In this document: piece after piece, positions 1 through 64,000 of the stretch
How positions within the stretch are numbered: the first letter of the stretch is position 1
Layout: each line of letters opens with the position of its first letter
IMG/VR virus record: IMGVR_UViG_3300020172_001601
Location: 124,001-188,000 of that record
Direction: 5' to 3' (one strand)
DNA length: 64,000 nucleotides
Notes under the pieces: generated by a model
What the model was told of the DNA's origin: nothing
Database searches by the model: none
What the model saw: only the letters and a program-made list of their open reading frames with translations
Program-made: the position numbers and the translations under genes

Positions 1-122
1 GCAAATGGGTTGTCCCTGTATGAAGGGGATGAAGATAAAAACCGTCTCGATTGGTCCAGTCGTGTCTTAGGAAGAGATGGCAAAGACCACCTGGATGTGC
101 GAACACCAAAAAAGGAACAGTA

Positions 123-611
123 ATGGGACTTGCATTGCGTGTAGATGGAAATACTTATGCTGAGTGGGCATATTCTGGATATGGTCAATTCAGGAAGAAG
201 ATTGCCGCTCAGGTCGGAATTGATCTCCATCAAATGGAAGGATTTCACAATGTTGATAAGTCAATATTGTCCATTCAGGGTTGGGAAGCCTACCGAGAAG
301 CAATTGAAACCGATCTGTCCCAGGAGAAGATTAGCTGGGACACAGTGAATGATCCCATCAAGATTTTGCTGAATCATTCTGATTGTGAGGGAGAAATCCC
401 GGCTGAGGATTGCAAAGTCTTGGCTGACCGGCTTGAGCAAATCATTAAGGAATGGCCTGAGCGGGTTAAATTGAAGACCGATCCTTTCTGGCAGGATCGA
501 GGCTATCCAGCAGAATTAGACCTGGATGCTTACGACACAACACAGGCAAAGGGTCTTATTGCGGGTTTGCGAGAAGCTGCTAAAATTGGCAAGCCCGTAG
601 AATTTTCCTGA
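123..611 (+). CDS. hypothetical protein
   Basis: ORF with AAGGA SD upstream of ATG 123; no recognised motif. Confidence 0.7.
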   Translation: MGLALRVDGNTYAEWAYSGYGQFRKKIAAQVGIDLHQMEGFHNVDKSILSIQGWEAYREAIETDLSQEKISWDTVNDPIKILLNHSDCEGEIPAEDCKVLADRLEQIIKEWPERVKLKTDPFWQDRGYPAELDLDAYDTTQAKGLIAGLREAAKIGKPVEFS

Positions 612-664
612 TACGATCACTCCTTTATTATGTCTGAAAGATATAATGAACCAAGGAGTAAATC

Positions 665-880
665 ATGGACAAAGACTACGCAAAAGCTGTTTCCAACTTC
701 GAGCAAGCGGGAGCGCACCTGGGAAACTTCGCCACATTATTGTTCACATATCATAAATCGCTATGTGAATCCGGCTTCCAGAGAGACGAAGCATTGGAAT
801 TGGTGAGAGAACTCCAGACGACCTTATTTGCACAGGCTTTTAATTTCGGCCCACAACCGAGTCAAGATGATGACGACTAA
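665..880 (+). CDS. hypothetical protein
   Basis: AAGGAG SD, 71 aa ORF. Confidence 0.7.
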   Translation: MDKDYAKAVSNFEQAGAHLGNFATLLFTYHKSLCESGFQRDEALELVRELQTTLFAQAFNFGPQPSQDDDD

Positions 881-913
881 AGTAATCATTGTTAAGCCAG
901 AAAGATTTGCAGG

Positions 914-943
914 AACGGTCGCTGTTTATAGGCGACCGTTTTT
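914..943 (+). terminator. intrinsic terminator
   Basis: stem aacggtcgc/gcgaccgtt followed by T run. Confidence 0.6.
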
Positions 944-961
944 CGTTACCGGAGCAATACA

Positions 962-1219
962 ATGAGTGACTGTGAAGTAGCCCAATTCAAAAGAATAAGC
1001 ATTCCTTTGATGAGGAGGATATATCCTCAGCTTATTGCCAACCAGATATGCAGTGTTCAGCCATTGGCTGGCCCAACTGGTTTAGTGCATTATTTGCGAT
1101 ATAAATATTCTGAGAACAAGGGTGGCATCATCAACACTGATGGCTGGACCATCAAACCCAAGAAGAAAAAGATTTGGCGTGACATCAACGATCCGTGGGA
1201 GCCTTCTAGCAATGGCTAA
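962..1219 (+). CDS. mini-protein containing a T4 gp23-like (Gol region) major capsid segment
   Basis: IPLMRRIYPQLIANQICSVQPLAGPTGLVHYLRYKY matches the conserved RRxxPxLIAxxIxxVQPxxGPTG segment of T4-like major capsid proteins; only 85 aa. Confidence 0.75.
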   Translation: MSDCEVAQFKRISIPLMRRIYPQLIANQICSVQPLAGPTGLVHYLRYKYSENKGGIINTDGWTIKPKKKKIWRDINDPWEPSSNG

Positions 1220-1466
1220 GAATATATGGTATCGTATACGCAAGACGCTTGGGATGTTGTCCTATGAGGAACGTCGCCTTGAATCGACTGAGTGGGCAAG
1301 GAACTCGATCAGGGCGCAAATGATACATCCTGATGTTGTTTTGGACGCATCCAAGATTACAAAGGGGGCCGAGAATATTCCCGGTCCTCAACCCGTTCCC
1401 AAAAAAGAGAAAGTGCGGCCCAGGTCAATTCTCGAAGATTGGGAAGTAACCCAAGATTCGGGCTGA
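1212..1466 (+). CDS. hypothetical protein with C-terminal RSILEDWE motif
   Basis: ORF overlapping the previous stop; C-terminal motif resembles those of its neighbours. Confidence 0.65.
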   Translation: MAKNIWYRIRKTLGMLSYEERRLESTEWARNSIRAQMIHPDVVLDASKITKGAENIPGPQPVPKKEKVRPRSILEDWEVTQDSG

Positions 1467-1510
1467 ACCTTTTGGCAGTGGCGCTCTCTAGGAGTGCAAG
1501 GAGAAATATC

Positions 1511-1915
1511 ATGGCAGTAAAGCAAGTTATCGTTTGGCGACACGATTTGGGTTGTCGAGTCGGGAAGAAGATGTCGCAAGCGGGTCATGCTGCTTTGGCC
1601 GACTTGTCGAACACGATTCGTGACAATGTTGATGCCGAAGGTAATGTATCGTTCAAGCTGTCGCCTGCACAGTTTGAGTGGTATTTGACGAACTTCCGCA
1701 AGATCGTTCTCCGTGTTGACAGTGAGGCCGACCTGTTGCTTCTGTACCATCGGGCGCAGGAAGTGGGGTTGCCGACTGAACTCATCATCGACAGCGGTTT
1801 GACGGAATGGGATCAGCCCACAAAGACTTGCATCGCTATCGGGCCAGCAGAAGATGCCGAGATTGACGAGATCACTGGCGAACGTGGCCCTTTGGGAAGA
1901 TTGAAGTTGATGTGA
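1511..1915 (+). CDS. pth2: peptidyl-tRNA hydrolase, Pth2 family
   Basis: KQVIVWRHDL..GKKMSQAGHA, KIVLRV, IIDSGLTE, TCIAIGPA..IDEITG..LKLM motifs. Confidence 0.9.
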   Translation: MAVKQVIVWRHDLGCRVGKKMSQAGHAALADLSNTIRDNVDAEGNVSFKLSPAQFEWYLTNFRKIVLRVDSEADLLLLYHRAQEVGLPTELIIDSGLTEWDQPTKTCIAIGPAEDAEIDEITGERGPLGRLKLM

Positions 1916-1957
1916 CCTTTACTGAATGGTGATTTTTGTGGTATATAATACAATACC

Positions 1958-2467
1958 ATGATTGCAACCATCATAATTGCCGCAGCGACCTTTTTCGTCC
2001 TGATAGCCTTAACGTATTGCTGCCTACGTTTATGGTCGGCACGGAATGCTTTACAACATAAACTTTCCGTGGTAGAATCGACAGTAGCGGAGCAGGCAAG
2101 ATGCCTTAGTGCATTTGGAGAGCGACTGTCTAGTGTTGAGGCTGCTCAAGAAGAAGAATTGACGCAAGATCAGGCCGAATACAGAGATCAGCTACAGGCA
2201 CAATACGCTGCCCTGTTCAAGCAGATCGAAGACAACATGAAGAACGATCTGAAGACGGCGAGAACCGAAACTTCAGACTTGGTGAAGAAAAGTCGTGCTG
2301 AATTCGACAAGAAGTTGAAGGACGAGTTCGAGAAAGCCTGCGAACAAATCAAGTTCAACGAAATCGAATACAAGCGAACAATCACCAAAAAGCGGAAAGA
2401 ATTCAGTCGCAAAAATGCAAAGAACGCCAAACCTCAGAGGATATGGCGATACATAGATGAAGAATAA
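1958..2467 (+). CDS. hypothetical membrane-anchored coiled-coil protein
   Basis: N-terminal hydrophobic helix, long heptad-like charged region, C-terminal IWRYIDEE. Confidence 0.7.
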   Translation: MIATIIIAAATFFVLIALTYCCLRLWSARNALQHKLSVVESTVAEQARCLSAFGERLSSVEAAQEEELTQDQAEYRDQLQAQYAALFKQIEDNMKNDLKTARTETSDLVKKSRAEFDKKLKDEFEKACEQIKFNEIEYKRTITKKRKEFSRKNAKNAKPQRIWRYIDEE

Positions 2468-2581
2468 CCCGTATAAAAGCGGGGTCGAGTGAACCCCGTT
2501 CATGCGGGCATTGTCCCTTTGAACGCAGAGGAAAAAATGGGTCCGTAGATACACGAAAGGAACCATCAACCGGAGGTCAGT

Positions 2582-3196
2582 ATGTCATTAGCACAGAGAA
2601 AAGTCTTAGTTTTGAACAAGTCGTGGACTGCCATTGGCGTCGTCACGTTGGAAAAGGCACTCAAGAAAGTCGCCGGAACCTACAAAGACGGTACACCGAA
2701 GGCACGCATCATCGACGCACTTCATGACTTTGCTATGCTGACCTGGGATGATTGGGCAAAACTCCGTCCAGCGGAAAACGAGCCAGCAATGCGTTCTGTG
2801 AACGCAGTGTTCCGTATTCCTGAAGTTATCCAGTACACTCGATACGACAAGCTGCCTTCACAGAAGGTCCACTACAACCGTAGGACTATCTACCGGCGTG
2901 ATGGTAACATCTGCCAGTATTGTGGAAAGCAGAAGCCGGGCAGTGAGTTGTCATTGGACCACGTTATCCCACGTTGCCAGGGTGGTTTGACCACCTGGGA
3001 AAACATTGTCGTGGCTTGCACTGACTGCAACGCACGGAAGGCTGGTCGTACTCCGAAGGAAGCCAATATGAAGTTGCTCTCTGTGCCTAAGAAGCCAAAG
3101 CACAACTTCTTCCCTGGTGATGTTCGGGTGAAGTCTTGGGAGCAATTCCTTGGCGAAGCGTACTGGCTCACAGAGCTAGAACATGACGGTGACTAG
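2582..3196 (+). CDS. HNH endonuclease (McrA-like)
   Basis: VLVLN N-terminus; RDGNICQYCG..SLDHVIPRCQGGLTTWENIVVACTDCNARK. Confidence 0.9.
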   Translation: MSLAQRKVLVLNKSWTAIGVVTLEKALKKVAGTYKDGTPKARIIDALHDFAMLTWDDWAKLRPAENEPAMRSVNAVFRIPEVIQYTRYDKLPSQKVHYNRRTIYRRDGNICQYCGKQKPGSELSLDHVIPRCQGGLTTWENIVVACTDCNARKAGRTPKEANMKLLSVPKKPKHNFFPGDVRVKSWEQFLGEAYWLTELEHDGD

Positions 3197-3219
3197 CTGT
3201 CTACGGATTGCTAAACAAT

Positions 3220-3258
3220 AGCCTCTGGCGTGTGGCGACATGCGCCAGAGGCTTTTTT
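3220..3258 (+). terminator. intrinsic terminator
   Basis: agcctctggcg/cgccagaggct stem followed by T run. Confidence 0.75.
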
Positions 3259-3275
3259 ATTCTTCATGGTGCGAT

Positions 3276-3680
3276 ATGGAAAAGTTATCACCCGCAGTTC
3301 AAAAACTCATTGCTATCCGCACCAAGTTGGAAGACGAGCGGCATCAATTTGCCCTGAAGCATGGCTTTGCATACAAGCGGGCGCAGGACTTCAAAAGCTG
3401 CGTAGTCATCCGTTGGAAAACATCTCGGAAGAAATACGAAATCAATTATCCTCGTCTCGATGAGTATGGCAAAATAACCCATGAACTCTCGGAAAAGTAC
3501 GACCTGTACGTTGAGGAATATCCACTGCTTAGTGCGGACCTTCGATTGTTGAAGGCAGGCATTTACGTTTTCTCATCATGGGATTATCAGGCATGGGCCA
3601 TCCCAAATGAAAACAAGGAAATTCAGGACTATGTTCTGAGCAAGTTACCTAAATGGGTCAAAGTGAGTGTGAAGAAATGA
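3276..3680 (+). CDS. hypothetical protein
   Basis: ORF coupled by ATGA overlap to the next gene; start uncertain. Confidence 0.65.
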   Translation: MEKLSPAVQKLIAIRTKLEDERHQFALKHGFAYKRAQDFKSCVVIRWKTSRKKYEINYPRLDEYGKITHELSEKYDLYVEEYPLLSADLRLLKAGIYVFSSWDYQAWAIPNENKEIQDYVLSKLPKWVKVSVKK

Positions 3681-4963
3681 TTCGCCCTATTCCGCTATCT
3701 CATGGCGTTGGGTTTTTCTCAATGCAGCAATTGCCTCAATTTGCAGGCAAGTACCGTGAGGAAAATGTCGGTCGCTATTGGAACTACTATGTCACTCCAG
3801 AGTGCCAGGAATGGCCCGAAGCTGTGACGTATAAGGGTCCGTATGTAATCGACGGGTTCTCCCCAAACCTCAACAAGAGTCTGCACGTCGGGCATCTACG
3901 TCAATTGGCCTTGGCCAAGTCTTTGGAGAGCATTATGAACTTTGCTCAACCTAAGCCTAATGCCAAGTTCGTTTCCCTATTGGGAGCTTCACAAGGCGTT
4001 TTTCAATACGCTACTGAGCAACTGAATGGATGGTTCGATTTCTTGAACTTCCATCCAGAGTTGCACTATGACGTATTGATGCCACGAGATCAGGAGATCG
4101 TTCCTCGTTACAAAACCAAGGTGCCGGTCAAAGACCCTATTTCGACTGACATTAACGGCAAGCCTTTCGAGCATGAAGAAGAATGTGAAGTATGGGATGG
4201 TCCCAATGGGCCTGTAATCGTCGTTCGTTGGGATGGGCGTCCTTTGTATGCCTTCCAAGACATTGCCTTCTCGAAGGTCGTGGGGCCGACGCATTACATC
4301 ACTGGCACTGAGCAACAGGAGCATTTTGCAAACCTGGGGCTGGGTGACAAACACTTGCCTATGGGCCTTGTATTGGGCGCTGACGGCAAGAAGATGAAGT
4401 CTCGTACTGGCGATAGTGTCACGGCGAAGGAAGTGCTGGATCAGATTGTATCGCAGCTTGATCCGACACCTGAGCCGAACAAGCTGGCGTGGAACGTCTT
4501 GGCGTGGAACTTCCTTCACGTCGCTCGTTCCAAGAGCGTGAAATATACACCGCAAGAATGGACGAAGCCGGATGCTCCGGGCATGTATATTTCCTACACT
4601 TATGCCCGTCTGCAATCGGCATTGGAATGGAACGAAAAAGAAGACCACCGAGTTGGGTCGCTCCGTTGGCTTTGGAACATGGAAGGGTTGGGACTCGACA
4701 AAGGCGAGTTGACTCAATCCGATTCTGAATTGCTTGGTCTGGCAAATCAACATGCTTACGCATTGCAGCGTAGCATTGATTCTCTCGACCCGGCGATTTT
4801 GGCAAATTACGCTTATGATCTGGCTTCCAAGCTGGGTACGGCGTATCATGGGGAAAAGATCAAGGGTGGTCGCCCAGGGTTCAAGTATGCCCTGATTTGT
4901 GCTACGCTTCACCTTCGTTTGTGTATGCACCAACTCGGCATGTTTCCTTTGGAGAATATTTGA
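3677..4963 (+). CDS. argS: arginyl-tRNA synthetase-like protein (N-terminally reduced)
   Basis: class I HIGH (SPNLNKSLHVGHLR) and KMSKS (GKKMKSRTG) motifs; DALR-type YISYTYARLQS..PAILANYAYDLA..LGMFPLENI. Confidence 0.8.
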   Translation: MIRPIPLSHGVGFFSMQQLPQFAGKYREENVGRYWNYYVTPECQEWPEAVTYKGPYVIDGFSPNLNKSLHVGHLRQLALAKSLESIMNFAQPKPNAKFVSLLGASQGVFQYATEQLNGWFDFLNFHPELHYDVLMPRDQEIVPRYKTKVPVKDPISTDINGKPFEHEEECEVWDGPNGPVIVVRWDGRPLYAFQDIAFSKVVGPTHYITGTEQQEHFANLGLGDKHLPMGLVLGADGKKMKSRTGDSVTAKEVLDQIVSQLDPTPEPNKLAWNVLAWNFLHVARSKSVKYTPQEWTKPDAPGMYISYTYARLQSALEWNEKEDHRVGSLRWLWNMEGLGLDKGELTQSDSELLGLANQHAYALQRSIDSLDPAILANYAYDLASKLGTAYHGEKIKGGRPGFKYALICATLHLRLCMHQLGMFPLENI

Positions 4964-5295
4964 TGGATGCTCAACAACGAGAAGCCGATCAGCGAGCTAT
5001 TGCTTCTGAAAGGAAGATGACAGACGCCGAGTTTCTTGAAACAATGTCAAGAACGGACTCGTTGATTGACCATGAACCTGATTCCACTTGTGGCATGTGT
5101 CATCACCAATTCGTGATGGCACAGGTCGCTCGTGATATGATTGCAGCGGGTGAGACGGAAGACGTAATCAAGAAGTGGTCCGATGAGGCCGAACGTCGCT
5201 GGCGATCATCTAAATTTGTTCAACTTTGGGATGAAGCTGTTGCTGCCGATAAAGACCCTAGTACGGTCTTTGAGGAACGTGGTTGGGAGCCTTAA
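4963..5295 (+). CDS. hypothetical protein
   Basis: TGATG overlap with the previous gene. Confidence 0.7.
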   Translation: MDAQQREADQRAIASERKMTDAEFLETMSRTDSLIDHEPDSTCGMCHHQFVMAQVARDMIAAGETEDVIKKWSDEAERRWRSSKFVQLWDEAVAADKDPSTVFEERGWEP

Positions 5296-5847
5296 ATGTC
5301 AGAACATGGAATCGTCAAAGACGGTCAGTGGGTGCCTTTGCCTCCAATCATGACTATTGAATCCCTGTTGGCTTATGGCTTCAAGGAATGGCCAGTCAGT
5401 CAACATGACAAGCATGATCGGCACTGGCAGTTCTGCAAGCGTGACGAAAAGGGCAAGAAGCTCTATGTTCAGGTGCGACTATGGGCCTTCAGCAAATATA
5501 GCAATTCAGAACGAATGGTAACAGATTCATTTGATGCCGAAGTTCAATTCGACATGAATGGCCCTAAGACATTCAATGTCAATATCAGCGTCAACAATAT
5601 GACTCCAGCACAGGTTGTTGAATGGTTCGAGAGGATGCACGATATAATGGGATGCACTCACTATGAAGTGTATGCCGATGACCAATACAACGAAGAGGGC
5701 GAGAAGACTCACTACGACTGTGATAAATGTGGAAGATATTTGCCACCAGAAGAAGCTGTCGCACCGTTTCTTTGCCCTGGTTGTAAGTACGAAACAGAGA
5801 GTGGTTTTAAGCAAGTTACCAGAAAGGTCAAAGTAAAGCGTAGATAG
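5296..5847 (+). CDS. hypothetical protein with C-terminal zinc ribbon
   Basis: CDKC...CPGC. Confidence 0.7.
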   Translation: MSEHGIVKDGQWVPLPPIMTIESLLAYGFKEWPVSQHDKHDRHWQFCKRDEKGKKLYVQVRLWAFSKYSNSERMVTDSFDAEVQFDMNGPKTFNVNISVNNMTPAQVVEWFERMHDIMGCTHYEVYADDQYNEEGEKTHYDCDKCGRYLPPEEAVAPFLCPGCKYETESGFKQVTRKVKVKRR

Positions 5848-5848
5848 C

Positions 5849-5877
5849 TTTACAATTTGGACCTCTCGTGGTAGAAT
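5849..5877 (+). promoter_or_regulatory. sigma70-type promoter upstream of the release factor gene
   Basis: TTTACA-17 bp-TAGAAT preceded by TGG. Confidence 0.75.
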
Positions 5878-5913
5878 GTAGAAGTCCAGCAAACTTTTTT
5901 GGAGATTACTGCA

Positions 5914-6721
5914 ATGAGCAAGAACAACCAGTGGCACAGTCAGGAGCGTAAGGGCGATTCATCGGCGATGGTCTGTCTTTAACTCCGCTAAAACTCTTAT
6001 CCTCGAACTGCATGGCGGGGAAGGTGGCGAAGACTCGAAGTTATTCGTCGCCGATTTACTTGAAACCTATCTCAAATACGCTTCCAACTGTGGATTAGGC
6101 TATGAAGTCCTGACAAAAGAACACGGTCACGCAATTGCCAAGATCACAGGCAAAGGCGTCTGGAAAGCGTTTCAAAACGAACCCGGCAAACACGTTGTAC
6201 AGCGTGTCCCACCCACAGAGCGTGGTGGGCGACGGCAAACCTCTATTGTGACGGTTGCTGTAATGCCGCTGCCTCCTGAGAACACTCAGGAGCCGCTTCG
6301 TGAAAAAGACCTGGACATTATCTTCCAGACGGGCAAGCAGAAGGCAGGCGGTCAAAACGTCAATAAAGTGGCGTCAGCCGTCCGCATGAAGCATAAGCCG
6401 ACTGGAATGATGGTCTTCATCAACGGTAGAGATCAGAAGCAAAATCTCGATGAGGCGTTGCGCATATTGACTTTCAAGGTCAATGAGCAAAAGCGGCTCA
6501 AGATCGAGGGCGAATACGATCAATCCCGTAAGACGCAAATGATGAGCGGCGGTGATCGAATTGGTGGTAGAGGCGATAAAATTCGCACCTACAACTTCAT
6601 TCAGTCTCGTGTCGTGGATCACAGGCTTGGTCGCAAAACGGCCAACATTAAAGAGGTCATGAAGGGCAATTTCTCCATCCTGTTCAATGATGGAGAAATG
6701 TCTGGCAGTGACGACGAATAA
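5914..6721 (+). CDS. prfA: class I peptide chain release factor, RF1-like, expressed through a +1 programmed frameshift (about 268 aa)
   Basis: GGAG SD, ATG 5914, 22 codons, then CTT TAA C; the +1 frame gives LILELHGGEGGEDSKLF..KHVVQRVPPTE..TSIVTVAVMP..AGGQNVNK..KIRTYNF..RVVDHR and has no ATG/GTG/TTG of its own before 6248. Confidence 0.85.
5977..5983 (+). other. prfB-like +1 frameshift site CTT-TAA-C
   Basis: same slippery codon and position as prfB CTT-TGA-C, but the stop is UAA. Confidence 0.8.
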
Positions 6722-6741
6722 CTCGATTTTGCTTAATCGAG

Positions 6742-6776
6742 GGCCAGCATCTTCTTTGGGGGTGCTGGCCTTTTTT
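6742..6776 (+). terminator. intrinsic terminator
   Basis: ggccagcatc/ggtgctggcc stem followed by T6. Confidence 0.75.
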
Positions 6777-6822
6777 ATTCGCTCGTACTCCTTTGATATA
6801 TCCAGCTTCAAAGGAGCATATT

Positions 6823-7140
6823 ATGTGGCTTGAATTAGGCAAAGAACGACCGGGCGGTGTCCCACAGAACAATCCACGAATTTGGGTCAATACAGACCAT
6901 ATCGTGCGTGTAGAATTCATTCAGGAAGGTGCGGTATTGACCGCTACAGTCATCTCTACGAAGCCGGGCGGTTCAGATCGCACGATATTCAAAGGTGATG
7001 ACGCAGAACGATTAAGACTGACTTTGAACATGGAACGCTCTCGTCCTGGTTGGCAACCATTGCTCGACTATGAGATGCCAGCGGAACCAGACCTCTTCCA
7101 AAAGGCTGTCCAAAAGGCTGATAAAAAACCAAAGAAATAA
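6823..7140 (+). CDS. hypothetical protein
   Basis: AAGGAG SD. Confidence 0.7.
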   Translation: MWLELGKERPGGVPQNNPRIWVNTDHIVRVEFIQEGAVLTATVISTKPGGSDRTIFKGDDAERLRLTLNMERSRPGWQPLLDYEMPAEPDLFQKAVQKADKKPKK

Positions 7141-7185
7141 GCGAACCCGTTTTGCTTATTTCCTGTCAAGTGAACGGAGGGAAAA

Positions 7186-8112
7186 ATGGCAAACGTAATT
7201 AAAGAACTGTACGACAAGAGATTGACCAATCTCGGCGGTCATCGCTGGATTCCAGACAACATGCACTACATCACCATGATGGGTAGTGTGGCCTATGGTG
7301 TTTCAAACGACACGTCTGACACGGACATTTATTCCTTTTGTATTCCACCAAAGGAAGAATTGTTCCCGCATCTTCGTGGCGAAATCGTAGGCTTTGGTGA
7401 TGCCGTACACGCCAACAATAGATTCACCAATTACCAAGAACACCACATCAAAGATGTCGGTGCCGAGAAAGAATACGACCTCAACATTTACAACATTGTT
7501 GACTTCTTTCAGTTGGTGATGGAAAACAACCCTAACATGATCGACTCTCTGTTTACGCCCCAATGGTGCGTATTGCACAGCACTAGAGTCGGCCAGATGG
7601 TTCGAGAGCAGAGAAAGATATTTCTTCACCTGGGATCGTGGCACACTTTTAAGGGCTATGCTTATTCACAGCTAAAGAAGTGTGGGTCAAAGAAGCGAAC
7701 CGGGAAGCGAAAGCAAGTGGTAGACGAAATGGGCTTCGACCCGAAATTCGCTTACCATATTGTGAGAAATCTGAATGAAATCGAACAGATTCTCACAGAG
7801 GGCGATCTGGACCTACAGCGAAATAGAGAACAATTGAAGGCTATTCGCCGTGGAGAATGGTCGCTCGAACAGATAGAAGAATATTTTGAGCGGAAGGAAC
7901 TTGAGCTAGAAACTCTGTATAATGAGAATAAAGCCGGTTTACCTTGGGGGCCTAAACACGATGGTTTGCAAGAGAAAGTTAAGCAACTTCTCTTTCAGTG
8001 CCTCGAAGAACACTATGGATCGCTTGACAAATGTATTGTCAATCCAGATGCCGCAGTGATGGCTCTCCGGGAGGTTGGCGACGTTCTCGCAAAATACAGA
8101 AACCTTCTATGA
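7186..8112 (+). CDS. DNA polymerase beta superfamily nucleotidyltransferase (RlaP/Nuc-transf-like)
   Basis: GSVAYG..SDTDIY motif; NNPNMIDSLF; FKGYAYSQ; KFAYHIVR. Confidence 0.8.
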   Translation: MANVIKELYDKRLTNLGGHRWIPDNMHYITMMGSVAYGVSNDTSDTDIYSFCIPPKEELFPHLRGEIVGFGDAVHANNRFTNYQEHHIKDVGAEKEYDLNIYNIVDFFQLVMENNPNMIDSLFTPQWCVLHSTRVGQMVREQRKIFLHLGSWHTFKGYAYSQLKKCGSKKRTGKRKQVVDEMGFDPKFAYHIVRNLNEIEQILTEGDLDLQRNREQLKAIRRGEWSLEQIEEYFERKELELETLYNENKAGLPWGPKHDGLQEKVKQLLFQCLEEHYGSLDKCIVNPDAAVMALREVGDVLAKYRNLL

Positions 8113-8747
8113 AATTCATTCCGACAGATGTTGAACACTGCACGGTTGTCATGATGGATCGCTATTATGACAACCGTGGTTTTTTTCAGGAACTCTACGA
8201 ACAAGACAAATACACGCATGGCATCGAGTTATTGAATTGGCAACAAACCAATTGGTCCGTAAGCAATAAGAATGTATTGCGAGGAATCCATGTTGCTAAT
8301 TATGCCAAGCTAGTCACATGCGTCTCAGGGAAAGTATGGGACTTGGTAGTTGATCTTAGAACAAACTCGCCAACTTTCTTAAAGCACGTCGGAGTTGAAC
8401 TGACTCCTGATGAACCCAAACAAATCTATGTGCCGCCAGGATGTGGACACGGCTTTGTGTCGCTTGAAGACAACTCTTCTGTTGTTTATATGCAAACTGG
8501 TCGTTTTGCCAAAGAAGGTGAATTGACAGTTATGTATAACGAACCCAATCTCAACATTCAATGGCCCGGCGAAAACCACACCATATCAGAACGTGATAAA
8601 GGTGGTCAGCCACTATGGTCATTTCAGATGTGTTTATCTGAAGAAATAGACTACAAACTGAATGATGAACTTCAATCTGTATGGGTCGCCTCTCTTCCTC
8701 CAGAAAGCCAGGAAGAGTGGAACAAAAAGTATCCTAAGTTAGAATGA
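8109..8747 (+). CDS. rmlC: dTDP-4-dehydrorhamnose 3,5-epimerase
   Basis: DNRGFFQE, QTNWSVS..VLRGIH, KLVTCVSG..DLVVDLRTNSPTF, YVPPGCGHGF. Confidence 0.9.
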   Translation: MKFIPTDVEHCTVVMMDRYYDNRGFFQELYEQDKYTHGIELLNWQQTNWSVSNKNVLRGIHVANYAKLVTCVSGKVWDLVVDLRTNSPTFLKHVGVELTPDEPKQIYVPPGCGHGFVSLEDNSSVVYMQTGRFAKEGELTVMYNEPNLNIQWPGENHTISERDKGGQPLWSFQMCLSEEIDYKLNDELQSVWVASLPPESQEEWNKKYPKLE

Positions 8748-9654
8748 AGTCAACGAATTGAATTTCCAATACATCTCTTGGAAATTGTGTTCCTGCCGCT
8801 AGAGCTTTATTTTCGCTTACTTTCCATTGTTCTTTGATTCGTCTTAGGACAGCAGGTTCGTGAGTGAAGAATAGCTCTACTGGATGTGTGACCAATTCTT
8901 CTTCAGATATGTTCAATCCCGCTTCTTCGATTATCTTTTTATATTCCTTCATGGGATCGAGGAAGTTTCTGGTGCGGGTTTCTTTTAGCCCCATGCTGAA
9001 CAATTCATCTGTACTGAACACCAAATGCAGATAAGCTCTATTTAGTTGTTTATAAAGATGCGTACCGTGGCGACTGGTCCAAGGGTGGCATCGTAAATAA
9101 ATGCGACCATTTGGAGCTTTGACCTCGTTTGCCTTGATGAGTATATTTTCATCTGCGTGGTCGATTACATCATTGACCAGTATGACATCGTATGGACCAT
9201 TCTTTTTGATTTCGTCAAAATCAGTGCTGAATCGCAGGTTGACGGTATCTTCAAAGTGACTCCAGTTTTGCTCGATGGGATCATAGCCCATAGACAATTT
9301 GACGCCTACGAGATTGGCAGCAACATAGGGAACATGCCCTTCGCCGCAGCCGAAGTCCAGTAGTTTTTTATCGCTTAGATCGGTGCGAATAAAGTCATGT
9401 ACGATTCCTGCTGCACGAGACAGCTTGTGATCCTCGTCTTCGCCACAAATCAGGTCTTCAGGCACCGCCAGAGGCCATTTCTCGGACTTGGCGAGCAATC
9501 GGAGGGTTGTGATCTCCGATAGCCTTTCACGCTCGCCAACGGGCATTGGGGGCGTTTTGAGTTCTTCTTCGAGTAACGAACGCATGAAGCCTGTCATGTG
9601 TTCAAGCGCCCGGAGGTATTCTTTGATTGTTTTTTGGTCCATGTTTCTTTCCAC
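8734..9654 (-). CDS. class I SAM-dependent methyltransferase
   Basis: LLDFGCGEGH motif I; YDVILVNDVIDH. Confidence 0.8.
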   Translation of the reverse strand: MERNMDQKTIKEYLRALEHMTGFMRSLLEEELKTPPMPVGERERLSEITTLRLLAKSEKWPLAVPEDLICGEDEDHKLSRAAGIVHDFIRTDLSDKKLLDFGCGEGHVPYVAANLVGVKLSMGYDPIEQNWSHFEDTVNLRFSTDFDEIKKNGPYDVILVNDVIDHADENILIKANEVKAPNGRIYLRCHPWTSRHGTHLYKQLNRAYLHLVFSTDELFSMGLKETRTRNFLDPMKEYKKIIEEAGLNISEEELVTHPVELFFTHEPAVLRRIKEQWKVSENKALAAGTQFPRDVLEIQFVDFILT

Positions 9655-9700
9655 CTAAGACTCTATTAGATGAGTGAACTTTGCGAAAATTGGAGCGTGC

Positions 9701-10234
9701 ATGAAAGATTTTGAACGGACATTGTTAATTGGGGTCGTATTTGATCTATCGACGTTGCACACCAACGGCACTCGGAACTTGGATATTGTAAAAGATATTC
9801 TTCTGAAGCATGTCCTGGATGTGAAGCCTTCGTCTAAAATATACGTTTCTCATCCAAATTGGCATACGGTCCCACGGGATCAGGGGGAAAGCACATATTA
9901 TGTGATCTCCTATCAAGAGACGCCAAACTTCTATGTTGATTCTGCTTTGAAAAACGCTGTCACAGTTGTTGGCGAGTATGTTGAAGATTGTGATAAGTAT
10001 ATGTTTCTGATTACAGACCGTTTTCAGGCACCACGCAACTATCAATATCGCAAGGGATTTTTGGCAAATAATATCAGAGGCTATAGCACGAAGATGTGTA
10101 TCTTTGGCATTGGAGATGGTTATGACAATATGAATCTCAAATCGTTGGCCGAAGAATATGAGGCACATTTTTCACACCTGTCAGACGCCGCCTCACTGTC
10201 TGATGAACTTACCAAATTGTTGACGGGATACTAA
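9701..10234 (+). CDS. hypothetical protein, possible degenerate vWA domain
   Basis: VVFDLS, FLITD, IFGIGDGYD..LKSLAE pattern. Confidence 0.55.
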   Translation: MKDFERTLLIGVVFDLSTLHTNGTRNLDIVKDILLKHVLDVKPSSKIYVSHPNWHTVPRDQGESTYYVISYQETPNFYVDSALKNAVTVVGEYVEDCDKYMFLITDRFQAPRNYQYRKGFLANNIRGYSTKMCIFGIGDGYDNMNLKSLAEEYEAHFSHLSDAASLSDELTKLLTGY

Positions 10235-11019
10235 TGGAAAATCCAAAGATATTCGTGAATCGTAAAATCGAAAATAATCCTTTTTACATGGCCCCGGTAG
10301 AAATCATTATTCCATTTCATGGCGAACAGGCTCGTGTTGCCAAGTTGATGGAGAGCATATTTGCCACAGTGCATACCAATAGGTACTTGATTTCTTTAAT
10401 TGATGATGGTTCTCTTAACAAGACATTCATCAAAGAAATAGACAAGAAGAAATTGCCCGGTGTGCGATGCTTCCGTACCGACGAAAACAAGGGTTTCGGA
10501 GCAGCGGTAAACTTGGCGCTCAAGACTCCGTGGAGCCAAAAGATTACCTGGGTCGCCATTATGCAGTCTGATGTCTTTGCAGAAGAAAACAATTGGCTCT
10601 CCAATATGGGAGAGACGATGAATCTACTCAAGAATCAAGGCGTCAAAATGGTGTCTCCAATGACTAATAATCCAATGGTTGAGTCGGCTATTTTGACCGG
10701 ACAAAAAAGTGATCGCCGTCCTGATGTGATTTTGACAGAAGGCTATTTGCCGATGTATTGCGTATTGGCTCATAGAGAATTGTTCAATAAAGTTGGATTA
10801 TTGAAAGAATGCCCATATGCCGGAACCGAAGCCGAAGAATTCGCTGTGCGAATGCGAATGATGGGCTATAAACAAGCCGTATGTGGGACCAGTTGGGTAA
10901 ACCACTCTGGCGGCGCTACCCTCGCTAACTTCTCTGAAAACATCAAGGTTCAGGAAATATTGCGAAAGGTAAAAGAAGAGTTCGATCCAGGCCCTAAGAA
11001 AGAGGTCCAGGTCGGATAG
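10234..11019 (+). CDS. glycosyltransferase family 2
   Basis: IIIPFHG, LIDDGS, NKGFGAAVNLAL, MQSD, VNHSGGAT. Confidence 0.85.
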   Translation: MENPKIFVNRKIENNPFYMAPVEIIIPFHGEQARVAKLMESIFATVHTNRYLISLIDDGSLNKTFIKEIDKKKLPGVRCFRTDENKGFGAAVNLALKTPWSQKITWVAIMQSDVFAEENNWLSNMGETMNLLKNQGVKMVSPMTNNPMVESAILTGQKSDRRPDVILTEGYLPMYCVLAHRELFNKVGLLKECPYAGTEAEEFAVRMRMMGYKQAVCGTSWVNHSGGATLANFSENIKVQEILRKVKEEFDPGPKKEVQVG

Positions 11020-11067
11020 ATAATGGTGAAGTGATTAACTCTTCAAACCATTATGGAGGATATTCTC

Positions 11068-11223
11068 ATGAGATGCAAAAAGCCAGACGGCACATACACG
11101 ACAACTCGTTGGTTGTACTTCTACCCACAATGCGGTAGAATTCTGCAAGCCCTTGGCATCTGCTCTGCTAAGGCAGGCGCATATGTTCCAGCTATCACGG
11201 TATGCACTCAGCGTTTGTACTAA
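11068..11223 (+). CDS. small 51 aa Cys-containing peptide (not in the ORF track)
   Basis: GGAGG SD at 11055-11059; MRCKKPDGTYTTTRWLYFYPQCGRILQALGICSAKAGAYVPAITVCTQRLY; followed by a terminator. Confidence 0.55.
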   Translation: MRCKKPDGTYTTTRWLYFYPQCGRILQALGICSAKAGAYVPAITVCTQRLY

Positions 11224-11252
11224 CGCTTGATTGTTGACCACATTTAATTTAG

Positions 11253-11290
11253 AGGTTGCCCGATTGAAAAGTCGGGCAACCTTTTTTATT
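11253..11290. terminator. bidirectional terminator between convergent genes
   Basis: aggttgcccgat/gtcgggcaacct stem followed by T run. Confidence 0.75.
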
Positions 11291-11723
11291 TGCCTTGCCA
11301 ATCTTTAGTGTGATCGAACAATTCTTTTGCAATTGCTTCATAGCAAGGACGATCAATGGTTCCTGCTGAGGGATTGTCAAATTCCATCACAAAGATTTGA
11401 TGGACGACTTCGGTGATTTCTTTCAATCCCGGCGTGCCTCGGATAGCCAGTTCACGCAAGATCATTCTGGCTTCAATATCATATTCGTCTTTTGGCACTA
11501 CGCAGGGAACCAGATCAATCGGGTCATGCTCATACAAAAGCCGAGTCAGCCAATCCAAGGCGTTGCCAAAGCGACACAGATCATCTCGGTGTTCAAGATC
11601 ATGGAGATGAAGCATCTCCATTCGTTGGTCTTGTGTGACGCCATTGCCTTTGCTGGTCTGAAAGATCAATCGCAGTCCCGCCATACGTTCTTTGGCGGCA
11701 TCGTTCCATTCAGTGTATTTCAT
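11286..11723 (-). CDS. hypothetical protein
   Basis: MKYTEW start overlapping the stop of the upstream methyltransferase. Confidence 0.7.
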   Translation of the reverse strand: MKYTEWNDAAKERMAGLRLIFQTSKGNGVTQDQRMEMLHLHDLEHRDDLCRFGNALDWLTRLLYEHDPIDLVPCVVPKDEYDIEARMILRELAIRGTPGLKEITEVVHQIFVMEFDNPSAGTIDRPCYEAIAKELFDHTKDWQGK

Positions 11724-12361
11724 ATTGCTCTGGTTATGTGGGTGGCGTAGCCGAAAATGTTGCTGATGTAAGAGTGATGCCCAGGAGTGGATAAGTATAC
11801 CATCTTGCCGCCATGCTTTTCGACTAACTGAAGCAGTCTTCCTGGTGAGCGAAATACAGCGCCCCATGTTTGGGCTTTGAGATCATCTTGTTTGTATAGG
11901 TCTATTGCCCACTCACCGTCCTGATGAGTAGGAATAAGCCTATCATCTAAATGAGAAAATTGGAGTGCATAAATGCCACCAACTTTTAGACTCTTGATGA
12001 TCTTCTGAAGTTGAATCTCAAAATCTTCATGACTCATGTGTATGCACACATTGTTTGAGAATACATAGTCGAACGTATTCTCAGGCAATTCATCTTCAGG
12101 CAGAAATTGGCCGAGCGTATATGGCTTGACATTTTCGAGAGCGATTGGCGAAATATCAAGGGCGTATACATTGCCGCCTTTTTGTTGGTAAAACTTGCTT
12201 GGGTTACAAACGCCAACGCCGATAGCAAGAATGGTTTTACCAGCTAGAGAATCCGGGTCGATTCTCAAAATGCCTAGTTCAGTAGGCCCGTCACTACCCG
12301 TCAGACTGATGCAGTCTTGACGGGTGTGAACGTCGTTCCAAAAGTTTTGTATTTCGCTCAT
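11720..12361 (-). CDS. class I SAM-dependent methyltransferase
   Basis: ILAIGVGVC motif I variant, VYALDISPIAL, FDYVFSNNVCIHM. Confidence 0.8.
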   Translation of the reverse strand: MSEIQNFWNDVHTRQDCISLTGSDGPTELGILRIDPDSLAGKTILAIGVGVCNPSKFYQQKGGNVYALDISPIALENVKPYTLGQFLPEDELPENTFDYVFSNNVCIHMSHEDFEIQLQKIIKSLKVGGIYALQFSHLDDRLIPTHQDGEWAIDLYKQDDLKAQTWGAVFRSPGRLLQLVEKHGGKMVYLSTPGHHSYISNIFGYATHITRAI

Positions 12362-12368
12362 ACTGTAT

Positions 12369-13517
12369 TTAAGTCTGACTGCGACGAATTTTACTGCTCG
12401 ACATATCGACCGGAGGCAAAATATCCGGTGGAATGATTTGGGCCATTTTCAAGAAGCGAGGGTCGATACCGTCGAGTCCTTCTTCATGCGAAGCCCTTCC
12501 ATCCATTATACGGTGGAAGACGATAAACTTGGCATCCTGACGAATCAAGGTTGCCACTACTTCGTCAATCTTGCCGTATTTCGGGTCGCTGATCCGCTTA
12601 AACGTGTCCCAGCCCACCACAAAGGTTGCGCCGTAGAAGTATTCGGCCTTCTGCATAAAGGTCGCCAGAGACGTAAAGTGAATGTCTCCACACCACGGAT
12701 TGACCTTTTGCTCCTCCAGATGAGCGATCCGCTCTCTGAGGTTGGTGTAATTGAAGGCAGGCTTATCGACGTTGTGGACACAGATTTCGAGATCGACTGG
12801 CCTTCCAGTAAGCTCGAACACCTTGGCTGCAATGCCAGCATGTCCGGGGTGGAGTGGATGGAACGAACCAGCGAAAATGACTCGGTTCTCTGGAAGGTCC
12901 ATTCCAGCGGGAATGCCAAGCGTGAGGGACTTCAACTGTCCGGTCAACAGTTTGAACATTTCCGGCGTGCCGGTCGTCATGACTTCTGTGACGTAATTGT
13001 TCTCGAAAATGTTGATGGCTTCAGCCCGAAAGCCGGATGCAAAAGCCAGCACACCGATTATAACACGGGCAACCAGAGTTTCTTCTTCTACTCGGTTGTG
13101 TCCACGACCAGTCAGGTCGATTTCGTAGGTTCGTGTGAATTCGCTGGTTTGAACAGCGATATAGGCGTGGTGTTCTCGTCCTTCACGCTCATGATCTTTG
13201 GCAAGCGAACAGGATGCGCCGATTCCGACAAGGCTTTCGGCGTTGTCGAGTCCAGAGTATTTGATGGCTTTCTGATATGCTGCCATTGCCAGATCACGAG
13301 CAGCGCCAGGGGAACAGTATTTGTCGGGAGTTCCCTTCACAAAGTTGTCGAACGACTTCTGATCGTATGGTACAATAGCTTCCAACACGGTGTTGGAACC
13401 TTGGCCATATCGGAGAAGTTCTCCGATGACTTCGGCCCCGCCCCCGGTGAGAGCAAGCACCGCTTTTTGCGGAGTTTGGTGGATTCTCAAGACCAGATCA
13501 CGTTCTGACAGCGACAT
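12369..13517 (-). CDS. CinA-like N-terminal domain fused to a NadD/cytidylyltransferase-like domain
   Basis: TGGG..GSNTVLEAIVPY N-domain; FAGSFHPLHPGH (HxGH), VVGWDTFKRI..PKY, SSSKIR. Confidence 0.75.
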   Translation of the reverse strand: MSLSERDLVLRIHQTPQKAVLALTGGGAEVIGELLRYGQGSNTVLEAIVPYDQKSFDNFVKGTPDKYCSPGAARDLAMAAYQKAIKYSGLDNAESLVGIGASCSLAKDHEREGREHHAYIAVQTSEFTRTYEIDLTGRGHNRVEEETLVARVIIGVLAFASGFRAEAINIFENNYVTEVMTTGTPEMFKLLTGQLKSLTLGIPAGMDLPENRVIFAGSFHPLHPGHAGIAAKVFELTGRPVDLEICVHNVDKPAFNYTNLRERIAHLEEQKVNPWCGDIHFTSLATFMQKAEYFYGATFVVGWDTFKRISDPKYGKIDEVVATLIRQDAKFIVFHRIMDGRASHEEGLDGIDPRFLKMAQIIPPDILPPVDMSSSKIRRSQT

Positions 13518-13668
13518 TTTTATGCTCCCGGTAAAATTGTTTCATCGGATTGTACCACGGTATTTGTGGGGTGTAAAACGTCAAACTGGTCTTGTGGCTT
13601 TTCGCAGCTTTCGGTAGAATCGGGCGAGTTTCATCCATCACGGCATCGTGACCAAAAGGAGTTAGCCG

Positions 13669-13869
13669 ATGTTAGTTCTGAGCAGAAAGAAAAACGAGTC
13701 GATTGTTATCGGGGAAAATATCCGAATCGTCGTCGTTGAAGTTCGTGGCGACAAAGTACGTCTGGGAATTGAAGCCCCAGGCGACGTTCCTGTTCATCGA
13801 CAGGAAGTCTATGACGCCATCCAAAACGACAAGGGAAAAGGGGATATTGAGCTAGATGGCAAATCCTAG
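13669..13869 (+). CDS. csrA: carbon storage regulator CsrA
   Basis: MLVLSRKKNESIVIG..VRLGIEAP..VPVHRQEVY. Confidence 0.95.
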   Translation: MLVLSRKKNESIVIGENIRIVVVEVRGDKVRLGIEAPGDVPVHRQEVYDAIQNDKGKGDIELDGKS

Positions 13870-14098
13870 AATATGCCCTCATTGCCACGGAGATATTCCC
13901 ACAGATCGAGATTTTACCTTTGATGAAAAGTTGAATCTCATCTGTGGGAAGTGTGGCAAAATAGCCTTTCCGACAACTTCGGAAGCGGAACTTGCGTTCT
14001 CGCAGCCCGGCCTGAAACAGCCATTGTCCCAAATACACCAGACTTATATGCCGAGGCATAGGACTGGACCTCATCACGACGATATTCCAGAAGGATAA
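13856..14098 (+). CDS. zinc-ribbon hypothetical protein
   Basis: CPHC...CGKC. Confidence 0.65.
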   Translation: MANPRICPHCHGDIPTDRDFTFDEKLNLICGKCGKIAFPTTSEAELAFSQPGLKQPLSQIHQTYMPRHRTGPHHDDIPEG

Positions 14099-14100
14099 TC

Positions 14101-14772
14101 ATGGAGAAGCCTGCATCGCTCATTGCCGAATTGGAGCGTATTTTCGGCGTTCTAAACCAAGCCTTGTTTGGTGGTGAACTGGAGCCGGTAAGTTTCACCC
14201 TACAACCAAAGAAGAAGGTTTCGTTGCGATGGATGCCCGATGTCGAGGGCATGATTATCGGAGCGGATTTTTCCAAACTGGAATATGGGGAAATCCCTGG
14301 TGCCATGTTGCACGAGATGATTCATATCTCGAACCAGCAGAAGGGCTTGCCGGACGTTACAACGAATCAATATCACAATAAGAACTTCCTTGAAGCGGCT
14401 CTGGAAGTTGGACTTGTGGTAATCAAGCACAAGACCCAAGGTTGGGCGATCACTTCGACCGTATATCCAAGAAACGTAGTTGAGCGGGTATACATTAAGC
14501 GGCCCAACAAAGATGCCATTCGGCGGCGAAACGATGCCTTTGATTCCGTTGATATGGACAAGGCTATATTCAAAGCCGGACGTGCTGATATGCGGGATCG
14601 AGTCAGAAGCGAAAAGCCGACCAAGACGTATTTCCTCAAATATCAATGCAACTGCCCGCCACCGCACAACAGCATCCGTTCGGGAAGAAGGCCAGATGGA
14701 CCCAATGCTCTGAATATCCAGTGTCTCAACTGTCGCTCTCAGTTTGAGTGCGTCACCGAACTAGACGAATAA
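14101..14772 (+). CDS. SprT-like zinc metalloprotease domain protein
   Basis: MLHEMIH (HExxH), YHNKNF, C-terminal CxC..CxxC. Confidence 0.75.
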   Translation: MEKPASLIAELERIFGVLNQALFGGELEPVSFTLQPKKKVSLRWMPDVEGMIIGADFSKLEYGEIPGAMLHEMIHISNQQKGLPDVTTNQYHNKNFLEAALEVGLVVIKHKTQGWAITSTVYPRNVVERVYIKRPNKDAIRRRNDAFDSVDMDKAIFKAGRADMRDRVRSEKPTKTYFLKYQCNCPPPHNSIRSGRRPDGPNALNIQCLNCRSQFECVTELDE

Positions 14773-14781
14773 AGGAGTCGC

Positions 14782-15039
14782 ATGGACAAAGAGACGCTGG
14801 CTGACCAGATTCAGAGCGTATTGAAGGAATGCCCGCATGTTCGGGGATATAAACTTTCCGTGATGGAACTTTCCAACTCGGTCGTAATCGGAGGAACCGT
14901 CAGTTGTTTCTATCACAAGCAGATGGCGCAAGAAGCCATTCGTATCTTTCTGAAACCTCTTGTGGCGAAAGGACTTATGTTGACGCTGAGAAACGAGATC
15001 ACCGTGAAGTTGCCCCGGCCACGGGCCAACGACGAGTAA
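14782..15039 (+). CDS. BON domain protein
   Basis: VVIGGTVSCFYHKQMAQEAIR..LRNEITV. Confidence 0.7.
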   Translation: MDKETLADQIQSVLKECPHVRGYKLSVMELSNSVVIGGTVSCFYHKQMAQEAIRIFLKPLVAKGLMLTLRNEITVKLPRPRANDE

Positions 15040-15054
15040 TCTTTTGCCGCCGAT

Positions 15055-15103
15055 TTTACACGAAACGGTTTGCGTGGTAGAATCTTCCACGCAAACCGTT
15101 TCG
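15055..15103 (+). promoter_or_regulatory. sigma70-type promoter embedded in a perfect 17 bp inverted repeat
   Basis: TTTACA 15055-15060, TAGAAT 15078-15083; arms 15061-15077 and 15087-15103. Confidence 0.8.
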
Positions 15104-15128
15104 TTGTTTCGAGAAGGGGAACAAGCTC

Positions 15129-15791
15129 ATGGCCGTCAAGATCATCTATCCTCCCCGGCCAAAGAGCAAGATGCTTCCCAAAGACTTGGAATACTACGAA
15201 AGCACAGGAAAGTGGCTCGCCCAACGAAAGTTTCGTGGAAGTCGGGCCGTCATCAATATCTCACCGGCTGGTGAGGTCACACTCGGCAATCGTCACGGCA
15301 CTTCTTTTGCCCGTTTTTCTCTTGACCGCAAATACAAGGAAGAACTTCTGTCCGGGCTTCGTCTCCAGAAAGGTGTCGAATATTGGCTGGACGGCGAACT
15401 GATGAATAAGGACGAAAATGCCACGAATGAGATCATCTTGTTCGATGTTCTTCAGGTCGGCAAATATTTATTCGGTTCCCCCAATCAAGTTGAGCGGCTG
15501 AAAATGCTTGACGATATTTGTGGGAGTCCGAAGGAATATTGTCCGAGTGGTATTGCCCTACAGGTTACGCCTCGCATTTGGATGGCCGAGACGTTCGCTT
15601 CGGATTTTACCAAACGCTTTGAAGAGGCACTGCCTATTGTTCAGCTTGAAGGTTTGGTTCTTCGCAAGAAGGCTTCAGCCTTGGATCATTTCGGTCATGC
15701 CGAATATGAAACAAACAATATCATCCGGTGTCGGAAGCCATTCGCATCTGAAACGCCGAAAGCGCAGCGTTCGGGTGGATATGAATTTTAG
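15129..15791 (+). CDS. ATP-dependent DNA ligase-like nucleotidyltransferase (adenylation domain only)
   Basis: QRKFRGSR (motif I), LDGELM, ILFDVL, EGLVLRK. Confidence 0.75.
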   Translation: MAVKIIYPPRPKSKMLPKDLEYYESTGKWLAQRKFRGSRAVINISPAGEVTLGNRHGTSFARFSLDRKYKEELLSGLRLQKGVEYWLDGELMNKDENATNEIILFDVLQVGKYLFGSPNQVERLKMLDDICGSPKEYCPSGIALQVTPRIWMAETFASDFTKRFEEALPIVQLEGLVLRKKASALDHFGHAEYETNNIIRCRKPFASETPKAQRSGGYEF

Positions 15792-15904
15792 TCTTGACAC
15801 CCATGCCGATAAATCATACTCTTCTCTTTCTAAGGGGACCGATATGTAGAACCTACGACGGATCGTTTTGACAGACTGGACCTAACCCGAATCAGGAGTA
15901 ACTG

Positions 15905-17239
15905 ATGAATAAGACTGAATCCTTCCCGATGAATCGCATCCCGGAAGGCTGCAAGCATCTTTATGGTGCATTGTTCGCTGTTCCGTTCGCTGCGTTGCGT
16001 ACCCCGGACATTGACGAAGACGAAGTGTCAAAGTCGGAATACAAGTTCAAGAACCCCAGGCTCTTGACTGAGAAAGGGCAGAGTGAGTTGCTGGACAAGC
16101 GACTCTCGGCTGAACTTCGTGAGAGCATCAAGAACCGCACGCTGCTCAACCCGCTGGTGTGCAGATGGGTTCAAGAAGGGGATAACTACTATCCCCAACT
16201 GGTCGGTGGTGATCGCCGATACCGTGCATTGGACTTCCTCATTCGCAAGAAAGAGATCGTCACTGACCCCGGCAGTTTGCAATTGGATGAGAAGGGCGAG
16301 TGGACCTACACTCAATGCTCGGCTGATAAAGCCTATGCAATGATCCCTTGTCAAGTCTTCGCCGTCAACGACGACTTGCAAGCCTTGGCGCTGGCCTGGG
16401 CTGAGAACAAGGGCCGCATCAACCTGACCGAAGGCCATGAGATTGCCGAAGTCATGAAGTTGCGGAAGGTAGGGGCTTCGGACGAGAAGATTCTCGAAAT
16501 CTTGCAGCAAGACGAGAAGTGGCTGGCCGAGTCTGACTCGTTGATTGCCAATCTCGATACTGACACGCTCGCAGACTTGCTGGAAAACCGGATCGACCGG
16601 GAATCGGCTTGTGAGCTATGCAGCATCGAAGACGAGCAGGTTCGCACCAAGGTTCGTATTGCAGCGAACGAAGCGTCCAAGGAAGCCTGTGATCGCAAGA
16701 TCAAGCGCATCCAGAAGCAGATCGAGGCGGCTCTCGAACGCAAGGAAATCGCTGAAGGCTCTGTCGCTGATGCTGAATACCAGCACGATGACGAAGCCGC
16801 AGAAGAAGCCAAGAGTGAATTGGCAGATGCCGAGAAGAAGGTTACTCGCTCCGTGAAGGAACGTGATGAAACCACTCCGGTCACGTCCATCAAGGACGTG
16901 AAGAAGGCCGAAACCGATACCGGGGCCAAGCCGCCACGGGAACCCCGAAACGAAGAGGATCGACCTCTCCGCATTCTGTCCTCGAAGAAGATTCAGGATG
17001 CAGTCGATTATCTTGATGCTGTCATCGCCAATGGGGGCAAGTGTCTCGAAGGTACGTTCATCGGTGGGCCGGGTCTGGTGACGGCGTTGGGATTGGCGAG
17101 GAAATTCCTCAACAATAACATCCTGGCGAATGAGCCGGACTTCGGTTCGACCATCAAGCGGCACTTGGATTCCGCTCGCAAGATGAAGGCCGACCAGTCC
17201 CAGCCTGTCGAACGGGTTGAGACTGAAGAAGGCCAATAA
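15905..17239 (+). CDS. ParB N-terminal domain protein with long acidic coiled coil
   Basis: SIKNRTLLNPLVCR..LVGGDRRYRAL..ENKGRINLT. Confidence 0.75.
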   Translation: MNKTESFPMNRIPEGCKHLYGALFAVPFAALRTPDIDEDEVSKSEYKFKNPRLLTEKGQSELLDKRLSAELRESIKNRTLLNPLVCRWVQEGDNYYPQLVGGDRRYRALDFLIRKKEIVTDPGSLQLDEKGEWTYTQCSADKAYAMIPCQVFAVNDDLQALALAWAENKGRINLTEGHEIAEVMKLRKVGASDEKILEILQQDEKWLAESDSLIANLDTDTLADLLENRIDRESACELCSIEDEQVRTKVRIAANEASKEACDRKIKRIQKQIEAALERKEIAEGSVADAEYQHDDEAAEEAKSELADAEKKVTRSVKERDETTPVTSIKDVKKAETDTGAKPPREPRNEEDRPLRILSSKKIQDAVDYLDAVIANGGKCLEGTFIGGPGLVTALGLARKFLNNNILANEPDFGSTIKRHLDSARKMKADQSQPVERVETEEGQ

Positions 17240-17290
17240 TCTTCCCTGGCAACGGGGAAGTGGTGGAGGGCGGCATCAGTCGCCCCTAAG

Positions 17291-17322
17291 CCTCGCCAAG
17301 AGAAATCTTGGCGAGGTTTTTT
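17291..17322 (+). terminator. intrinsic terminator
   Basis: cctcgccaaga-GAAA-tcttggcgagg followed by T6. Confidence 0.85.
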
Positions 17323-17345
17323 ATTTGGTGGGCATAAATAAAACA

Positions 17346-17654
17346 ATGATACAAGCCTGCCCAAACTGCGGTCATGCCCTTCAGCGTGAATTGAAGGATG
17401 GCCTTACACATTGCTCCCATTGCAATCAAGTTTTTGATTCAAGCGATTTTAATCGTCTTTTATCAGCCGCTTGGCAAATACGCAGGGAGCATTTGTCGTT
17501 AGAACAAGTTAAATGGCAATGTAAATTGGGAGACGATTATTCCATATTGATATACACATTTGTCAGTGAATACGGCTATGCCCACGATGAGTTAATCAAA
17601 TTGTTGCGAAAACTCGGTGTGGCAAATAAAGCGTATATCGACTTCTCAGCCTAG
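17346..17654 (+). CDS. zinc-ribbon hypothetical protein
   Basis: CPNCG..CSHC. Confidence 0.7.
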   Translation: MIQACPNCGHALQRELKDGLTHCSHCNQVFDSSDFNRLLSAAWQIRREHLSLEQVKWQCKLGDDYSILIYTFVSEYGYAHDELIKLLRKLGVANKAYIDFSA

Positions 17655-17700
17655 ATCGAGCATTGCGGCTTTGGTATCCTCTTATTTCTGGAGGATAACT

Positions 17701-18204
17701 ATGAAGCTGCAAGTTCTCGTCGGGATGATCGCATCAGGTAAATCAACATATTGCCGATCTGCTGCTAGGCAGGGCATCATTTGTGTAAACGATGATGCCA
17801 TTGTCAATATGCTTCATGCCGACGACTATACCCTCTATGACACCGATCTCAAGGTGTTGTATAAGTCTGTCGAAAATCACGTTATTGGAACCGGCCTCGC
17901 TATGGGCCGTTCAGTCATTGTTGATCGTGGACTCAACATGAGTCTTGCCGGTCGGCGTCGTTGGTTGGCCTTGGCTCAAAGTTTTGATGTGCCATGTGAA
18001 GCCATCGTTTTCAAAAATGACGGACCAGAAGAACACGCTCGTCGTCGCACTCAATCTGATGGTCGAGGCCACACCTGGGAGTATTGGCTTAGGGTTGCAG
18101 AGCTTCATAATTCCTTGTATATTCCACCTACTAAAGAAGAGGGCTTTGATGCCGTCTACGATATTGGGTTTGATGAAATACAGCAAGGCAAAGTCATTCT
18201 TTAA
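17701..18204 (+). CDS. AAA_33 / polynucleotide kinase-like P-loop protein
   Basis: VLVGMIASGKSTY; VIVD..N..R. Confidence 0.8.
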   Translation: MKLQVLVGMIASGKSTYCRSAARQGIICVNDDAIVNMLHADDYTLYDTDLKVLYKSVENHVIGTGLAMGRSVIVDRGLNMSLAGRRRWLALAQSFDVPCEAIVFKNDGPEEHARRRTQSDGRGHTWEYWLRVAELHNSLYIPPTKEEGFDAVYDIGFDEIQQGKVIL

Positions 18205-18216
18205 GGGGACTTGTAA

Positions 18217-19080
18217 ATGGAGTGTAGGCTCATTGATGGCAATGCCATCGCCGCCGATATTCGTAAAGAATTACGGCAGCGGGTGTCTGAATATAAAGCA
18301 ACCACGGGCATCACTCCAACTTTGGTTGCCTTGATGGTCGGGAATAATCCTGCCAGCCAGATTTATGTTCAAAAAAAAATAGCCGCCTGTGATGAGGTTG
18401 GCATATTGGCTTATCGGGTTGAAGCAGAAGAAGATGAGGACGATCTCAGAACTCACATTCGTCGCTTGAATAACGATGACTCTGTTCATGGATATATTCT
18501 TCAACTTCCATTGCCACCGGGATGGAAGCCCGATAGGTATTTTTCTGATTTCAACCCGTACAAAGACGTTGATGTATTCCACCCGGAGAATGTAGGTCTG
18601 CTGGTTCAAGGGCGACCCAGGTTTAGACCTTGCACACCACACGGCATTCAGGTGATGCTTCACAGGAGCGGCATTAAAGTTGCGGGAAAGAAAGTGGTTG
18701 TCATCAATCGCAGCAATGTGGTTGGCAAACCTCTATCCTCAATGCTTATTCAAGAGTGCGAGGATTACGCCAATGCCACGGTCACAGTATGCCACGACCG
18801 CACGCCTCCTGATCTTCTCAAAAGCGTTACTCAAACAGCCGATATTGTAATTGTCGCCGTGGGCAAACCAGGATTTTTGACTCCAGATATGATTCGACCG
18901 GGAGCCGGGGTCGTAGACGTGGGCATCAGCCGAGTGGGGAATAAGGTATTGGGCGATGCTGACCCTGGAATTCGTCAGGTGGCAGGCTGGTTGACTCCTG
19001 TTCCGGGCGGTGTCGGGCCTATGACGGTAGCGATGCTTTTGGAAAATACTTTGGCTGCTGCCCAGCTTCAAGGGCAGTAG
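18217..19080 (+). CDS. folD: methylenetetrahydrofolate dehydrogenase/cyclohydrolase
   Basis: KDVDVFHPEN, PCTPHGI, NRSNVVGKP, VDVGI, TPVPGGVGPMTVAML. Confidence 0.95.
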   Translation: MECRLIDGNAIAADIRKELRQRVSEYKATTGITPTLVALMVGNNPASQIYVQKKIAACDEVGILAYRVEAEEDEDDLRTHIRRLNNDDSVHGYILQLPLPPGWKPDRYFSDFNPYKDVDVFHPENVGLLVQGRPRFRPCTPHGIQVMLHRSGIKVAGKKVVVINRSNVVGKPLSSMLIQECEDYANATVTVCHDRTPPDLLKSVTQTADIVIVAVGKPGFLTPDMIRPGAGVVDVGISRVGNKVLGDADPGIRQVAGWLTPVPGGVGPMTVAMLLENTLAAAQLQGQ

Positions 19081-19082
19081 GC

Positions 19083-19118
19083 TTTACAACCACAACTATC
19101 CGGTGGTATAATCACCAC
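19083..19118 (+). promoter_or_regulatory. sigma70-type promoter
   Basis: TTTACA-18 bp-TATAAT; gtggt/accac arms around the -10 box. Confidence 0.7.
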
Positions 19119-19136
19119 AGAAAAGGAGACTTTGCC

Positions 19137-20144
19137 GTGAACGATATTCGCATTTTTGGCCTGGGATCGAGCGTTGAATACACAGAGCAAGTATGCAGGG
19201 CGTTATCGTTGAAGCGGTCTGACCACAAAGAGACGTGGCAGGACGATGACGAGCCTTACGTTCTCTCCCAAGAGAATGTTCGAGGCTGTGACGTATTCAT
19301 CGTGCAGAGTTTGTACTCCTGTCACAAAGAGCGTCTGGCAGACAAGTTCCTGAAACTTCTGTTATTCGCTCGTTCTCTTCGTGACGCATCGGCCCGGCGT
19401 ATTACGCTTGTGTTGCCGTATTTCGCATTTCAACGTCAGGATCGAAAAACCGAGTCCAGAGCGCCGGTATACACCAAATACATCCCTGAAATTGTCGAGG
19501 GCCTACTTCGTCCCGATGACCGCATTTTGACCATTGATGCTCACAACCTGAGCGCATATCAGTCGGGTTTCCGGTTGATGCTCGATCACCTTGAGGCCAA
19601 GCCAGTTGTCTGTGACTGGTTCAGCAATACTGCTGCCCGTTTTTGGCCTGAAGTCGATCTCGATAATCTTTGTTTTGCTTCACCCGATGAAGGTGGCGTT
19701 AAGCGTGTTGGCTTCTATCGAAAACGTGTTCAGTCTCAGATGAAGATCGAGATCAGCACGGCATCGGTCTACAAAACCCATGAGGGAAAGCAGATCGAGG
19801 CGCACGGCGTGATGGGTAATGTCCAGGGTAAAGACGTGTTCTTGATTGACGACATGATCTCGTCTGGAACCACGTTGGTAAAAGCAACCGATGCCATTGA
19901 GAAGGAAGGCGGCAAGGTTCGAGCCGCTATTGCTACGCACGGTTTATTCGTCGGTAACGCCAATGAGCGTATAGGGTTACTGCAAGAGCGTGGCATCAAG
20001 GTTATCGTCACCGATACTGTCCACACCAATAAGTTGGACCCAAAGTTGCAGAAGTCGCTGGTGGTTATTCCAACCGCTCCACTAATCGGTGAAGCGATTC
20101 GGTGTATTCACAACGAAGAGTCTGTCAGCAAATTACTTTCCTGA
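19137..20144 (+). CDS. prs: ribose-phosphate pyrophosphokinase
   Basis: ENVRGCDVFIVQS, PYFAFQRQDRK, SPDEGGVKR, LIDDMISSGTTL, THGLF. Confidence 0.95.
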   Translation: MNDIRIFGLGSSVEYTEQVCRALSLKRSDHKETWQDDDEPYVLSQENVRGCDVFIVQSLYSCHKERLADKFLKLLLFARSLRDASARRITLVLPYFAFQRQDRKTESRAPVYTKYIPEIVEGLLRPDDRILTIDAHNLSAYQSGFRLMLDHLEAKPVVCDWFSNTAARFWPEVDLDNLCFASPDEGGVKRVGFYRKRVQSQMKIEISTASVYKTHEGKQIEAHGVMGNVQGKDVFLIDDMISSGTTLVKATDAIEKEGGKVRAAIATHGLFVGNANERIGLLQERGIKVIVTDTVHTNKLDPKLQKSLVVIPTAPLIGEAIRCIHNEESVSKLLS

Positions 20145-20193
20145 AAAAATGGTTGTCAAGACCAATCCACCCAAGTATAATCGGAGGCGTACA

Positions 20194-20781
20194 GTGGCTC
20201 TCAAGATTTGTCCTGCCTGTCAAAAGCAAGTTGGACCCAGGACAAAAAAATGTGATTGTGGACATGAGTTCGCAGAAACCACGGCAGCAGTCCCAGCAAG
20301 TGGACAGTCGATGACGCTTGATCCTTTGGACAAGCGCATCGCTGAGTCTGTTGGCAATGTCCGTGACATTATTTCCAGAGTTGAGAATCGTCCTGCCTCA
20401 GCAGTTCCAACAACTACTACGGTCAGTGATGTAGACCAATCGCCTCGGCGCACAACTATAGCGCAACAGCCTGTTCGACCACAGCGGTTTTATAGTGGGG
20501 GCGGCAAGATCGTCACACCAGCCGGTGAATGTCCAGTTAAACCCCAAGGATATAAGGACAAATGGCCTGACGGCCCAGCCTCAGATGAGGTTGTCCAGAA
20601 TTGGGCTATAGACGTGTACAACTACGGCGAGGGTAGATACGCAATTGATGCAGTGATCTACTTCGCTCGTTATTTTTGGGACATTAACGGGCAAGAATAT
20701 CGCAGGATTCGTGAACTGATTGTGAAGACGTTACAGCCTTCACGTCCATCCGATCACGAATCCGGTGATGAAATTGCTTAG
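20194..20781 (+). CDS. hypothetical protein with N-terminal zinc ribbon
   Basis: GGAGG SD before GTG; CPAC..CDCG. Confidence 0.7.
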   Translation: MALKICPACQKQVGPRTKKCDCGHEFAETTAAVPASGQSMTLDPLDKRIAESVGNVRDIISRVENRPASAVPTTTTVSDVDQSPRRTTIAQQPVRPQRFYSGGGKIVTPAGECPVKPQGYKDKWPDGPASDEVVQNWAIDVYNYGEGRYAIDAVIYFARYFWDINGQEYRRIRELIVKTLQPSRPSDHESGDEIA

Positions 20782-21002
20782 GCACTCTCAGCGGACAACT
20801 GTTCAACCGGAGAGCGAAGCGTTTCCACTTCAACACCCTCGGCTGTTAGTTCAGACCGCAATACAGTGATTTCCTTGTCGGCTTCGATGCCAATACGGAC
20901 CTTATTGCGGTTATCAATACGGACGACAGTAATTTTAATGTCTTCCATATTTGGACCCTTGAGAATGATAGTTTCGTCTTTCTTACGACTTAGTACGAGC
21001 AT
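20778..21002 (-). CDS. csrA: second, divergent CsrA paralogue
   Basis: MLVLSRKKDETII..IKITVVRI..KVRIGIEADKEITVLRSEL. Confidence 0.85.
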   Translation of the reverse strand: MLVLSRKKDETIILKGPNMEDIKITVVRIDNRNKVRIGIEADKEITVLRSELTAEGVEVETLRSPVEQLSAESA

Positions 21003-21242
21003 GGTTATTCCTTTCTTAGCTTGTTTGCTTGCGTGCTGTACGCTGTATCCACTATTAAGTGAGTGCGGGTGCAGTTTTTCTGTCAAAGGGTGAGAAATTT
21101 TGTCTGCGGTATCTTTACACTCAGGATATTTGACGTAATATCTGTGTAGAGGGACGAGTTTTCGGTATACGATAGTCAGCGTGATGCACCAGTCCCAGCA
21201 CACGCCACCGACAAGAACCTGGGACTGTTTGGGAGAAATCCG

Positions 21243-21746
21243 ATGGCGCAAGTTACGAAGTACGACGATCAACTGGAAAGCAAGCTGAAAGAAGCCGAAT
21301 TGCTCCAAGAGCAAATTGGCCTGTTGCAGCGTGTTCGAGAAATCGAACTGGAAATCACTGGTGGTGTGGTTGCAGTCGCTACCACGGCTCCGACCGTGAA
21401 GACGACTGCTCCGGTACAAGCCGCTGTTCAGGCCACACCGACAGGTGAAGTGAAGCGTCGTGGTCGCCCCAAGGGAACGACCAACGCAGCTAAGGCCGCA
21501 GGCGTTGCAACCGATGACGGCAAGTCGGTCGATCTTCCGACTCTGTTGGAAACGATTGCCCAACAGGTCAATCGTCCTCTGCTTCTGGCAGATTTCGTTA
21601 CGCTGGCTCGTGAAGCTGGCTATACGACAAAGGCCAAGGACTTCAGCAACATGGTCTACCAGTCTGTGCTGAAGCTGGTCAAGAAGGGGCTGTTCAAGAA
21701 GAACGAAGAGACTCGTGCTTACGAGTACGTCGGCAAAGCAGCCTAA
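21243..21746 (+). CDS. putative DNA-binding protein (AT-hook-like motif and C-terminal winged helix)
   Basis: KRRGRPKG; C-terminal helix-helix-FKKNEETRAYEY. Confidence 0.55.
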   Translation: MAQVTKYDDQLESKLKEAELLQEQIGLLQRVREIELEITGGVVAVATTAPTVKTTAPVQAAVQATPTGEVKRRGRPKGTTNAAKAAGVATDDGKSVDLPTLLETIAQQVNRPLLLADFVTLAREAGYTTKAKDFSNMVYQSVLKLVKKGLFKKNEETRAYEYVGKAA

Positions 21747-21855
21747 CCGACAACGAAAATGATGAAAGAAGGTCCGTGTGTTGCGGGCCTTTGATTTTGG
21801 AGTTTGGCTTTACAACCCTACTGAAACAGGGTAACATTCTCAAGGAGAAGTTTCG

Positions 21856-22248
21856 ATGGCTACGACTGAACAACCGAAGGTCAACAAGACCGCTTTCGTT
21901 CGCAATGTCCTGAAGGAGATTGGTGCAATCACCACCACTCCACCGGAAGGCTGGCGGCAGAAGGTCGAGGAGGCGCTGGCACAACAGAAGTTGTCCATGC
22001 ACCAAGTCACCATCTACCAGATTCGTCAGAATCTAATCAAGGAAGCGGCTGGCGCTCCCGCCAAGGGAAAGTCCAAGGGTCGCCCAAAGGCCCAGGCTGC
22101 TGCCCCGAAGACTGCTCCGGCTCCTGTCAATGGCAATGCCAATCTGACTGTTGCCGATCTGCAAGCAGTGCAGGAATTCGCCAAGAAGTTCGGTGGACTG
22201 GACGGGCTTACCGATGCCGTCAGCGCCATCAAGTCCTTCAAGAGCTAA
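21856..22248 (+). CDS. putative small basic DNA-binding protein
   Basis: NKTAFVRNVL, Lys/Ala/Pro linker with KGRPK. Confidence 0.5.
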   Translation: MATTEQPKVNKTAFVRNVLKEIGAITTTPPEGWRQKVEEALAQQKLSMHQVTIYQIRQNLIKEAAGAPAKGKSKGRPKAQAAAPKTAPAPVNGNANLTVADLQAVQEFAKKFGGLDGLTDAVSAIKSFKS

Positions 22249-22335
22249 TTGCAAGTTGGCATGGCATGGGAAAACACTAAACGGGTATCCGAGATTCTTT
22301 ATCGGATGCCCGTTTAGCTTTTATGGAGAAGCAAC

Positions 22336-22980
22336 ATGGAAAGTCCATTTTTGTTGCATAAGCTGTTTCAGCCTAAGCACATAGATTCACTTGCTGAGGA
22401 ACTAGGATCAGATGATCCTATTTTCAAGAAGCACAAGTTGATGGAGTCAGAGTTTAGTGATCTCGTTGATGTAATGCGACAGGATAAGTGGTTGCCACTT
22501 CCTGCCGTCAATACACTGATGACGTTGCTTTGGCGTATTGTTGGCAATAAGGTTGCTCCTGTTGCCATGAACCCCAATGTTCCCACACTCAGTTTTTGGT
22601 GCGAGATTCAGCGAAAAGTTGGCGTCAGTAGCAGTCTTGCCGTAATCATGATTCCAGATAACTGGCATGATATGTTGGTGGAAGACGCCCATATGCAAAT
22701 GGGCGCAATGGTGTTTGCTGCCTCTCAAGCCAAGGACTATTGGAACCACAAGTTCGGGTTCTCGTCCAAAAAAGACATACATGATCGGGCGTGGTCGTCT
22801 GAAGCAGAATTACTTCATTATTTTGCTCGCACCGCTCCTGACTTCAAAGCCAACGACTATCAGAAGAAGATCATGGAACAATATCCAAAGGGTATTGCGT
22901 CCGTAGATGCTCATTATGTTGGTCGTGAATACGATGGTGTTTTCCCGCCGTTTCCAGTTGATGTCAACTCATTCCGATAG
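22336..22980 (+). CDS. hypothetical protein
   Basis: GGAG SD, 214 aa. Confidence 0.7.
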   Translation: MESPFLLHKLFQPKHIDSLAEELGSDDPIFKKHKLMESEFSDLVDVMRQDKWLPLPAVNTLMTLLWRIVGNKVAPVAMNPNVPTLSFWCEIQRKVGVSSSLAVIMIPDNWHDMLVEDAHMQMGAMVFAASQAKDYWNHKFGFSSKKDIHDRAWSSEAELLHYFARTAPDFKANDYQKKIMEQYPKGIASVDAHYVGREYDGVFPPFPVDVNSFR

Positions 22981-22997
22981 GTAAAATAGGTAAAAAA

Positions 22998-24110
22998 ATG
23001 GCCGTTCGCCGTCCCGAACCGATTTCATGGATTGACGAAATCGTGGCGTATTACGTCTCGGACAAACCAGGGCAAAAGAAGTGGTTCACCAGGAAGATGA
23101 ATCTGTTGCCTGAAGATCAGCAAAAAGAAGTCTGGACCCTACTGCGTGCAAAAGGGTATGCTGCTCCAGATGATGCGCAACCACAAGCGGCAGAAGAGAT
23201 TCGTCCTACACGAAATCTCGTGTCATGGTCCGACGAAGAGTGGGATCAGCTTGCTGTGTTGGTCTGGCGTGCCAGAAAAAATGATCCTTCTGAAACACTC
23301 ATTGGCCTCGTGAAGAAGGTCATGGTGCAATTTCCCGAACATCGTCGCCGCACGATTCGGGTGTTGAATGAAATCAAGCCTTTGGTCGAAAGACTTCAGG
23401 CTTGTGATGCTAAGATTGAAACCGTGTCGGACGACTTGGAGTTTTCCAAGTTGCGTATTGCCGAACTGGAATCACAGCAGCAGAAAATCCCTTCTCGTGA
23501 TGAGATATTGGGGACTCTGACTGACGAGGAAATTCTTCAACATTATGGGGAGCGAGTGTTGAACTTGCATTCCCCTGATGAAATCCTCAAGCAATACAGC
23601 ACGGACGTTCTATTGTCCAATATCCAAACGCCGGATATTGTAGCTTACGCTTTCAAGGCAGGAGTGGAAATGTTCCTTGATTCCCAACGAGAAATGGTGG
23701 GGGCTGTGCGAGAACTAACTGCTACGGTCAAGCAGCAGGCTTCAGCAACCTCGAACAACAGAACCACGACACACGGCACGAAGCCATCAATACCAATGCC
23801 TCGCCCCACACCGAGCAAGTTGCCGAAGGTGACTATTGTGGGATTGTTGGGCAACCAACAAATCAAAGTCGAAGAACGATTGGAGGGCCGAGCCAACTTC
23901 AATTTCGTGGACAAGAATCGTCGAGTGGATGCTATTCCCAGCGGTCAGGATATTGTCCTGTTGGCGGCGAACTTCATTAGTCATGCTCTACATGCAGCAG
24001 CGAAGAAGGCGGTGGATGGAACAACCACAAGGTTGATTATCCATCACGGTGGCGTCGATATGTTGGTCCGCAAGCTGGACTCTCTATTGCCCCAGCCTGT
24101 GTTGGCCTAA
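22998..24110 (+). CDS. hypothetical protein with C-terminal DUF2325-like Rossmannoid domain
   Basis: KVTIVGL..DIVLLAANFISHAL..LIIHHGG. Confidence 0.55.
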   Translation: MAVRRPEPISWIDEIVAYYVSDKPGQKKWFTRKMNLLPEDQQKEVWTLLRAKGYAAPDDAQPQAAEEIRPTRNLVSWSDEEWDQLAVLVWRARKNDPSETLIGLVKKVMVQFPEHRRRTIRVLNEIKPLVERLQACDAKIETVSDDLEFSKLRIAELESQQQKIPSRDEILGTLTDEEILQHYGERVLNLHSPDEILKQYSTDVLLSNIQTPDIVAYAFKAGVEMFLDSQREMVGAVRELTATVKQQASATSNNRTTTHGTKPSIPMPRPTPSKLPKVTIVGLLGNQQIKVEERLEGRANFNFVDKNRRVDAIPSGQDIVLLAANFISHALHAAAKKAVDGTTTRLIIHHGGVDMLVRKLDSLLPQPVLA

Positions 24111-24112
24111 TC

Positions 24113-24152
24113 AAAAACAAACGCCTGGGAGTGATCCCAGGCGTTTTCGTTT
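24113..24152. terminator. bidirectional terminator
   Basis: aaacgcctggga/tcccaggcgttt stem between convergent genes. Confidence 0.8.
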
Positions 24153-24690
24153 ACAGTCCTTTGGTGGACTCCATCAATTGTTTGACATTATCTTTGCAGA
24201 AGCCAAACTCTTGTCGTTCGATAAACTCGTATATCACACCTGTCAATTCTGATGGCTTTGTGAATACTTGAGTTAAGCCGGGACACTTCATGGGTTCCTT
24301 CGACGTGAACTCGGCGTAGCCAGCCGCCTGCCATTGTTTCATTGTGTTCTCGACACTTTCAACTTGGTAGGCGATATGGTGAATGCCGCCGATCCCATTG
24401 CGAGCCGCAACCCAATTTGCGACAATGGACCCAGCCGTGCCATCACTCACGAAGATTTCTGGTGGCATGTGATATTCTTGGGTTTCAGTTCTTGATATGT
24501 CCAGATGGGCATACCATTGAACTCCGCTTTTCTTCTTCTCTGGTGGCTCCAGTGCAATGCACTGCGCCGTCTGACCATCGCCGAAGTCGATGGTGAATTC
24601 TTGCTGGACATGATAGCCCAGGGCATTGATAAAGAAATTCGCTGTTTTCCAGCGATCTGCTACACGATACGCAATATGGTCTAAACGCAT
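24151..24690 (-). CDS. VOC/glyoxalase family protein
   Basis: MRLDHIAYRV, GGIHHIAYQV, YEFIER. Confidence 0.8.
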   Translation of the reverse strand: MRLDHIAYRVADRWKTANFFINALGYHVQQEFTIDFGDGQTAQCIALEPPEKKKSGVQWYAHLDISRTETQEYHMPPEIFVSDGTAGSIVANWVAARNGIGGIHHIAYQVESVENTMKQWQAAGYAEFTSKEPMKCPGLTQVFTKPSELTGVIYEFIERQEFGFCKDNVKQLMESTKGL

Positions 24691-24721
24691 AATGATGTTC
24701 TCCTTACTCGTATAAGAGTAA

Positions 24722-25078
24722 ATGAAAATGAAACTCCCCCACTCTGAATACATTGGACAGGTTGCTGTCTTTTACATTCCTACCATTAAACTGGACATGG
24801 CGTTGCCAGATGGCAAGACCGCACGTCAAATCCTTCATGATTTTTGCGTGGAGAACTACAATGCTTACACACATGAAGTAAGTAAGATTCAAGGATTTTG
24901 GGTAAACAAAAATATTCTGGTCCGTGACGAACATGAACGATTTGAAGTTTCGTTTGAGGGCAAAGAAAAGGTAAAGGATTTTGTTACATTCCTGTCCAAA
25001 GTTTGCGGAGTCATTGAAGAAGATTCGATCTATTTAACAATGGGTTATAAATCATGGTTAGTGGTCCCACATTCATAG
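24722..25078 (+). CDS. hypothetical protein
   Basis: 118 aa ORF. Confidence 0.65.
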   Translation: MKMKLPHSEYIGQVAVFYIPTIKLDMALPDGKTARQILHDFCVENYNAYTHEVSKIQGFWVNKNILVRDEHERFEVSFEGKEKVKDFVTFLSKVCGVIEEDSIYLTMGYKSWLVVPHS

Positions 25079-25821
25079 AAAGGGTCTTTTCCTTTCCCAA
25101 AGAAATAGAGCAAGAATTGTGTGTGGCTCATACATATAAGCCCGTGCCTAAAGACATTTTAATTGTCACTTACAATCAATTTGATTATCTTCGACAATGT
25201 ATACAGTCGATTCGAGATAACACTGAAGATTATCAGATTTATGTGTGGGACAATGGCTCGCAAGAAGATATGCGGTCTTGGCTTGCTTCTCAGTCCGACA
25301 TTATTGTGACTCGAAGTGAAACAAACCTTGGTTTTATCATCCCGAACAATCGCTTAATTGCTCAAGGGGAAAATCCTTTTGTAATCCTTTTGAATGACGA
25401 CACGTTGGTATACCCAGGTTGGGATAAAGCCATGATAGCACACTTGCAAAACAACATAGCGTCTCAAGTTGGATATGTCGGCGGTTGGTTAGACAGCGAT
25501 GCGAAAGGCTCGAAGTTTGGTTGGGGCGGCTCGATGGACTATATCCCAGGTTGGTGTTTTGCTATAAGCCGTGAAACATATCAAGAATTTGGTCTGTTTG
25601 ATGAAACACTGGTCTTTGCGTATTGTGAAGACGCCGATTTCTCCATGAGGTTGACCGAGGCGGGAAAGGCGATTTATGCTTTACATCTTGGACTTGTGCA
25701 TCATTTCGAGAACCAAACGATCAAGAATGCGCTTGATTCCAATGACTGTTGTACCAGTTTTGCAGGCAATCACGCAGTTCTGAAAACACGTTGGGGAGAT
25801 CGCATTTCCAAAAGTCGTTGA
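25054..25821 (+). CDS. glycosyltransferase family 2
   Basis: [37 protein letters not shown]. Confidence 0.85.
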
Positions 25822-25951
25822 TGCAAAACGACTTGTGGCGAAAATGCTGGAAAAAGTTCGATTTACACGCCGCAATAACTGCGGTAGAATGAGATTAGGA
25901 AATTACAACAGCCACGGTTCTGGCTTTAGATCATTGAGAGGGGAAGAATTT

Positions 25952-27265
25952 ATGGCAAAGAGGACGACGACAAACACTCCGTTGTGTGACTACTGTGGAA
26001 AAACCAGCAAAGAAGCGGGACTTTTGGTGGAAAGCCCTGTCGCCGACCGTGAACAAAACGGTCGCCCGGCAGGGTCACGGGTTTTCATCTGTTCTGCCTG
26101 TGTTGAGCTATGCCAGACGATGGTGAAGCAGAAGAACCAAAAGAAGAGTGCTGGGGCGTCCTTGCCGAAGGAGGTTCCTACCCCACGAGAGATCGTTAGG
26201 TATTTGGACCAATACATCATTGGCCAAGAGCAAGCCAAGCGAACATTGGCGGTGGCTGTGTCGAATCACTATAAGCGTCTACGAGATGATGCTGATCGAC
26301 TGGAAAAGTTTGATCTCAACGATGATCTGGCCGAAACCACCATCGAAAAGAGCAATATTCTTCTGATCGGCCCTACGGGATCAGGCAAGACATTGCTCGC
26401 CAAGACGTTGGCAAAGATTCTTCAGGTGCCGTTTGCCATCGGTGACGCCACGACGTTGACGGAAGCTGGCTACGTCGGAGAAGACGTGGAGAACTTGGTG
26501 TTGAAACTGCTTCGAGAAGCAGATTTTGAGGTCGATGTAGCTCAAACTGGCATCATTTACCTTGATGAAGTGGACAAGATCGGAAAGACGAGCCAGAATG
26601 TCAGCATCACTCGTGATGTATCTGGCGAGGGTGTGCAGCAAGCGTTGCTGAAGATGCTCGAAGGAACGACCTGCAACGTGCCGCCGACTGGTGGGCGCAA
26701 GCACCCGGAGCAGCAATATATTCAGGTCGATACGACCAATATCTTGTTTATTGTTGGAGGCACGTTTGTTGGCCTCGAAGACATTATCAGCAAGCGTATT
26801 GGGCGAAAGTCTATGGGATTTGGCTCTGTCCGTGAAACACAGGAGGCCGAAGCCAAATCAGAATGGATTCTGGAGCATGTGACTGAAGACGACTTGGTTC
26901 ATTTCGGGTTGATTCCTGAACTGATTGGTCGCTTGCCGGTCATCACGCCTCTGAAGGGCCTGGACGAAGATGCTCTGGTTCAAGTGTTGACTGAACCGAA
27001 GGATGCTTTGGTGAAGCAATACAAGAAGCTGTTCCGATATGACAATGTGGGCCTGGAATTTACGCCTGAAGCACTGATGGAAATCGCCAAGACTGCTGCT
27101 AAGAAGGGTACTGGCGCTCGTGGGCTTCGCAGTGTCATCGAGAGCTTCATTACTGAAGTGATGTTTGATCTGCCGGAACATAGCGGTGAAGTCGTCACCA
27201 TTACCGACAAGATTGTTCGTGGAGAAGAAACTGTCGTCTTCCCCCAGAACAATAAGGCGGCATAA
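25952..27265 (+). CDS. clpX: ATP-dependent Clp protease ATP-binding subunit ClpX
   Basis: C4 zinc finger, [48 protein letters not shown]. Confidence 0.95.
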
Positions 27266-27329
27266 CACTCATTTAAGTTAGGGGATGGATTGTCCATCCC
27301 CTAATATTGCGGACAGATTAAGGTAACAA

Positions 27330-27980
27330 ATGACAAAGCCATATCTCCGACTGATCGGGGACGTTCACGGCAAGATGGAAGAGTATATTCCGTTGGCAGA
27401 GCAAGCAGAATATACCATCCAGCTTGGCGACTTGGGATTTTCGTATCACGCTCTGGTGAAGTTCTTGGACCCGATTAAGCATCGGGTTCTAGGTGGAAAT
27501 CATGACAACTACGAAGTGTTAGATGGTCGCTTTCACAAGCAGCCACCACACTTCTTGGGCGATTATGGGGTGCATAACATCCCTGGTATCGGTGATTTCT
27601 TTTTCGTCCGAGGCGGTCACAGCATAGACAAAGCACGGCGATCTGACGGCTACGATTGGTGGCCCGGCGAGCAGCTTTCTTATGCTGATGCTGCAAAAGC
27701 ACTAGAAGAATATACCAAGGTTCGACCAGCGTTGATGTTGTCCCATGAATGTCCAACTAGCATCATTGATATGATTGCCGGTTTTAAGACATGGGACGGT
27801 GAGCCAATTCGCCCTAGCATGACAGCCAATGTCCTTGAACAAATGTTTGAGGAACACAAGCCGTTATTGTGGGTGTTTGGGCATCATCATAAGGTCTTTG
27901 ATATGGTAGTCGAAGGCACACGGTTCGTTTGTTTGCCTGAACTGGCTTGTCTCGATTTTGATCGTAAAGAGGCCGAATGA
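27330..27980 (+). CDS. calcineurin-like metallophosphoesterase
   Basis: GDVHG, LGDLG, GNHD, SHECP, FGHHH. Confidence 0.9.
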   Translation: MTKPYLRLIGDVHGKMEEYIPLAEQAEYTIQLGDLGFSYHALVKFLDPIKHRVLGGNHDNYEVLDGRFHKQPPHFLGDYGVHNIPGIGDFFFVRGGHSIDKARRSDGYDWWPGEQLSYADAAKALEEYTKVRPALMLSHECPTSIIDMIAGFKTWDGEPIRPSMTANVLEQMFEEHKPLLWVFGHHHKVFDMVVEGTRFVCLPELACLDFDRKEAE

Positions 27981-28573
27981 GTTACGTTGTAGCAACATAT
28001 ATGAATCTTGATGCCTGGAATAAAACAGGTGTCAATTGGCTACGAAAAGCCAAGTCAGCAGGACTGACTGGCTTTATCGTAGGCGATAATCTACCGACCG
28101 ATGCTGAGTTAAAGGCAAAAGAATTGGGATTCAAAGTGGTCCCGGTGATTGCTAAGTTCGGCGACGAACGTGACCAATATCGAACGGTAGCAGAAACGAT
28201 ACAGAAAGGTCAGCGTTGCCTTTTTGTAAATTCCAATATTACTCCAAAGGGAGGCATATCAGAAGCAAGAGAAATAACATGCAACCGAGACGAGTCTCTT
28301 GAACTGCTCGAAATGGCATCTCTGATTAGGAATTTGCATGACCGGGCTAAAGCGGTTGTGTTGATTCGAGAGAAGGTCGTTGACGTGCATAAAGGCTTGC
28401 TCTCAACAAGTAGTGTTTTAGGAACGTGGGATTTTTGGAATAGCCTTAGCGCATTCCACGATTACCTGCAAGAAAAAAACTATCTTGATCGACGGGCTTC
28501 ATATAACGAATTGGCATTCAATTTATATGTTGCCCTAGCAGAGTCGATCTCTTTGGAGGTCTGTCATGATTAA
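27977..28573 (+). CDS. hypothetical protein
   Basis: ATGA overlap with the previous gene. Confidence 0.65.
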   Translation: MSYVVATYMNLDAWNKTGVNWLRKAKSAGLTGFIVGDNLPTDAELKAKELGFKVVPVIAKFGDERDQYRTVAETIQKGQRCLFVNSNITPKGGISEAREITCNRDESLELLEMASLIRNLHDRAKAVVLIREKVVDVHKGLLSTSSVLGTWDFWNSLSAFHDYLQEKNYLDRRASYNELAFNLYVALAESISLEVCHD

Positions 28574-28811
28574 GGCACCACGGAATATTCCGTATTTTTA
28601 TAACCGTGCATCAGTAGTTCAGTTGAACCGCCTGCGAGAGACTTTTAAGCACTTTGGCGTCAAAAGCCATCATACCCTTGTGGGTGAAAGTCTGCTCAGG
28701 CTTGGTCAATACGTTAAGGAAAGTCCTGTCTGTCAACTGCCAACTGATGCCCCTGGCAAGGCCCTGTTCCGCATGTACAAGTATTACGATTCTCTCGAAT
28801 CCCTCGAATAG
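28566..28811 (+). CDS. hypothetical protein
   Basis: overlapping start, GGAGG SD. Confidence 0.65.
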   Translation: MIKAPRNIPYFYNRASVVQLNRLRETFKHFGVKSHHTLVGESLLRLGQYVKESPVCQLPTDAPGKALFRMYKYYDSLESLE

Positions 28812-28942
28812 ACGTTTTTCAATCCGATATTCTTCTGACCGCCCGGCGAAATACTTTCGTCAGGGCGGTTTTCTTTTGCCATTTCTGGACTTTCCTCGCT
28901 ACTTTAATTTGTACTTCGGTAATAAACCAAGCGAGGAAAAAC

Positions 28943-29374
28943 ATGGGTAAGCATTTAGTATTTGTATATGGCACGTTGAAGCGTGGCTTTAGTCGTAGCA
29001 GTGCATTGCGTGAACAGCGTTATATTGGCATTGCACGAACAGAGCCTAAATATGGCATGTTTGGATATGGCGGGTTTCCGGCCCTGGTAGATGAAACATT
29101 GGCAGAGGCATCTGGCATAACCGCCAAAACTCGCATATTTGGCGAACTATACGAAGTCGATGATGCGTGTATGCAGGAACTCGATAAGATTGAAGGAACG
29201 GATCGAGGTTTATTTGAGCGACGTGATATTGCCTTGGGTGAAATCACCATGACAACTCTTCCAAGTGATGAGGCTGTTTGGGGTGGTTTGACTCGCAAAG
29301 TTGCCCAAGCATACTTCTTCAAAAAGAAGCTGGCTGGTGCTGGAGATTGCGGACCTCTTTGGGTCCAGAAGTAA
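28943..29374 (+). CDS. gamma-glutamylcyclotransferase (AIG2-like)
   Basis: VFVYGTLKRG, FPAL, GELYEV..LDKIEG. Confidence 0.9.
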   Translation: MGKHLVFVYGTLKRGFSRSSALREQRYIGIARTEPKYGMFGYGGFPALVDETLAEASGITAKTRIFGELYEVDDACMQELDKIEGTDRGLFERRDIALGEITMTTLPSDEAVWGGLTRKVAQAYFFKKKLAGAGDCGPLWVQK

Positions 29375-29419
29375 TTAGACTCTGATTTACAGCCCACAAT
29401 TTTTGTGGTAGAATCCGTC

Positions 29420-30004
29420 ATGAAGACTACAGAGGCGGTTCTACAAGGGCTGTTGAAATATGCCCGCTCTGAAATCCTAAAGGAATTCAGAGCGGACTCA
29501 TGTATCGCATCCACTGCCGTAGGGCTTGATATTCTCACGCACTACGGCATTCTTGCTGAACCTTTTCCCGTTCGCACGTTAATCTTCAACGAACCTTTTG
29601 CAAGCCGTCTTGAAAATGGTCAAGGCTGGCCTACCGGACAACAAGTTCGAGTCTGGACAGAAGAGGATGGTTCTTACAGCGTTGGCATTGGTGTTGGAAC
29701 TCAACAGCCCAATAAGTGGGCGGGGCATTTGGTTATATTGGTCGAGAAGCGATTCCTTCTTGATCTTTCAATTGACCAAGCGACTCGTCCTCAGTATAAC
29801 ATGCTGTTAGAGCCATTGTGTGTTGAAGTGGATGAACAATTTCTTTCTGGCTCGCCGAAAGTATTCAAAGCTGGACAATGCGTAGTCCGAGTTGATGCTT
29901 TGCTTGGCAATGAAGGATATACTTCTTCACCAGATTGGTTGTTCGCTGGACGTAGACGGAAGATAGTCGCTAACACCTTACGACTCATTCAGGGAGAATT
30001 GTGA
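29420..30004 (+). CDS. hypothetical protein
   Basis: ATG 5 nt after a -10 box; DSCIAST..WAGHLV pattern. Confidence 0.65.
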   Translation: MKTTEAVLQGLLKYARSEILKEFRADSCIASTAVGLDILTHYGILAEPFPVRTLIFNEPFASRLENGQGWPTGQQVRVWTEEDGSYSVGIGVGTQQPNKWAGHLVILVEKRFLLDLSIDQATRPQYNMLLEPLCVEVDEQFLSGSPKVFKAGQCVVRVDALLGNEGYTSSPDWLFAGRRRKIVANTLRLIQGEL

Positions 30005-30411
30005 TGGAACCGATTTATGTTTGGTCTTTGATGGGTGCGGTTATTGCCGTACTCACCGCAGCCTGCATCTATCTTGGTCGGTTGGTTCTTTCCCAACGAC
30101 ACAAACTCAAGACATTCACTACTGCTCGCAAGCAGTCGATGATGGATGATCTTGAACTTGCCACCAGCGAGCAATTGCTTAGTGAATTGCGAAAGCGTCC
30201 TGGTTCGCCTTACTTGATGTTGTCCCCTATTCAGGGTGAAGACCATCAGGGCCTCAGCATTGAGGTTCACAATATTCCTCCAGTTCCATGTCTTCAGATG
30301 TTGCACATGGCAACCAGCTTGACGTTTCATGAACTCAAGAAGCGTGGTGTCGAAATCCCTGATTTTCCAGGTGGCCCGGACCAAGAAGGCGAAGAGTGGA
30401 AGCAGGATTAA
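30001..30411 (+). CDS. hypothetical membrane protein
   Basis: N-terminal transmembrane helix. Confidence 0.65.
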   Translation: MMEPIYVWSLMGAVIAVLTAACIYLGRLVLSQRHKLKTFTTARKQSMMDDLELATSEQLLSELRKRPGSPYLMLSPIQGEDHQGLSIEVHNIPPVPCLQMLHMATSLTFHELKKRGVEIPDFPGGPDQEGEEWKQD

Positions 30412-30432
30412 GGATTTTTCAGGGAAGAGTGA

Positions 30433-30684
30433 GTGATGGATAGTGTAGAACAAAAAGTAAAACAAACGATTTGTGATTGTTTGTGCGTCGAGTTGGACGC
30501 CATAGAGGATAATTCAGTTAGGTTAAGCGAACTGGAAGCAGACTCGCTTGACTTACTTGACCTTGAGTTTCAACTCGATAAGCAATTCGACGGCAAGTTG
30601 ATTAACGAAATGACCGTCTCTGTGGAGACGACGATTCAAGACGTAATCAACTTTGTCAGGACGGAAATCGGGCCGGTAGCTTAG
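30433..30684 (+). CDS. acpP: acyl carrier protein
   Basis: acidic 83 aa protein with the EADSLDLLDL phosphopantetheine site. Confidence 0.85.
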   Translation: MMDSVEQKVKQTICDCLCVELDAIEDNSVRLSELEADSLDLLDLEFQLDKQFDGKLINEMTVSVETTIQDVINFVRTEIGPVA

Positions 30685-30742
30685 TGACTAAAGCAGCTTG
30701 CTCATAACGAGTTGATCGTGGGTTTGAGTCCCACCCGGCCCA
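30670..30742 (+). tRNA. tRNA with anticodon CAT (probably Ile2), possibly degenerate
   Basis: GGGCCGG/CCGGCCC acceptor, GCTT/AAGC D stem, loop CTCATAA, GTGGG/CCCAC T stem; D-loop GG and TTC altered; no encoded CCA. Confidence 0.75.
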
Positions 30743-30756
30743 CTAGGAAAAATAAA

Positions 30757-30951
30757 ATGAAGCCAGCCGAAAGGGAAGTTTATAACAACCTGCCGTGGTG
30801 GATCAACGTCAGCAAATACTTCCAGGTTGGCGAAGGTTTCACTGGCCATCGGTGGCGGCTGAGTTACGACGACACCTTTATTGCGGATTTCGATCATGAG
30901 CCAACAATGAGTGAGTGCATGAAAGCCCTCATGGAATGGTGGAATGATTGA
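30757..30951 (+). CDS. hypothetical protein
   Basis: short ORF coupled to the next gene. Confidence 0.55.
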   Translation: MKPAEREVYNNLPWWINVSKYFQVGEGFTGHRWRLSYDDTFIADFDHEPTMSECMKALMEWWND

Positions 30952-31361
30952 ACCCGAACGAGCGCTGTACTATGGCGATTAAAGAAGACGTTCTTGGCTA
31001 CTTGCAAGTCCTGAACTCACCAGAGGTCTTGGCACGTCTCACTGCTGAAGAACAGCGGATTGGTCGTGCCAACCTCTTCGGCTGCTTCTCCAGGCTCATG
31101 GAAGTCTTGGAGAAGGACGTGATGAATACCGATCATCGTGTCATGTATATGCGAATTCAACATCGGGAATATTTGAACGCCTATAGGATGCTGCCAGTTG
31201 GCCATCCTGAGCTTGTTGCTGCTACTGAAGAAACCGCCTCGATGCTCTTTGAGTATCTGAGAGGCAACTATCTCAGCCCGACCATCAAGCAAAAATTTCT
31301 CAACCAACTGGACGAGGCACTCACCAAAATTTTGGAAAATCAAAAATGGCAAACTCAGTAA
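30948..31361 (+). CDS. hypothetical protein
   Basis: 137 aa ORF. Confidence 0.6.
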   Translation: MNPNERCTMAIKEDVLGYLQVLNSPEVLARLTAEEQRIGRANLFGCFSRLMEVLEKDVMNTDHRVMYMRIQHREYLNAYRMLPVGHPELVAATEETASMLFEYLRGNYLSPTIKQKFLNQLDEALTKILENQKWQTQ

Positions 31362-31528
31362 CGTGGGTTATACCTTTGACGATAACGGTTTCAATTGGAG
31401 AACCCCAAGCTGTTGTTCGTCAACCTGATCGGTCACAAATCGAATTTGAACAAGCCAAGAGGCGATTTCAAAATCAACTGACTACTCAACTCGATGAAAT
31501 CGTGGAGAAGACATGCGAGCGCTCATAA
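31346..31528 (+). CDS. hypothetical protein
   Basis: 60 aa ORF filling the gap in an operon. Confidence 0.5.
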   Translation: MANSVTWVIPLTITVSIGEPQAVVRQPDRSQIEFEQAKRRFQNQLTTQLDEIVEKTCERS

Positions 31529-31890
31529 TTGATGAAACGGCAAAAGACGCCATTGCCGCCGTCTGTGAATATGCAGACGAAAATCGCATCGACTTCAAAG
31601 AAATTCAGGCCAGATTCTCCATCCCTGATGGATATTCGCCAATTGGCGATGACCCAAATCATTGTTGTTATTTGGTTGATGGCTTCAAGTGTGTTTTCAG
31701 CATTGAAGAACAGCCTTGCGGCTGGACCCGACATCTTTCAATATCGGTGGCGGCTATTGACAAAATGCCGCATATTGAGGCAGTCAAACTACTTATGCCC
31801 GAATTTGGCATCGAGAAGCCCATAGATGAATGCCACATCTATATCGAGGACTCGAATCCGAAATCAATCAATATTATTTGTCCGATATAG
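31513..31890 (+). CDS. hypothetical protein
   Basis: GGAG SD; RHLSIS motif. Confidence 0.65.
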   Translation: MRALIIDETAKDAIAAVCEYADENRIDFKEIQARFSIPDGYSPIGDDPNHCCYLVDGFKCVFSIEEQPCGWTRHLSISVAAIDKMPHIEAVKLLMPEFGIEKPIDECHIYIEDSNPKSINIICPI

Positions 31891-31953
31891 TCTGGATCGA
31901 GCTTTACAGCCCGGATATAATCCACCCTATCATTCCGATAGGAGGTATATCCA

Positions 31954-32901
31954 ATGGTCCAGGTTACTGAGGAGACACAACAGCGAGCGGAAAAGCTGTT
32001 GGAGGCAACACTGCGAGTATTCTATCATCCGACGTTTGATGAACTCAAACAAAGGAAGAATATCCTGGCAGATATACCCGGTCACGATAAGTTTCAAAAA
32101 GACGGCGAAAAGGTTCATAAGCTACGAACCAGCAAGATTGCACCAGAAATGCGACCTTGTTACGAAGCCCCGTTGTTGAACTTCGAGCAGGAACAACATT
32201 TGTTCCGCAAAATGAATTACTTCAAGTATCGTGCGAAGAAGTTAATGGAAGGGATGAACCCGAAGAGGGTCGGTGAAAAGCGAGTCAAAAATATTGAGGA
32301 ACACTTGGCCATTGCCGCTGCGATCCGCAATCAAATTGCGGAATCGAACTTCCGGCTTGCCACTCAAATCCTCAAGGGGCAGATTACTTTTTACCGTGAA
32401 CACAGTTTGACAGATGCGCTGCTCAGTGATGCGTATTTTGACGTACTGAAGGCCGTTGACTACTTCGATTGGACGAAGGGCTATCGGTTCAGCACATATG
32501 CGACCTGGGTGGTAAAGAAGAACTTCTTCCGAGACTCCAAGCAGAAGATCACATACGCCGAGAGATTCACCTATCTGGATGACTCTCGTGCTGAAATGCT
32601 CAACTCAAGGGGCGAAGGATACCAAGAAGAGAAAGAATACACAGACCGACAGCAGTTGGTCAAGAAGTTGTTGAAATTATTGTCCGAAGGCGACGACAGC
32701 ACTGATCGCAGCCGACAGGTTCGTGTGCTAGAACACTACTTCGGGGTCAATGGCACCAACCGACAAACACTGGAGCAGATCAGCGAAGAGATTGGCGTCA
32801 CTAAGGAACGGGTGCGACAACTCAAAGAAAAAGGTTTGCTTTGGATTAAGCAAAAAGTTGAAGAGTTAGGAATTCAGTATGAAGACGAAAGTGATGGATA
32901 A
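31954..32901 (+). CDS. sigma-70 family RNA polymerase sigma factor
   Basis: region 2 LKAVDYFDWTKGYRFSTYATW; region 4 TLEQISEEIGVTKERVRQL. Confidence 0.92.
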   Translation: MVQVTEETQQRAEKLLEATLRVFYHPTFDELKQRKNILADIPGHDKFQKDGEKVHKLRTSKIAPEMRPCYEAPLLNFEQEQHLFRKMNYFKYRAKKLMEGMNPKRVGEKRVKNIEEHLAIAAAIRNQIAESNFRLATQILKGQITFYREHSLTDALLSDAYFDVLKAVDYFDWTKGYRFSTYATWVVKKNFFRDSKQKITYAERFTYLDDSRAEMLNSRGEGYQEEKEYTDRQQLVKKLLKLLSEGDDSTDRSRQVRVLEHYFGVNGTNRQTLEQISEEIGVTKERVRQLKEKGLLWIKQKVEELGIQYEDESDG

Positions 32902-33454
32902 AAACGAAAACGCCAAGCAGTTGGCATACGAAGCCCATGAAGGGCAGTTTAGAAAATATACGGGTGAACCATACATCGTTCACCCGGAGCAAGTCCATGA
33001 TAAAGTGACTTTCTTTTGTCTTGATAGAGGCTTGCCCGAAGAAAAAAAGAATTTAATGCAACGTGCCGCATGGTTGCACGACGTAAAAGAAGATTGCCCG
33101 CAAATCAGCGATGAGCGTATTGTCGGTGAAACCGATGAAGAAACGCTTAAACTGGTTCTCGAACTAACAAATCCATCGAAAGGATCAAAAGAGCCACGGG
33201 CAGTACGAAAGAAGATGGATCGTGACCATTTGGCTGTTGTTTCTTGGGAAGCCAAAGTCATCAAACTTTGTGACCGCATCTTAAATCTTCTTGATCTGAA
33301 AATGAATGCTCGTTTGCCTAACGGCCCACCAAAAGATTTTCTTGCTCTTTATGCCAAGGAGAGTCGGGCGCTTTTGGAAGCTCTTGAAGGCACAGACGAA
33401 ATGTTGGAGCTTGAGTTGGTGGTTAGGATCACAAGCATTGAAGAAATGAAATGA
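32894..33454 (+). CDS. HD-domain protein, (p)ppGpp hydrolase/Mesh1-like
   Basis: AHEGQFRKYTGEPYIVHP, AAWLHDVKED, IKLCDRILNL. Confidence 0.85.
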   Translation: MDKNENAKQLAYEAHEGQFRKYTGEPYIVHPEQVHDKVTFFCLDRGLPEEKKNLMQRAAWLHDVKEDCPQISDERIVGETDEETLKLVLELTNPSKGSKEPRAVRKKMDRDHLAVVSWEAKVIKLCDRILNLLDLKMNARLPNGPPKDFLALYAKESRALLEALEGTDEMLELELVVRITSIEEMK

Positions 33455-33458
33455 GATT

Positions 33459-34511
33459 GTGGAGCAAGTAATGACTCTAAATGAGAGTTCTCGGTACAAG
33501 TTGAACCCATTCAACCACGAACCGAGAATTCAACTCATTGATGGCGACAGCAATTTGATTCAAATGATTAGCCAAATTGAGGCTTTTCATTTGCTGCGCC
33601 ACGGCTTTTGCGAATTGCTTATGGTCAAGCCGCCGACCTTGCAATTTCAATTGGATCGCAAGGATTGGGATGTTCGCTTTATGCGACTGAAGCCGCCTCG
33701 TTGGTTTCGAGATAGTGGTCGCTATCTTGAGGCCCGCAAGAGCATCATGTATGGCAACTATCACATTCAGTCACCCGAAGGCCATGAAATGTTCCACTGC
33801 AATGCTCAGAAGGCATTGTGGTATTTGAATCGAGATATTGCCGATGTTGTTAGCGATAATCCTCCTACGCTTCGATTGAAGTTCGTGCCGGGTGGCCCAG
33901 GCCATGTTGGGGACGCTTACTATCTCACTGAGAAGTTGAATCGTTGCGTGGTATGTGCTAGTGAGCGAAACTTGAATCGCCACCACGTTATGCCTCGTGT
34001 ATTTCGTAAGCATTTACCAGAGTCCATTAAGGACCATAACTATCACGACGTATTGCTCATGTGTATTGATTGTCACGAGCGATACGAAGAAGAGGCTGAT
34101 AAACTCAAGCAGCAAATCTGTAGAGAGTTGGAATTCGACATCAACAATGGAGCAGGCCAAATCTACTTGCCGGAGATCGGCAATGCAGTGAAGGCCGCTC
34201 GTGCTTTGTTCCATTATGAAAAAGTAATTCCAGAGCCTCGTAAGTCTATGTTGCTCAATACTCTGCGAGAGTATTTGAAGAAAGACGAGATCACTCCTGA
34301 AGACCTCAAGGAAGTGTCCTCGCATTTTTCTTGGCATCGTCCAGATGGATACAAGGGTTATGGTGAGTTCGTTATCAGCAAGATCGGCGACATTCAAGAG
34401 TTTACCGAGCGATGGCGTCAGCACTTTATTGATGTGATGAAGCCGAAGCATTTGCCAACTTATTGGGACGTTAAGAAGCCGCTGGTTCGAGATCGGGTTA
34501 GATCAAAATGA
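33459..34511 (+). CDS. HNH-like protein resembling the C-terminal domain of EXD2
   Basis: YGNYHIQSPEG..KALWYL..RLKFVP..YYL..NRCVVC..RHHVMP..KDHNYHDVLLMCIDCH. Confidence 0.75.
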   Translation: MEQVMTLNESSRYKLNPFNHEPRIQLIDGDSNLIQMISQIEAFHLLRHGFCELLMVKPPTLQFQLDRKDWDVRFMRLKPPRWFRDSGRYLEARKSIMYGNYHIQSPEGHEMFHCNAQKALWYLNRDIADVVSDNPPTLRLKFVPGGPGHVGDAYYLTEKLNRCVVCASERNLNRHHVMPRVFRKHLPESIKDHNYHDVLLMCIDCHERYEEEADKLKQQICRELEFDINNGAGQIYLPEIGNAVKAARALFHYEKVIPEPRKSMLLNTLREYLKKDEITPEDLKEVSSHFSWHRPDGYKGYGEFVISKIGDIQEFTERWRQHFIDVMKPKHLPTYWDVKKPLVRDRVRSK

Positions 34512-34756
34512 AAAAAGATATAACTGGATTGGTCGAAGGCATCATTTGCTATGACGCCAATTTGACTATTGCCGAAGTTGAGGCCGAGTGGAAAAGAATT
34601 GGATTGGGCAAATTCATTCCTGACAGCAGGTTGTCGGGAGTTCTTTTGTTTTTTGCCTCGAACGAAGACATTGTGCTTTGCCAGAGAAAAATCCGGGATG
34701 GCGACACCGAATTATTCACGACGGTCGGCCTGAACCGCAAAGTTAAAATGTGCTGA
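34508..34756 (+). CDS. hypothetical protein
   Basis: ATGA overlap. Confidence 0.6.
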   Translation: MKKDITGLVEGIICYDANLTIAEVEAEWKRIGLGKFIPDSRLSGVLLFFASNEDIVLCQRKIRDGDTELFTTVGLNRKVKMC

Positions 34757-34763
34757 GGTTGAA

Positions 34764-35192
34764 ATGAGATTGTGGTCTTTGAATCCTGCTCTTTTAGACC
34801 CCAAAGGGCTTGTCGCATTGTGGCGAGAAGGGCTGCTGGCTCAAAATGTTTTGATGAACAAAACAAAGGGCTATAAGTTTCATCCTCAATTGGAACGATT
34901 CAAAAGAACAAATAATCCAGTGGCTTCGATTGATTTGTATTTAAGTTATGTTTTGGAAGAGTCCAGAAATAGAGGTTATTCATTCAACGCCTCTAAATTG
35001 AGTGCGAATGACACACAGCCTAAAATAGAAGTGACCATTGGACAAATGCTTTACGAGATAGAGCATTTGAAAAACAAGTTAAGACTTCGTAATGAGAAGT
35101 TTCTTGACAAGATACCGAGTGCATTGGCCGATTGCGTTCATCCAATTTTTCAGTTGGTTCCTGGCGACGTAGAACCCTGGGAAAAGGTTTGA
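34764..35192 (+). CDS. pyrimidine dimer DNA glycosylase / endonuclease V family
   Basis: MRLWSL..LDPKGLVALWREGLLAQ..KGYKFHPQLERF. Confidence 0.9.
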   Translation: MRLWSLNPALLDPKGLVALWREGLLAQNVLMNKTKGYKFHPQLERFKRTNNPVASIDLYLSYVLEESRNRGYSFNASKLSANDTQPKIEVTIGQMLYEIEHLKNKLRLRNEKFLDKIPSALADCVHPIFQLVPGDVEPWEKV

Positions 35193-35230
35193 GTTTTACG
35201 TTTTGACGTTTTTGTGGTATGGTTAGTATC

Positions 35231-35890
35231 ATGAGCCATTTTCACAAATATCCTCGAACGTATCATCTGCCGTGGAGTCCTGGTGGGACTTCTGATGATC
35301 GCACATTGCCCAATGTGAAGCACTTCGAGGGTTTGGAAATCGTCGTCACGGAGAAGTTGGACGGAGAAAACACGTCCATGTACTCCGATCACATTCACGC
35401 ACGATCTCTTGATTCCAAGCACCATCCTTCTCGAACTTGGGTCAAGGTGTTGCACGGCCAGTTAAGTCATGAACTTCCTCCTGGTTGGAGGATTTGTGGC
35501 GAAAACGTGTATGCCTTGCATTCAATTCAATACACCAAGCTGGAAGGCTATTTCTACGTTTTCGGAATATACGACGACAAGAATCAATGCTTGTCGTGGG
35601 ACGAAACTGTGGAATATGCAACCATGCTCAATCTGCCGGTTGCCCCGGTCCTATATCGTGGGCCTTGGAATGAGGCAAAGGTCAAAGCCTGCTGGACAGG
35701 CATTTCTACTGCATCCCCAGGCGATCAACAGGAAGGCTATGTTCTGCGAGTGGCGCAGACATTCCCGTATGACGCTCAAGATGATGGGCTATTTTCACAA
35801 TACACTGCCAAATATGTCCGGGCCGAGCATGTCCAGACTGATGAGCATTGGCTTGAAAAGCCCGTGGTGCCGAACTTGCTAAGGAAATAA
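35231..35890 (+). CDS. RNA ligase family protein (Rnl2-like adenylation domain)
   Basis: KYPRTYHLPWSPG, TEKLDGEN, ICGEN, EGYVLR, AKYVR. Confidence 0.85.
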   Translation: MSHFHKYPRTYHLPWSPGGTSDDRTLPNVKHFEGLEIVVTEKLDGENTSMYSDHIHARSLDSKHHPSRTWVKVLHGQLSHELPPGWRICGENVYALHSIQYTKLEGYFYVFGIYDDKNQCLSWDETVEYATMLNLPVAPVLYRGPWNEAKVKACWTGISTASPGDQQEGYVLRVAQTFPYDAQDDGLFSQYTAKYVRAEHVQTDEHWLEKPVVPNLLRK

Positions 35891-35891
35891 C

Positions 35892-36266
35892 ATGGGAGTA
35901 GCTGCAACTCATTACGTTGTATTGGGCGTTGCCATTACCAACGAAGCCCAGGTCAAGGAATTCTTTCGCATCAATGAAGAACACCTTGAATTCATGGATG
36001 GCTACGACGACAACGGATACAAGGAAGAGATCACTCCCAACGAAAGCGGCATCCACGTTATTGTGGACGGCATGAGCGGCAAATACGTTGTCGTTGGCAA
36101 GATATTGGCCAAGGGCATTGACGGTGGGCTGGAGTTTACCAAAGTGTCTGATATTGCCCGCCAATACAGGAAATTCTACCAAGAAGTTCTCAAGCTGGAT
36201 CAGGTATTGGGGACGAAGTTTGGTGGGCTGGATGCCGAAGTGATTGTTTTTACACATTGGCATTGA
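35892..36266 (+). CDS. hypothetical protein
   Basis: 124 aa ORF. Confidence 0.65.
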   Translation: MGVAATHYVVLGVAITNEAQVKEFFRINEEHLEFMDGYDDNGYKEEITPNESGIHVIVDGMSGKYVVVGKILAKGIDGGLEFTKVSDIARQYRKFYQEVLKLDQVLGTKFGGLDAEVIVFTHWH

Positions 36267-36309
36267 ACCAAACGGCAAGTTCCCTCTCTAGGTTGTCAGG
36301 AGACAAATC

Positions 36310-36768
36310 ATGAGTGCCTTGATCGAGTATGTTCAGAATCACACAGATCGCAGCGTATGTCGTTGCGGCAAGTGCATTGACGCAGGCGAGAATAAGCCTG
36401 TGGAAAAAAGCCAATGGGACGTGGTTGAACTTGTTGAACCGCCACATACGGTCAATATGTTCTTCTTCGACGTGTCCGCAGTCGGCAACCCTACCGCTGA
36501 AGAGTTTGTTCGTCTGACGAATGAGCATAAAGGCGCATTCTGTGATGCCGATCCGCTGGACGGTGGCGAACACGGATATATGGAGTTGGGCGGGTGGATC
36601 GGGGACCAAGGACTTGCCATGCAATATATGGCCCTTGGGAAAATACTCGGTCTGTGGCAAGTCATGCACCCCGGCATGATTCTGGATGTGAACGATCCGG
36701 CTCAGAAGCAAATGGCCGATCAGATGGCCGGAGCCGGGATGGTGTCGATCCTGGGTAAGCAGTCTTGA
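36310..36768 (+). CDS. hypothetical protein
   Basis: AGGAG SD. Confidence 0.7.
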   Translation: MSALIEYVQNHTDRSVCRCGKCIDAGENKPVEKSQWDVVELVEPPHTVNMFFFDVSAVGNPTAEEFVRLTNEHKGAFCDADPLDGGEHGYMELGGWIGDQGLAMQYMALGKILGLWQVMHPGMILDVNDPAQKQMADQMAGAGMVSILGKQS

Positions 36769-36913
36769 CTTTACAATCAGACTTTTTCGTGGTAAAAATA
36801 TCCACGTCAAAAGCCGGATATTCGATATATTCGGCTAAAGTCTGATTGTGGTCTGCCGATATAACTTTCACCAGCAACTACAAACTACTTTCACCGAACT
36901 AGGAACCACTTAT

Positions 36914-38539
36914 ATGTCGAAGAAACTTGGAAAATCTGCCTATCCTGCTGGTCATGGCCCGAATGACTTTCAATGCTTCGGCCCGCCTGCTCTTGAAGAT
37001 GGCAACTTCGACACCTGCAAGATCGCCGATATGGGATCATTCTCGCAGGAAGAAAAGGACTCCAACAAGTATTACCACGCCTCTGTGGTGAAGTCCAAAA
37101 TCAGTGGCACTTTCTACACCTACTTCGAGTGGGGCCGAGTCGGTGCTTCTTCGCCTCAATTCCAAATGATTGAGTGTGCCAACGAAGCTGAAGCGCAGCG
37201 TGAATTCGCCGCTCAGTGTCATGAGAAGAACGACAAGCGTGGCGTATGGTCCACGGTTGCTGGCCTTCGCACTCTCACCGCCAAGCCGGGCAAAGACGTG
37301 TATCTGGTTCGTCAGTTGACGACCCGCAGCACTGGTCTGCCTGATGCCAAAACCATCAAGTATGTCGATCCCAATACTCCGAAGAAGCCTGATCCTAAAG
37401 CGGCTTCCGGTTCTGCTGGCGTTGTGAAGTCGGCTGCAAAGAAGGCTGATACTCACACCAGTCGATTGCTACAAGACCTGATTGGTGGAACGATCAAATA
37501 CACCCGTTCGGCGATGGCCGACAATAGCCTACCTACGCAGACGGCTATTGACCAAGCCCGCACCATTCTCACCGAGGCTCAGAAGCGTGTTGGCACTGTG
37601 GGTGATGACTTAGACGACCAGATTGGCGACAAAGAACTTCGGGTATATTCGTCCGAATTGTATCGTCGCATTCCGAAGGTCAAGGCAGTCGGTACGCCGG
37701 ACAGCGTGTGGATTCTGAGCGGCAACAATATCCTTTCCTGGCAACAGGACTTGGATGCCTTCGAGTCGGCATTGACTGGCCAAGCCCAAGTCGAAACTGA
37801 CAGTGAAACCGATCCGTTCCACGGTCTGCCTCTTCACATGGAGTGGATCGACCCCAAGAGCGATCTTGGCAAATTCCTCACCTTCTGGTGGCCGAAGGCG
37901 ACGGCAAATCGTCACGGTCATATTGGGACGATGAAGATCAAGAATCTGTGGAAGGTGGATCGTCACGGTGATGACGAGAAGTTCACCAAGACGCAGGATA
38001 AGATTTATTCCGAAATCGGCGGGGCCAAGATCAGCGAACGTCCGCTGTTCCAGCCTAGCGAACGACATGACGTTGACCCTAAGCGTCGTGAAGTATTCAG
38101 TGGTTCCAATACAGCCTTGTTGTTCCACGGAACTCGCTCCGTCAACGTGAAGGGCATTTTGGAGAAGTCACTGTTGCTTCCGAAGCAACTGGTCGGTGTC
38201 GCCATCAATGGTGCTATGTTCGGGCCGGGACTGTATTGGGCTGATGACTGGAAGAAGTCGGCGGGATATACGTCTCTCCGTGGCTCGATCTGGTCGGGTG
38301 GTGGCGGTTCGGTTGCAGGTCGTGCAGCGTTCATGTTCGCTGCTGACGTGACTGTTGGCGAGCCTCACGTTGCTCCTGGGCCTCGTGGTTATACTGCCCC
38401 GCCGAAGGGTACTCACTGTATCTTTGGTATGGGTCGCAACCACGGCAAGAAGCAATACAGTGGCGTCGAGAACAACGAATGGATCGTGTTCCAGAATACA
38501 CAAAGCCGTCTCAAATACCTTTGTGAATTTGAGACGTAA
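36914..38539 (+). CDS. poly(ADP-ribose) polymerase-like protein (WGR, regulatory and catalytic domains)
   Basis: FEWGRVG; SSELYRRIP; LLFHGT..GAMFGPGLYWAD..KSAGY..NNEWIVF (H-Y-E triad). Confidence 0.9.
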   Translation: MSKKLGKSAYPAGHGPNDFQCFGPPALEDGNFDTCKIADMGSFSQEEKDSNKYYHASVVKSKISGTFYTYFEWGRVGASSPQFQMIECANEAEAQREFAAQCHEKNDKRGVWSTVAGLRTLTAKPGKDVYLVRQLTTRSTGLPDAKTIKYVDPNTPKKPDPKAASGSAGVVKSAAKKADTHTSRLLQDLIGGTIKYTRSAMADNSLPTQTAIDQARTILTEAQKRVGTVGDDLDDQIGDKELRVYSSELYRRIPKVKAVGTPDSVWILSGNNILSWQQDLDAFESALTGQAQVETDSETDPFHGLPLHMEWIDPKSDLGKFLTFWWPKATANRHGHIGTMKIKNLWKVDRHGDDEKFTKTQDKIYSEIGGAKISERPLFQPSERHDVDPKRREVFSGSNTALLFHGTRSVNVKGILEKSLLLPKQLVGVAINGAMFGPGLYWADDWKKSAGYTSLRGSIWSGGGGSVAGRAAFMFAADVTVGEPHVAPGPRGYTAPPKGTHCIFGMGRNHGKKQYSGVENNEWIVFQNTQSRLKYLCEFET

Positions 38540-38543
38540 GAGC

Positions 38544-38638
38544 TTGCCCTTGTTGCTAGAGATCGTAGCGGGACGCCTCGTGTGGTAACGCTGATCTCTT
38601 ATAAAGATCAAGATCAGGTTCGATTCCTGAAGGGATAA
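38544..38638 (+). ncRNA. tRNA-like element with anticodon loop CT-TAT-AA and a disrupted acceptor/D region
   Basis: gatct-CTTATAA-agatc arm and tcagg-TTCGATT-cctga T arm are canonical; the acceptor pairs only partly, and only if an extra hairpin is looped out. Confidence 0.4.
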
Positions 38639-38774
38639 ATGCCTGACTACGGCCACCGAAACAACAAGGGTATTTTTCAAGATCGACATGAACTAAAGTC
38701 AGCCGCCGCTCTCTAGGTGATTGTGGCGGTTGACTGATGCGAAACTAAAACACACACTACAAAGGAACTTTCCA

Positions 38775-39569
38775 ATGAGCAATGCAAGTCTGGTCCAGGT
38801 CGTCGAGACGGTCGTGGATGAAAAGGTTCAAGCCGGTGAATTGTTCACCGCCCATGATGTTACCCTCGAAGTCCGTCAGCGTGGCCATCGGGCCGGTCAC
38901 GGCGAAGTCCGTGATGCTGTTCACGACTATTATGGTCGTGGTGGATTGGGCGTTGCATATTCTCGCACCAATATCTCGGTGCCGGGCGGCAACCCATATC
39001 TGTACCATCGTGGTGCAGATGATCCTTCGACATATCAGAACATTCGTGGTGGCGGCAACGTCAATGTTCCCAATCCTGCAACGATTACGGTTCCTCCGGT
39101 CGGCCAGAGCGGGGACGATGATGACGACGACGACGGGGCTGCACAAGCTGTGACTATTCCAGCCAGTCTTTTGGGGAGTCTAACTTCAGTTCCTCAGAAT
39201 TCGGTAGCTGGTATTGCAGTTTCCGGCGTGAACGGTCATGCTCGCAACAGTGCGACACGCACCAGCAACAAGCCGGGCAATACGAAAGCCCGCACAGTTG
39301 ACGGACGTGGAACGCTGAGTATCCCGGCTCCGATTATTCGGCAGCTTGGATTCAAGCCTCGCCAAAAAGTATACGCAGTGGCGGCGACCAACGGTGTGGA
39401 TATTGTTGACACGAAGCCTCCTGCATCTGCCGTATATGGAACGTATACGGTGGACGATCACGAACAGGTTCGTCTGACCCAGGCACTATTGCAACGTGCT
39501 GGTATTGCTGGTAAGCAATACGATGTTGAGCAAGCAAACAATAAGGTGGTAGTCAAACTTTCTAAGTAG
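38775..39569 (+). CDS. hypothetical protein with C-terminal AbrB/SpoVT-like repeats
   Basis: RTVDGRGTLSIPAPIIRQLGF; YTVDDHEQVRLTQALLQRAGI. Confidence 0.6.
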   Translation: MSNASLVQVVETVVDEKVQAGELFTAHDVTLEVRQRGHRAGHGEVRDAVHDYYGRGGLGVAYSRTNISVPGGNPYLYHRGADDPSTYQNIRGGGNVNVPNPATITVPPVGQSGDDDDDDDGAAQAVTIPASLLGSLTSVPQNSVAGIAVSGVNGHARNSATRTSNKPGNTKARTVDGRGTLSIPAPIIRQLGFKPRQKVYAVAATNGVDIVDTKPPASAVYGTYTVDDHEQVRLTQALLQRAGIAGKQYDVEQANNKVVVKLSK

Positions 39570-39571
39570 AC

Positions 39572-39614
39572 TTTACACCATTCAAAATCAGTGGTATAAT
39601 CCTGCCACTGGTTT
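39572..39614 (+). promoter_or_regulatory. sigma70-type promoter with the -10 box in an inverted-repeat loop
   Basis: TTTACA-17-TATAAT; aaatcagtgg/ccactggttt arms. Confidence 0.75.
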
Positions 39615-39683
39615 AGGAAAACCCAAAACGAAACTTTCAACCGATCTATCCGATTCCGACACTGACACGAGGGGAAATGTTCC

Positions 39684-41351
39684 ATGAGCGATGAAGTCAT
39701 TACACTGTCGAGGGACGAATTCGAGGAAATCAAGGGCCAACTGGTTTTCCTTGATGCCGAATTGTCCCGCCTTATGGCACAACCTTTGGTGTACGCCACG
39801 GTTGTCAAGGCAGACAACAAGTTCAATCTGGAGGTTTTCGAGCAGGGCGACCGAATGCTCGTGATCGACAAAGAACTTCGCAAGCAGAAGAAGTTCTACG
39901 GCAAGATCGCATCTGCCGGTGTCGATGAAGACGGTTGGGTGATTCTGGAATATCCTACGGGCGGGCGTGACCGATTGAATATCGGCCTCAAGACCGAACT
40001 ACCGCAGGTTAAGTTGCTCGGCAAGGACGACGGCATGAATGTCGTCATCACCTTCGACGGGAAGCTGTTCGAGGTTCACGGTCTGCCCGGTGTCTTCTTC
40101 AAGCCTTCCGAAAACGTGAAGGTTGACATGGAGACGAAGCAGATTCACTCCAGCACGGGCGTCAGCAGCGCCGGTGACGTGGTTTACATCAAGTCCATCG
40201 TGGACGAGAATCACGTTGAAGTCGAAAGCAATGGCAGCAATCGTGTTGTCATCTTCGGCCTCGATCAGAAGATCGAACCAAGTGACCGTGTGATGTTGGA
40301 TAATTCCAACACGGTTATCCTTCGGGTGTTGGAACGTGACGGCAAGGATCGTTTCAACCTGACGGAAAATTCCGACACACAATGGTCTGATATTGCCGGG
40401 TTGGATGACGCCAAGGAACAACTGATCGAGGCGTTGGAAACTCCGTACAAGAACCCGGAGATTTACAAGTTCTACGGCATGGCCCCTCCGAAGGGTGTCC
40501 TGTTGTATGGACCGCAGGGTTGTGGGAAGACTTTGACCGCCAAGGCAGCAGCGGCTTCGCTGGCTCGCACACACGGTTCGGAGAACTTCCAGTCGGGATT
40601 CATCTACGTCAAGGGACCGGAACTCCTGTCCAAGTGGGTTGGTCAGACCGAACAAGAAATTCGTGGTCTGTTCACCCGTGGTCGGGAACACTTCCAGAAG
40701 CACGGCTATCCGGCCTTGCTGTTCATTGACGAAGCTGATGCCCTTCTGCCGATGAGAGGGACTGGCAAGAGCAGCGACGTGGAGAACACCATCGTCCCGC
40801 AGTTCTTGTCGGAAATGGACGGGTTGGAAGCGTCGGGTGTGATGGTTCTGTTGGCTACAAACCAACCGAAGCGTCTGGACCCAGCGGTTGTTCGTGAAGG
40901 TCGTATAGACCGTCACGTTAAGATCAGCCGTCCGAACGAAAAGAATGCCATCGAATACTTCCGCATTCACATGAGAGGTATGCCGTTGGCGAAGGGTGTG
41001 GAACCGGAAGAAGTGGCGAACCTCGCTGCTGCTGAAATCTTCCATGCTCAACGGGCGCTTTACCGTGTGACTCACCGTCAGACGGCAGAAATCTTCCGTC
41101 TGGCTGACGCCGTGACGGGAGCGATGATTGCTGGAGTGGTGGCGCAGGCCAAGTCCATCGCCATGAAGCGAGACTTGGCAAAGGGTGGCAAGCCGAAGGG
41201 TGTGTTGCCTGAAGACTTCGCTGTTTCGGTGAACAACCACTACATTCAGCACGCCGACCTGAACGCCACGTTCGATCTGGAAGACTTCTGTGATCGACTC
41301 GGCTTCGACCGGAAGTCGGTGAATGTCGAGAAGTTGGCTGTTGCCAAGTAA
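39684..41351 (+). CDS. ARC/Mpa-like AAA+ ATPase
   Basis: N-terminal coiled coil and OB-like region; KGVLLYGPQGCGKT, KGPELLSKWVG, FIDEAD, SSDVENTIVPQFLSEMDG, LDPAVVREGRID, VTGAMI. Confidence 0.85.
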   Translation: MSDEVITLSRDEFEEIKGQLVFLDAELSRLMAQPLVYATVVKADNKFNLEVFEQGDRMLVIDKELRKQKKFYGKIASAGVDEDGWVILEYPTGGRDRLNIGLKTELPQVKLLGKDDGMNVVITFDGKLFEVHGLPGVFFKPSENVKVDMETKQIHSSTGVSSAGDVVYIKSIVDENHVEVESNGSNRVVIFGLDQKIEPSDRVMLDNSNTVILRVLERDGKDRFNLTENSDTQWSDIAGLDDAKEQLIEALETPYKNPEIYKFYGMAPPKGVLLYGPQGCGKTLTAKAAAASLARTHGSENFQSGFIYVKGPELLSKWVGQTEQEIRGLFTRGREHFQKHGYPALLFIDEADALLPMRGTGKSSDVENTIVPQFLSEMDGLEASGVMVLLATNQPKRLDPAVVREGRIDRHVKISRPNEKNAIEYFRIHMRGMPLAKGVEPEEVANLAAAEIFHAQRALYRVTHRQTAEIFRLADAVTGAMIAGVVAQAKSIAMKRDLAKGGKPKGVLPEDFAVSVNNHYIQHADLNATFDLEDFCDRLGFDRKSVNVEKLAVAK

Positions 41352-41383
41352 TTGGTTGCAGTAAAAACGTAAAGTTACTTATG

Positions 41384-41423
41384 CTGCCCGGTCATCGTGG
41401 GGATGACCGGGCAGTTGTTGTTT
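41384..41423 (+). terminator. intrinsic terminator
   Basis: ctgcccggtcatc/gatgaccgggcag stem. Confidence 0.7.
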
Positions 41424-41456
41424 ACAGAACTCGTTTTTTGGGGTAGAATCCTCATC

Positions 41457-42863
41457 ATGTTCACTTTATCGGAAGCATACGAAGCATTAAATGGTCACGA
41501 CGAGTTTGCCGTAAAGGTTTACGACGGCAAGGTTTCGTTCGACTACATCGTTATCTTTCCTGGGTCTTTCGACGCTACCGATGATGAAATCCGACACCGT
41601 GCTTATCTCCTGTGGGAGCAAGCTGGTGGTCCGGTCGTGGACTCTGCACAATTCTGGTTTCAGGCAGAGCGAGACATTAAGCGTTTTGCTCATCTTCGTC
41701 GCAATTTTCGTGGCGTTACGTTTGACGTAGCGACCGGCGAAATGATCTCGCTGCCTCTTCACAAGTTTTTCAACGTCAACCAAATTCCAGAAACTCAATA
41801 TGATGTTATCAAGCATCATGATGCTGTTATCTATGAGAAGATGGATGGGACGATGATTCACTTCTTCCTACACAATGGGAAGTTAGAAGCTGCAACCTGC
41901 CGTTCGACTCATCACCCGCTCGCACATGAGGCGTTGGCGTTGGCGAAGAAGAACCGTATTGATGGGATGATTGTTGATACCATCAAGAACGGTTGGACTC
42001 CAATCTTTGAATATGTTGCTCCACACAATCAAGTTGTGGTTCAATATGCCGAGCCACGTTTGGTGCATCTGGTATCCCGTGAACGCAAGTCAGGAAAGTA
42101 TCATTACGATGATTCTTTTCCTGATAAGGCACGTCGTTTTGAATTCAAGTTTGGTCAGGTTTTCAATAACCTCGATCATACTGAGTTCGAGGGATATGTT
42201 TGTCATTTACCAAACATGGTCGTCAAGGCAAAGACTCCTTGGTACATGGAACGTCACCGGGCTGTTGATGCTTTGATGCGCCCGGCGTACAAGTTATACA
42301 AAATCGTATTCGATGGGTTGATGGACGACTTGATCGCCATCGCCACCGAGCCGTACAAGCCAGCGCTTCGTAAGGTATACGAAGAGGCTCAACGTGATCT
42401 TCTGAACGAGAAGAAGCGTGTAGAGGAACAATTTGCTGAGGCTGTGGAACTTTCCGAGAAGGCTCCGACTCTAACGGACGATCCAAATCCGTTGGCTGAT
42501 TTAGAGAAGGAAATCAATCTCCTGAAGGACCAGGGCAAGCGATTGGAGGCCATCAAGCGGGTTCGTGACTTCACGGGCCTTGGCTTGAGTGAAGCAAAGT
42601 CTTACGTTGAACGTGGTGTGTGGCCCCACGGTTTTATTCGACGTGATGAACAAGAGATTGAGGCTCGTCGGCTTATTCGCACCAAGGGCAGCTTCGCTGA
42701 TCTGGCTCGTGCAAAATATCCTGATGACTTCAACCTCATCATGGCTTTGTATCAAGGGCGTGATCCTAGCGATGGGATCAAAGAGCGGTTGATGGAGGTA
42801 TATCGTGTGAAATACCCTCAAAAACTTTACGCCAAACTTGATGATAACCATGAAGATGGGTAA
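41457..42863 (+). CDS. T4 Rnl1-like RNA ligase with DUF2934-like and L7/L12-CTD-like insertions
   Basis: RGVTFD..LPLHKFFN, YEKMDGTMI, TPIFEY, EGYV, KAKTPWY; EIRHRAYLLWEQAG..FWFQAERDI; LEAIKRVRDFTGLGLSEAKSYVE. Confidence 0.85.
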   Translation: MFTLSEAYEALNGHDEFAVKVYDGKVSFDYIVIFPGSFDATDDEIRHRAYLLWEQAGGPVVDSAQFWFQAERDIKRFAHLRRNFRGVTFDVATGEMISLPLHKFFNVNQIPETQYDVIKHHDAVIYEKMDGTMIHFFLHNGKLEAATCRSTHHPLAHEALALAKKNRIDGMIVDTIKNGWTPIFEYVAPHNQVVVQYAEPRLVHLVSRERKSGKYHYDDSFPDKARRFEFKFGQVFNNLDHTEFEGYVCHLPNMVVKAKTPWYMERHRAVDALMRPAYKLYKIVFDGLMDDLIAIATEPYKPALRKVYEEAQRDLLNEKKRVEEQFAEAVELSEKAPTLTDDPNPLADLEKEINLLKDQGKRLEAIKRVRDFTGLGLSEAKSYVERGVWPHGFIRRDEQEIEARRLIRTKGSFADLARAKYPDDFNLIMALYQGRDPSDGIKERLMEVYRVKYPQKLYAKLDDNHEDG

Positions 42864-42880
42864 CACATGGATGGCAACTC

Positions 42881-43159
42881 ATGGGAGCGACTATGCCGAA
42901 GTTCAAAGTTATGAGTGGTGAGTTTGAAGTCGTAGTGAACGAAAAGACGCTCCGCAAAGCAGGCGACTTGGCGATCCAGCTTCACAATAAGAGCAACCAT
43001 CCTAGCACGCTGGGAGAATTGACCTTGGTGGAAAAGCTGGATCGTCATAGTAGTCAGCCTACCGGAGATCACATCTTCATTTCTACACAAACATTGCTTG
43101 ATGAAAATACATCAGGCTTGGGCGAAAATACTGGTCAATACTCTCGCATCGAAGAATAG
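42881..43159 (+). CDS. hypothetical protein
   Basis: 92 aa ORF. Confidence 0.6.
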   Translation: MGATMPKFKVMSGEFEVVVNEKTLRKAGDLAIQLHNKSNHPSTLGELTLVEKLDRHSSQPTGDHIFISTQTLLDENTSGLGENTGQYSRIEE

Positions 43160-43167
43160 GAGCAGCA

Positions 43168-43836
43168 ATGTCAGAAATCAAAATCAATAGCGTGACAAAG
43201 GCGACCGACCTCCGTTGGCTCAATCTGTATAACGTCGATTATACATCGAAAGACGGAAAGCAAGGTCAATGGACATTCGCCAGTCGCAAGACTCCACAAC
43301 CGGCAGGCTCGCCCCTCGTGGCCGATGCTGTTGTGATTATCCCACTGCTGAAGGATGGTCGCAAACGGAAGCTGGTCAGCATCCGGGAATTCCGTATCCC
43401 CCTGGGAGACTATGAATATGGTTTCCCGGCTGGTCTTTATGACCATAACGAAACAGCCGAAGCTGTCGCCAAGCGTGAGTTGAAAGAAGAAACAGGACTC
43501 AAGCTGACAAAGGTTCTTTACGTCAGCCCGCCGTGTGTTTCTTCGGCTGGTCTTTCTGATGAGTCGGTAGTGTATGTCGTGTGTGAATGCACTGGAGAAG
43601 TCAGCAGTGCTGGCACTGAAGGATCGGAAGACATTAAGGTTGGACTGCTCGATATTGACGGGGTTCGGGCGCTTCGCCAGTCTCCCAACAAGATTTCGGC
43701 CAAGGCTATTACCTTTCTGCTCATGTTCGATGGGATGAACAAGATTGCATGGCCGAAGCACCTTCGCCAAGAACAACCCAAGAAGGCGAAAAAGGCAAAG
43801 CCGGAAGCTCTACAAACGGCTGATCCTGTGGTATGA
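43168..43836 (+). CDS. Nudix hydrolase, ADP-ribose pyrophosphatase (NudF)-like
   Basis: EFRIPLG..YGFPAGLYDHNETAEAVAKRELKEETG, SAGLSDE. Confidence 0.85.
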   Translation: MSEIKINSVTKATDLRWLNLYNVDYTSKDGKQGQWTFASRKTPQPAGSPLVADAVVIIPLLKDGRKRKLVSIREFRIPLGDYEYGFPAGLYDHNETAEAVAKRELKEETGLKLTKVLYVSPPCVSSAGLSDESVVYVVCECTGEVSSAGTEGSEDIKVGLLDIDGVRALRQSPNKISAKAITFLLMFDGMNKIAWPKHLRQEQPKKAKKAKPEALQTADPVV

Positions 43837-43861
43837 TATAACCACGAAAGGTGGTAATATC

Positions 43862-44239
43862 ATGTCTTGCTTAACTGATGACAAAAATACATTGGGTCTT
43901 GTTCGAGTTGAAACCGACAAGGTTATTGCTGCTTGCAACAAAAAACTCAATAGTATTTACGCATATCGCTCCGATGCTCGTCGCCAATACTGCCAGCAAT
44001 GGCTAACCGCTGCCACAAAAAGTTGGCAGCGGTTTTGGCGTTTTCTTGGTTATAAAAAACCAGTGTTAAGAAACGCATTGGAAGCCTTCTACGGTGGGCA
44101 GTTTCCTACGTCTTTTGACGTAAGCATCACTTACGGACTTCAAGAGCAAAACTGCAAAGATTTGCTTCGTGCTGCCAAAGCAACGAATAATTCAACAATG
44201 TGGATTTCCAACGAAGGCGCAAGAGCCTGTAATCTGTGA
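43862..44239 (+). CDS. hypothetical protein
   Basis: 125 aa ORF after a promoter-like motif. Confidence 0.65.
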   Translation: MSCLTDDKNTLGLVRVETDKVIAACNKKLNSIYAYRSDARRQYCQQWLTAATKSWQRFWRFLGYKKPVLRNALEAFYGGQFPTSFDVSITYGLQEQNCKDLLRAAKATNNSTMWISNEGARACNL

Positions 44240-44246
44240 GGCAAAT

Positions 44247-44909
44247 ATGAAATCTGAAGACATGCTTAACAAGTTACATGAGGCTCTGGCCCTCTTGCCT
44301 TCGATACTTACAAATCGAGAGGCATGGGATAGCCTTATTGTGAATCGTAGGAAGCCATACACCTACAGAGTATTCACTACCTTGCCGAATGGTCTTCGAC
44401 TGTGCCTACACAAGTTCGATCCGTGTCACACCCACGAAGCGTTCGCTCACCCGCATCCTTGGCCCGGAGCGTTTGTAATACTCCAAGGCAAATACAAGAT
44501 GAATGTCGGGTATTCTTGTGGTGGTCGTCAAGACTCCGCACCGGCTGAAGTCACTACGTTGATCCTCAATAGGCATTCTTCTTATGAGATCATCAACCCG
44601 CTGACGTGGCATTCGGTCATTCCTTTGGAACCGACATATACGGTGATGGTCAATGACTCGCCGTGGGACACTGAGACGGCAGCACATAAAGATGTGCGCA
44701 CCACCAAGGGCAAAGACCTGGATAAAATGCCAGAACCAGAGTTGCTGGAACATCTGAGTATTTTCCAACGTCTCGTGGAAGAATGGCTTTTGACTAAGCC
44801 GGAGATTCCACAGCCAATAGAGAATGTTAGGTTTTTAATGAAAGCTGTTCGTCGCCAAGTCCCGCAACATTTGATTGATGAGGATAAAAATGCTTCCAGT
44901 CCTCAATGA
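44247..44909 (+). CDS. hypothetical protein, cupin-like
   Basis: LCLHKF..HPHPWP..WHSV pattern. Confidence 0.55.
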   Translation: MKSEDMLNKLHEALALLPSILTNREAWDSLIVNRRKPYTYRVFTTLPNGLRLCLHKFDPCHTHEAFAHPHPWPGAFVILQGKYKMNVGYSCGGRQDSAPAEVTTLILNRHSSYEIINPLTWHSVIPLEPTYTVMVNDSPWDTETAAHKDVRTTKGKDLDKMPEPELLEHLSIFQRLVEEWLLTKPEIPQPIENVRFLMKAVRRQVPQHLIDEDKNASSPQ

Positions 44910-45399
44910 CACAATTGAATGCTCATGCACAGATTGTGTTTCGGCGTGCAAGAAAAAGCCCGGCTGGTTCGCCCCAGGTGAAATCAAGCCAGCCGCCGAT
45001 CTGTTGGGTATGTCTGAGAAAGATTTCTTTGACAAATACCTGTCAGTTGATTATTGGGGCAACCCGGACTCATGGATGTTTGTATTGTCCCCGGCCACAC
45101 TGAATGCTACTCCGGGGCAAGAGTTTCCTTTGGACCCTACTGGACAATGCGTCTTCTTGAAGGAAGATGGCAAGTGTTCAATTCATGAAGCCAAGCCGTA
45201 TGAATGCAAGGCATACGATCACAGGAAGAAAGAAAGCGAAGCAGACCTAGAGCAAGCCTCGAAGCAGCATTTGTCTGTCGCTGAAGCCTGGGTGTCTCAC
45301 AAGGATTACATTGCCAATCTGCTTGGCAGGGAACCAGAAGTGTTGCCGCCGAACCCACTGGAAATGTTGCAGTTTCTTTTTAGCATGGTGGGCAAATGA
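44890..45399 (+). CDS. YkgJ family cysteine-cluster protein
   Basis: CSCTDCVSACK, CVFL..GKCSIHEAKPYECK. Confidence 0.8.
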   Translation: MLPVLNDTIECSCTDCVSACKKKPGWFAPGEIKPAADLLGMSEKDFFDKYLSVDYWGNPDSWMFVLSPATLNATPGQEFPLDPTGQCVFLKEDGKCSIHEAKPYECKAYDHRKKESEADLEQASKQHLSVAEAWVSHKDYIANLLGREPEVLPPNPLEMLQFLFSMVGK

Positions 45400-45806
45400 A
45401 ACTCTCCGAAACCAAATTTCGAGTATTGTTCAATGAGCATTTGCTCAAGCTACTCGATCTTGAAAAAGAACAAATAGCGTGGATCGCTCGTGAAGCGGCC
45501 AACCTGATGACCACTGATAAGTGGGAATCCAATATCGAAGCCCACATGATGGACGAAGAGTTGGATTGTTGGCAGCACGACATGGTTACACGAGACGGCG
45601 AAACAATTGTCTTGGAAGGCGTTCCATATCCAAAAGACTTTCTTATTTTGTGGACGCCTCATTATCCTGATACGTTGCCAGAGCCGGGAAGTCCTGACAC
45701 CAAGTATATGGATTTCCCAACCGATTTCGCACACTTGCTCGAAAAGGATCGCAAAGAGCTAGGTGTGTTCAAGGTTGGCGAAGGTGTTGACTATGGACGC
45801 AAATAA
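45396..45806 (+). CDS. hypothetical protein
   Basis: ATGA overlap. Confidence 0.65.
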   Translation: MKLSETKFRVLFNEHLLKLLDLEKEQIAWIAREAANLMTTDKWESNIEAHMMDEELDCWQHDMVTRDGETIVLEGVPYPKDFLILWTPHYPDTLPEPGSPDTKYMDFPTDFAHLLEKDRKELGVFKVGEGVDYGRK

Positions 45807-45996
45807 ACCTTGCAACCCTGACCATAATGGCGAATGTTTAGTGTGTGATGGCTGGCTGTCACATTGCGCACTAGACAGATTGCGAGCGGGCGACTTCAAG
45901 TATGAAACCTTGGATGAACTGCTGGTAATGTTCAAGGATTTCTTAACAGAAGACGAAGTTCGCAATTTACGAACACAATACGGAACAAACAAATGA
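45793..45996 (+). CDS. hypothetical protein
   Basis: small Cys-containing ORF. Confidence 0.55.
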   Translation: MDANKPCNPDHNGECLVCDGWLSHCALDRLRAGDFKYETLDELLVMFKDFLTEDEVRNLRTQYGTNK

Positions 45997-47003
45997 TTAC
46001 CCTAAAAGATAAAGTCCGAGGCAATTTCCTGGGTGTCGCTATTGGCGATGCACTCGGCAAGCCAGTTGAAATGTGCAAACCTCAGCATATTGCTGAGAAG
46101 TATGGTCGCATTGAAGACTACCAAAACTGTAGTTCTCACAAGTATTTCGAGAACGACCATAAAGGCACCACGACCGACGACTGGCAGCTTACCAAGGCCG
46201 TTGCTCGTGCCATGATTACGACCGGCAAGTTCGATCTGGACGAGATTGCTGTTGAACACGGTAAGGAATTCGCAATCAGCGTTCGTGGCTGGGGCGGCTC
46301 AACCAGAGAAGCTGTTGCTCGTATTGTTGAAGGAATTCACTGGAAAGAGGCTGGCAAGACCACCGAGAAGAATCGAGGCTTGGGCAACGGCGTTTCCATG
46401 AAGGCGTCACCAGCGGGGCTTTATATGGCCCTGACGAATCCAAGCTGTGACAACCCGCCTTGGGACGATCATGTGAAGAATATCGCTGATATGGCGATTA
46501 TGACGCACTACACGAGTATTGCAGTGACGAGTGGTCTGGCTCATGCCTTCGCCACGCTGAAGTGTTTCAGTGTCACCCCTGAAACCTTCGACCCTGATTC
46601 GTTCGTGAATGTCGTTATTGGCGCTGCTCAGATCGGACGCCAGTATTGTCCTGGGACGCTCAATGACGATATGCAGGTTCGTTTTGAGCGATTGAAGAAG
46701 CCATATACCCCGCAGGGCATTATTGACCCAGATGAGTTCGGCGGTGGCTCCTGCTATGTCTACGACAGCTTGCCGTTTACATACGCATGGTTCCTTCGCA
46801 ATCCACAAAGCATCGAAAGTCTGTATGACTGTGTGAGTGCTGGTGGTGACGCTGACAGTAATGGCTCGATGCTGGCTGGGCTATTGGGAGCATTGCACGG
46901 TGCAAGCATTTTCCCGGATCATCTGGTTGATGGGCTGAAGAATAAAGACGAGGTTCTGGAGATCGCCGACCAGTTTTACGAGAAATTTGCCAAGTCGAAG
47001 TGA
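45993..47003 (+). CDS. ADP-ribosylglycohydrolase (DraG/ARH family)
   Basis: AIGDALGKPVE, TTDDWQL, GNGVSMK, GGDADSNGSMLAGLLGA. Confidence 0.92.
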   Translation: MITLKDKVRGNFLGVAIGDALGKPVEMCKPQHIAEKYGRIEDYQNCSSHKYFENDHKGTTTDDWQLTKAVARAMITTGKFDLDEIAVEHGKEFAISVRGWGGSTREAVARIVEGIHWKEAGKTTEKNRGLGNGVSMKASPAGLYMALTNPSCDNPPWDDHVKNIADMAIMTHYTSIAVTSGLAHAFATLKCFSVTPETFDPDSFVNVVIGAAQIGRQYCPGTLNDDMQVRFERLKKPYTPQGIIDPDEFGGGSCYVYDSLPFTYAWFLRNPQSIESLYDCVSAGGDADSNGSMLAGLLGALHGASIFPDHLVDGLKNKDEVLEIADQFYEKFAKSK

Positions 47004-47174
47004 ACCAAAAGACTAGATTGTTCTCTAGGCTTGTGTAATCGGCTTTACAACCCGACAAAAAGATGGTAGAATCACTCATCGGGAATGAGATCGTTGACCC
47101 GGCCTCGCAATGAGCGGTAAGGTCCGGTAAACTTGTCAACGGTTGTTGTTTCCTCCGCTGGAGTTATGACGAAT

Positions 47175-48077
47175 ATGGCTACTTCTTCCAAACCGGCTAC
47201 TGGTAAGAATTCGGGTGCTGCTGCTGGCGTTCTCGGCAAACTGGCTGCTCTTGGCAAGCCCGCAAAGCCTGCTTCTTCGGCGAAAGCTACGAAATGGGAA
47301 CTTCCTCTGACGGATGAGGCTATTGCCGATGCCCTTCGGTGGGTCGGTGGCAAAGCTGTGCTTGAGCCGGTTGAGAAGCGAGTGGAACAAGGTCGCAACG
47401 AATTCGGCGAGTACGCTATCGGCGTGATGGCTGAACGTCTATTCGCCAACAAGAGCAAGCCCAGCAATCCGCTGGTCATTCTCAAGAAAGAAGACGGCAA
47501 GACCGCCGATCACCAATTCCAGTTTTCTTTGCAGGACCGATTTAAGAAGTTCGATCTGCCGACCGGCGACGTGGACATTCGTGACCACTTTGTTTCGGCT
47601 CTGACCGGGGTTGGTCTGCACCCGACCGACGCCGAAAAGTTGGTGGATAGTGAGTTGGATTTCTCCCCGACTCCCGAAGTCAAAGACCCGAAGTATTTGC
47701 TGGAAGGTCACTTCGGCGAGAAGCGTGAGTGGATCGAGTCCACTGCTGCTGAGAAGGCCGCAGGGTCTAAACTGGTCGCTTTCCTCGTATGGGACGGAAC
47801 GGGCGATACACCGGAACCCCTGACCCCGGATGAACAGGCCATCGTTATCGAAAGTCGGAACGGCGTGACCGTCAAGGGTGGTTTCTATGACCGGGTGGCA
47901 ACTTATTGCCAGAATGTGCAACAGCTTCTCGGCGTGTTCAAGGTCATCAAGCCAATCTTCGCAATGGGCTTCCTGAAATTTGCCCTGAGCGACACTGAAA
48001 CGGATAAGACCCGTCGTAAGATCGAAGCCGCCGCCGAAATTCTCGGCACAACGACTTCTGATGACAGCGACGACTAA
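47175..48077 (+). CDS. hypothetical protein
   Basis: about 300 aa ORF with GGAG SD and strong codon bias. Confidence 0.75.
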   Translation: MATSSKPATGKNSGAAAGVLGKLAALGKPAKPASSAKATKWELPLTDEAIADALRWVGGKAVLEPVEKRVEQGRNEFGEYAIGVMAERLFANKSKPSNPLVILKKEDGKTADHQFQFSLQDRFKKFDLPTGDVDIRDHFVSALTGVGLHPTDAEKLVDSELDFSPTPEVKDPKYLLEGHFGEKREWIESTAAEKAAGSKLVAFLVWDGTGDTPEPLTPDEQAIVIESRNGVTVKGGFYDRVATYCQNVQQLLGVFKVIKPIFAMGFLKFALSDTETDKTRRKIEAAAEILGTTTSDDSDD

Positions 48078-48119
48078 AGTTCGGGTAGAGGTCGGAAACG
48101 GACTTCGGCCACGGTTGAG

Positions 48120-48157
48120 GCCCCCGGTCAGGTAAAATTGACCGGGGGCTTTTTTTT
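48120..48157 (+). terminator. intrinsic terminator
   Basis: gcccccggtca/tgaccgggggc stem followed by T8. Confidence 0.85.
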
Positions 48158-48219
48158 GTTTGCCGACAAGATAAATAGGGGAGCAATTCAAGTCTATAAT
48201 ACTCCTGTAGGGGCTGCAT

Positions 48220-48822
48220 ATGTTCTGTAAATTCATCAAGACCCTATTGGAGAAATTATCTATGGGATTATTCAAAAGTCGTAACGTACTGCGTATTTCG
48301 CCAACAGATTGGCGAGATAATTACATTTGCAACAAGTTTGCGGCAGGCGAAAATGTCAACATTGAACTTGAAGACGGTCCTCACGGTGAACAATTGGTCA
48401 TCACGGCCAATAAGAGCCAAGGCCGAAAAGTTCGAGTTCTGACCGAGAGCGGAGTAGTAGACTCGGATGAGTATCTAGTTTTAGTTGACGCCAGCAAGAA
48501 TCATGTTGCTGTTACTTTGCCGCCGACCCGTGACTACCTGGGTCAGTTGCATATTGTCTGCGTGGACCCTAGCAATGGTATTGAGTTACTTCCAAATGGC
48601 TCAACATCTAATGTTATATTCGACGTAAGTAATGTAACATTCAATGCTAAGGGTGACGCTATAACCCTAGTCAGTGACCGAGGCACTTCGCTACCACCTG
48701 TTGACCCTGATGAAGACCCGTCAGATGCAGTTTTGTCTGCACTAGACGTGGAATTCATTGAAACGATTACGCCGGGAACATGGTATGTGGTTGGGCGATA
48801 TGCCGCACTTTGGTATGCCTAA
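48220..48822 (+). CDS. hypothetical beta-rich protein
   Basis: 200 aa ORF. Confidence 0.65.
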   Translation: MFCKFIKTLLEKLSMGLFKSRNVLRISPTDWRDNYICNKFAAGENVNIELEDGPHGEQLVITANKSQGRKVRVLTESGVVDSDEYLVLVDASKNHVAVTLPPTRDYLGQLHIVCVDPSNGIELLPNGSTSNVIFDVSNVTFNAKGDAITLVSDRGTSLPPVDPDEDPSDAVLSALDVEFIETITPGTWYVVGRYAALWYA

Positions 48823-48824
48823 AA

Positions 48825-49481
48825 ATGAAGTGGTATCCGAAAATGTTCGGAACGTACAGTGAAGATACGCCGTGGGGCGATCATTGTATAGCGTTTAACA
48901 AGCTGGACGGCTCGAATCTTCGATTCGAGTGGAATCGTAAACAAGGTTGGTACAAGTTCGGCACACGGAACAGGATGTTCGACCGTAGTGATAAAGAGTA
49001 TGGTCATGCTATTGATATATTCTTAAACAAATACGGCGAGGGTTTGTCTAAGGTAATGACGGACAAGTTTGCTAAGGTAGAATCAGCGATTGCATACGCT
49101 GAGTACCTGGGGCCGGTTAGTTTTGGTGGGTTACATGACGCTCTGTATATGCAACAAATTGGGCATTTGGCAGAAGGCGTCTCGAACGATCCTAAAGATG
49201 TAGTATTGTTTGATTTCAACCCCCATAAGCGAGGGTTTCTGTCACCCGTTGAATTCATTAAACATTTCTCGCATTTGCATATCCCTGCAATAATCTACGA
49301 AGGCAGATTCACGAAAGAATTCGTAGAAGATATTCGGGCGGGGAAATATCCAGTATTTGAAGGGATCGTCGCCAAGGGCGGCGAGGGGCATAAACTCTGG
49401 ATGAGGAAGGTCAAGACAAATGCCTATCTAGCCGAAATTCGGCGAGTGTTCGGCACTGGTTGGCAAGACCATTGGGAATAG
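48825..49481 (+). CDS. polynucleotide ligase-like nucleotidyltransferase (Rnl2-like)
   Basis: NKLDGSN motif I, KFGTR, AEY, LFD, FEGIVAK, MRKVK. Confidence 0.7.
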   Translation: MKWYPKMFGTYSEDTPWGDHCIAFNKLDGSNLRFEWNRKQGWYKFGTRNRMFDRSDKEYGHAIDIFLNKYGEGLSKVMTDKFAKVESAIAYAEYLGPVSFGGLHDALYMQQIGHLAEGVSNDPKDVVLFDFNPHKRGFLSPVEFIKHFSHLHIPAIIYEGRFTKEFVEDIRAGKYPVFEGIVAKGGEGHKLWMRKVKTNAYLAEIRRVFGTGWQDHWE

Positions 49482-49536
49482 TTTGCTTTACAGCATGAGT
49501 GGGCTGTGGTATAATTCTTGCACAAGGGAGATTGTC

Positions 49537-49710
49537 ATGGCAATGGTCAAGCGTTTGCTCGAAGATTATTGTGAAGCAATGCACCCGGATGATTTCGACG
49601 CACAAGACCAATTGTTTGAAGCCATTTGTGATGGCACCGTGCAGCCTTCTCTTGAAGAGATGCAAGCCGTCATTGCCGTTTACAAAGAAAAAACCATCGA
49701 GCAGACATGA
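49537..49710 (+). CDS. hypothetical protein
   Basis: GGGAG SD, downstream of a promoter. Confidence 0.6.
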   Translation: MAMVKRLLEDYCEAMHPDDFDAQDQLFEAICDGTVQPSLEEMQAVIAVYKEKTIEQT

Positions 49711-49994
49711 AACTCAAGGATGGCATCATCGAGCTACCTCTCACGGGTGAATGCAAGATTAACGTCAAGCATATTACCCGCTGCTTCGGGTTCAGCATCA
49801 TATCACGATGGCATGACGAATACCGGCTGTGCAATCAGCGGGCCGGTATCAAGGTAACAATATCCAAAGAAGACGCCATCGCCCTCATTGCCAACCTTGA
49901 ATTGCACGAAGTCCCCTGCTCCATCTTCGCCAACGCATCCACCTTCATGACCGCCAAACGACTTCAGCGAGCTAATAATGAACGTCCTGATTAG
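49707..49994 (+). CDS. hypothetical protein
   Basis: ATGA overlap. Confidence 0.6.
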   Translation: MKLKDGIIELPLTGECKINVKHITRCFGFSIISRWHDEYRLCNQRAGIKVTISKEDAIALIANLELHEVPCSIFANASTFMTAKRLQRANNERPD

Positions 49995-50601
49995 CTATGA
50001 CCTCGATTCCTGCACTGCCAGCATCACCGCTGACTCGACACTGACTGAAGTGGCATTTGCAGTGGAGTCGGTAGCCAGTCACTTCCTGGGGCGTGGCGTC
50101 AACCGATTTGACTGCACTCGCACTCGCCAGGAAAATGGCAATTGTGTTCTGACATTCAAGGCTCTCAAGAAGTCGGGGCCGATGGTACTTTCCAAAGTCG
50201 GTTCTATTGGATACGCCGTGGAGGAAAATCTCTTCCCACGAAATATCCCGGCCAGTGAGAATTTCCAATTGGAAGAGAAGGGCTTCGAGAAGATCGTTTC
50301 CGAGGGCCAGCACAAGCACGGCAGTATGGTCGTGGGTCGCAAGAAAGACGGCAGCGACACTACTTCCATCATCGAGTCTTTTCTGCTTCGTCCCGAACTG
50401 CCCTTTGCCATTCTCACCTATGGCTTGGGTGATATGTTCACAGGACTCTTCGCCCTGAAATGCAATTATGTGAAATGGCAGGGATCGCTCAATAAAGTTC
50501 AGTTGTATATTCGTCACAATCTGACGGATGAACGTCTGAAACAATTCCTGCTGTCCGACTCCGATTACAATGTCAAACAGAAGGTGTCAACTCTATCATG
50601 A
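49978..50601 (+). CDS. hypothetical protein
   Basis: 207 aa ORF. Confidence 0.7.
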   Translation: MNVLISYDLDSCTASITADSTLTEVAFAVESVASHFLGRGVNRFDCTRTRQENGNCVLTFKALKKSGPMVLSKVGSIGYAVEENLFPRNIPASENFQLEEKGFEKIVSEGQHKHGSMVVGRKKDGSDTTSIIESFLLRPELPFAILTYGLGDMFTGLFALKCNYVKWQGSLNKVQLYIRHNLTDERLKQFLLSDSDYNVKQKVSTLS

Positions 50602-51248
50602 TCGAAACAGCACTCAGCGCAGCGATAGCGGCGGCTCCGACTAACAAGGCCAAGGCCCAGGTTGTATGGGATCATTATGTAAGTCGGCAACTGCCGCCTG
50701 CGGAACTTGCTGACGATCCAGAAATGCCTAATGGCAAAAGAATGGTGGTCGGCACCCTCGAACCCAATTGGGTGCATTTTGGATATGCACTTATTCAGAA
50801 GTTTGTCTCTGACGAAAAGCTGGATGCTGATGAACTTGAACTGGTGGATCAGATCATCGCCAGCCACTCTCTTAAAGACGGGCATACCGTTCCAGCATTC
50901 CCCGGCCAACCCAAGAGTCCCATGAGGATTATCCATGATGGTTGGAAGGCAGGCACGCCGACCTGGATATTCATGGGTCGTGCATTTACGCCGAAGAGTG
51001 CTATCCACTTGGGCGGCGGTTGGGTTGCAGTGCAGCGCACTATCCCCGACGAGTTCTACAAGGACATGGACAAGCAAGCCGCTCCTGCAACGCTGTGGAT
51101 GGCGTATAACGCAAATCAGCAGATGGGACTCACAGCCCTGACTTCCAATGTCGTCGGCCCGGCAGTGTCGTTTAATCAACTCTGGGATGCAGTTGATGCC
51201 GAATATGGCCCTCTGTATAAAACCGGGGCCAATGAAGAGTACGCTTAA
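50598..51248 (+). CDS. hypothetical protein
   Basis: ATGA overlap, 216 aa. Confidence 0.7.
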   Translation: MIETALSAAIAAAPTNKAKAQVVWDHYVSRQLPPAELADDPEMPNGKRMVVGTLEPNWVHFGYALIQKFVSDEKLDADELELVDQIIASHSLKDGHTVPAFPGQPKSPMRIIHDGWKAGTPTWIFMGRAFTPKSAIHLGGGWVAVQRTIPDEFYKDMDKQAAPATLWMAYNANQQMGLTALTSNVVGPAVSFNQLWDAVDAEYGPLYKTGANEEYA

Positions 51249-51425
51249 CCGAGCCACTTGGGTAGGAAATACCCAAGAAGCACCGTGCCAATAATCACGG
51301 CGATATAAACGAAGTCTTCCCAATAAGACGCACCGTATGGTTCTGGTGCGTTTTTGTCATAGTTGTCCATGAGGGTATCTATTCGGATAATTTACAAAGT
51401 CGTTGATGCGTGGTAGAATCAAGAC

Positions 51426-52061
51426 ATGATTCAAAATCTACGACTATCTGGCGATCTCAAGTTTGGACAGTACAAGGGAATATCTTGTAATGTCCAACTT
51501 CAGATTGATATTCACGAAGATGATGATTGGGCAGAACCAGACCCCAATTACAATCCAGCCAATTACACCGATGGCGTTCGTGTCGTCGGTGAATTTTCTT
51601 TTGATACGTCGCCAATTGGCTGGAATGACAAGCATCCGATAAAGCCCAATGCTGTTGGCGAACTATTGGTTCGTGATGGCGAAGATAGTTCTAAACTGAA
51701 TATCCTTGTCACTGAAAAATCTGGTGAGGCCGATGTTATTCCCAAGAAAGTGAAGCGTTACTTTTGGCAATTCTTTGTCATTGGCAAGCCATCTTGGGAT
51801 AAACTCAACATCTTTCCAGAGAACTACAGAGGCGTCCAAAACATGAACCGTGTTTATGCCTGTACTAATTTTCGAGGATATTGGCCAGTTGGCGTTGCAT
51901 CGGTAATAATTGCTGCCGATAAACGTGAGGCTCGTCGCTTGCTGGATCAGAAACTTCAAGAGGCAGGCATTCCAGTCGAAGACTGTAATGAATTTGATTT
52001 GACTGAGATTGATCTTCAAGGCAAAGGCGCTGTCATCCTAAACAATGGCGATTGGAAATGA
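51426..52061 (+). CDS. hypothetical protein
   Basis: ATG 6 nt after a -10 box. Confidence 0.65.
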   Translation: MIQNLRLSGDLKFGQYKGISCNVQLQIDIHEDDDWAEPDPNYNPANYTDGVRVVGEFSFDTSPIGWNDKHPIKPNAVGELLVRDGEDSSKLNILVTEKSGEADVIPKKVKRYFWQFFVIGKPSWDKLNIFPENYRGVQNMNRVYACTNFRGYWPVGVASVIIAADKREARRLLDQKLQEAGIPVEDCNEFDLTEIDLQGKGAVILNNGDWK

Positions 52062-52408
52062 GAGTAGCATTTATTTTTAGCGACAAGATGTTGACGCAGT
52101 TCATGCAAGACGCCGATATGTTCGAGCCGTTTAAGGTTCTAATCAAGAACAGCCATGCAATCTTGACGGTAGACTCCTGGGGGTTTGAACAAACCGAGGC
52201 CATCAGAAAGACCTGTGAAGCAAGCAACTATGGTCTGGTGGCTTGTTATAGCATTGACCATATTTACTGGATTGATCCAGCAATCAAAGTGGTCAGCACC
52301 GGAACCAAATGGGCATTGGTTGAAGATTATGTCCGACATTTCCAGCAGGACTTGGCACTTGATAACGACAAAAATAGCGCATGGCATGTAGGACTTCCAA
52401 ATGAGTAG
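52058..52408 (+). CDS. hypothetical protein
   Basis: ATGA overlap; C-terminal KNSAWHVGL. Confidence 0.65.
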   Translation: MRVAFIFSDKMLTQFMQDADMFEPFKVLIKNSHAILTVDSWGFEQTEAIRKTCEASNYGLVACYSIDHIYWIDPAIKVVSTGTKWALVEDYVRHFQQDLALDNDKNSAWHVGLPNE

Positions 52409-52550
52409 TTACGACAGCATATTGAAGTGGGCCAAGGAAGCCAAGGTTTTGCTCCGACAAGGCAATACAGCGGCGGTAAGAACGAATCTTTCCATGATTG
52501 TGGCGCAGGCGAAAGAAGAAGTCGCTCGTCAGAAAAAGGAAAAGAAATGA
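52401..52550 (+). CDS. small hypothetical protein (49 aa, not in the ORF track)
   Basis: overlapping start; helical MSSYDSILKWAKEAKVLL..KKEKK. Confidence 0.5.
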   Translation: MSSYDSILKWAKEAKVLLRQGNTAAVRTNLSMIVAQAKEEVARQKKEKK

Positions 52551-52652
52551 AGTGGCTGGATCAAGCCAAAAGATTGACTTTACAACTCCAAATTATCATG
52601 GTAGAATCTGGCCTGATGGATTACTTTGCCTTTTCCCCCAATCGGAGCAACC

Positions 52653-53150
52653 ATGATTGACTTGGGCAGTAAAGTAAAGGATATGATTACCGGGTTTACC
52701 GGCATTGCGATTGCTCGAACTGAATGGCTATACGGATGCACCCGTATCGTCATCGAATCTCAAGAACTCAAGGACGGCAAACCAGTTGCGCCATCATGGT
52801 TCGATGAACAGCGTGTAGAAGAGATCACGCCGGTTGATGAAACCAAAATTCCTGTCTCAAAGCCTCGCTGTGGCGTAGGCATCCAACTTGGCAATAAAGT
52901 CAAAGATTCCATCACTGGATTCGCTGGCGTAGCAGTCGCCAAGACTATCTGGATTTCGGGAAACGTAACGATCCAGATCGAAGCAACCGCTCTCGAAAAG
53001 AGCGAACCAATCGACGGTCATGCGTTCGAGTACGAGCGTATTGAACTGGTCGAAGAAGCCAAGCCGCCAATGAGCGCAAAGAGTGATCCAAGCAAGCCGG
53101 GCGGTCCCCAAAAAGACCCGGTGCAACGTAATACGGTAGCCATTAAGTGA
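52653..53150 (+). CDS. tandem-duplicated SH3/Tudor-like domain protein
   Basis: LG[SN]KVKD.ITGF.G.A.A.T.W..G repeated twice. Confidence 0.7.
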   Translation: MIDLGSKVKDMITGFTGIAIARTEWLYGCTRIVIESQELKDGKPVAPSWFDEQRVEEITPVDETKIPVSKPRCGVGIQLGNKVKDSITGFAGVAVAKTIWISGNVTIQIEATALEKSEPIDGHAFEYERIELVEEAKPPMSAKSDPSKPGGPQKDPVQRNTVAIK

Positions 53151-53524
53151 CAAAATACTTCGGCGAATCCTGGTCCTATATGACCGAACAGGGTCAGCAT
53201 ATTCCGACTCCAGTTGGATCGGAATGTTGTTGGTGCAACGAAGGCTTCGTTGAAGGCGAACAAGGTTTAGGATTGCCTACAGCATCATTGTCTGTAGGCT
53301 CGACTTCTATGGACAGTGAGATTTTATCTTACTACCATAAGAATTGTTTCCTCCGATCCGTGTTGGGTTCGGTAGGTCATCAAAGAAAGCAATGTAGTTG
53401 CTATGGCGGTACGCTCGAAGACCCGCAGGGGCTATCGCTGAGAGAAGCTGCAAATGCAGCAGTGCGGGAGTACGAAGAAGAAGCCAGGAGAAGTTCCAAT
53501 GAACAGTGTGAAACTTTACAGTAA
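53147..53524 (+). CDS. hypothetical Cys-rich protein
   Basis: CCWC..HKNC..CSC. Confidence 0.65.
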   Translation: MTKYFGESWSYMTEQGQHIPTPVGSECCWCNEGFVEGEQGLGLPTASLSVGSTSMDSEILSYYHKNCFLRSVLGSVGHQRKQCSCYGGTLEDPQGLSLREAANAAVREYEEEARRSSNEQCETLQ

Positions 53525-55526
53525 CGGTTCTGCCGTCATCACCAAGGGCTATCGGCTCAAGGGAAAGGAACCTCTCAAGGTTACGATTCCGGTGAAGAAG
53601 GACGATCTGGACGATGTTGTGTCGTCCCTCAGTGTATTGGGCAATGTGACGTTGCCTGACCCGCCGAACTATACGCCGACCAATTCCAATCCGACGACGC
53701 TTTCCCTTGACGGAAAGAACGTACTGAAGGAATTGGCGACGAAACTTCGGGGCGCTGAAGCCGAGATCACCCAAGGCAATAACGCCGTCAGCAAGGGTCG
53801 GGTGTACGGCATCCAGACCTATCAACAGGAAACCAACGGCTCCGTCTTTGAACGGTTCCGCATTCTCCTGGGAACGGCTGAAGGTATCAAGCAGTTCGAG
53901 GAAGCCGACATTACTTCCTTGAAGTTTACCGACGAATTCGTTCAGTCGGAAATTGACAAGTCCCTCGCAGCCAGCTTTGCGGCCATCAAGCCGGATAGCC
54001 GAAACGTCGATCTGACCATTGTGCCGAATGAAGGTGCTGACGCCGCTGCTGTCTCCTATGCAACGCCTTGTGCGGCATGGAAGACTCGTTACCAGATTCG
54101 ATTGCTCAAGGGCATCGCCACTCTGGAACGTCAGGCTGTTGTGGACAACGACACCGATGATGACTGGAAGGAAGTCACGCTGTCCGTTATCACGGGTGAG
54201 CCGATCAGTTTCTCGACTGACATTGCCGATATTCGTCGTCCGACTCGTAGTCGAGTCAACGTCGTCTCCGACAGTGCAACTGGCGCAGTTGGTGCTGAAG
54301 ACACCATTGTTCCTTCGCAGGTCAGTTTTGCTGATCGTGGCGGTGGTCAGCGTCATGCAAAGGCAATGAGAAGCATGGCCATGCCAGCATCGGCCTCAGC
54401 AGCTTGTAGCTTCGAGTCGGCTCAAGCCGACTATGCACCTGAAGGTGGCATGGAATCTATTGGTGGTTCTTTCAACAATTTGCAGGTTGCTGCTGTGCAG
54501 TCTGCTGATGTTCGTGAGAGCGGCGACTTCTCGGTGTTCACTGCACCGAATCCGGTGACGATTCTCAGTCGCAAGTCGGCCATCATCGGCCTGGGCAATC
54601 TTGCCTTGGAAGATGCCAAGACTGTGCTTCTGTATAAGCCTGCCAAGAACGAACGTCGTCCGTATACGGCGATCAAGTTCAAGAACACCACGCCGAACTC
54701 TCTGAGCAAGGGTGTGTGTGAGGTTTATGTGGATGGCGACCGTCAAGGCAAGTGTGTGTTGGAAAACACCAAGCAGGGCGAAGAAACCTTCTTGGTCCAC
54801 GCTGTCGAAACTGGCGTCAAGGCATTCCGTGATGCTGGCAATGTCGAGTCTCGTCGTATTCGGATTAAGATTGCCGAAGGCGTGGTCTACTGTGAGCAAC
54901 TGACGACTCAGCAGACCAAGTATCGGATTCAGAACAGCAAGGGCGAGGACTTCCAGTTCGAGATCGAACACAACCGCCAATGGGGTGGAAGTAAGCTGAG
55001 TGTGTCCGTCGATGAAGGACAGCAAACTTCCGTCGATACTCCACTTGGATGCCGAGTCAGCACGACTCTGCCTTCCAATGGCACGCTGGTTGTGACTGTG
55101 ACGGAAAAGTTGGTTCAGGAACAGCAATACGGAATCAACCCGTATTGGCTGCAACAGAACTTCGTGATCGTCAATCACCCGCTGGGTCGCAACAAGGGTA
55201 TTCAGGCCGTCATCGAGGCACAGCAAGCCGCCGATGCCGTCCAGAACAGCATCAACGAAGCCGAGGAAGAAGTTTCGACTTTGACCGAGGAACAGGAACG
55301 GTTGGTTGCTTTGATTCCGAGCCTGCACGCTGCTCAAGCCAATACCTCGAAGAACGAGTTGGCTGAAGCCGAAGGTCAGATCAAGACCCTCAAGAAGACG
55401 ACCTTGCCGCAGCTTCGCAAGGACTTGAAGAAGGCCACGGACGCTGTGCAAGCGGCCATGTCGAAGCTGAAGACCGACTGGACGGACGAAGCCGCTCCGA
55501 AGGCCGAAGAAGGCCAGGATAAGTAA
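53499..55526 (+). CDS. DUF4139-like domain protein with C-terminal coiled coil
   Basis: VKLYSNG..DLDDVVSSL; AWKTRYQI; VVDNDTDDDWKEVTLSVITGEP; FSVF..PVTI..KSAII. Confidence 0.7.
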   Translation: MNSVKLYSNGSAVITKGYRLKGKEPLKVTIPVKKDDLDDVVSSLSVLGNVTLPDPPNYTPTNSNPTTLSLDGKNVLKELATKLRGAEAEITQGNNAVSKGRVYGIQTYQQETNGSVFERFRILLGTAEGIKQFEEADITSLKFTDEFVQSEIDKSLAASFAAIKPDSRNVDLTIVPNEGADAAAVSYATPCAAWKTRYQIRLLKGIATLERQAVVDNDTDDDWKEVTLSVITGEPISFSTDIADIRRPTRSRVNVVSDSATGAVGAEDTIVPSQVSFADRGGGQRHAKAMRSMAMPASASAACSFESAQADYAPEGGMESIGGSFNNLQVAAVQSADVRESGDFSVFTAPNPVTILSRKSAIIGLGNLALEDAKTVLLYKPAKNERRPYTAIKFKNTTPNSLSKGVCEVYVDGDRQGKCVLENTKQGEETFLVHAVETGVKAFRDAGNVESRRIRIKIAEGVVYCEQLTTQQTKYRIQNSKGEDFQFEIEHNRQWGGSKLSVSVDEGQQTSVDTPLGCRVSTTLPSNGTLVVTVTEKLVQEQQYGINPYWLQQNFVIVNHPLGRNKGIQAVIEAQQAADAVQNSINEAEEEVSTLTEEQERLVALIPSLHAAQANTSKNELAEAEGQIKTLKKTTLPQLRKDLKKATDAVQAAMSKLKTDWTDEAAPKAEEGQDK

Positions 55527-55541
55527 GGTCCAGAGTTCTGT

Positions 55542-55590
55542 TTTACACGGTGGGACGGCAGTGGTATAATCCGCTGCCGTCCCTTTTTTT
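55542..55590 (+). promoter_or_regulatory. overlapping terminator and promoter, with TATAAT forming the hairpin loop
   Basis: TTTACA-17-TATAAT; gggacggcagtgg/ccgctgccgtccc stem followed by T7. Confidence 0.8.
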
Positions 55591-55603
55591 ATGGACATAC
55601 GAC

Positions 55604-56230
55604 ATGCAAACGTGGCTTGAACCAATCAATTTTGTCGGATCACCATCACAAAGTCCTTTGTGTGCTGTATTGGTTAGAATACGCTGGTACTTGCAACAGA
55701 ACAAAAGCAAGTTTGACCATGCCGATTTTGAACGCATGAATGATGCGGTTCGTGATCCAGTTTATATTGCGGCTCGTGTGTCTCCTGGGAACCTTAGAGA
55801 ATATTCTGCCAACATAGATGCTGATGTATATGGCAGCGAAGTTGTGAGAACAGAACAGGATCGACTAGAGTTGCCTCGACTTATTCAAAATAGTTTGAGC
55901 GAGATCAACGAAGTGATGGGCGACCAAATCGAATGGTGTTTGCCGCTGATTGACCCTGAATTGAATTTGCCACAAGCAGTTAATTTTGTTCAAGGACTAA
56001 GAGGCCAAAACTGGCTCTCCATTCATGTCATATGTGATATTGATTTGAAACGCTTTTTCGGATACACAAGGAATGTCACGTTTTCAACGGAGACAGAATT
56101 TGTGGCGATGAATGTTATGTCCGAAGCGATGGAAACACTCCGGTCTAAATCGACCGAACTATCGCTTCCTAACCCTCTTCAGCCTAATTCCAATACCTGG
56201 AATTTGGGCATTGGCAATTCACTAAAATGA
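55604..56230 (+). CDS. hypothetical protein
   Basis: 208 aa ORF. Confidence 0.65.
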   Translation: MQTWLEPINFVGSPSQSPLCAVLVRIRWYLQQNKSKFDHADFERMNDAVRDPVYIAARVSPGNLREYSANIDADVYGSEVVRTEQDRLELPRLIQNSLSEINEVMGDQIEWCLPLIDPELNLPQAVNFVQGLRGQNWLSIHVICDIDLKRFFGYTRNVTFSTETEFVAMNVMSEAMETLRSKSTELSLPNPLQPNSNTWNLGIGNSLK

Positions 56231-56571
56231 TCGGTTTCATCATGGCTTCAGTCCAATTGAATGATGCAGACATTCTGGACGAGTACAACAATGGTTGCTG
56301 GCTGTTGCTCAATATCGGAGATAAATCTGATATGATCTGCGATGGCAAACACATTCAAGTTCGAGATCGCAAAGCCTTGGTCGATGAAATGATTTTTGGA
56401 CAAAGAGACAGACTCGCATTGCGAGTAACCTATATGAGTGAGGATGGCGATGGCGATGTTGAGGGAGACAATGTGGCTACGTCGCCTGTATTGGCGAATC
56501 CAAAATTGGTGGCTGGTCAATACGTCGGTCAAACTTCAATTAAAAGTTTTGAAGGGCGACTATCCGAATAA
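56227..56571 (+). CDS. hypothetical protein
   Basis: ATGA overlap. Confidence 0.6.
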   Translation: MIGFIMASVQLNDADILDEYNNGCWLLLNIGDKSDMICDGKHIQVRDRKALVDEMIFGQRDRLALRVTYMSEDGDGDVEGDNVATSPVLANPKLVAGQYVGQTSIKSFEGRLSE

Positions 56572-57202
56572 CACTCGGCATATTCATGAGCCAGGAAAAG
56601 GAAGAACTCAGACAGTTGTTGTTGAGGTTCAACCGGGCAAAAGAATGGTTCTTGCTGGTGATGAACCAATATGCCTATATTTTCCATATACCTATTTTTT
56701 GGTTAGGTATATGGAATCCATATCACCAAATGGCAAAACGTATGTTGCGACGGCTCCGGCGTGTATTGGCTTTAGTGCTGATCGGCTTGAATCAACCAAT
56801 GGCACGGTCGGCAGATTACCATTGAGCAACTATGCAGAAGGTTATTCTTTTTGTTTAGGCTCTGGTTCGCCGAGCATTGGGCCATATAAATCAGTAAGGG
56901 AATTAGTTGAAGCCCACATGAATGCGTTTTGGAAATCGTCTTTTCAAATGCACTCACATGATTGTGAAGAATGGATTCTGGCAACTAAGGCGTCTGTTGG
57001 CGCACCCTGCGTTAAAAGATTTATTGATCGCCGTGATCGGATGGTCATCCACGAATTGATGGGAGTGTCAAAAAATGAGCAGTTCTTCGACTATCAATCA
57101 GAACCCGCAAAGCCAAAGCCAGAACCCGCAGAACCAGAACGTCCGAGTAGGGACCAGCCTCATCGTCGTAAAAAACGGAAGGGTTCTCGTCGGAAGGCGT
57201 AA
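56471..57202 (+). CDS. hypothetical protein, possible prokaryotic E2 family D-like fold
   Basis: VVVEVQP..YFPYTYF..LPLSN..CLG..FWKSSF; paralogous to 62863-63534; start uncertain. Confidence 0.45.
   Translation: MWLRRLYWRIQNWWLVNTSVKLQLKVLKGDYPNNTRHIHEPGKGRTQTVVVEVQPGKRMVLAGDEPICLYFPYTYFLVRYMESISPNGKTYVATAPACIGFSADRLESTNGTVGRLPLSNYAEGYSFCLGSGSPSIGPYKSVRELVEAHMNAFWKSSFQMHSHDCEEWILATKASVGAPCVKRFIDRRDRMVIHELMGVSKNEQFFDYQSEPAKPKPEPAEPERPSRDQPHRRKKRKGSRRKA

Positions 57203-64000: not shown

Follow-up and report, generated by a model that had tools for sequence, protein, structure and literature searches.

A shortened RF1-type release factor gene of a huge phage with a probable prfB-like +1 frameshift site at a UAA codon

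Background

Can the gene of an RF1-type release factor be controlled by a programmed +1 ribosomal frameshift, as the gene of RF2 is? Programmed frameshifting in release-factor genes has been the textbook property of RF2: in the bacterial prfB gene a short leader ends in the consensus CTT TGA C with an upstream Shine-Dalgarno (SD) element, and the ribosome either terminates at the in-frame stop or shifts forward into the frame of the release factor (PMC3711429, PMC12421855). A 2025 survey of more than 12,000 bacterial genomes found no programmed frameshift in prfA, the gene of RF1, and found the prfB stop to be TGA in 98.6% of cases, otherwise TAA, and never TAG in 8,164 genomes (PMC12421855). 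The question was raised by a gene in a 64,000-nucleotide stretch of DNA from a huge phage (IMG/VR record IMGVR_UViG_3300020172_001601, positions 124,001 to 188,000), here called the window.

A preliminary description of the gene, made from the sequence alone, had proposed that a 22-codon leader ends in CTT TAA C, that the +1 frame encodes an RF1-type factor lacking most of domain 1, like PrfH or rescue factors, and that the arrangement is an autoregulatory frameshift of the prfB kind with only a weak internal SD-like element. We find that what it reported of the sequence is correct throughout, while its interpretation is supported only in part: the RF1-type product, the missing domain 1 and the need for a prfB-style shift all find support, whereas the autoregulation is not shown and the likeness to PrfH or rescue factors is only architectural.

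The gene and its predicted product

The locus is laid out as a one-gene transcription unit, and its features are collected in the table below. The leader, of 22 sense codons (MSKNNQWHSQERKGDSSAMVCL), has the only SD + ATG at the locus, and the +1 frame is open from just after a TGA that overlaps this ATG. The +1 frame has no ATG, GTG or TTG before GTG 6248, which a mechanical ORF listing reports as the start. From AAC 5981 it reads NSAKTLILELHGGEGG... through the recognition loop, GGQ and KIRTYNF..DHR to its stop. The stretch upstream of CTT (GATGGTCTGT) is indeed only weakly SD-like, and the SD element that prfB-type sites have three nucleotides upstream of CUU is absent here, where the sequence is TGGTC TGT CTT. 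The 10-mer TGTCTTTRRC alone is not beyond chance, since it occurs once in the window against 0.59 expected; its significance comes from its frame, its position and its conservation in homologues.

Features of the window around the release-factor gene and of related elements elsewhere in it
Positions	Strand	Feature	Evidence or remarks
2582-4963		HNH endonuclease ORF, 146-aa ORF and ArgRS-like ORF (catalytic fragment plus DALR domain)	Upstream of the release factor
5849-5877	+	Sigma-70-like promoter, TTTACA-17 nt-TAGAAT with extended -10 TG	Nearly identical in the nearest relative, L003, although the leader has diverged
5901-5904	+	Shine-Dalgarno GGAG, 9 nt before the leader ATG	Conserved in L003; leader ORFs of homologues have SD + ATG in the same arrangement
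5914-5982	+	Leader ORF (frame 0), 22 codons plus TAA	Sequence not conserved in L003, but length (22 versus 21 codons) and ending Cys-Leu-stop are
5974-5983	+	Shift site TGT CTT TAA C (CTT 5977-5979, TAA 5980-5982, C 5983)	P-site CUU, A-site UAA, then C; L003 has TGT CTT TAG C
5981-6721	+	Body of the release factor in the +1 frame, 246 aa plus stop (TAA 6719-6721), domains 2-4 only	Pfam, NCBIfam, PDB and predicted fold (see text)
6200-6220	+	Codon-recognition loop QRVPPTE (RF1-type Gln plus PxT)	RF1 outgroups QRVPATE and QRVPSTE; RF2 outgroups VRKSPFD and VRISPFD
6347-6355	+	GGQ peptidyl-tRNA hydrolysis motif	Invariant in the family alignment
6739-6779	+	Strong intrinsic terminator: 16-bp stem (6739-6773) followed by a T run	With the promoter it makes the gene a one-gene transcription unit
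7186-8112		RlaP-family nucleotidyltransferase (RNA-repair associated)	Two genes downstream of the release factor
41397-42863		Rnl1-like RNA ligase	
58011-58084		tRNA gene, anticodon CUA (amber-reading)	First of two
58098-58700		200-aa ORF with a Gly/Cys/His-rich tail	Weak GRDP-like hit; flanked by the two tRNA genes
58708-58778		tRNA gene, anticodon CUA (amber-reading)	Second of two
2050, 5849, 15055, 25862, 29386, 41421, 47044, 51391, 52579, 57937, 61327, 63550	+	Promoter-like motif TTTACA N17 (G)TGGTAGAAT	12 occurrences, all on the + strand, against 0.01 expected

The product of the +1 frame is RF1-type in sequence. A Pfam search finds PCRF (84 bits, profile positions 99-194 of 194) and RF-1 (72 bits). 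Among NCBIfam profiles, RF1 ranks first at 210 bits, followed by RF2 at 129, PrfH (TIGR03072) at 45 and ArfB at 20, all of them below their curated cut-offs; for RF1 (prfA, TIGR00019 / NF001859) the scores are 210 and 198 bits against 400 and 423, for PrfH 45 against 167, and for ArfB 20 against 100. Against solved structures, RF1 scores 143 bits, RF2 84 and PrfH 53. An AlphaFold model, made from an alignment without one row that came from a GenBank record, has a mean pLDDT of 87.9 and superposes on ribosome-bound RF1 with a TM score of 0.82 over about 239 columns, and every top fold match is RF1. The match begins at position 102 of 347 of the RF1 profile, or residue 106 of Thermus thermophilus RF1, so that domain 1, of about 100 residues on the RF3/L11 side, is missing, and the 22-residue leader cannot supply it. 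Domain 1 is dispensable for codon recognition and hydrolysis and is needed for the interaction with RF3 (PMC1586002).

Conservation of the shift site

The preliminary description had named two outcomes that would overturn it, an indel error at 5980 and homologues that are continuous ORFs without the motif, and it had asked for an alignment of phage homologues. We therefore compared homologues. A megablast search of positions 3000-9000 against GenBank phages gave no match, but a search of 5.8 billion proteins found a large family of RF1-like proteins of 190-293 aa, many of them on contigs of 400-670 kb. Gene callers report these genes truncated or extended in the wrong frame; where they were extended upstream, the N-termini read ...xVF|D/E/N/S..., which is the wrong-frame reading of NNC TTT RRN. 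We retrieved 14 IMG/VR loci, 78 metagenome loci and 20 loci from metagenome-assembled genomes (MAGs), numbered below with the letter L, and analysed their frames by script and by eye; a full census over IMG/VR with predicted hosts was not made.

Of 81 distinct proteins whose 5′ region is available, 75 have CTT followed by a stop in the -1 frame, usually 11-13 codons and most commonly 12 codons before the GxGG motif, and upstream of it lies a short ORF with SD + ATG. Over 99 unique sites the consensus is a G-rich block at -11 to -7, a T/G/T spacer codon, CTT in 100%, the stop, and then C in 75%. An SD-like 4-mer at the spacing of prfB, one codon upstream of CTT, is present in 47 of the 99 sites, against 7.5% of random 10-nt windows, and a 5-mer in 30. 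The leaders often end in ...NRGxL, and the leader of Escherichia coli prfB ends in ...LRGYL. The nearest relative, L003, is about 98% identical to the window in the body and nearly identical in promoter and SD, and yet the leader coding sequence between them (window 5914-5976, L003 2937-2999) is strongly diverged, a local hypervariable patch, while both keep TGT CTT TA(A/G) C. The identical site is found in the IMG/VR copy, and the TAG variant occurs in a second sample. Neither of the two outcomes named beforehand was found: the homologues are not continuous ORFs, and a break shared by 75 of 81 homologues from many samples, with intact and conserved bodies, excludes an indel artefact or a pseudogene.

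Three genes have no gate and start with SD + ATG 11-15 codons before GxGG, which confirms that the short protein without domain 1 is the product. Three others (L010 around 1985-2000, L015 around 1975-1990 and L060 around 1975-1990) have leader and body in the same frame, separated by an in-frame TGA (AGT TGA C, CAG TGA A, CGT TGA A), a readthrough-type gate. The flanks of L010 and L015 give no evidence for TGA as a sense codon; the available L060 sequence was too short for that check.

Stop codons and tandem sites

Over all 102 sites the stop is TAG in 54, TGA in 41 and TAA in 7. Among single sites the counts are TAG 27, TGA 22 and TAA 1, the last being the window. Ordinary stops of 263 neighbouring genes are 41% TAA, 33% TGA and 25% TAG, so that TAA, at 7% of gate stops, is avoided at gates, which argues for selection on the gate stop. 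About a third of the genes, 26 in number, need two successive +1 shifts, each site with its own SD-like element and CTT-stop (L001 at 2370-2452, and L007, L009, L011, L017, L026-L030, L034, L035, L039-L043, L048, L051, L055, L063, L071, L073, L097, L098 and L100). Written distal + proximal, they are TAG+TGA 9, TAG+TAG 7, TAA+TGA 3, TAA+TAG 3, TGA+TGA 3 and TGA+TAG 1, and the published 595-kb phage LR756511 is one of them.

The stop changes without any change in the codon-recognition loop. Pairs of close relatives that differ in the gate stop have identical loops, for example the window (TAA) and L003 (TAG), or L019 (TAG) and L020 (TGA), which share GKHVVQRVPPTERSGRRQTS. A search for co-variation between gate stop and protein residues found none in the recognition region, and the top raw associations lie in the variable C-terminal tail or follow clades. 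The loop keeps the RF1-type Gln and PxT, with no SPF or Ser-x-Thr except in one member (L040, SPT). In prfB the stop is specific for the encoded factor; the window's UAA is readable by an RF1-type factor but also by RF2, and 41 sites of the family are TGA with an RF1-type loop, so that on this point the comparison with prfB goes neither way.

Stop-codon reassignment was considered as the cause and is rejected for the regions available. The window uses TAA 38, TGA 35 and TAG 18 times as the stop of its 91 predicted genes, and the flanks of TGA-, TAG- and tandem-type loci use all three stops and gain nothing from treating TGA or TAG as sense.

Phylogeny and distribution

In a quick maximum-likelihood tree the 81 proteins form one clade (support 100) on a long stem branch, sister to bacterial RF1, with RF2 as outgroup, although only three cellular RF1 sequences were sampled. 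The proximal stop changes at least 12 times on the tree, and the single or double state at least 15 times. The window groups with L003 (TAG), L019 (TAG), L020 (TGA) and L021 (TAG), so that its TAA is one transition from the local majority state.

Many members are in huge phages, on IMG/VR contigs of up to 573 kb and in LR756511, and in several phage loci (L014, L015, L016, L054, L085) the gene is embedded in dense tRNA arrays, with up to 21 tRNAs in 4.7 kb; one array includes tRNA-Leu(GAG), the tRNA that reads the slippery CUU. A 15-row clade, uniformly TAG, is made up mostly of Obscuribacterales (Melainabacteria) MAG loci, with one oculatellacean cyanobacterium MAG and unassigned metagenome loci, on contigs that reach 759 kb and 1.1 Mb. 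Flanks were checked for L112 and L114 (Obscuribacterales) and L105 (the cyanobacterial MAG); they carry ECF sigma/anti-sigma, MsrA, SDR and DprA genes and look chromosomal. The copies in Obscuribacterales/Melainabacteria and the cyanobacterial MAG (L102-L114, for example L112 2025-2681 and L114 2025-2672) all have a conserved leader of 17-19 codons ending in ...KSQRL or ...SGHL, and CTT TAG C 8 codons before GxGG; whether these genomes also keep a canonical prfA, and the Obscuribacterales genomes a prfC, was not examined. Copies in Pirellulaceae MAGs sit beside MetRS and RidA. More distant RF-like genes occur in other published huge phages (L121-L125: LR745206, LR756502, LR756501, LR745208, LR756504), where the RF frame is a short segment, open only from the middle of the recognition domain and without the cassette, which may reflect an alternative code or other recoding; these were not pursued.

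Genomic context

No functional neighbour is conserved across the family. In thirteen related loci (L096, at 55-1833, and 12 others) the upstream neighbour carries an intein plus HNH, and seven loci share the small ORF downstream. In the window the neighbours are an ArgRS-like gene, unknown ORFs and RlaP, with no RtcB, and RlaP together with the RNA ligase further on looks like an RNA-repair tool kit. Of the twelve promoter-like motifs, one precedes the release-factor gene and one lies directly before the first tRNA-CUA gene, which suggests a shared expression class. Since TAG ends 18 of the window's 91 predicted genes, there is no sign of TAG recoding here, and the role of two amber-reading tRNAs beside an RF1-type factor is unexplained. 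The rest of the 340-kb genome was not examined for recoding of TAG in late genes, nor was it examined what the two tRNA-CUA genes insert.

Discussion

The explanation that we favour, with good though not full confidence, is that this one-gene unit encodes an RF1-type class-I release factor without domain 1 whose synthesis depends on a prfB-style +1 shift. In this view, ribosomes start at ATG 5914 and reach CUU in the P site with UAA-C in the A site. If a release factor acts first, a 22-residue peptide is released and no factor is made; if termination is slow, the peptidyl-tRNA-Leu re-pairs from CUU to UUU, AAC is read next, and a 268-residue product (...MVCL-NSAK...) is made. Output would be inversely coupled to how fast UAA-C is terminated in the infected cell, and because UAA is read by host RF1 and RF2, and presumably by the phage factor itself, this would give both negative feedback and a read-out of termination capacity. 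The product should recognise UAA and UAG and hydrolyse peptidyl-tRNA, but without the domain that couples to RF3. What our analysis demonstrates is the anatomy of the gene, its motifs and predicted fold, and the conservation of the site; that shifting takes place, how efficient it is, whether it depends on release-factor level, and which codons the product reads are inferred, by analogy with prfB in the case of the mechanism, as neither frameshifting nor release activity on UAA, UAG or UGA was measured and there is no experimental or read-level evidence for shifting here. Against the proposal for this particular allele, its SD-like stimulator is weak, and UAA, being read by both host factors, is the least favourable stop for shifting as well as the rarest state in the family, so that it could be a low-expression or transitional variant of the TAG state seen in its nearest relatives.

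The word autoregulatory is where the family departs from the preliminary description. A Gln + PxT factor is expected from established structural work, by which such a loop restricts the second base to A, to read UAA and UAG only, so that TGA gates cannot be product feedback unless the factor is unusually broad, and product feedback cannot be the general logic. Simple autoregulation fits the TAA and TAG sites, and the uniformly TAG clade, which includes the chromosomal-looking copies, is what RF1-type autoregulation predicts. An alternative, which fits the family as a whole better but which we hold only tentatively, is that the gate is a sensor of host release-factor capacity, the auxiliary factor being made only when host termination is slow at the gate's stop codon (RF1 for UAG, RF2 for UGA, both for UAA), with tandem gates acting as coincidence or ultrasensitive detectors. 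The counts of stops and tandem genes, the close pairs with identical loops, the repeated changes of the proximal stop, the members with an in-frame TGA and the absence of any sign of reassignment in the flanks speak for it, and the mixed phage clades fit sensing of the host; however, for the window's UAA the two readings are not exclusive, and the benefit that an RF1-type factor would bring when RF2 is limiting is not clear. It is also possible, but unlikely, that the factor reads all three stops, so that any stop would give autoregulation, as proposed for the eRF1-type factor of Mimivirus; all three stops do occur with one and the same loop, but that loop is of the RF1 type and no residue co-varies with the stop.

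Two simpler readings find little room. A single window read alone could not exclude a sequencing or assembly indel or a decaying pseudogene, but the comparative data refute both. Very unlikely as well is translation without any frameshift, starting inside the +1 frame either at GTG 6248, which would give a 157-aa GGQ-domain protein of the truncated kind that gene callers annotate, or at a non-canonical codon near 5999-6010: the 89 codons between 5981 and 6248 encode the conserved recognition domain and are under clear protein-level constraint, there is no SD before 6248, and the homologues without a gate do not start at the position of 6248.

The closest precedent in mechanism is prfB, with which the family shares a short leader with its own SD + ATG, a P-site CUU, an in-frame stop followed by C, a +1 shift into the body of a class-I release factor and, in about half of the sites, the SD-like element. 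It differs in that the product is RF1-type and lacks domain 1, the site lies just before domain 2 rather than inside domain 1, the stop may be any of the three, the spacer codon is usually TGT, tandem sites occur, and the family is found in phages as well as cells. The nearest viral precedent is the class-I release factor of Mimivirus (R726) and Megavirus (mg280), whose synthesis needs a UGA-C readthrough plus a +1 shift at CUU UAG C (Mimivirus) or CUU UAA C (Megavirus), so that there, too, two gates act in series and the stop differs between close relatives; that factor is eRF1-type, reads all three stops and acts in viruses of eukaryotes, whereas here the factor is bacterial RF1-type and the tandem gates are mostly two frameshifts (PMC3521657). 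Canonical RF1 shares domains 2-4, the recognition loop and GGQ, with about 37% identity. PrfH lacks domain 1 and ArfB keeps only the GGQ domain (PMC1586002, PMC6514570), with a basic C-terminal tail; PrfH has an altered recognition region and is paired with RtcB, while here the recognition domain is present, its loop is canonical RF1-type and no RtcB gene is adjacent. In stop-codon-recoded phages, RF1 or RF2 genes lie near suppressor tRNAs and aaRS genes (Borges et al., 10.1101/2021.08.26.457843), as the window has its tRNA-CUA genes and ArgRS-like gene, but that work pairs RF1 with TGA recoding and RF2 with TAG recoding. RF1 and RF2 genes are recorded there and in the paper on huge phages, and the word frameshift occurs in neither text. 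We found no description of an RF1-type frameshift or of tandem frameshifts in phage release factors in the full texts that could be searched, which did not include subscription-only papers.

It is about as likely as not that these genes represent a previously undescribed family of domain-1-less RF1-type factors, in huge phages and in some bacteria (Obscuribacterales, an oculatellacean cyanobacterium, probably Pirellulaceae), whose synthesis is controlled by modular stop-codon gates, either one or two prfB-like +1 frameshift cassettes or an in-frame UGA. The gates would act as sensors of RF1 and/or RF2 capacity, and tandem heterologous gates (UAG then UGA) would demand that both be limiting. 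This would be the first RF1-family programmed frameshift and the first natural tandem +1 frameshift in a bacterial-type release-factor gene. The family breaks both rules drawn from bacterial genomes, that RF1 is not regulated in this way and that TAG never occurs at the prfB site, since it has RF1-type bodies and frequent TAG gates, adds tandem gates, and swaps freely among the three stops without changing the decoding loop. It provides ready-made parts for RF1- and RF2-responsive translational switches and a natural series of constructs for asking what a stop-codon gate measures, and it offers a handle on why huge phages carry their own termination factors.

What the first reader, a model, noticed from the sequence alone, without database searches (positions are those of the whole stretch)
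12369..47003. Possible complete writer-eraser-recycler ADP-ribose/NAD+ cycle
The window encodes a PARP (writer, 36914), an ARH/DraG (eraser, 45993), a NudF-like Nudix (ADP-ribose to AMP and ribose-5-phosphate, 43168), Prs (ribose-5-phosphate to PRPP, 19137) and a NadD-like adenylyltransferase (12369). Established: some phages rebuild NAD+ to resist NAD-depleting defences (NARP pathways). No nicotinamide phosphoribosyltransferase is visible here. Inference: a reversible ADP-ribosylation signalling system with NAD+ salvage, distinct from NARP1/2.
Basis: inference. Interest (0 to 1): 0.62.

Follow-up and report, generated by a model that had tools for sequence, protein, structure and literature searches.

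The report
Huge-phage PARP, eraser and NAD genes
A huge freshwater phage carries a eukaryote-like PARP enzyme in a conserved gene block with an enzyme that removes ADP-ribose and one that breaks it down, plus separate NAD-supply genes; the parts are real, but they do not form a single new NAD-recycling pathway.

Summary

**Writer, eraser and ADP-ribose hydrolase: supported.**
- The PARP has the WGR, helical and catalytic layout of human PARP1-3, with an invariant H-Y-E triad.
- In seven related huge-phage genomes it always sits near an AbrB-like protein and an eraser (ARH in six, microbial PARG plus NADAR in one).
- A NUDT5-like Nudix and an AAA ATPase are nearby in five of the seven, among RNA and DNA ligases.

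**Recycling: only loosely linked.**
- Prs is a canonical PRPP synthetase, not the NARP1 enzyme Adps. It travels with FolD and a kinase.
- The "NadD-like" gene is a fusion of a CinA/PncC-fold domain and a NadD-fold domain. Its nucleotidyltransferase motifs are intact, but it scores far below the NadD cut-off, and the deamidase residues appear to be missing.
- The missing Nampt is uninformative. The record ends before the region where its complete relative encodes NadV. Another relative has PncB, NadE and a stand-alone NadD-like gene.

**Verdict.** This is a conserved ADP-ribosylation turnover block plus ordinary NAD-salvage genes, as already described for "NAD-jumbo phages". It is not a dedicated closed cycle. 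The conserved block itself was not described in the papers I searched.

The parts
36848..38539 (+). PARP (writer). N-terminal tail, WGR domain, helical regulatory domain and ART catalytic domain. The likely start is the ATG at 36914 (541 aa).
   Evidence: Pfam WGR 43 bits and PARP 72 bits. The AF2 model (pLDDT 83.4) matches the human PARP1 WGR-HD-CAT chain and PARP2 over about 550 columns (E 4e-23, TM 0.64-0.71). H405, Y441 and E522 are invariant in 31 homologues.
38721..39569 (+). Conserved PARP-linked protein 'X'. It has a conserved N-terminal domain, an acidic Asp/Glu-rich linker and a C-terminal AbrB/SpoVT/MazE-like region.
   Evidence: An orthologue lies 1.7-6 kb downstream of PARP in all six other huge-phage genomes (27-53% identity; alignment). 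The fold hits are weak but consistent: MazE_antitoxin E 6.5e-4, below the cut-off, and the top seven PDB profile hits are all SpoVT/AbrB/Abh at E 0.014-0.16.
39684..41351 (+). AAA+ ATPase with a weak match to the proteasomal-ATPase OB domain.
   Evidence: Pfam AAA E 4e-33 and Prot_ATP_ID_OB_C E 0.002. An orthologue lies between PARP and Nudix in five of seven genomes.
41397..42863 (+). T4 Rnl1-like RNA ligase with DUF2934 and a segment resembling the C-terminus of ribosomal protein L7/L12.
   Evidence: Pfam RNA_lig_T4_1 E 1.5e-16. An orthologue is present in G001.
43168..43836 (+). NUDT5/NudF/NudE-like Nudix, the predicted ADP-ribose pyrophosphatase.
   Evidence: Pfam NUDIX. The best solved relative is the human NUDT5 ADP-sugar pyrophosphatase (E 2e-15), followed by NudE, NudF and ADPRases. 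The Nudix box is complete (read from the alignment). NCBIfam NudE scores 50 bits against a cut-off of 169. The gene lies next to or near ARH in G001, L062 and L063.
45993..47003 (+). ADP-ribosylglycohydrolase of the ARH/DraG family (eraser).
   Evidence: Pfam ADP_ribosyl_GH 156.6 bits. The closest solved structures are MJ1187 and DraG, and the three metal-site motif regions are conserved in the alignment. It is the only copy in the record. Orthologues lie within 7 kb of PARP in six of seven genomes.
35219..35890 (+). RNA ligase (PF09414) just upstream of PARP.
   Evidence: Pfam E 6e-34. It is conserved upstream of PARP in G001, L051 and L062.
19137..20144 (+). Canonical class I ribose-phosphate pyrophosphokinase (Prs), in a block with FolD (18217-19080) and an AAA_33 kinase (17617-18204).
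   Evidence: TIGR01251 212 bits against a cut-off of 113. It aligns over its full length with bacterial and human PRPS structures at E 1e-38. In a tree it falls outside the Adps clade with 100/100 support. The kinase-FolD-Prs block is conserved in LR756511.1 and L053; in G001 only FolD-Prs is found (no kinase hit).
12369..13517 (-). Two-domain protein: a CinA/PncC-fold N-terminal domain (aa 1 to about 200) fused to a NadD-fold HIGH-motif nucleotidyltransferase (aa about 212-382).
   Evidence: The AF2 model has pLDDT 92.7. Foldseek's best hits are NaMN adenylyltransferases (E 2e-6) and CinA proteins (E 1.6e-5). H223, H226, S373, S374 and R378 are invariant in 30 homologues. Three of the 30 homologues hit Pfam CinA. 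Sources name homologues NaMN adenylyltransferase and/or PncC. The orthologue in G001 is 44% identical over the full length.

Best explanation
The window comes from a huge freshwater phage (probably about 500 kb in full). It holds two functionally separate sets of NAD-related genes, not one dedicated cycle.

**(1) A conserved ADP-ribosylation turnover block.**
- The writer is a PARP1-3-type enzyme with WGR, an autoinhibitory helical domain and an H-Y-E catalytic domain. I infer that it is switched on by nucleic-acid breaks, as its eukaryotic relatives are.
- I infer that it ADP-ribosylates, and probably poly-ADP-ribosylates, itself or nearby factors during infection. One candidate is the AbrB-like acidic protein that always accompanies it.
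- The ARH removes the modification. In one relative a microbial PARG plus NADAR takes this position.
- The NUDT5-like Nudix splits the released ADP-ribose into AMP and ribose-5-phosphate.
- The block sits among RNA and DNA ligases and a pyrimidine-dimer glycosylase, so a role in repair of, or signalling about, damaged phage or host nucleic acid is the most likely setting.

**(2) NAD and nucleotide supply genes elsewhere.**
- These are a canonical PRPP synthetase (with FolD and a kinase) and a CinA-fold/NadD-fold fusion, probably a pyridine-mononucleotide adenylyltransferase.
- They would act together with a nicotinamide or nicotinate phosphoribosyltransferase. Complete relatives encode one, and this truncated record may simply have lost it. 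Host enzymes may also contribute.

**What is shown and what is inferred.**
- Shown: domain identities, catalytic motifs, folds and conserved synteny.
- Inferred: substrates, break activation, poly- versus mono-ADP-ribosylation, and any metabolic flow from ADP-ribose back to NAD+.
For: **Domains and motifs**
- Domain calls.
- PARP fold and triad.
- ARH motifs.
- Nudix closest to NUDT5 and ADPRases.

**Conserved neighbourhood**
- Seven huge-phage genomes were compared (PARP 57-71% identical to the window's): G000, G001 (= L061), LR756511.1, L053, L051, L062 and L063.
- PARP with protein X: 7 of 7.
- An eraser within 10 kb: 7 of 7 (ARH in 6; PARG plus NADAR in 1).
- Nudix: 5 of 7. AAA: 5 of 7.
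- Sources.

**Wider ADP-ribose toolkit in relatives**
- Microbial PARG, Macro and SIR2 are present in both full-length relatives, G001 (rated 100% complete) and LR756511.1 (595 kb).

**Supply genes**
- Prs is canonical and outside the Adps clade. It stays next to FolD, with the kinase too except in G001.
- Fusion protein fold and motifs.
- Its stand-alone homologue in LR756511.1 co-occurs with PncB and NadE, which would complete a Preiss-Handler route if it acts as NadD.
- G001 has NadV, and its only other CTP_transf protein is CoaD.
- G000 is collinear only with G001 positions 5-297 kb. G001's NadV (398 kb), SIR2 (328 kb), and PARG and its second Macro (524 kb) all lie beyond that.
- G000 also encodes an NAD-dependent LigA.
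Against: - No enzymatic or expression data exist. Only DNA runs hold this phage.
- The seven genomes are related and broadly collinear, so co-occurrence partly reflects shared ancestry rather than independent selection.
- Distant cultured-phage PARPs (XacN1, FBKp34) and two bacterial homologues have no annotated eraser nearby.
- In this window about 2.1 kb of other genes separates Nudix from ARH.
- Known ARH enzymes act on Arg-, Ser- or PAR-linked ADP-ribose. Whether this one matches the PARP's products is unknown.
- The NadD-like domain fails the NadD equivalog cut-off. At profile level it is no closer to NadD than to PPAT.
Confidence: 0.55

Rival explanations
1. The five genes form one dedicated closed cycle: PARP to ARH to Nudix to Prs to an adenylyltransferase. 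It regenerates NAD+ from the phage's own ADP-ribosylation products and counters NAD-depleting defences by a route distinct from NARP1/2.
For: - All five genes have syntenic orthologues in G001.
- The PARP and the CinA/NadD fusion appear to share at least 12 contigs, judged by identical longest-contig lengths.
- The chemistry from ADP-ribose to ribose-5-phosphate to PRPP is stoichiometrically coherent.
- Relatives add NadV or PncB/NadE.
Against: - The genes lie in three clusters over 35 kb, one on the opposite strand.
- Prs is always tied to FolD (with the kinase in three of four genomes), which points to general nucleotide synthesis.
- No phosphoribosyltransferase is present in this record.
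- With NadV, the scheme is the known NARP2/KVP40-type salvage, not a new route.
- LR756511.1 lacks the NUDT5-like Nudix, and L053 shows none within 10 kb of its PARP.
- A phage PARP would consume NAD+, which is an odd core for a counter-depletion system.
Confidence: 0.15
2. Takeover and counter-defence reading. The PARP modifies host proteins or nucleic acids to hijack the cell, as T4 Alt/ModA/ModB do. The ARH and Nudix act independently on host-made ADP-ribose adducts or ADPR-derived immune signals such as DarT-type DNA modification or products of Thoeris and other NADases.
For: - Published comparative work proposes host-targeting roles for phage ARTs and PARTs, and proposes that phage ARH domains deconjugate macromolecular adducts (PMC7824862, PMC9503650).
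- A bacterial homologue 57% identical lies next to a reverse transcriptase and a PemK toxin, in what looks like a conflict island.
- Relatives carry Macro, PARG, NADAR and SIR2 genes.
Against: - The PARP keeps the full break-sensing WGR-HD-ART layout of PARP1-3. Host-hijacking ARTs are typically simple ARTs.
- The block is embedded among ligases and a DNA glycosylase.
- The eraser always travels with the writer in the phage genomes sampled.
Confidence: 0.2
3. The genes are unrelated accessory genes of a very large phage. Their co-occurrence only reflects vertical inheritance and genome collinearity within one clade.
For: - G000 is collinear with G001 over about 260 kb, so almost any gene pair co-occurs.
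- Distant PARP-bearing phages lack the partner genes.
Against: - Intervening genes vary, while PARP, protein X and an eraser persist.
- In L051 the eraser type is swapped to PARG plus NADAR, which argues for selection on the function rather than on the gene.
- Nudix and ARH are directly adjacent or overlapping in G001 and L063, and one small gene apart in L062.
Confidence: 0.1

Closest known systems
Eukaryotic DNA-break-activated PARPs (PARP1/2/3) with PARG/ARH3 erasers and NUDT5
   Same: - The PARP has the same WGR, helical-domain and ART layout, and the H-Y-E triad.
- An ARH-family hydrolase is encoded nearby, and a microbial PARG in relatives.
- The Nudix's best solved match is NUDT5 itself.
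- The genes lie next to ligases.
   Different: - It lacks the zinc fingers and BRCT domain of PARP1.
- It is encoded by a virus of prokaryotes.
- Its constant partners are an AbrB-like protein and an AAA ATPase. No HPF1-like gene turned up in the domain scans, but I did not search for one directly.
- No activity has been measured.
Bacterial PARP/PARG systems (for example Herpetosiphon PARP and Deinococcus-type PARG; from my own knowledge, plus PMC5966428 listed)
   Same: A prokaryote-associated WGR-PARP is found together with PARG_cat_microb in relatives.
   Different: - Here the gene is carried by a phage.
- The main neighbouring eraser is ARH, not PARG.
- A Nudix gene is coupled to it.
NAD-jumbo phages and NadV/NadM/NadR salvage (PMC11662467, PMC7824862, PMC9503650); NARP2 and KVP40 NadV plus NatV (10.1101/2024.02.11.579819)
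   Same: - Large phages combine NAD-synthesis genes with NAD consumers, including PARP1-like proteins and NAD-dependent ligase.
- G001 has NadV, and LR756511.1 has PncB plus NadE.
- From my own knowledge, the KVP40 work already proposed the route from ADP-ribose through a Nudix to ribose-5-phosphate, PRPP, NMN and NAD+.
   Different: - No NatV/NadM-type bifunctional NMNAT-Nudix is present.
- The candidate adenylyltransferase is instead a CinA-fold/NadD-fold fusion.
- The phosphoribosyltransferase is missing from this incomplete record.
NARP1 (Adps plus Namat)
   Same: A Prs-family protein is present.
   Different: - The window's Prs is full length (335 aa) and keeps the N-terminal domain and C-terminal segment.
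- It clusters with bacterial Prs, not with the 259-294-aa Adps proteins that sit directly upstream of Namat.
- No Namat gene is adjacent.
DraT/DraG-type reversible mono-ADP-ribosylation
   Same: An ARH/DraG-family hydrolase is paired with an ADP-ribosyltransferase.
   Different: - The writer is a PARP-clade H-Y-E enzyme, not an R-S-E DraT.
- The DraG equivalog scores only 70 bits against a cut-off of 337.

Membership tests
PARP1-3-type (clade 1) poly(ADP-ribose) polymerases | H-Y-E catalytic triad in the ART domain | tested here: met
   H405, Y441 and E522 (numbered from the ATG at 36914) are invariant in 31 homologues. They align to the PARP1 H, Y and E positions.
PARP1-3-type (clade 1) poly(ADP-ribose) polymerases | WGR domain plus the helical regulatory (HD) domain N-terminal to the ART domain | tested here: met
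   Pfam WGR scores 43 bits. The AF2 model aligns over about 550 columns to the PARP1 WGR-HD-CAT chain and to PARP2 (E 4e-23, TM 0.64-0.71). It aligns over about 400 columns to HD+ART constructs (TM about 0.73).
PARP1-3-type (clade 1) poly(ADP-ribose) polymerases | Break-stimulated synthesis of ADP-ribose chains | not testable with these tools
   This needs an enzyme assay. PARG genes in relatives are only indirect support for chain synthesis.
ADP-ribosylglycohydrolase (ARH/DraG, PF03747) | Full-length match above the curated cut-off, with the binuclear metal-site motifs | tested here: met
   156.6 bits against a cut-off of 26.2, covering profile positions 3-287 of 287. The N-terminal, central Asp-Asp and C-terminal Gly-Gly-Asp motif regions are conserved against MJ1187.
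ADP-ribosylglycohydrolase (ARH/DraG, PF03747) | Membership of a characterised specificity group (DraG, Tri1, ARH3) | tested here: not met
   DraG TIGR02662 scores 70 bits against a cut-off of 337. Tri1 scores 32 against 490. The bond it cleaves is unknown.
ADP-ribose pyrophosphatase Nudix (NudF/NudE/NUDT5) | Complete Nudix box, with ADPRases as the closest relatives | tested here: met
   The Nudix box is intact. The top solved matches are NUDT5 (E 2e-15), NudE, NudF and ADPRases.
ADP-ribose pyrophosphatase Nudix (NudF/NudE/NUDT5) | Score above an equivalog cut-off | tested here: not met
   NudE scores 50 bits against 169. ADP-ribose diphosphatase scores 22 against 248.
Class I ribose-phosphate pyrophosphokinase (Prs) | Full-length match above the cut-off, including the N-terminal domain, the RQDR segment and the ribose-5-phosphate loop | tested here: met
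   TIGR01251 scores 212 against 113, and Pribosyltran_N 104 bits. The motifs are visible in alignments to E. coli and Thermus Prs.
NARP1 Adps | Membership of the Adps clade and adjacency to Namat | tested here: not met
   The Adps clade is separated with 100/100 support. Identity to Adps is 19-26%, against 28-32% to bacterial Prs. No PF04095 gene is present in the record. The tree has only 11 sequences.
NadD (NaMN adenylyltransferase) | HxGH and SxxxxR nucleotidyltransferase motifs and the NadD fold | tested here: met
   H223, H226, S373, S374 and R378 are invariant. The best Foldseek hits are NadD structures at E 2e-6.
NadD (NaMN adenylyltransferase) | Score above the NadD equivalog cut-off | tested here: not met
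   TIGR00482 scores 22 bits against 112. A family profile against the PDB gives NadD and PPAT equally weak matches at motif level.
PncC/CinA NMN deamidase | CinA fold | tested here: met
   Foldseek hits CinA proteins at E 1.6e-5 and weaker. Three of 30 homologues hit Pfam CinA.
PncC/CinA NMN deamidase | Residues tied to activity in PMC3855486: Ser31 of block P-I, Ser48, and Tyr58/Lys63 of block P-III | tested here: inconclusive
   This is a by-eye comparison with the published blocks against the sequence and family consensus. The Ser31 position appears to be Ala. S41 may match Ser48. Y51 is present, but no conserved Lys follows it. This suggests an inactive or repurposed domain, but I made no structure-based alignment.
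NARP2 (Nampt plus bifunctional NMNAT/Nudix) | Nampt/NadV present | tested here: not met
   Absent from the 340-kb record. The record is 69% complete and ends before the syntenic position of G001's NadV, so absence from the phage itself is not shown.
NARP3 (PnuC plus NadR) | PnuC transporter present | tested here: not met
   No PF04973 match in G000, G001 or LR756511.1. NadR was not searched for.

The most novel reading that the evidence does not exclude
A clade of huge freshwater and sediment phages runs a eukaryote-like poly(ADP-ribose) damage response during infection.

- A WGR-HD-ART PARP senses breaks in phage or host nucleic acid and builds ADP-ribose chains on itself and on its ever-present AbrB-like acidic partner.
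- This helps organise the neighbouring ligases and the AAA ATPase.
- ARH or PARG then strips the chains, and a NUDT5-like Nudix recovers AMP and ribose-5-phosphate.
- The phage's own NAD-salvage genes sustain the NAD+ cost.

This would be the first PAR-based signalling system shown in a virus of prokaryotes. It would also be a candidate relative of the ancestors of eukaryotic PARP1-3.
Probability: 0.3. Interest if true: 0.75.

Novelty: new variant of a known kind. Interest (0 to 1): 0.5.

Why it matters
PARP-type enzymes in phages have been listed in surveys, but none has a known role. A block of writer, eraser and ADP-ribose hydrolase that stays together across several huge phages gives a concrete, testable system. 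With it one can ask whether PARP1-3-style, break-triggered ADP-ribosylation exists outside eukaryotes, and what it does in infection.

The analysis also corrects the simpler story. The NAD-supply genes here are ordinary salvage and nucleotide genes of a truncated genome, not a new NAD-reconstitution pathway.

The CinA-fold/NadD-fold fusion occurs widely in huge phages and also in some archaea and Planctomycetes. It is an uncharacterised candidate enzyme of pyridine-nucleotide metabolism.

Tried and rejected
- **Near-identical phage records.** Megablast of 20 kb against cultured and GenBank phages found nothing.
- **Nampt in this record.** The PF04095 search was negative. I rejected this as evidence of absence, because the record is truncated relative to G001.
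- **NadV on a longer contig of this phage.** I looked among NadV homologues for one on the 390,142-bp contig that carries an identical PARP. The top 120 hits were saturated with sequences at least 54% (mostly over 70%) identical, many from Planctomycetes, and none came from that contig, so the result is uninformative.
- **Prs as Adps (NARP1).** Rejected on length, domain content, identity and a small tree.
- **PncA, PnuC, Macro, PARG, SIR2 and NadE in G000.** All negative, but they are present in relatives, mostly in regions that G000 lacks.
- **Amber recoding.** Two tRNA-CUA genes suggested it, but table 11 gives 87% coding density. Reading TAG as sense gives no region-specific gain in open frames beyond what removing any stop codon gives. 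I used no alternative genetic code.
- **Promoter and terminator scan.** The number of sites was not above the number in shuffled sequence.
- **Protein X.** The atlas search gave only a sub-threshold lead.
- **Expression.** No RNA run holds this phage. I did not use read laying, because contig-level DNA runs cannot show expression.
- **Complex prediction.** Not used. I make no binding claim strong enough to justify it.
- **Double counting.** L061 is the same genome as G001 (100% identity over 21.7 kb), so I counted it once.

Full report
**Where the window lies.** The window is positions 124,001-188,000 of a 340,341-bp IMG/VR virus record that is linear and estimated 69% complete. My gene calls under table 11 cover 87% of the record, mostly on one strand. 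The phage is near-identical only to a freshwater metagenome. Partial matches occur in freshwater, lake, sediment and aquaculture samples. No RNA run holds it. No cultured phage is close at the DNA level.

**The observation.**
- 12369-13517(-), 382 aa: a cytidylyltransferase-like domain in the C-terminal half only.
- 19137-20144(+): Prs.
- 36848-38539(+): WGR plus the PARP catalytic domain.
- 43168-43836(+): NUDIX.
- 45993-47003(+): ADP-ribosylglycohydrolase.

The record has no PF04095 (NAPRTase/Nampt) match.

**The PARP.**
- A model built on 31 homologues has pLDDT 83.4.
- It matches the WGR-HD-CAT chain of human PARP1 bound to a DNA break, and PARP2, over about 550 columns (E 4e-23; TM 0.64-0.71).
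- It matches HD+ART constructs over about 400 columns.
- His405, Tyr441 and Glu522, numbered from the ATG, are invariant and align to the PARP1 triad.
- The protein therefore has the layout of the break-activated PARP1-3 group.
- The family is large in metagenomes. There are 816 hits, and at least 120 are 56% or more identical. Many lie on contigs of 0.3-0.67 Mb.

**ARH and Nudix.**
- The ARH matches PF03747 end to end (156.6 bits) and keeps the metal-site motif regions seen in MJ1187 and DraG.
- It reaches no specificity-level model, so the bond it cleaves is unknown.
- The Nudix has a complete Nudix box. Its closest solved relatives are human NUDT5 (E 2e-15), NudE, NudF and ADP-ribose pyrophosphatases.
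- It scores below the equivalog cut-offs.

**The conserved neighbourhood.** I compared PARP neighbourhoods in seven huge-phage genomes:
- this record (G000);
- G001, a 532,729-bp IMG/VR record rated 100% complete, which is the same genome as the 673-kb scaffold behind L061;
- LR756511.1 (595 kb);
- contigs of 669, 543, 346 and 191 kb (L051, L053, L062, L063).

The results were as follows.
- PARP is followed within 1.7-6 kb by an orthologue of the 282-aa protein at 38721-39569 in all seven.
- An eraser lies within 10 kb in all seven. It is ARH in six. In L051 it is a microbial PARG plus NADAR.
- The NUDT5-like Nudix and an AAA ATPase are present in five.
- Nudix and ARH are directly adjacent or overlapping in G001 and L063, and separated by one small gene in L062.
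- In this window about 2.1 kb of other ORFs (44169-45996) has come between them.
- PF09414 and Rnl1-type RNA ligases, an ATP-dependent DNA ligase (L053), a sigma-like protein, an HD protein and, here, a DenV-type glycosylase surround the block.

The 282-aa partner has a conserved N-terminal domain, an Asp/Glu-rich linker and a C-terminal region. That region weakly but consistently resembles AbrB/SpoVT/MazE DNA-binding domains.

Two homologues in bacterial contexts lack a nearby eraser. One lies beside a reverse transcriptase and PemK. The distant PARPs of the cultured phages XacN1 and FBKp34 also lack one.

The seven genomes are related and collinear, so this is not seven independent observations. 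However, intervening genes turn over and the eraser type is swapped in one genome. Both argue that the writer-eraser pairing is maintained by selection.

**Prs.**
- The protein aligns end to end with bacterial and human PRPP synthetases (E about 1e-38).
- It passes TIGR01251 and keeps the N-terminal domain, the RQDR segment and the ribose-5-phosphate loop.
- Four cultured-phage 'Prs' proteins that sit directly upstream of Namat genes, the NARP1 arrangement, are 259-294 aa long and lack both termini. They are 19-26% identical to the window's protein.
- In an 11-sequence tree they form a clade separated with 100/100 support from bacterial-type and huge-phage Prs.
- Prs travels with FolD in G001, and with FolD and an AAA_33 kinase in LR756511.1 and L053. 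Its distance from PARP varies from 8 to 17 kb.
- The simplest reading is PRPP supply for nucleotide synthesis in general, with NAD+ as one possible product.

**The 'NadD-like' gene.**
- A model has pLDDT 92.7.
- Foldseek finds two domains. NaMN adenylyltransferases are the best hits for the C-terminal half (E 2e-6), and CinA/PncC proteins match the N-terminal half (E 1.6e-5).
- The HxGH histidines and the C-terminal Ser-Ser...Arg motif are invariant in 30 homologues.
- Three of the 30 homologues hit Pfam CinA.
- Sources call homologues NaMN adenylyltransferase and/or NMN deamidase.
- By sequence score the protein is far below the NadD cut-off. At profile level it is no closer to NadD than to PPAT.
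- I compared the sequence by eye with the published PncC blocks (PMC3855486). The serine of the first block and the lysine of the third do not appear conserved, so deamidase activity is doubtful.
- Homologues occur on many huge-phage contigs. At least 12 share a longest-contig length with a PARP hit. Homologues also occur in Methanococcoides, Methanolobus and a planctomycete.

**The missing Nampt.**
- G000 positions 80-340 kb are collinear with G001 positions 5-297 kb.
- G001 encodes a NadV-type enzyme at 398 kb (608 bits to NF006629). It also has SIR2 at 328 kb, PARG and one of its two Macro genes at 524 kb, and a second ARH. Except for the second ARH and the other Macro gene, these lie outside the collinear part.
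- LR756511.1 has a PncB-type enzyme, NadE, and a stand-alone 190-aa homologue of the NadD-fold domain (33% identical). If that homologue acts as NadD, this is a complete Preiss-Handler set.
- In G001 the only other cytidylyltransferase-family protein is CoaD. The fusion is therefore the only candidate partner for NadV there.
- Absence of Nampt from this record is therefore uninformative, and the clade's NAD-supply genes are the ordinary ones.
- G000 also has an NAD-dependent DNA ligase.

**Comparison with the literature.**
- PARP-type ARTs in a few jumbo phages, rare phage ARH domains, and NadV/NadM/NadR salvage are described in PMC7824862 and PMC9503650.
- 'NAD-jumbo phages' that combine NAD synthesis with consumers, including PARP1-like proteins, are described in PMC11662467.
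- NARP1 and NARP2 are described in 10.1101/2024.02.11.579819, NARP3 in PMC13464706, and the Adps structure in PMC13586617.
- From my own knowledge, the KVP40 study (Lee, Li and Miller 2017) already proposed the loop from ADP-ribose through a Nudix to ribose-5-phosphate, PRPP, NMN and NAD+.
- I found no description of the conserved block of PARP, AbrB-like protein, AAA, Nudix and ARH. My search covers open-access papers only.

**Verdict.**
- The writer, eraser and ADP-ribose hydrolase part is a real, conserved block and the most interesting element.
- The 'complete recycler distinct from NARP1/2' is not supported as a discrete system. It is a plausible metabolic connection between that block and standard salvage and nucleotide genes.
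- All substrate assignments, break activation, and poly- versus mono-ADP-ribosylation remain inferences.

Noticed in passing
window 58011-58084 and 58708-58778 (+): Two tRNA genes with a CUA anticodon (amber suppressors, labelled Pyl by ARAGORN) flank a 200-aa ORF. A tRNA-Met lies at 30670-30743. TAG is still used as a stop codon by many window genes, and table 11 gives 87% coding density.
   Followed up: partly
window 57075-57584 (+): A second Nudix gene (169 aa; PF00293 72 bits). Its weak best matches are to MutT and to the Nudix half of bifunctional NMNAT/Nudix (NadM-type) enzymes. G001 has an orthologue 59% identical.
   Followed up: partly
L052 10001-11620 (4.03-Mb bacterial contig): A PARP homologue 57% identical lies in a bacterial chromosome, directly after a reverse-transcriptase gene and before a PemK-type toxin. 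This looks like a conflict or defence island.
   Followed up: no
window 39684-41351 (+): An AAA+ ATPase with a weak match to the proteasomal-ATPase OB domain is conserved between PARP and Nudix in five of seven huge-phage genomes. Its role is unknown.
   Followed up: partly
window 41397-42863 (+): An Rnl1-like RNA ligase carries an N-terminal DUF2934 and a segment matching the C-terminal domain of ribosomal protein L7/L12. A separate small L12-like ORF sits near the Nudix gene in L051.
   Followed up: no
L004 1477-3174 (-) = LR756511.1 around 160 kb: The PncB-type NAPRTase of the relative has an unexplained N-terminal extension of about 175 aa. No isochorismatase/PncA match exists anywhere in that genome.
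   Followed up: partly
G000:C1:59266-60072 (outside the window): An NAD-dependent DNA ligase (728-aa frame; PF01653 120 bits) is present in this phage but not in G001 or LR756511.1.
   Followed up: no
window 36770-36799, 39572-39600, 41421-41449, 47044-47072 (+); hairpin at 41383-41415: A recurring promoter-like motif (TTTACA, 17-18 nt, then a TATAAT-like hexamer) occurs at or near gene boundaries around the PARP block. A 14-bp-stem terminator-like hairpin lies between the AAA and Rnl1 genes. The total number of sites is not above the number in shuffled sequence.
   Followed up: no
L005 979-2361 (G001 NadV) and L064: G001's NadV is 72-78% identical to Planctomycetes enzymes (Fimbriiglobus, Schlesneria). 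One PARP homologue sits in a contig whose neighbouring gene families look planctomycete-like (my impression, not tested). The CinA/NadD fusion occurs in Pirellulimonas. Together these are a weak hint that the hosts are Planctomycetota.
   Followed up: no
window 34764-35192 (+): A DenV-type pyrimidine-dimer DNA glycosylase lies just upstream of the RNA ligase and PARP. It has no orthologue in G001.
   Followed up: no
window 8734-12361: The CinA/NadD fusion gene lies beside a SAM methyltransferase on the same (minus) strand (11720-12361). A second minus-strand methyltransferase (8734-9654) and a plus-strand family-2 glycosyltransferase (10234-11019) lie just upstream. This context is not obviously related to NAD.
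   Followed up: no

Follow-up and report, generated by a model that had tools for sequence, protein, structure and literature searches.

Eukaryotic DNA-damage signalling depends centrally on PARP1/2-type enzymes, whose WGR and helical domains supply a built-in autoinhibition. To our knowledge, the prokaryotic and viral relatives of these enzymes are known almost only as database entries. Two bacterial WGR-PARPs with a conserved H-Y-E triad have been reported to be active, namely, those of Herpetosiphon aurantiacus (PMC4245714) and Clostridioides difficile CD160 (PMC4245714, PMC5966428). For phages, PMC4245714 lists PARP homologues in Aeromonas phage Aeh1 and Cellulophaga phage phi4:1, PMC7824862 gives them for jumbo phages, XacN1 being an example, and PMC9503650 counts PART/PARP as one of the commonest viral ART families; no functional test of these phage PARPs is reported in any of the three papers. 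Since phage PARPs are already on record, the kind of protein described here is not new, and an earlier sequence-only reading of this locus, which had noted a phage PARP as near-unheard, overstated its rarity. Type XIII retrons were described by Mestre et al. (2020) as the Mx162/Mx65/Ne144 group, which combines a reverse transcriptase (RT), a SWIM/DEDE protein and a WGR-like HEAT/ARM protein (PMC7736814), the WGR domain being a recurring component (PMC7736814). Neither this paper nor a 2026 survey (PMC13712802) mentions a PARP component in type XIII retrons, nor do they give a defence role or an enzymatic output for them.

The DNA that we analysed (hereafter the window) is a stretch of 64,000 nucleotides, bases 124001-188000 of a 340,341-base IMG/VR virus record, which CheckV estimates to be 69% complete. 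It carries a gene whose product is most likely an active, nucleic-acid-gated and reversible ADP-ribosyltransferase, judging from its sequence, its structural model and analogy with studied enzymes. The best explanation of the locus as a whole, toward which we lean somewhat more than away, is a catalytically competent PARP1/2-type enzyme that has its own erasers and partner and would act as a damage- or attack-responsive switch. The sequence-only reading had missed the winged-helix partner gene, the downstream ADP-ribosylglycohydrolase (ARH) and Nudix genes, and the link to type XIII retrons in Planctomycetota.

Architecture and active site of the phage PARP

We located the following features in and upstream of the gene, all on the + strand:
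36767..36853, +, structured element in the 145-nt gap upstream of PARP (RNA fold, inverted repeat)
36770..36799, +, promoter-like site TTTACA-18-AAAAAT, score 9/12, inside the structured element
36914..38539, +, PARP1/2-type ADP-ribosyltransferase gene P0001, 541 aa (Pfam, AF2 model, Foldseek)
36935..37363, +, WGR domain, residues ~8-150 (Pfam WGR, model alignment to PARP1)
37364..37444, +, flexible Lys/Ser/Pro-rich linker, residues ~151-177 (pLDDT <50 at residues 160-173)
37436..37825, +, helical regulatory (HD) domain, residues ~175-304 (model helices, PARP1 superposition)
37826..38536, +, ART catalytic domain, residues ~305-541 (Pfam, profile alignment, conservation)

The PARP ORF is open from 36848 (GTG), has an ATG at 36914, and ends at 38539 with a TAA stop. 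That translation begins at this ATG is supported by residues M1, K4 and L5, which hardly vary among the homologues. PARP-family models alone match the protein, and Pfam detects a WGR domain at residues 44-108 (E 3.5e-11, 43.5 bits, cut-off 22) as well as the PARP catalytic domain at residues 335-540 (E 5.7e-20, 72.1 bits, cut-off 26.7). The W73-G74-R75 motif lies at 37130-37138, G74 and R75 being invariant and W73 at least 90% conserved among the homologues. The HD domain was not detected from the sequence by the Pfam PARP_reg model, and a profile alignment to the HD of PARP1 is weak (i-E 0.007); the structural model places its helices at residues 180-200, 209-229, 240-252 and 273-295. The PARP1/2-like order WGR-HD-ART that had been read from the sequence is thus borne out, by Pfam for WGR and PARP and by structure for HD. 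That the linker (residues ~151-177) might be an automodification region is a guess.

The AlphaFold (AF2) model of the phage PARP has a pLDDT of 85.2 and a pTM of 0.82, and Foldseek matches it to the WGR-CAT chain of PARP1 with an E-value of 2e-23. Residues 175-541 of the model superpose on residues 662-1007 of PARP1 (HD+ART) with a Z of ~25 and an rmsd of 3.0 A, about 310 of 350 residues being aligned. When the WGR domain is included, residues 8-541 align over 405 residues with PARP1 536-1007 (WGR+HD+ART, chain 4dqy_C), so the comparison with human PARP1 that had been suggested as a check comes out in its favour. The catalytic residues are H405 in LLFHGTR (nt 38126-38128), Y441 in PGLYWAD (nt 38234-38236) and E522 in ENNEWIV (nt 38477-38479), and a profile alignment pairs these motifs with LLWHGSR, GIYFAD and YNEYIVY of PARP1. 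This result is in agreement with the triad named by the sequence-only reading. All three residues are invariant across 37 homologues with 57-90% identity; G406, K448, S449 and Y452, which we take to be NAD-site equivalents, are likewise invariant in these homologues down to 57% identity. The combination of an H-Y-E ART domain, WGR and HD would place the protein with PARP/ARTD clade 1 (PARP1/2/3-like), as predicted from sequence and model. Furthermore, an H-Y-E PARP fold puts it in a class different from T4 Alt/Mod, as had been claimed.

An H-Y-E triad is necessary, yet not sufficient, for poly(ADP-ribose) synthesis. The alternative that survives best, which we consider possible though doubtful, is a strictly mono-ADP-ribosylating enzyme, or an inert PARP-like protein serving as a scaffold or nucleic-acid binder, for which the polymerase label would be a misnomer. 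PARP3 and PARP4 retain H-Y-E yet are mono-transferases, and this precedent gains weight from PARP4 being the second-best structural match of the model (Z 24.9, versus 25.4 for PARP1). The loop before the catalytic Glu points the same way, since in the profile alignment the phage family lacks ~22 residues where PARP1 has its long loop, and a loop that much shorter would suit a mono-transferase. However, tankyrases, which also match the phage PARP profile, have a short loop and nevertheless synthesise polymer, and an inert protein would hardly be expected to keep its triad and NAD-site residues unchanged in so many lineages.

The site TTTACA-18-AAAAAT at 36770 had been read as the gene's own promoter. 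We abandoned this reading, since a consensus scan of the region found one promoter-like site versus a mean of 2.0 in shuffled sequences, and the site is not conserved among relatives: it is absent from L003, a relative with 72% identity, and a relative with ~91% identity has other letters in part of the second hexamer. The surrounding structured element contains a perfect 13-nt inverted repeat (36773-36785 and 36837-36849) that closes two small hairpins, and its predicted RNA fold has an energy of -39.6 kcal/mol (z -4.59 versus shuffles). The element is kept only in a 98% relative, being partly replaced in the 91% relative and absent from L003. Two short blocks, GGCTAAAGTC and TAACTTTCA, are shared with the L003 upstream region, but elsewhere in the window they are no more frequent than expected by chance. 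In three RNA-labelled runs, contigs of the ~91% relative run from the upstream ORF through PARP into the beginning of the partner gene; contigs in RNA-labelled libraries represent coverage and are not proof of transcription.

The carrier of this gene is a giant freshwater phage. The phage setting claimed from the sequence agrees with the source of the window, a virus record, and with the top GenBank phage match of PARP, the 595-kb uncultured phage LR756511.1 (59% identity), which is the sole full-length match; a megablast search of the PARP region against GenBank phages gave no match. The PARP family has more than 816 members, with 75 clusters at E<1e-30, and many members lie on phage contigs of 0.3-0.67 Mb. 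Judging from these sequences, the family is under clear selection in giant phages. Two tRNAs with a CTA anticodon raised the question of TAG recoding, which we rejected: TAG terminates 21 of the 93 ORFs in the window, the coding density is 92% with the standard code, and the stops that come after a short Gp23-like ORF are mixed, so the standard code is used throughout. Searching Rfam at gathering thresholds with the window and three bacterial loci returned tRNAs only.

The winged-helix partner and the link to type XIII retrons

A second gene follows PARP on the same strand:
38775..39569, +, conserved partner gene, 264 aa (AF2 model, Foldseek, contig sharing with PARP)

Its product is predicted to consist of a winged helix (residues 1-90), a disordered acidic linker (~93-170) and an MraZ-like double AbrB/SpoVT module (175-264). 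Both the winged helix and the C-terminal module have a pLDDT >90 in the AF2 model, and Foldseek matches them to MraZ and to PadR/Fur/BlaI winged helices, with modest E-values (best 8.6e-3, for MraZ). The Pfam MazE_antitoxin model scores 20 bits (E 6.5e-4), under its cut-off of 24.7, and in some relatives, P0286 among them (29.2 bits, cut-off 27), the C-terminal module is instead a FitA-like RHH. Members of the partner family occur on the same contigs as PARP homologues, and we regard the 264-aa protein as a candidate dedicated partner of PARP; in eleven phage loci, which form one clade, no winged-helix partner lies within 10 kb. A complex prediction for PARP with partner residues 1-105 scored 0.00, which is no answer and counts neither for nor against binding, so that gene linkage is the line of evidence for an interaction. 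No PADLOC defence-system model matches PARP or the partner.

The closest cellular relatives of the phage PARP are found in Planctomycetota, with 50-60% identity. Of 38 loci, about 25 have PARP at the end of a type XIII retron cluster, with the gene order ARH, HEAT/ARM, structured ncRNA, SWIM, RT, PARP and Macro, Macro and ARH thus accompanying PARP; the SWIM and HEAT/ARM genes are both present in ~25 loci. One retron-linked copy belongs to the cultured isolate Neorhodopirellula pilleata Pla100, which makes the retron-PARP cluster directly testable, and PADLOC assigns the N. pilleata proteins to HEAT-ARM_XIII (3e-160), SWIM_XIII (1e-183) and RT_XIII (2e-154). The N. pilleata cluster occupies 681-10123 of locus L035, and its ncRNA lies at 3914-4118 of that locus. 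The N-terminus of the retron RT is a winged helix that lies outside the PADLOC RT_XIII model, and in ~25 Planctomycetota loci it is homologous to the winged helix of the phage partner. In the alignment of the bacterial ncRNA, 26 of 61 pairs covary, and the resulting profile finds all retron-linked loci with enough flank (E 1e-43 to 1e-64). In addition, we noticed one bacterial PARP copy that adjoins a PemK toxin pair.

When the same components were sought in the phage genome and phage loci, the ncRNA profile found nothing (best E 1), and neither the SWIM/DEDE nor the HEAT/ARM protein had a tblastn match. The phage genome matches only residues 6-117 of the RT, i.e., the winged helix and not the catalytic part, and the C-terminal part of the RT is in no phage locus. 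The phage would therewith retain only the effector-plus-adaptor half of the Planctomycetota cluster, while the record is ~69% complete, and missing retron parts or other erasers could thus sit in the absent third. In a quick tree, the retron-linked PARPs are a single clade nested among deep phage lineages, and the well-supported branches are compatible with a single phage origin. As the root has 82% support and the outgroup branches are long, we claim no donor, be it phage or bacterium. From the sharing of genes the phage host is probably a planctomycete, and this near-exclusive sharing with Planctomycetota provides a host lead for uncultured giant phages.

A tentative reading of this linkage, to which we give rather less than even credence, is that PARP and the winged helix are the effector-adaptor module of an undescribed PARP-armed type XIII retron of Planctomycetota. 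Giant phages would have this module but not the retron, being either the evolutionary source of the effector or the holders of a captured piece, used to defuse or imitate the host system. Under such a scheme, the winged-helix-RT would make msDNA, the WGR domain of PARP would read it, and the output would be ADP-ribosylation, undone by Macro and ARH. If true, PARP-type ADP-ribosylation would be a weapon common to both sides of the phage-host conflict, and this would be the first proposed enzymatic output for type XIII retrons.

We think counter-defence by mimicry unlikely, with the phage winged helix imitating the RT N-terminus and so keeping the PARP effector or trigger of a host type XIII retron off, ARH and Nudix erasing the host's marks, and the phage PARP being a passenger or an anti-competitor device. 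It would account for a winged helix that is specifically common to the retron RT and the phage partner in a phage where neither the catalytic part of RT nor the ncRNA, SWIM or HEAT/ARM was found, and for C-terminal partner modules that resemble antitoxin-type DNA binders (AbrB/MraZ-like or FitA RHH). ARH as the sole eraser found in the phage record would also fit. In other retron types an RT-msDNA complex restrains a toxic effector, which lends such mimicry a precedent. However, the active site of PARP is invariant across deep phage lineages, indicating that the phage needs the enzyme itself. Moreover, the argument would require a defence role for type XIII retrons, which is absent from PMC7736814 and PMC13712802, a host that is deduced from gene sharing, and a PARP-partner contact that is deduced from gene linkage.

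Less probable still is a toxin-antitoxin-like or exclusion module, in which PARP would be toxic through NAD+ use or protein modification and the partner would be both antitoxin and autorepressor, serving superinfection exclusion or addiction. The tight layout is suggestive, an enzyme being followed by a small protein with an AbrB/MazE-like or RHH module and a second domain. ART toxins with neutralising partners are also a known theme, e.g., DarT-DarG and DraT-DraG (PMC9503650), and this precedent, together with the bacterial PARP beside a PemK toxin pair, speaks for such a module. On the other hand, PARP1/2-type enzymes are already self-inhibited via WGR and HD, the giant phage looks lytic and the neighbours of the gene serve repair and metabolism instead of forming a mobile toxin-antitoxin islet, and a large phage clade has no nearby partner, binding again being deduced from linkage.

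Predicted ADP-ribose removal and neighbouring genes

The genes on both sides of PARP and its partner include the following:
34764..35192, +, pyrimidine-dimer DNA glycosylase, just upstream of PARP (Pfam Pyr_excise 2.9e-19)
35219..35890, +, RNA ligase, just upstream of PARP (Pfam RNA_ligase 6e-34)
39684..41351, +, AAA+ ATPase with a weak proteasomal-ATPase OB-domain match (Pfam AAA 4.2e-33, Prot_ATP_ID_OB_C 0.002)
41397..42863, +, T4 Rnl1-type RNA ligase (Pfam RNA_lig_T4_1 1.5e-16; syntenic in L003)
43168..43836, +, NUDT5-like Nudix hydrolase, ADP-ribose/ADP-sugar pyrophosphatase type (Pfam NUDIX 3.3e-11)
45993..47003, +, ADP-ribosylglycohydrolase (ARH/DraG family), candidate eraser (Pfam ADP_ribosyl_GH 1.4e-45)

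The nearest solved relatives of the phage ARH are MJ1187 and DraG, and an ARH gene lies less than 10 kb from PARP in the phage loci L003, L006, L007, L008, L009 and L020. The best solved match of the Nudix protein is the human ADP-sugar pyrophosphatase NUDT5 (E 1.8e-15). Both genes are syntenic with PARP in L003, which is a 673-kb relative (72% identity). The AAA+ ATPase, classified by PADLOC as IetA/TRIP13-like, is also syntenic with PARP and has a 68% identical copy in L003. No Macro domain was found in the 340-kb record, nor was a microbial PARG, for which the control search detected the D. radiodurans copy. ARH is thus the only eraser found in the record, the search for a eukaryote-type PARG having had no valid control. 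A PRPP synthetase gene is present in the phage, which had led us to consider an NAD+ supply line; neither NAMPT nor NAPRTase was found in the phage record, and we therefore dropped this idea.

The surroundings of PARP hold three RNA-ligase-family genes, an RlaP RNA-repair nucleotidyltransferase, HD and metallophosphoesterases, and the pyrimidine-dimer glycosylase. In a second phage clade PARP is paired with NADAR instead, together with histidine phosphatase and SpoU methylase genes. It is conceivable, albeit quite improbable, that the enzyme ADP-ribosylates nucleic acids, marking, protecting or blocking DNA or RNA ends or bases alongside the RNA ligases and phosphoesterases, with ARH or NADAR reversing the modification. 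DNA strand-break termini can serve PARP1-3 as ADP-ribose acceptors in vitro, a precedent that agrees with the embedding of PARP among RNA-ligase, RlaP, phosphoesterase and glycosylase genes and with the gene content of the second clade. NADAR has been described as freeing ADP-ribose from macromolecular conjugates in DarT-like systems (PMC9503650), and its activity on such conjugates would suit this role. However, the PARP sequence does not separate protein from nucleic-acid acceptors, enzymes of the ARH/DraG family are best known on protein-linked ADP-ribose (PMC9503650), and proximity within a giant phage genome says little about a shared pathway.

We prefer the reading of the phage PARP as a nucleic-acid-gated, reversible switch. 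The sequence-only reading had supposed a nucleic-acid-activated polymerase that may serve DNA repair, host takeover or defence interference. By analogy with PARP1/PARP2, the WGR domain would bind the end of a nucleic acid or a nucleic acid of unusual structure, and this binding would lift the block that the helical domain places on the NAD+ site. The H405-Y441-E522 centre would then move ADP-ribose onto PARP itself or other targets, the DraG/MJ1187-like ARH would take the modification off, and the NUDT5-like Nudix protein would degrade the freed ADP-ribose. The 264-aa partner probably regulates, restrains or directs PARP. Within a block of RNA- and DNA-repair genes, PARP would most likely be a switch that answers damage or attack during infection by ADP-ribosylation. 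What is new here is a candidate dedicated partner protein for a PARP, a complete write/erase/recycle ADP-ribose gene set predicted to be encoded by a phage, and PARPs linked to type XIII retrons. Being abundant, full-length (WGR, HD and ART) and under selection, the family also offers a tractable model of the WGR/HD gate outside eukaryotes.

Comparison with known systems

T4 Alt, ModA and ModB are likewise phage-encoded modifiers of macromolecules that use NAD+, but they belong to another ART clade, with an R-S-E motif (PMC9503650), and have neither a WGR nor a helical domain. The phage PARPs already listed (Aeh1, phi4:1, Xanthomonas phage XacN1 and Klebsiella phage FBKp34) come from large phages and have a PARP-type H-Y-[ED] domain. 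The match to the phage PARP covers the ART domain alone in XacN1, Xoo-sp13 and CM1 (residues ~387-540, 35-38% identity), and HD+ART in Klebsiella phages (residues 216-540, 25% identity). Bacterial PARP-PARG systems pair PARP with a PARG/macro eraser, in place of which the phage record has ARH. The Planctomycetota PARP clusters share with type XIII retrons the HEAT/ARM, SWIM and RT genes and a covarying ncRNA, but differ from them in that PARP, and not the HEAT/ARM protein, carries WGR and that the RT gains an N-terminal winged helix, whereas the phage record differs further, in having no RT catalytic part, ncRNA, SWIM or HEAT/ARM.

The phage PARP has the same domain order, fold and W-G-R motif as the C-terminal half of human PARP1/PARP2 (PDB 4dqy, 7s6h and 6x0l), with which its H-Y-E triad and NAD-site residues align, although it is only ~17-22% identical to them. 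It differs from PARP1 in having no zinc fingers or BRCT domain and a pre-Glu loop that is ~22 residues shorter, in its phage setting, in having ARH as the candidate eraser, and in a winged-helix partner that has no PARP1 counterpart. Bacterial WGR-PARPs, which we compared by their published descriptions, also combine WGR with PARP, some of them with a regulatory domain. They are described as sporadic single genes or as PARP-PARG sets, whereas the family treated here has many members in giant phages and in Planctomycetota, and a retron cluster or a winged-helix partner goes with it.

The PARP-type enzyme and its predicted structure

The reading frame on the + strand is open over 36848-38539 of the window, and ATG 36914 is the start of a 541-aa protein ending in TAA, since the alignment with homologues begins at residue 1 and M1, K4 and L5 hardly vary in it. 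Two of its domains score well over the curated Pfam cut-offs, and the middle domain is not picked up from sequence by the Pfam model PARP_reg:

Residues 44-108: WGR domain (E 3.5e-11)
Residues 335-540: PARP catalytic domain (E 5.7e-20)

In PHROGs, the C-terminal part falls into a family labelled "polymerase". The H-Y-E triad proposed by the sequence-only reading is borne out, as none of H405 (LLFHGTR), Y441 (PGLYWAD) and E522 (ENNEWIV) varies across the alignment of 37 homologues (57-90% identical). The same is true of G406, K448, S449 and Y452, which surround the predicted NAD+ site, and of G74-R75 in the WGR motif. The profile of this alignment matches PARP1 chains (E 1e-24) in three collinear pieces, namely, the WGR, helical and catalytic regions, with the triad set against LLWHGSR, GIYFAD and YNEYIVY of PARP1. 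The phage family has a gap of ~22 residues at the long loop of PARP1 before the catalytic glutamate.

An AlphaFold model built on the homologue alignment has a mean pLDDT of 85 and a pTM of 0.82, with low confidence limited to the Lys/Ser/Pro-rich linker 160-173 and the loop 424-434. Its top Foldseek matches are WGR-plus-catalytic chains of human PARP1 and PARP2 on DNA breaks (E ~2e-23). Using VIA-align, residues 175-541 were placed on the helical regulatory (HD) and ART domains of PARP1 (662-1007; Z ~25, ~310 of 350 residues, 3.0 A rmsd), and residues 8-541 on PARP1 536-1007, with 405 residues aligned. Because the model superposes on the WGR, HD and ART domains of PARP1, the three-domain order that had been read from the sequence is real, and the PARP1/2-type architecture and active site are intact and conserved. 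The word "polymerase" calls for caution, since PARP4, which is a mono-transferase, fits the model nearly as well as PARP1 (Z 24.9 vs 25.4) and the loop before the glutamate is shorter. The reading that the protein is a mono-transferase or inert, "not a polymerase", seems to us unlikely, if by no means negligible.

The phage locus and its winged-helix partner

The window spans bases 124001-188000 of a 340,341-base IMG/VR virus record estimated by CheckV to be 69% complete, and DNA of this phage region recurs in freshwater and sediment metagenomes. Among GenBank phages, the PARP is matched over its full length only by LR756511.1, an uncultured phage of 595 kb (59% identity); in cultured jumbo phages of Klebsiella, Xanthomonas and Stenotrophomonas, the similarity is confined to the ART, or to HD plus ART, at 25-38%. 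Of the candidates scored, more than 816 sequences belong to the family at E <1e-3, and contigs of 0.3-0.67 Mb carry many of them; in an exhaustive search, E was below 1e-3 for 1,435 cluster representatives and below 1e-30 for 75 of these. The main features of the locus are:

7186-8112: RlaP RNA-repair nucleotidyltransferase
25835-27265: ClpX-like ATPase
36767-36853: strongly structured element of 87 nt (z -4.6) directly 5' of the PARP gene, with a perfect inverted repeat of 13 nt closing it
36770-36799: promoter-like site within this element
36914-38539, + strand: PARP gene
38775-39569, + strand: 264-aa partner
39684-41351: AAA+ ATPase with a weak proteasomal-ATPase OB-domain match, resembling PADLOC IetA/TRIP13 models
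43168-43836: Nudix hydrolase
45993-47003: ADP-ribosylglycohydrolase gene (ARH)

The promoter once claimed at 36770 could not be upheld: the site scores 9/12 and is equally common in shuffled sequence; the sigma-70 consensus may not be the right yardstick, since the phage has its own sigma factor. The structured element is missing in the 72% relative, is partly replaced by 226 other bases in the 91% relative, and has no match to the bacterial retron ncRNA profile.

Before the PARP gene lie, in order, genes for a sigma factor, an HD phosphohydrolase, a pyrimidine-dimer glycosylase and an RNA ligase and two small ORFs, with RlaP, a metallophosphoesterase and the ClpX-like ATPase farther upstream; after it come the 264-aa protein, the AAA+ ATPase, a T4 Rnl1-type RNA ligase, the Nudix hydrolase, ARH and an RNA-ligase-like gene. 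The order sigma, RNA ligase, PARP, partner, AAA, Rnl1, Nudix, ARH is retained on a 673-kb contig whose PARP is 72% identical, so that an eraser and an ADP-ribose pyrophosphatase are syntenic with the PARP. The Nudix protein is closest to human NUDT5 (E 1.8e-15), an ADP-ribose/ADP-sugar pyrophosphatase, and ARH to MJ1187 and DraG. Judged by these matches, the phage encodes a putative writer (PARP), eraser (ARH) and enzyme for disposal of free ADP-ribose (Nudix); no macro domain, microbial-type PARG or NAMPT was found in the 340,341-base record. Across lineages, the PARP is repeatedly paired with some ADP-ribose-removing enzyme, be it ARH, NADAR or Macro.

The partner gene most likely starts at ATG 38775. 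Its model has two confident folds:

Residues 1-90: N-terminal domain, winged-helix pattern of helices and strands
Between the domains: disordered linker carrying an Asp run
Residues 175-264: β-rich C-terminal domain

By Foldseek, with modest E-values (from 8.6e-3), the N-terminal domain resembles the winged-helix DNA binders PadR, Fur and BlaI, and the C-terminal half MraZ, a doubled AbrB/SpoVT module. A search with the N-terminal domain found 41 close relatives, in some of which a FitA-like ribbon-helix-helix replaces the AbrB-like module. For at least 15 of the 41, the longest contig has the same size as one bearing a PARP homologue; therefore, the two genes travel together.

Elsewhere in the window are the following:

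962-1219: 85-aa ORF whose match to the T4 Gp23 major-capsid profile (54.8 bits) is limited to positions 1-55
3653-4963: arginyl-tRNA-synthetase-like protein, fragmentary
19137-20144: PRPP synthetase
30670-30743: tRNA-Met
58011-58084 and 58708-58778: a pair of CTA-anticodon tRNAs (amber-suppressor type; Pyl by ARAGORN)

TAG ends 21 of the 93 ORFs and the standard code gives a coding density of 92%, thus there is no sign of recoding within the window. Since mixed stops close the frame downstream of 962-1219, this ORF looks like an independent mini-protein that carries a capsid N-terminal motif, and a broken capsid gene is disfavoured.

Retron-linked relatives in Planctomycetota

A scan of one genome per prokaryotic species identified cellular PARPs at 38 loci (38-60% identical), among them those of Neorhodopirellula pilleata Pla100, an isolate in culture, and of a closed chromosome of 7.8 Mb. 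With the exception of two contigs of one Woesearchaeota-labelled MAG, the label is Planctomycetota throughout, for the most part Pirellulaceae and Gemmataceae. N. pilleata has, in order, ARH, HEAT/ARM protein, SWIM protein, reverse transcriptase (RT), PARP and macro domain, and HEAT/ARM, SWIM and RT match the PADLOC type XIII retron models with E-values of 3e-160, 1e-183 and 2e-154. The order HEAT/ARM, SWIM, RT, PARP is found in ~25 of the 38 loci, with ARH upstream in 11 and Macro downstream in 8; SWIM and RT are 8-30 nt apart, RT and PARP mostly 7-160 nt. A conserved structured RNA of ~220 nt fills the ~300-nt HEAT/ARM-SWIM gap, with outer complementary arms around small conserved hairpins and a long hairpin of variable sequence but kept pairing. 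Compensatory changes occur at 26 of 61 predicted pairs, and its sequence profile recovers all retron-linked loci that have sufficient flank, five of which had no part in building it. A retron msr-msd RNA should be laid out in this way, which makes the clusters look like true retrons. Extended by ADP-ribosylation genes, the type XIII cluster reads ARH, HEAT/ARM, ncRNA, SWIM, RT (bearing an additional winged helix at its N-terminus), WGR-PARP and Macro, and occurs at these loci:

L035 (N. pilleata Pla100) 681-10123, with the ncRNA at 3914-4118
L029, L030, L033, L034, L036, L038, L040-L042, L044, L047, L052, L056, L057 and L059 (further PARP loci)

At L002/L029 11631-12166 (Gemmataceae, 4.03-Mb contig), the retron-linked PARP is directly followed, on the opposite strand, by a gene for a PemK-family toxin, which has a 65-aa partner upstream; this suggests a defence-island-like setting.

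The first 90-110 residues of the Planctomycetota RT fall outside PADLOC RT_XIII, whose match begins at residue 237, and are homologous to the winged helix of the phage partner (~35-51% identity by tblastn; F24, H42, R64, Y77, H78 and Y87 invariant). Queried with the RT, the phage genome matches in this domain only, and neither the RT catalytic part nor HEAT/ARM, SWIM or ncRNA has a match in any phage locus or in the 340-kb record. The unit common to phage and bacterium is therefore PARP plus winged helix, and the phage pair is homologous to the end of the retron cluster. The winged helix is fused to the RT in bacteria and to an antitoxin-type DNA-binding module in phages. That the phage thereby mimics the restraining domain of the host's retron, as counter-defence, seems to us rather improbable.

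A quick maximum-likelihood tree was made of 59 PARPs, with nine distant family members as its root. In it, almost all of the retron-linked PARPs fall in one nested set (20 rows, 86% support) with an innermost clade of 16 rows (99%), and phage PARPs form several deep lineages around it; the window's PARP groups with its 98% and 72% relatives. With the root at 82% support and on long branches, and the well-supported branches compatible with a single phage origin, either phage or bacterium may have been the donor of the gene. Since PARP sharing is near-exclusive with Planctomycetota, we infer this to be the likeliest host phylum. A second deep phage clade (11 members) has no winged-helix gene within 10 kb, and a NADAR gene near the PARP in four loci, with recurring phosphatase and SpoU methylase genes. 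Further contexts are:

L010 4692-20287, and the related L012, L013, L016, L017, L019 and L023: neighbourhood of this second clade, with NADAR, metallophosphoesterase, histidine phosphatase, SpoU methylase, glycosyltransferase and adenylosuccinate synthetase, and neither winged-helix partner nor ARH within 10 kb
L050 and L051 (107- and 106-kb contigs binned as Candidatus Woesearchaeota): the same PARP copy on both, 51% identical to that of the window, and no retron genes; these may be phage contigs misbinned with an archaeal MAG
L054 7497-9608 (closed Pirellulaceae chromosome OZ247499.1): 703-aa homologue with a histone-H1-like basic Lys/Ala-rich N-terminal tail, then WGR and PARP, adjoining an SMC gene, with no retron or winged-helix gene nearby

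Proposed working and comparison with type XIII retrons

By analogy with PARP1/2, the WGR domain would bind a nucleic-acid end or structure, whereupon the helical domain would open and ADP-ribose transfer be switched on; ARH would take the modification off, Nudix would clear the product, and the partner would regulate, restrain or direct the PARP. RNA ligases, phosphoesterases and a UV-damage glycosylase surround the PARP, a position that suggests a response to nucleic-acid damage or host attack. This general picture, a nucleic-acid-gated, reversible ADP-ribosylation switch responsive to damage or attack, is the one we lean towards, at slightly better than even confidence. DNA-binding modules such as the AbrB-like one and the FitA-like ribbon-helix-helix are typical of antitoxins; that the PARP and its partner form a toxin-antitoxin-like or exclusion module is very unlikely in our view. 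Just as improbable is that the targets of the PARP are nucleic acids, not proteins. Since counter-defence, the toxin-antitoxin-like module and nucleic-acid targets concern purpose, and mono-transferase or inert protein concerns chemistry, these alternatives are compatible with the switch and do not mutually exclude it.

Phage PARPs are already on record (PMC4245714, PMC7824862, PMC9503650), so the kind of enzyme that the sequence-only reading singled out is not in itself new. What is new, within the searchable literature, is an abundant giant-phage family of the full WGR-HD-ART form, its dedicated winged-helix partner and ARH/Nudix companions, and the link of its closest relatives in cells to type XIII retrons. 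Nothing relevant was found in the literature on a retron together with a PARP. Type XIII retrons have been described as the Mx162/Mx65/Ne144 group, with an RT, a SWIM/DEDE protein and a "WGR-like" HEAT/ARM protein (PMC7736814), and a 2026 survey counted 26 of them in Planctomycetota (PMC13712802); neither paper mentions PARP, WGR-PARP or ADP-ribose. In contrast to type XIII as described, the Planctomycetota HEAT/ARM protein matches only the HEAT part of PADLOC WGR_XIII (positions 245-529 of 973), and the only WGR found in the cluster is the one on the PARP.

What the first reader, a model, noticed from the sequence alone, without database searches (positions are those of the whole stretch)
41457..42863. 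Rnl1-type RNA ligase carrying a DUF2934-like insert and a ribosomal L7/L12 CTD-like module
A DUF2934-like helix pair (about 41580-41680) is inserted before the ligase core, and an L7/L12-CTD-like motif (about 42525-42611, LEAIKRVRDFTGLGLSEAKSYVE) is inserted in the C-terminal helical domain. Established: the L12 CTD recruits translational GTPases. Inference: the ligase is targeted to EF-Tu/EF-G or the ribosome to repair tRNA or rRNA in place.
Basis: partly seen in the sequence, partly recalled or inferred. Interest (0 to 1): 0.6.

Follow-up and report, generated by a model that had tools for sequence, protein, structure and literature searches.

The report
Phage RNA ligase with two plug-in helices
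A huge phage's tRNA-repair-type RNA ligase carries two small inserted helical modules, one copied from the factor-binding hairpin of ribosomal protein L12; the inserts are real and conserved, but what they bind is untested.

Summary
ORF 41457-42863 (+, 468 aa) is an Rnl1-family RNA ligase with every catalytic residue intact. It lies in a 340-kb IMG/VR virus record.

- **Insert 1:** aa 41-75 score as DUF2934 (33.9 bits against a cut-off of 22).
- **Insert 2:** aa 357-386 score as Ribosomal_L12 (26.0 against 25.9). A profile of 37 homologous inserts hits solved bL12 at E 7e-9.

Both pieces are true insertions. Relatives and a Caulobacter-phage outgroup have 8 aa and about 30 aa at the two sites.

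The interpretation needs trimming. Only the bL12 helix 4-helix 5 hairpin is present. [quoted passage not shown] It sits in an all-helical insert with no L12 C-terminal-domain fold.

Both modules recur in other small proteins of the same phage. They were gained and lost repeatedly within the ligase lineage. They are as conserved as the catalytic domain.

bL12 pieces embedded in larger phage proteins are already known (Mizuno 2019). In what I read, a fusion to Rnl1 is not described.

Docking to EF-Tu or another translational GTPase is the best guess, at about 0.35. A complex prediction gave no verdict. Nothing supports ribosome anchoring, because the L10-binding N-terminal domain is absent.

Verdict: new variant of a known kind, moderate interest.

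The parts
41457..42863 (+). Rnl1-family RNA ligase gene, 468 aa, TAA stop
   Evidence: T4 Rnl1 is the best solved relative by sequence (E 1.2e-20) and by fold (Foldseek E 2e-16). AF2 model mean pLDDT 92.8.
41574..41696 (+). Insert 1 (aa 40-80): DUF2934-type helix pair (helices aa 42-55 and 64-81) inside the N-terminal sub-domain, ending just before R81/R82/R85
   Evidence: Pfam DUF2934 at aa 41-75, 33.9 bits against cut-off 22. Helices. Relatives have 8-26 aa at this site.
41706..42188 (+). Nucleotidyltransferase core. The motif I lysine K128 (KMDG) is at nt 41838-41840. E185, E245/G246 and K257/K259 are also present.
   Evidence: Pfam RNA_lig_T4_1 at aa 84-244. Residue-by-residue alignment to T4 Rnl1. 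These residues are invariant in 109 relatives.
42468..42701 (+). Insert 2 (about aa 338-415) in the C-terminal helical domain: linker, lead helix 345-358, hairpin, conserved loop, and the start of the long helix 395-420
   Evidence: The site holds 27-40 aa in short-form relatives and about 100 aa here. All-helical in the AF2 models. The linkers are variable (pairwise identity 0.35-0.40).
42540..42614 (+). bL12 helix 4-helix 5 hairpin (aa 362-386, RLEAIKRVRDFTGLGLSEAKSYVER)
   Evidence: Pfam Ribosomal_L12 positions 7-36 of 67. Insert profile against PDB bL12, E 7e-9. A365, I366, K367 and R370 are at least 90% conserved.
42615..42638 (+). Conserved GVWPHGFI loop (aa 387-394) that follows the hairpin
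   Evidence: Pairwise identity 0.73, the highest of any segment measured. P390 is nearly invariant. A matching VWPAG follows the hairpin in a second protein of the same phage.
41383..41415 (+). Terminator-like 14-bp hairpin between the AAA ATPase gene and the ligase gene
   Evidence: Consensus scan only; sequence.
41421..41449 (+). Promoter-like site (TTTACA, 17 nt, TAGAAT) ending 8 nt before the ATG
   Evidence: Consensus scan only, 10 of 12 matches. One site was found where shuffles give 2.6 on average, so this is weak.
39684..41351 (+). Conserved upstream neighbour: AAA+ ATPase with a weak proteasomal-ATPase OB match (context, not part of the ligase)
   Evidence: Pfam. It sits directly upstream of the ligase in three related contigs of 420-673 kb; in the fourth an 80-aa ORF lies between them.
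42881..43836 (+). Conserved downstream neighbours: a 92-aa ORF with no family match, then a Nudix hydrolase (context)
   Evidence: Pfam. The same order is seen in three related contigs; in the fourth the small ORF is 138 aa.

Best explanation
**Shown.** The gene encodes an active-looking Rnl1-type ATP-dependent RNA ligase of a huge phage. T4 Rnl1, the type enzyme, reseals tRNA anticodon loops cut by host nucleases. Two short helical modules have been spliced into surface sites of this ligase.
- A DUF2934 helix pair sits in the N-terminal sub-domain.
- The helix 4-helix 5 hairpin of ribosomal protein bL12, plus a conserved WPHGF loop, sits in the C-terminal domain. In T4 that domain sets tRNA specificity.
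- Both modules are reused in other small proteins of the same phage.
- Both were gained within this phage lineage and sometimes lost again.
- Both are under purifying selection.

**Inferred.** The modules are portable docking adaptors, not parts of the catalytic machinery. The bL12 hairpin keeps the surface residues that bL12 (and the look-alike hairpin of EF-Ts) use to bind EF-Tu and other translational GTPases. It therefore most likely tethers the ligase to a host translational GTPase. EF-Tu, which carries tRNA, is the most attractive candidate because it would raise the local concentration of the ligase's substrate. The partner of the DUF2934 module is unknown.
For: **Ligase identity.**
- Family scans; fold match.
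- The equivalents of T4 R54, K75, F76, K99, E159, E227, G228, K240 and K242 are R85, K103, F104, K128, E185, E245, G246, K257 and K259. All are invariant in 109 relatives.
- The roles of R54, K75 and F76, and of the C-domain, are taken from PMC6379707.

**Inserts.**

**Portability.**
- A second L12 hairpin followed by VWPxG occurs in a small ORF of the same record. It is 40% identical over 53 aa, pairwise E 3e-12.
- DUF2934 occurs in three further ORFs of the record.
- A related 532-kb phage has a full bL12 homologue, a hairpin-only small protein and three DUF2934 ORFs, while its ligase lacks the L12 insert.

**Gain and loss.**
- The insert 2 state changes at least 7 times on a tree of 109 ligases built without the insert columns.
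- P0019, P0022 and P0036, nested among insert-bearing sequences, lack insert 2. In P0019 a clean 45-aa gap marks its place.

**Selection.**
- Pairwise identity is 0.62 for the DUF2934 hairpin, 0.57 for the L12 hairpin and 0.73 for the WPHGF loop. The NTase domain scores 0.66 and the linkers 0.35-0.40.
- The factor-contact positions are conserved: R/K362, hydrophobic 363, I366, K367, R370, L377, E/D379 and K381.

**Charge.** The inserts are near neutral or slightly acidic, which is not what a nucleic-acid clamp would show.

**Literature.**
- 'EF-Tu-binding alpha-hairpin of EF-Ts and L7/12' (PMC4739770).
- bL12 domains inside larger phage proteins, with the contact residues kept (PMC6375957).
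- The insert profile also touches the EF-Ts N-terminus marginally (E 0.03).
Against: - There is no direct evidence of binding. The complex prediction with E. coli EF-Tu gave no verdict.
- The conserved hairpin residues are also the ones that define the Pfam model. Some may simply pack against the ligase body. I had no model coordinates to check exposure.
- The hairpin is out of its native alpha/beta context, so its binding surface may be altered.
- bL12-factor contacts are weak and transient even on the ribosome.
- Close relatives do without the insert.
- The host is unknown.
- The only experimental test of an embedded phage bL12 domain gave one peptide in 70S preparations, and affinity purification failed (PMC6375957).
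Confidence: 0.35

Rival explanations
1. The inserts retune substrate recognition directly. The hairpin and its WPHGF loop, placed in the C-terminal domain that gives T4 Rnl1 its tRNA specificity, contact the broken tRNA or another RNA. The DUF2934 pair, next to the ATP-gamma-phosphate residue R85, forms a lid over the active-site entrance.
For: - Insert 2 lies in the domain responsible for tRNA specificity in T4 (PMC6379707).
- Insert 1 ends three residues before R85.
- The hairpin carries a small net positive charge (+1.4 on average), with invariant K367 and R370.
- Both sites are insertion hot-spots with many lengths. One unrelated 109-aa insert (P0118) occupies site 2, as expected of a specificity loop.
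Against: - Insert 2 as a whole is neutral, insert 1 is acidic and the whole protein is acidic.
- The same modules occur in small proteins with no recognisable RNA enzyme domain.
- The hairpin has no known RNA-binding role in bL12.
Confidence: 0.25
2. The modules are phage-internal tags. Proteins carrying a DUF2934 pair or an L12-type hairpin are brought together with a common phage partner or compartment. Candidates include the conserved neighbouring AAA+ ATPase or a phage-made bL12 or stalk-like factor.
For: - Four DUF2934 ORFs and two hairpin ORFs occur in one record.
- Similar counts are seen in a related 532-kb phage that also encodes a full bL12 homologue.
- The ligase hairpin is closer to the phage's own small protein than to the phage bL12.
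- Synteny with the AAA+ ATPase is conserved.
Against: - The synteny is the same in relatives without the inserts.
- No shared partner is known.
- DUF2934 is a family whose function no paper I found describes.
Confidence: 0.2
3. The inserts are tolerated decorations with a structural or stabilising role only. Their family matches reflect common ancestry of small stable helix pairs and carry no function over.
For: - The L12 insert has been lost in close relatives with an otherwise intact enzyme.
- The insert has no recognisable fold match beyond generic helices.
Against: - The modules are conserved as strongly as the catalytic domain, while their own linkers drift.
- The WPHGF loop and the hairpin positions K367 and R370 (surface positions in bL12; their exposure here was not checked) are nearly invariant.
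Confidence: 0.12

Closest known systems
Bacteriophage T4 RNA ligase 1 (RnlA, gp63; PDB 2C5U, 5TT6, 9DO4)
   Same: - It has the same two-domain plan: an adenylyltransferase with the Rnl1-specific N-terminal sub-domain, plus an all-helical C-domain.
- All catalytic and ATP-contact residues are the same.
- It is the best structural match.
- The family's known biology is tRNA anticodon-loop repair (PMC6379707).
   Different: - This protein is 468 aa; the T4 chain in PDB 2C5U is 375 aa.
- Identity is about 19% in the structural alignment.
- It has about 35 extra residues before the R54-equivalent strand (DUF2934) and about 70 extra residues in the C-domain (bL12 hairpin).
- No T4-type Pnkp was seen next to it. 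A stand-alone AAA_33 kinase lies 24 kb upstream in the window.
bL12 domains embedded in larger phage proteins (Mizuno et al. 2019, PMC6375957), for example the 418-aa Salmonella phage FSL SP-076 protein
   Same: - A piece of the bL12 C-terminal domain sits inside a larger, unrelated phage protein.
- Homologues specifically lack it.
- The factor-contact residues are kept.
- Acquisition was repeated (compared).
   Different: - The host protein here is an identified enzyme, Rnl1.
- Only helices 4 and 5 are present, in an all-helical setting.
- The carrier is a huge phage; the cultivated examples in that paper were under 80 kb.
- The word 'ligase' does not occur in that paper's main text.
[quoted passage not shown] 2001, cited in PMC4739770)
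   Same: - It has the same helix-GxG-helix sequence signature, hhK.VR..TGhGh.EAK..h.
- The hairpin is already known to work in two different folds. The insert profile hits bL12 strongly and EF-Ts marginally.
   Different: This would be a third structural context. EF-Tu binding has not been shown here.
DUF2934 (Pfam PF11154)
   Same: It scores above the curated cut-off, with the typical RAY.LWE..G.P.G....FW.QAE pattern.
   Different: Here it is an internal insert in an enzyme. The family has no described function; five papers merely mention it.

Membership tests
Rnl1 (T4 RnlA) RNA ligase family | Covalent nucleotidyltransferase motifs: motif I KxDG lysine, motif III Glu, motif IV EG, motif V KxK | tested here: met
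   K128-M-D130-G131, E185, E245-G246 and K257/K259 align to T4 K99, E159, E227/G228 and K240/K242. They are invariant in 109 relatives.
Rnl1 (T4 RnlA) RNA ligase family | [quoted passage not shown] | tested here: met
   R85, K103 and F104 align and are invariant. Their roles are from PMC6379707.
Rnl1 (T4 RnlA) RNA ligase family | Rnl1-type all-helical C-terminal domain | tested here: met
   The Foldseek alignment to 2C5U spans the whole protein (471 columns, E 2e-16). The conserved IMxLYQG segment aligns to T4 338-357. This holds apart from the about 70-aa insert.
Rnl1 (T4 RnlA) RNA ligase family | Curated family score thresholds | tested here: inconclusive
   Pfam PF09511 is passed (61.6 bits against 28.3). 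The NCBIfam equivalog TIGR02308 is not (82 bits against 242). This is a divergent member, not a T4 equivalog.
Rnl1 (T4 RnlA) RNA ligase family | ATP-dependent sealing of 3'-OH and 5'-PO4 ends in a tRNA anticodon loop | not testable with these tools
   Needs an enzyme assay.
bL12 (L7/L12) C-terminal domain, Pfam PF00542 | Sequence match to the family model above the gathering score | tested here: met
   26.0 bits against 25.9 for the whole protein and 29.2 for the insert alone. Thirty-five of 37 insert homologues match. The insert profile hits 1dd3 at E 7e-9.
bL12 (L7/L12) C-terminal domain, Pfam PF00542 | The complete domain: three-stranded sheet packed by three helices, covering all 67 model positions | tested here: not met
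   Only model positions 7-36 align. There are no strands in the insert in either AF2 model. No L12 C-terminal-domain match comes from Foldseek or VIA-align.
bL12 (L7/L12) ribosomal protein | N-terminal dimerisation and uL10-binding domain plus flexible hinge, which anchor it to the ribosome | tested here: not met
   Nothing of the kind is in the 468-aa protein. By contrast, the 155-aa full bL12 homologue of a related phage has a full-length C-terminal-domain match; its N-terminal part I judged bL12-like by eye only.
EF-Tu-binding alpha-hairpin (bL12 helices 4-5 / EF-Ts N-terminus) | Conserved contact residues (E. coli bL12 K65, V66, I69, K70, R73, L80, E82, K84) | tested here: met
   R/K362 in 31 of 36, hydrophobic 363 in 33 of 36, I366 in 34, K367 in 34, R370 in 33, L377 in 33, E/D379 in 29 and K381 in 31. 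The residue list itself is recalled from Kothe 2004 and Diaconu 2005 and was not re-read.
EF-Tu-binding alpha-hairpin (bL12 helices 4-5 / EF-Ts N-terminus) | Actual binding to EF-Tu or another translational GTPase | tested here: inconclusive
   The complex prediction gave no verdict. This needs biochemistry.
DUF2934 (PF11154) | Match above the gathering score over the whole 37-position model | tested here: met
   33.9 bits against 22, positions 2-36. The source database's own precomputed Pfam column lists PF11154 for most close relatives.

The most novel reading that the evidence does not exclude
The bL12-type hairpin is a portable 'factor-hook' that huge phages graft onto several of their own proteins. 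It would plug them into the host's pool of translational GTPases. On the ligase it would deliver tRNA repair to EF-Tu-bound or ribosome-proximal tRNA, so that repair is physically coupled to translation. DUF2934 would be a second hook of the same kind for a different, still unknown hub.
Probability: 0.15. Interest if true: 0.75.

Novelty: new variant of a known kind. Interest (0 to 1): 0.45.

Why it matters
**If the hairpin binds a translation factor.** This would be the first RNA-repair enzyme shown to be wired to the translation apparatus by a borrowed ribosomal-protein surface. It would also give a concrete function to the puzzling bL12 fragments scattered through phage proteins.

**Natural controls already exist.** Relatives about two-thirds identical have the insert cleanly deleted, so the experiment is ready to design.

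**An annotation warning.** One public source names this ligase and several relatives 'ribosomal protein L7/L12'. Counts of virus-encoded ribosomal proteins that rest on Pfam PF00542 hits will therefore include enzymes like this one.

**DUF2934.** The family gets a tractable setting: four copies in one phage, one of them inside an enzyme with a known assay.

Tried and rejected
- **Complex prediction.** The ligase C-domain (aa 296-468) with E. coli EF-Tu gave no verdict, score 0.09 against a mark of 0.34. This is not evidence either way.
- **Fold search with the insert alone.** Foldseek against the PDB found nothing at E below 1. VIA-align against 48,161 chains gave a best Z of 5.2 to generic helical pieces. 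I therefore dropped the idea that the insert is a compact L12 C-terminal-domain or UBA-like domain.
- **A guess about P0118.** By eye I thought its 109-aa insert at the same site was a fuller L12 C-terminal domain. I rejected this: no Pfam hit and no BLAST alignment to a phage bL12. It is an unrelated insert at the same hot-spot.
- **Searches that came back blank.**
  - Near-identical DNA in isolated phages.
  - tblastn of the insert against isolated phages.
  - Word search with the insert alone among proteins of 0.55-1.75 times its length. That length window means the blank says nothing about longer proteins.
- **Literature.** DUF2934 is only mentioned in passing in five papers. The jumbo-phage survey PMC7824862 never mentions L12.
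- **TAG recoding as an explanation of the suppressor tRNAs.** I rejected this for the window. Table 11 gives 91% coding coverage, and TAG ends 21 of 92 ORFs.
- **A phage-encoded EF-Tu-type GTPase.** I looked for one and found none in the 340-kb record.
Full report
**What is there.** The window is bases 124,001-188,000 of a 340,341-bp IMG/VR virus record that CheckV rates 69% complete. It is gene-dense: table 11 gives 91% coding coverage, mostly on the + strand.

The flagged ORF runs from ATG 41457 to TAA 42863 and gives 468 aa. A longer reading from GTG 41397 is possible. Two things argue against it. Homologues start with the same MFTL... sequence. A 14-bp terminator-like hairpin (41383-41415) and a promoter-like site (41421-41449) lie in that stretch; both are consensus matches only.

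**It is an Rnl1 ligase.**
- Pfam RNA_lig_T4_1 scores E 1.3e-16, PHROG 562 scores E 3e-47 and T4 Rnl1 structures score E 1e-20.
- The AF2 model built on 109 relatives has mean pLDDT 92.8. Its best fold match is T4 Rnl1, over both domains.
- Nine T4 residues align to R85, K103, F104, K128, E185, E245, G246, K257 and K259: Arg54, Lys75, Phe76, Lys99, Glu159, Glu227, Gly228, Lys240 and Lys242. All nine are invariant in the 109 relatives.
- PMC6379707 gives the roles of Arg54, Lys75 and Phe76. It also states that the T4 C-domain confers specificity for anticodon-loop breaks, and that tRNA repair is the enzyme's physiological job.
- The NCBIfam equivalog cut-off is not reached (82 bits against 242). 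This is a divergent family member.

**The two inserts are real.**
- DUF2934 matches aa 41-75 at 33.9 bits against a cut-off of 22. In the model this is a helix pair, aa 42-55 and 64-81.
- Ribosomal_L12 matches aa 357-386 at 26.0 bits against 25.9, covering model positions 7-36 of 67.
- In an alignment of 108 relatives, site 1 holds 8 aa in the shortest forms and 13, 16, 20, 26, 33-44 or 47 aa in others. Site 2 holds 27-40 aa or about 100 aa.
- The distant RnlA of Caulobacter phage CcrSC is short at both sites. The short state is therefore probably ancestral.

The marginal L12 score is backed by three further results.
- 35 of 37 homologous inserts match the family on their own.
- A profile of the inserts hits Thermotoga bL12 at E 7e-9 over residues 68-116.
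- The single protein hits Thermus bL12 at E 7e-5.

**What insert 2 is not.**
- In both AF2 models (whole protein, and insert alone at pLDDT 73) it is purely helical. The order is a lead helix (345-358), the two hairpin helices (362-373 and 377-386), a loop (387-394) and then the long helix 395-420.
- Foldseek and VIA-align searches with the insert alone return only generic helical matches. Neither returns an L12 C-terminal domain.
- So the beta-sheet and the third helix of the L12 C-terminal domain are missing. The N-terminal, ribosome-anchoring half of bL12 is missing too.
[quoted passage not shown] That unit is already known to sit in two different folds.
- The insert profile also touches the EF-Ts N-terminus, but only marginally (E 0.03).

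**Conservation.** Thirty-one ligases carry both inserts. Mean pairwise identity by segment:

| Segment | Identity |
|---|---|
| DUF2934 pair | 0.62 |
| L12 hairpin | 0.57 |
| GVWPHGFI loop | 0.73 |
| Nucleotidyltransferase domain | 0.66 |
| Linkers of insert 2 | 0.35-0.40 |

Within the hairpin, the positions matching E. coli bL12 contact residues are held in 29-34 of 36 sequences. Those residues are K65, V66, I69, K70, R73, L80, E82 and K84.
- The E. coli numbering and the role of these residues in factor binding come from my memory of Kothe et al. 2004 and Diaconu et al. 2005. Both papers are listed in PMC12179292. I did not re-read the residue list.
- Insert 2 is electrically neutral, insert 1 is slightly acidic and the whole protein is acidic.

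**The modules are portable.**
- In the same virus record a second hairpin occurs in a small ORF, followed by VWPAG. It is 40% identical to the ligase insert over 53 aa. That is closer than the ligase insert is to a phage bL12.
- DUF2934 occurs in three more ORFs: at the C-terminus of a 169-aa and a 105-aa protein, and at the N-terminus of a 366-aa protein.
- A related, complete 532-kb phage has a full 155-aa bL12 homologue, a hairpin-only small protein and three DUF2934 ORFs. Its ligase lacks the L12 insert.

**Gain and loss.** I built a tree of 109 ligases with the insert columns removed.
- The insert 2 state changes at least 7 times and the three-state insert 1 character at least 11 times.
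- It is a quick tree with midpoint rooting and several long branches. The counts are rough.
- Inside the well-supported 21-sequence clade that holds the window's protein, P0019, P0022 and P0036 lack insert 2. In P0019 a clean 45-residue gap marks its place.
- P0061 and P0062 have insert 2 without a DUF2934 pair.
- P0118 has an unrelated 109-aa insert at the same site.

**Context.**
- The gene order is: WGR-PARP, several ORFs, AAA+ ATPase, Rnl1, a small ORF, Nudix, several ORFs, ADP-ribosylglycohydrolase. Through the Nudix gene it recurs in four related contigs of 420-673 kb, whether or not the ligase carries the inserts; the glycohydrolase follows in three of them and was not seen within 8 kb in the fourth. 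So the ligase appears to be a long-standing part of this huge-phage lineage, and the inserts are later additions.
- An Rnl2-type ligase domain (35219-35890) and a stand-alone AAA_33 kinase (17617-18204) are also in the window.
- No EF-Tu-type GTPase is encoded in the 340-kb record. Any factor partner would have to come from the host.

**How it most likely works.** The ligase chemistry is standard. The inserts look like plug-in adaptors under selection.
- Best guess (about 0.35): the hairpin docks the enzyme to a host translational GTPase. EF-Tu is the most attractive candidate because it carries tRNA.
- Rival 1 (0.25): the inserts retune RNA recognition directly.
- Rival 2 (0.2): they tag the protein for a shared phage partner.
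- Rival 3 (0.12): they are merely structural.
- The complex prediction with E. coli EF-Tu gave no verdict and counts for nothing either way.

**Novelty.**
- Mizuno et al. 2019 already showed that phage bL12 domains often sit inside larger proteins, that homologues lack them and that they were acquired repeatedly. They suggested these domains might offer interfaces for translation factors (PMC6375957).
- Neither that paper nor the jumbo-phage survey mentions an RNA ligase carrying one.
- No isolated phage in the collection searched has the insert.
- One public source labels this protein family 'ribosomal protein L7/L12', which is a mis-annotation.
- I rate it a new variant of a known kind.

**Limits.**
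- I had no access to model coordinates, so exposure of the hairpin residues is inferred from helical periodicity only.
- The host is unknown.
- All relatives are metagenomic.

Noticed in passing
window 58011-58084 and 58708-58778 (+); also 30670-30743: Two tRNAs with anticodon CTA (amber suppressors; ARAGORN labels them tRNA-Pyl) and a tRNA-Met. Within this window TAG behaves as an ordinary stop: it ends 21 of 92 ORFs and table 11 gives 91% coding. Any TAG recoding would have to lie elsewhere in the genome or act on something else.
   Followed up: partly
window 36848-38539, 43168-43836, 45993-47003 (+): A eukaryote-style WGR + PARP catalytic protein, a Nudix hydrolase and an ADP-ribosylglycohydrolase flank the ligase. 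The PARP and Nudix genes flank it in four related 420-673 kb contigs, and the glycohydrolase follows in three of them. This looks like a conserved ADP-ribose / nucleic-acid-break module around an RNA ligase and may deserve its own look.
   Followed up: partly
window 39684-41351 (+): A 555-aa AAA+ ATPase with a weak match to the proteasomal-ATPase OB domain sits directly upstream of the ligase here and in three of the four related contigs examined; in the fourth an 80-aa ORF lies between them. Its function in a phage is unknown.
   Followed up: no
window 34764-35192 and 35219-35890 (+); 17617-18204 (+): Three further genes: a T4 endonuclease V-type pyrimidine-dimer glycosylase, a 223-aa Rnl2-type RNA_ligase domain protein with no C-terminal domain, and a stand-alone AAA_33 P-loop kinase that could serve as a 5' kinase. 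No phosphatase partner was looked for.
   Followed up: no
G000:C1 about 103.0-103.5 kb (L005:1216-1698), 119.2-119.5 kb (L007:1306-1623), 222.1-222.6 kb (L006:1105-1614), 61.2-62.3 kb (L009:1423-2523): These are the other carriers of the two modules in the same virus record: one small protein with the L12 hairpin followed by VWPAG, and three proteins with DUF2934 at an end. None has any other recognisable domain.
   Followed up: partly
L093:1243-1710 (+), in a related 532-kb IMG/VR record: A 155-aa protein with a full-length match to the L12 C-terminal domain (E 2.6e-21, all 67 positions). Its N-terminal part resembles the bL12 N-terminal domain by eye, with a linker between. It looks like a complete phage-encoded bL12 homologue and a possible donor of the hairpin modules.
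   Followed up: partly
protein family P0002, P0009, P0010, P0016, P0042: One public source names these RNA ligases 'ribosomal protein L7/L12'. This is an annotation error driven by the 30-residue hairpin. It could inflate counts of virus-encoded ribosomal proteins.
   Followed up: yes
window 41421-41449 (+): The promoter-like -10 element ends only 8 nt before the ligase ATG, which would give a nearly leaderless transcript. This is a consensus match only, and such matches are no more frequent here than in shuffled sequence.
   Followed up: no
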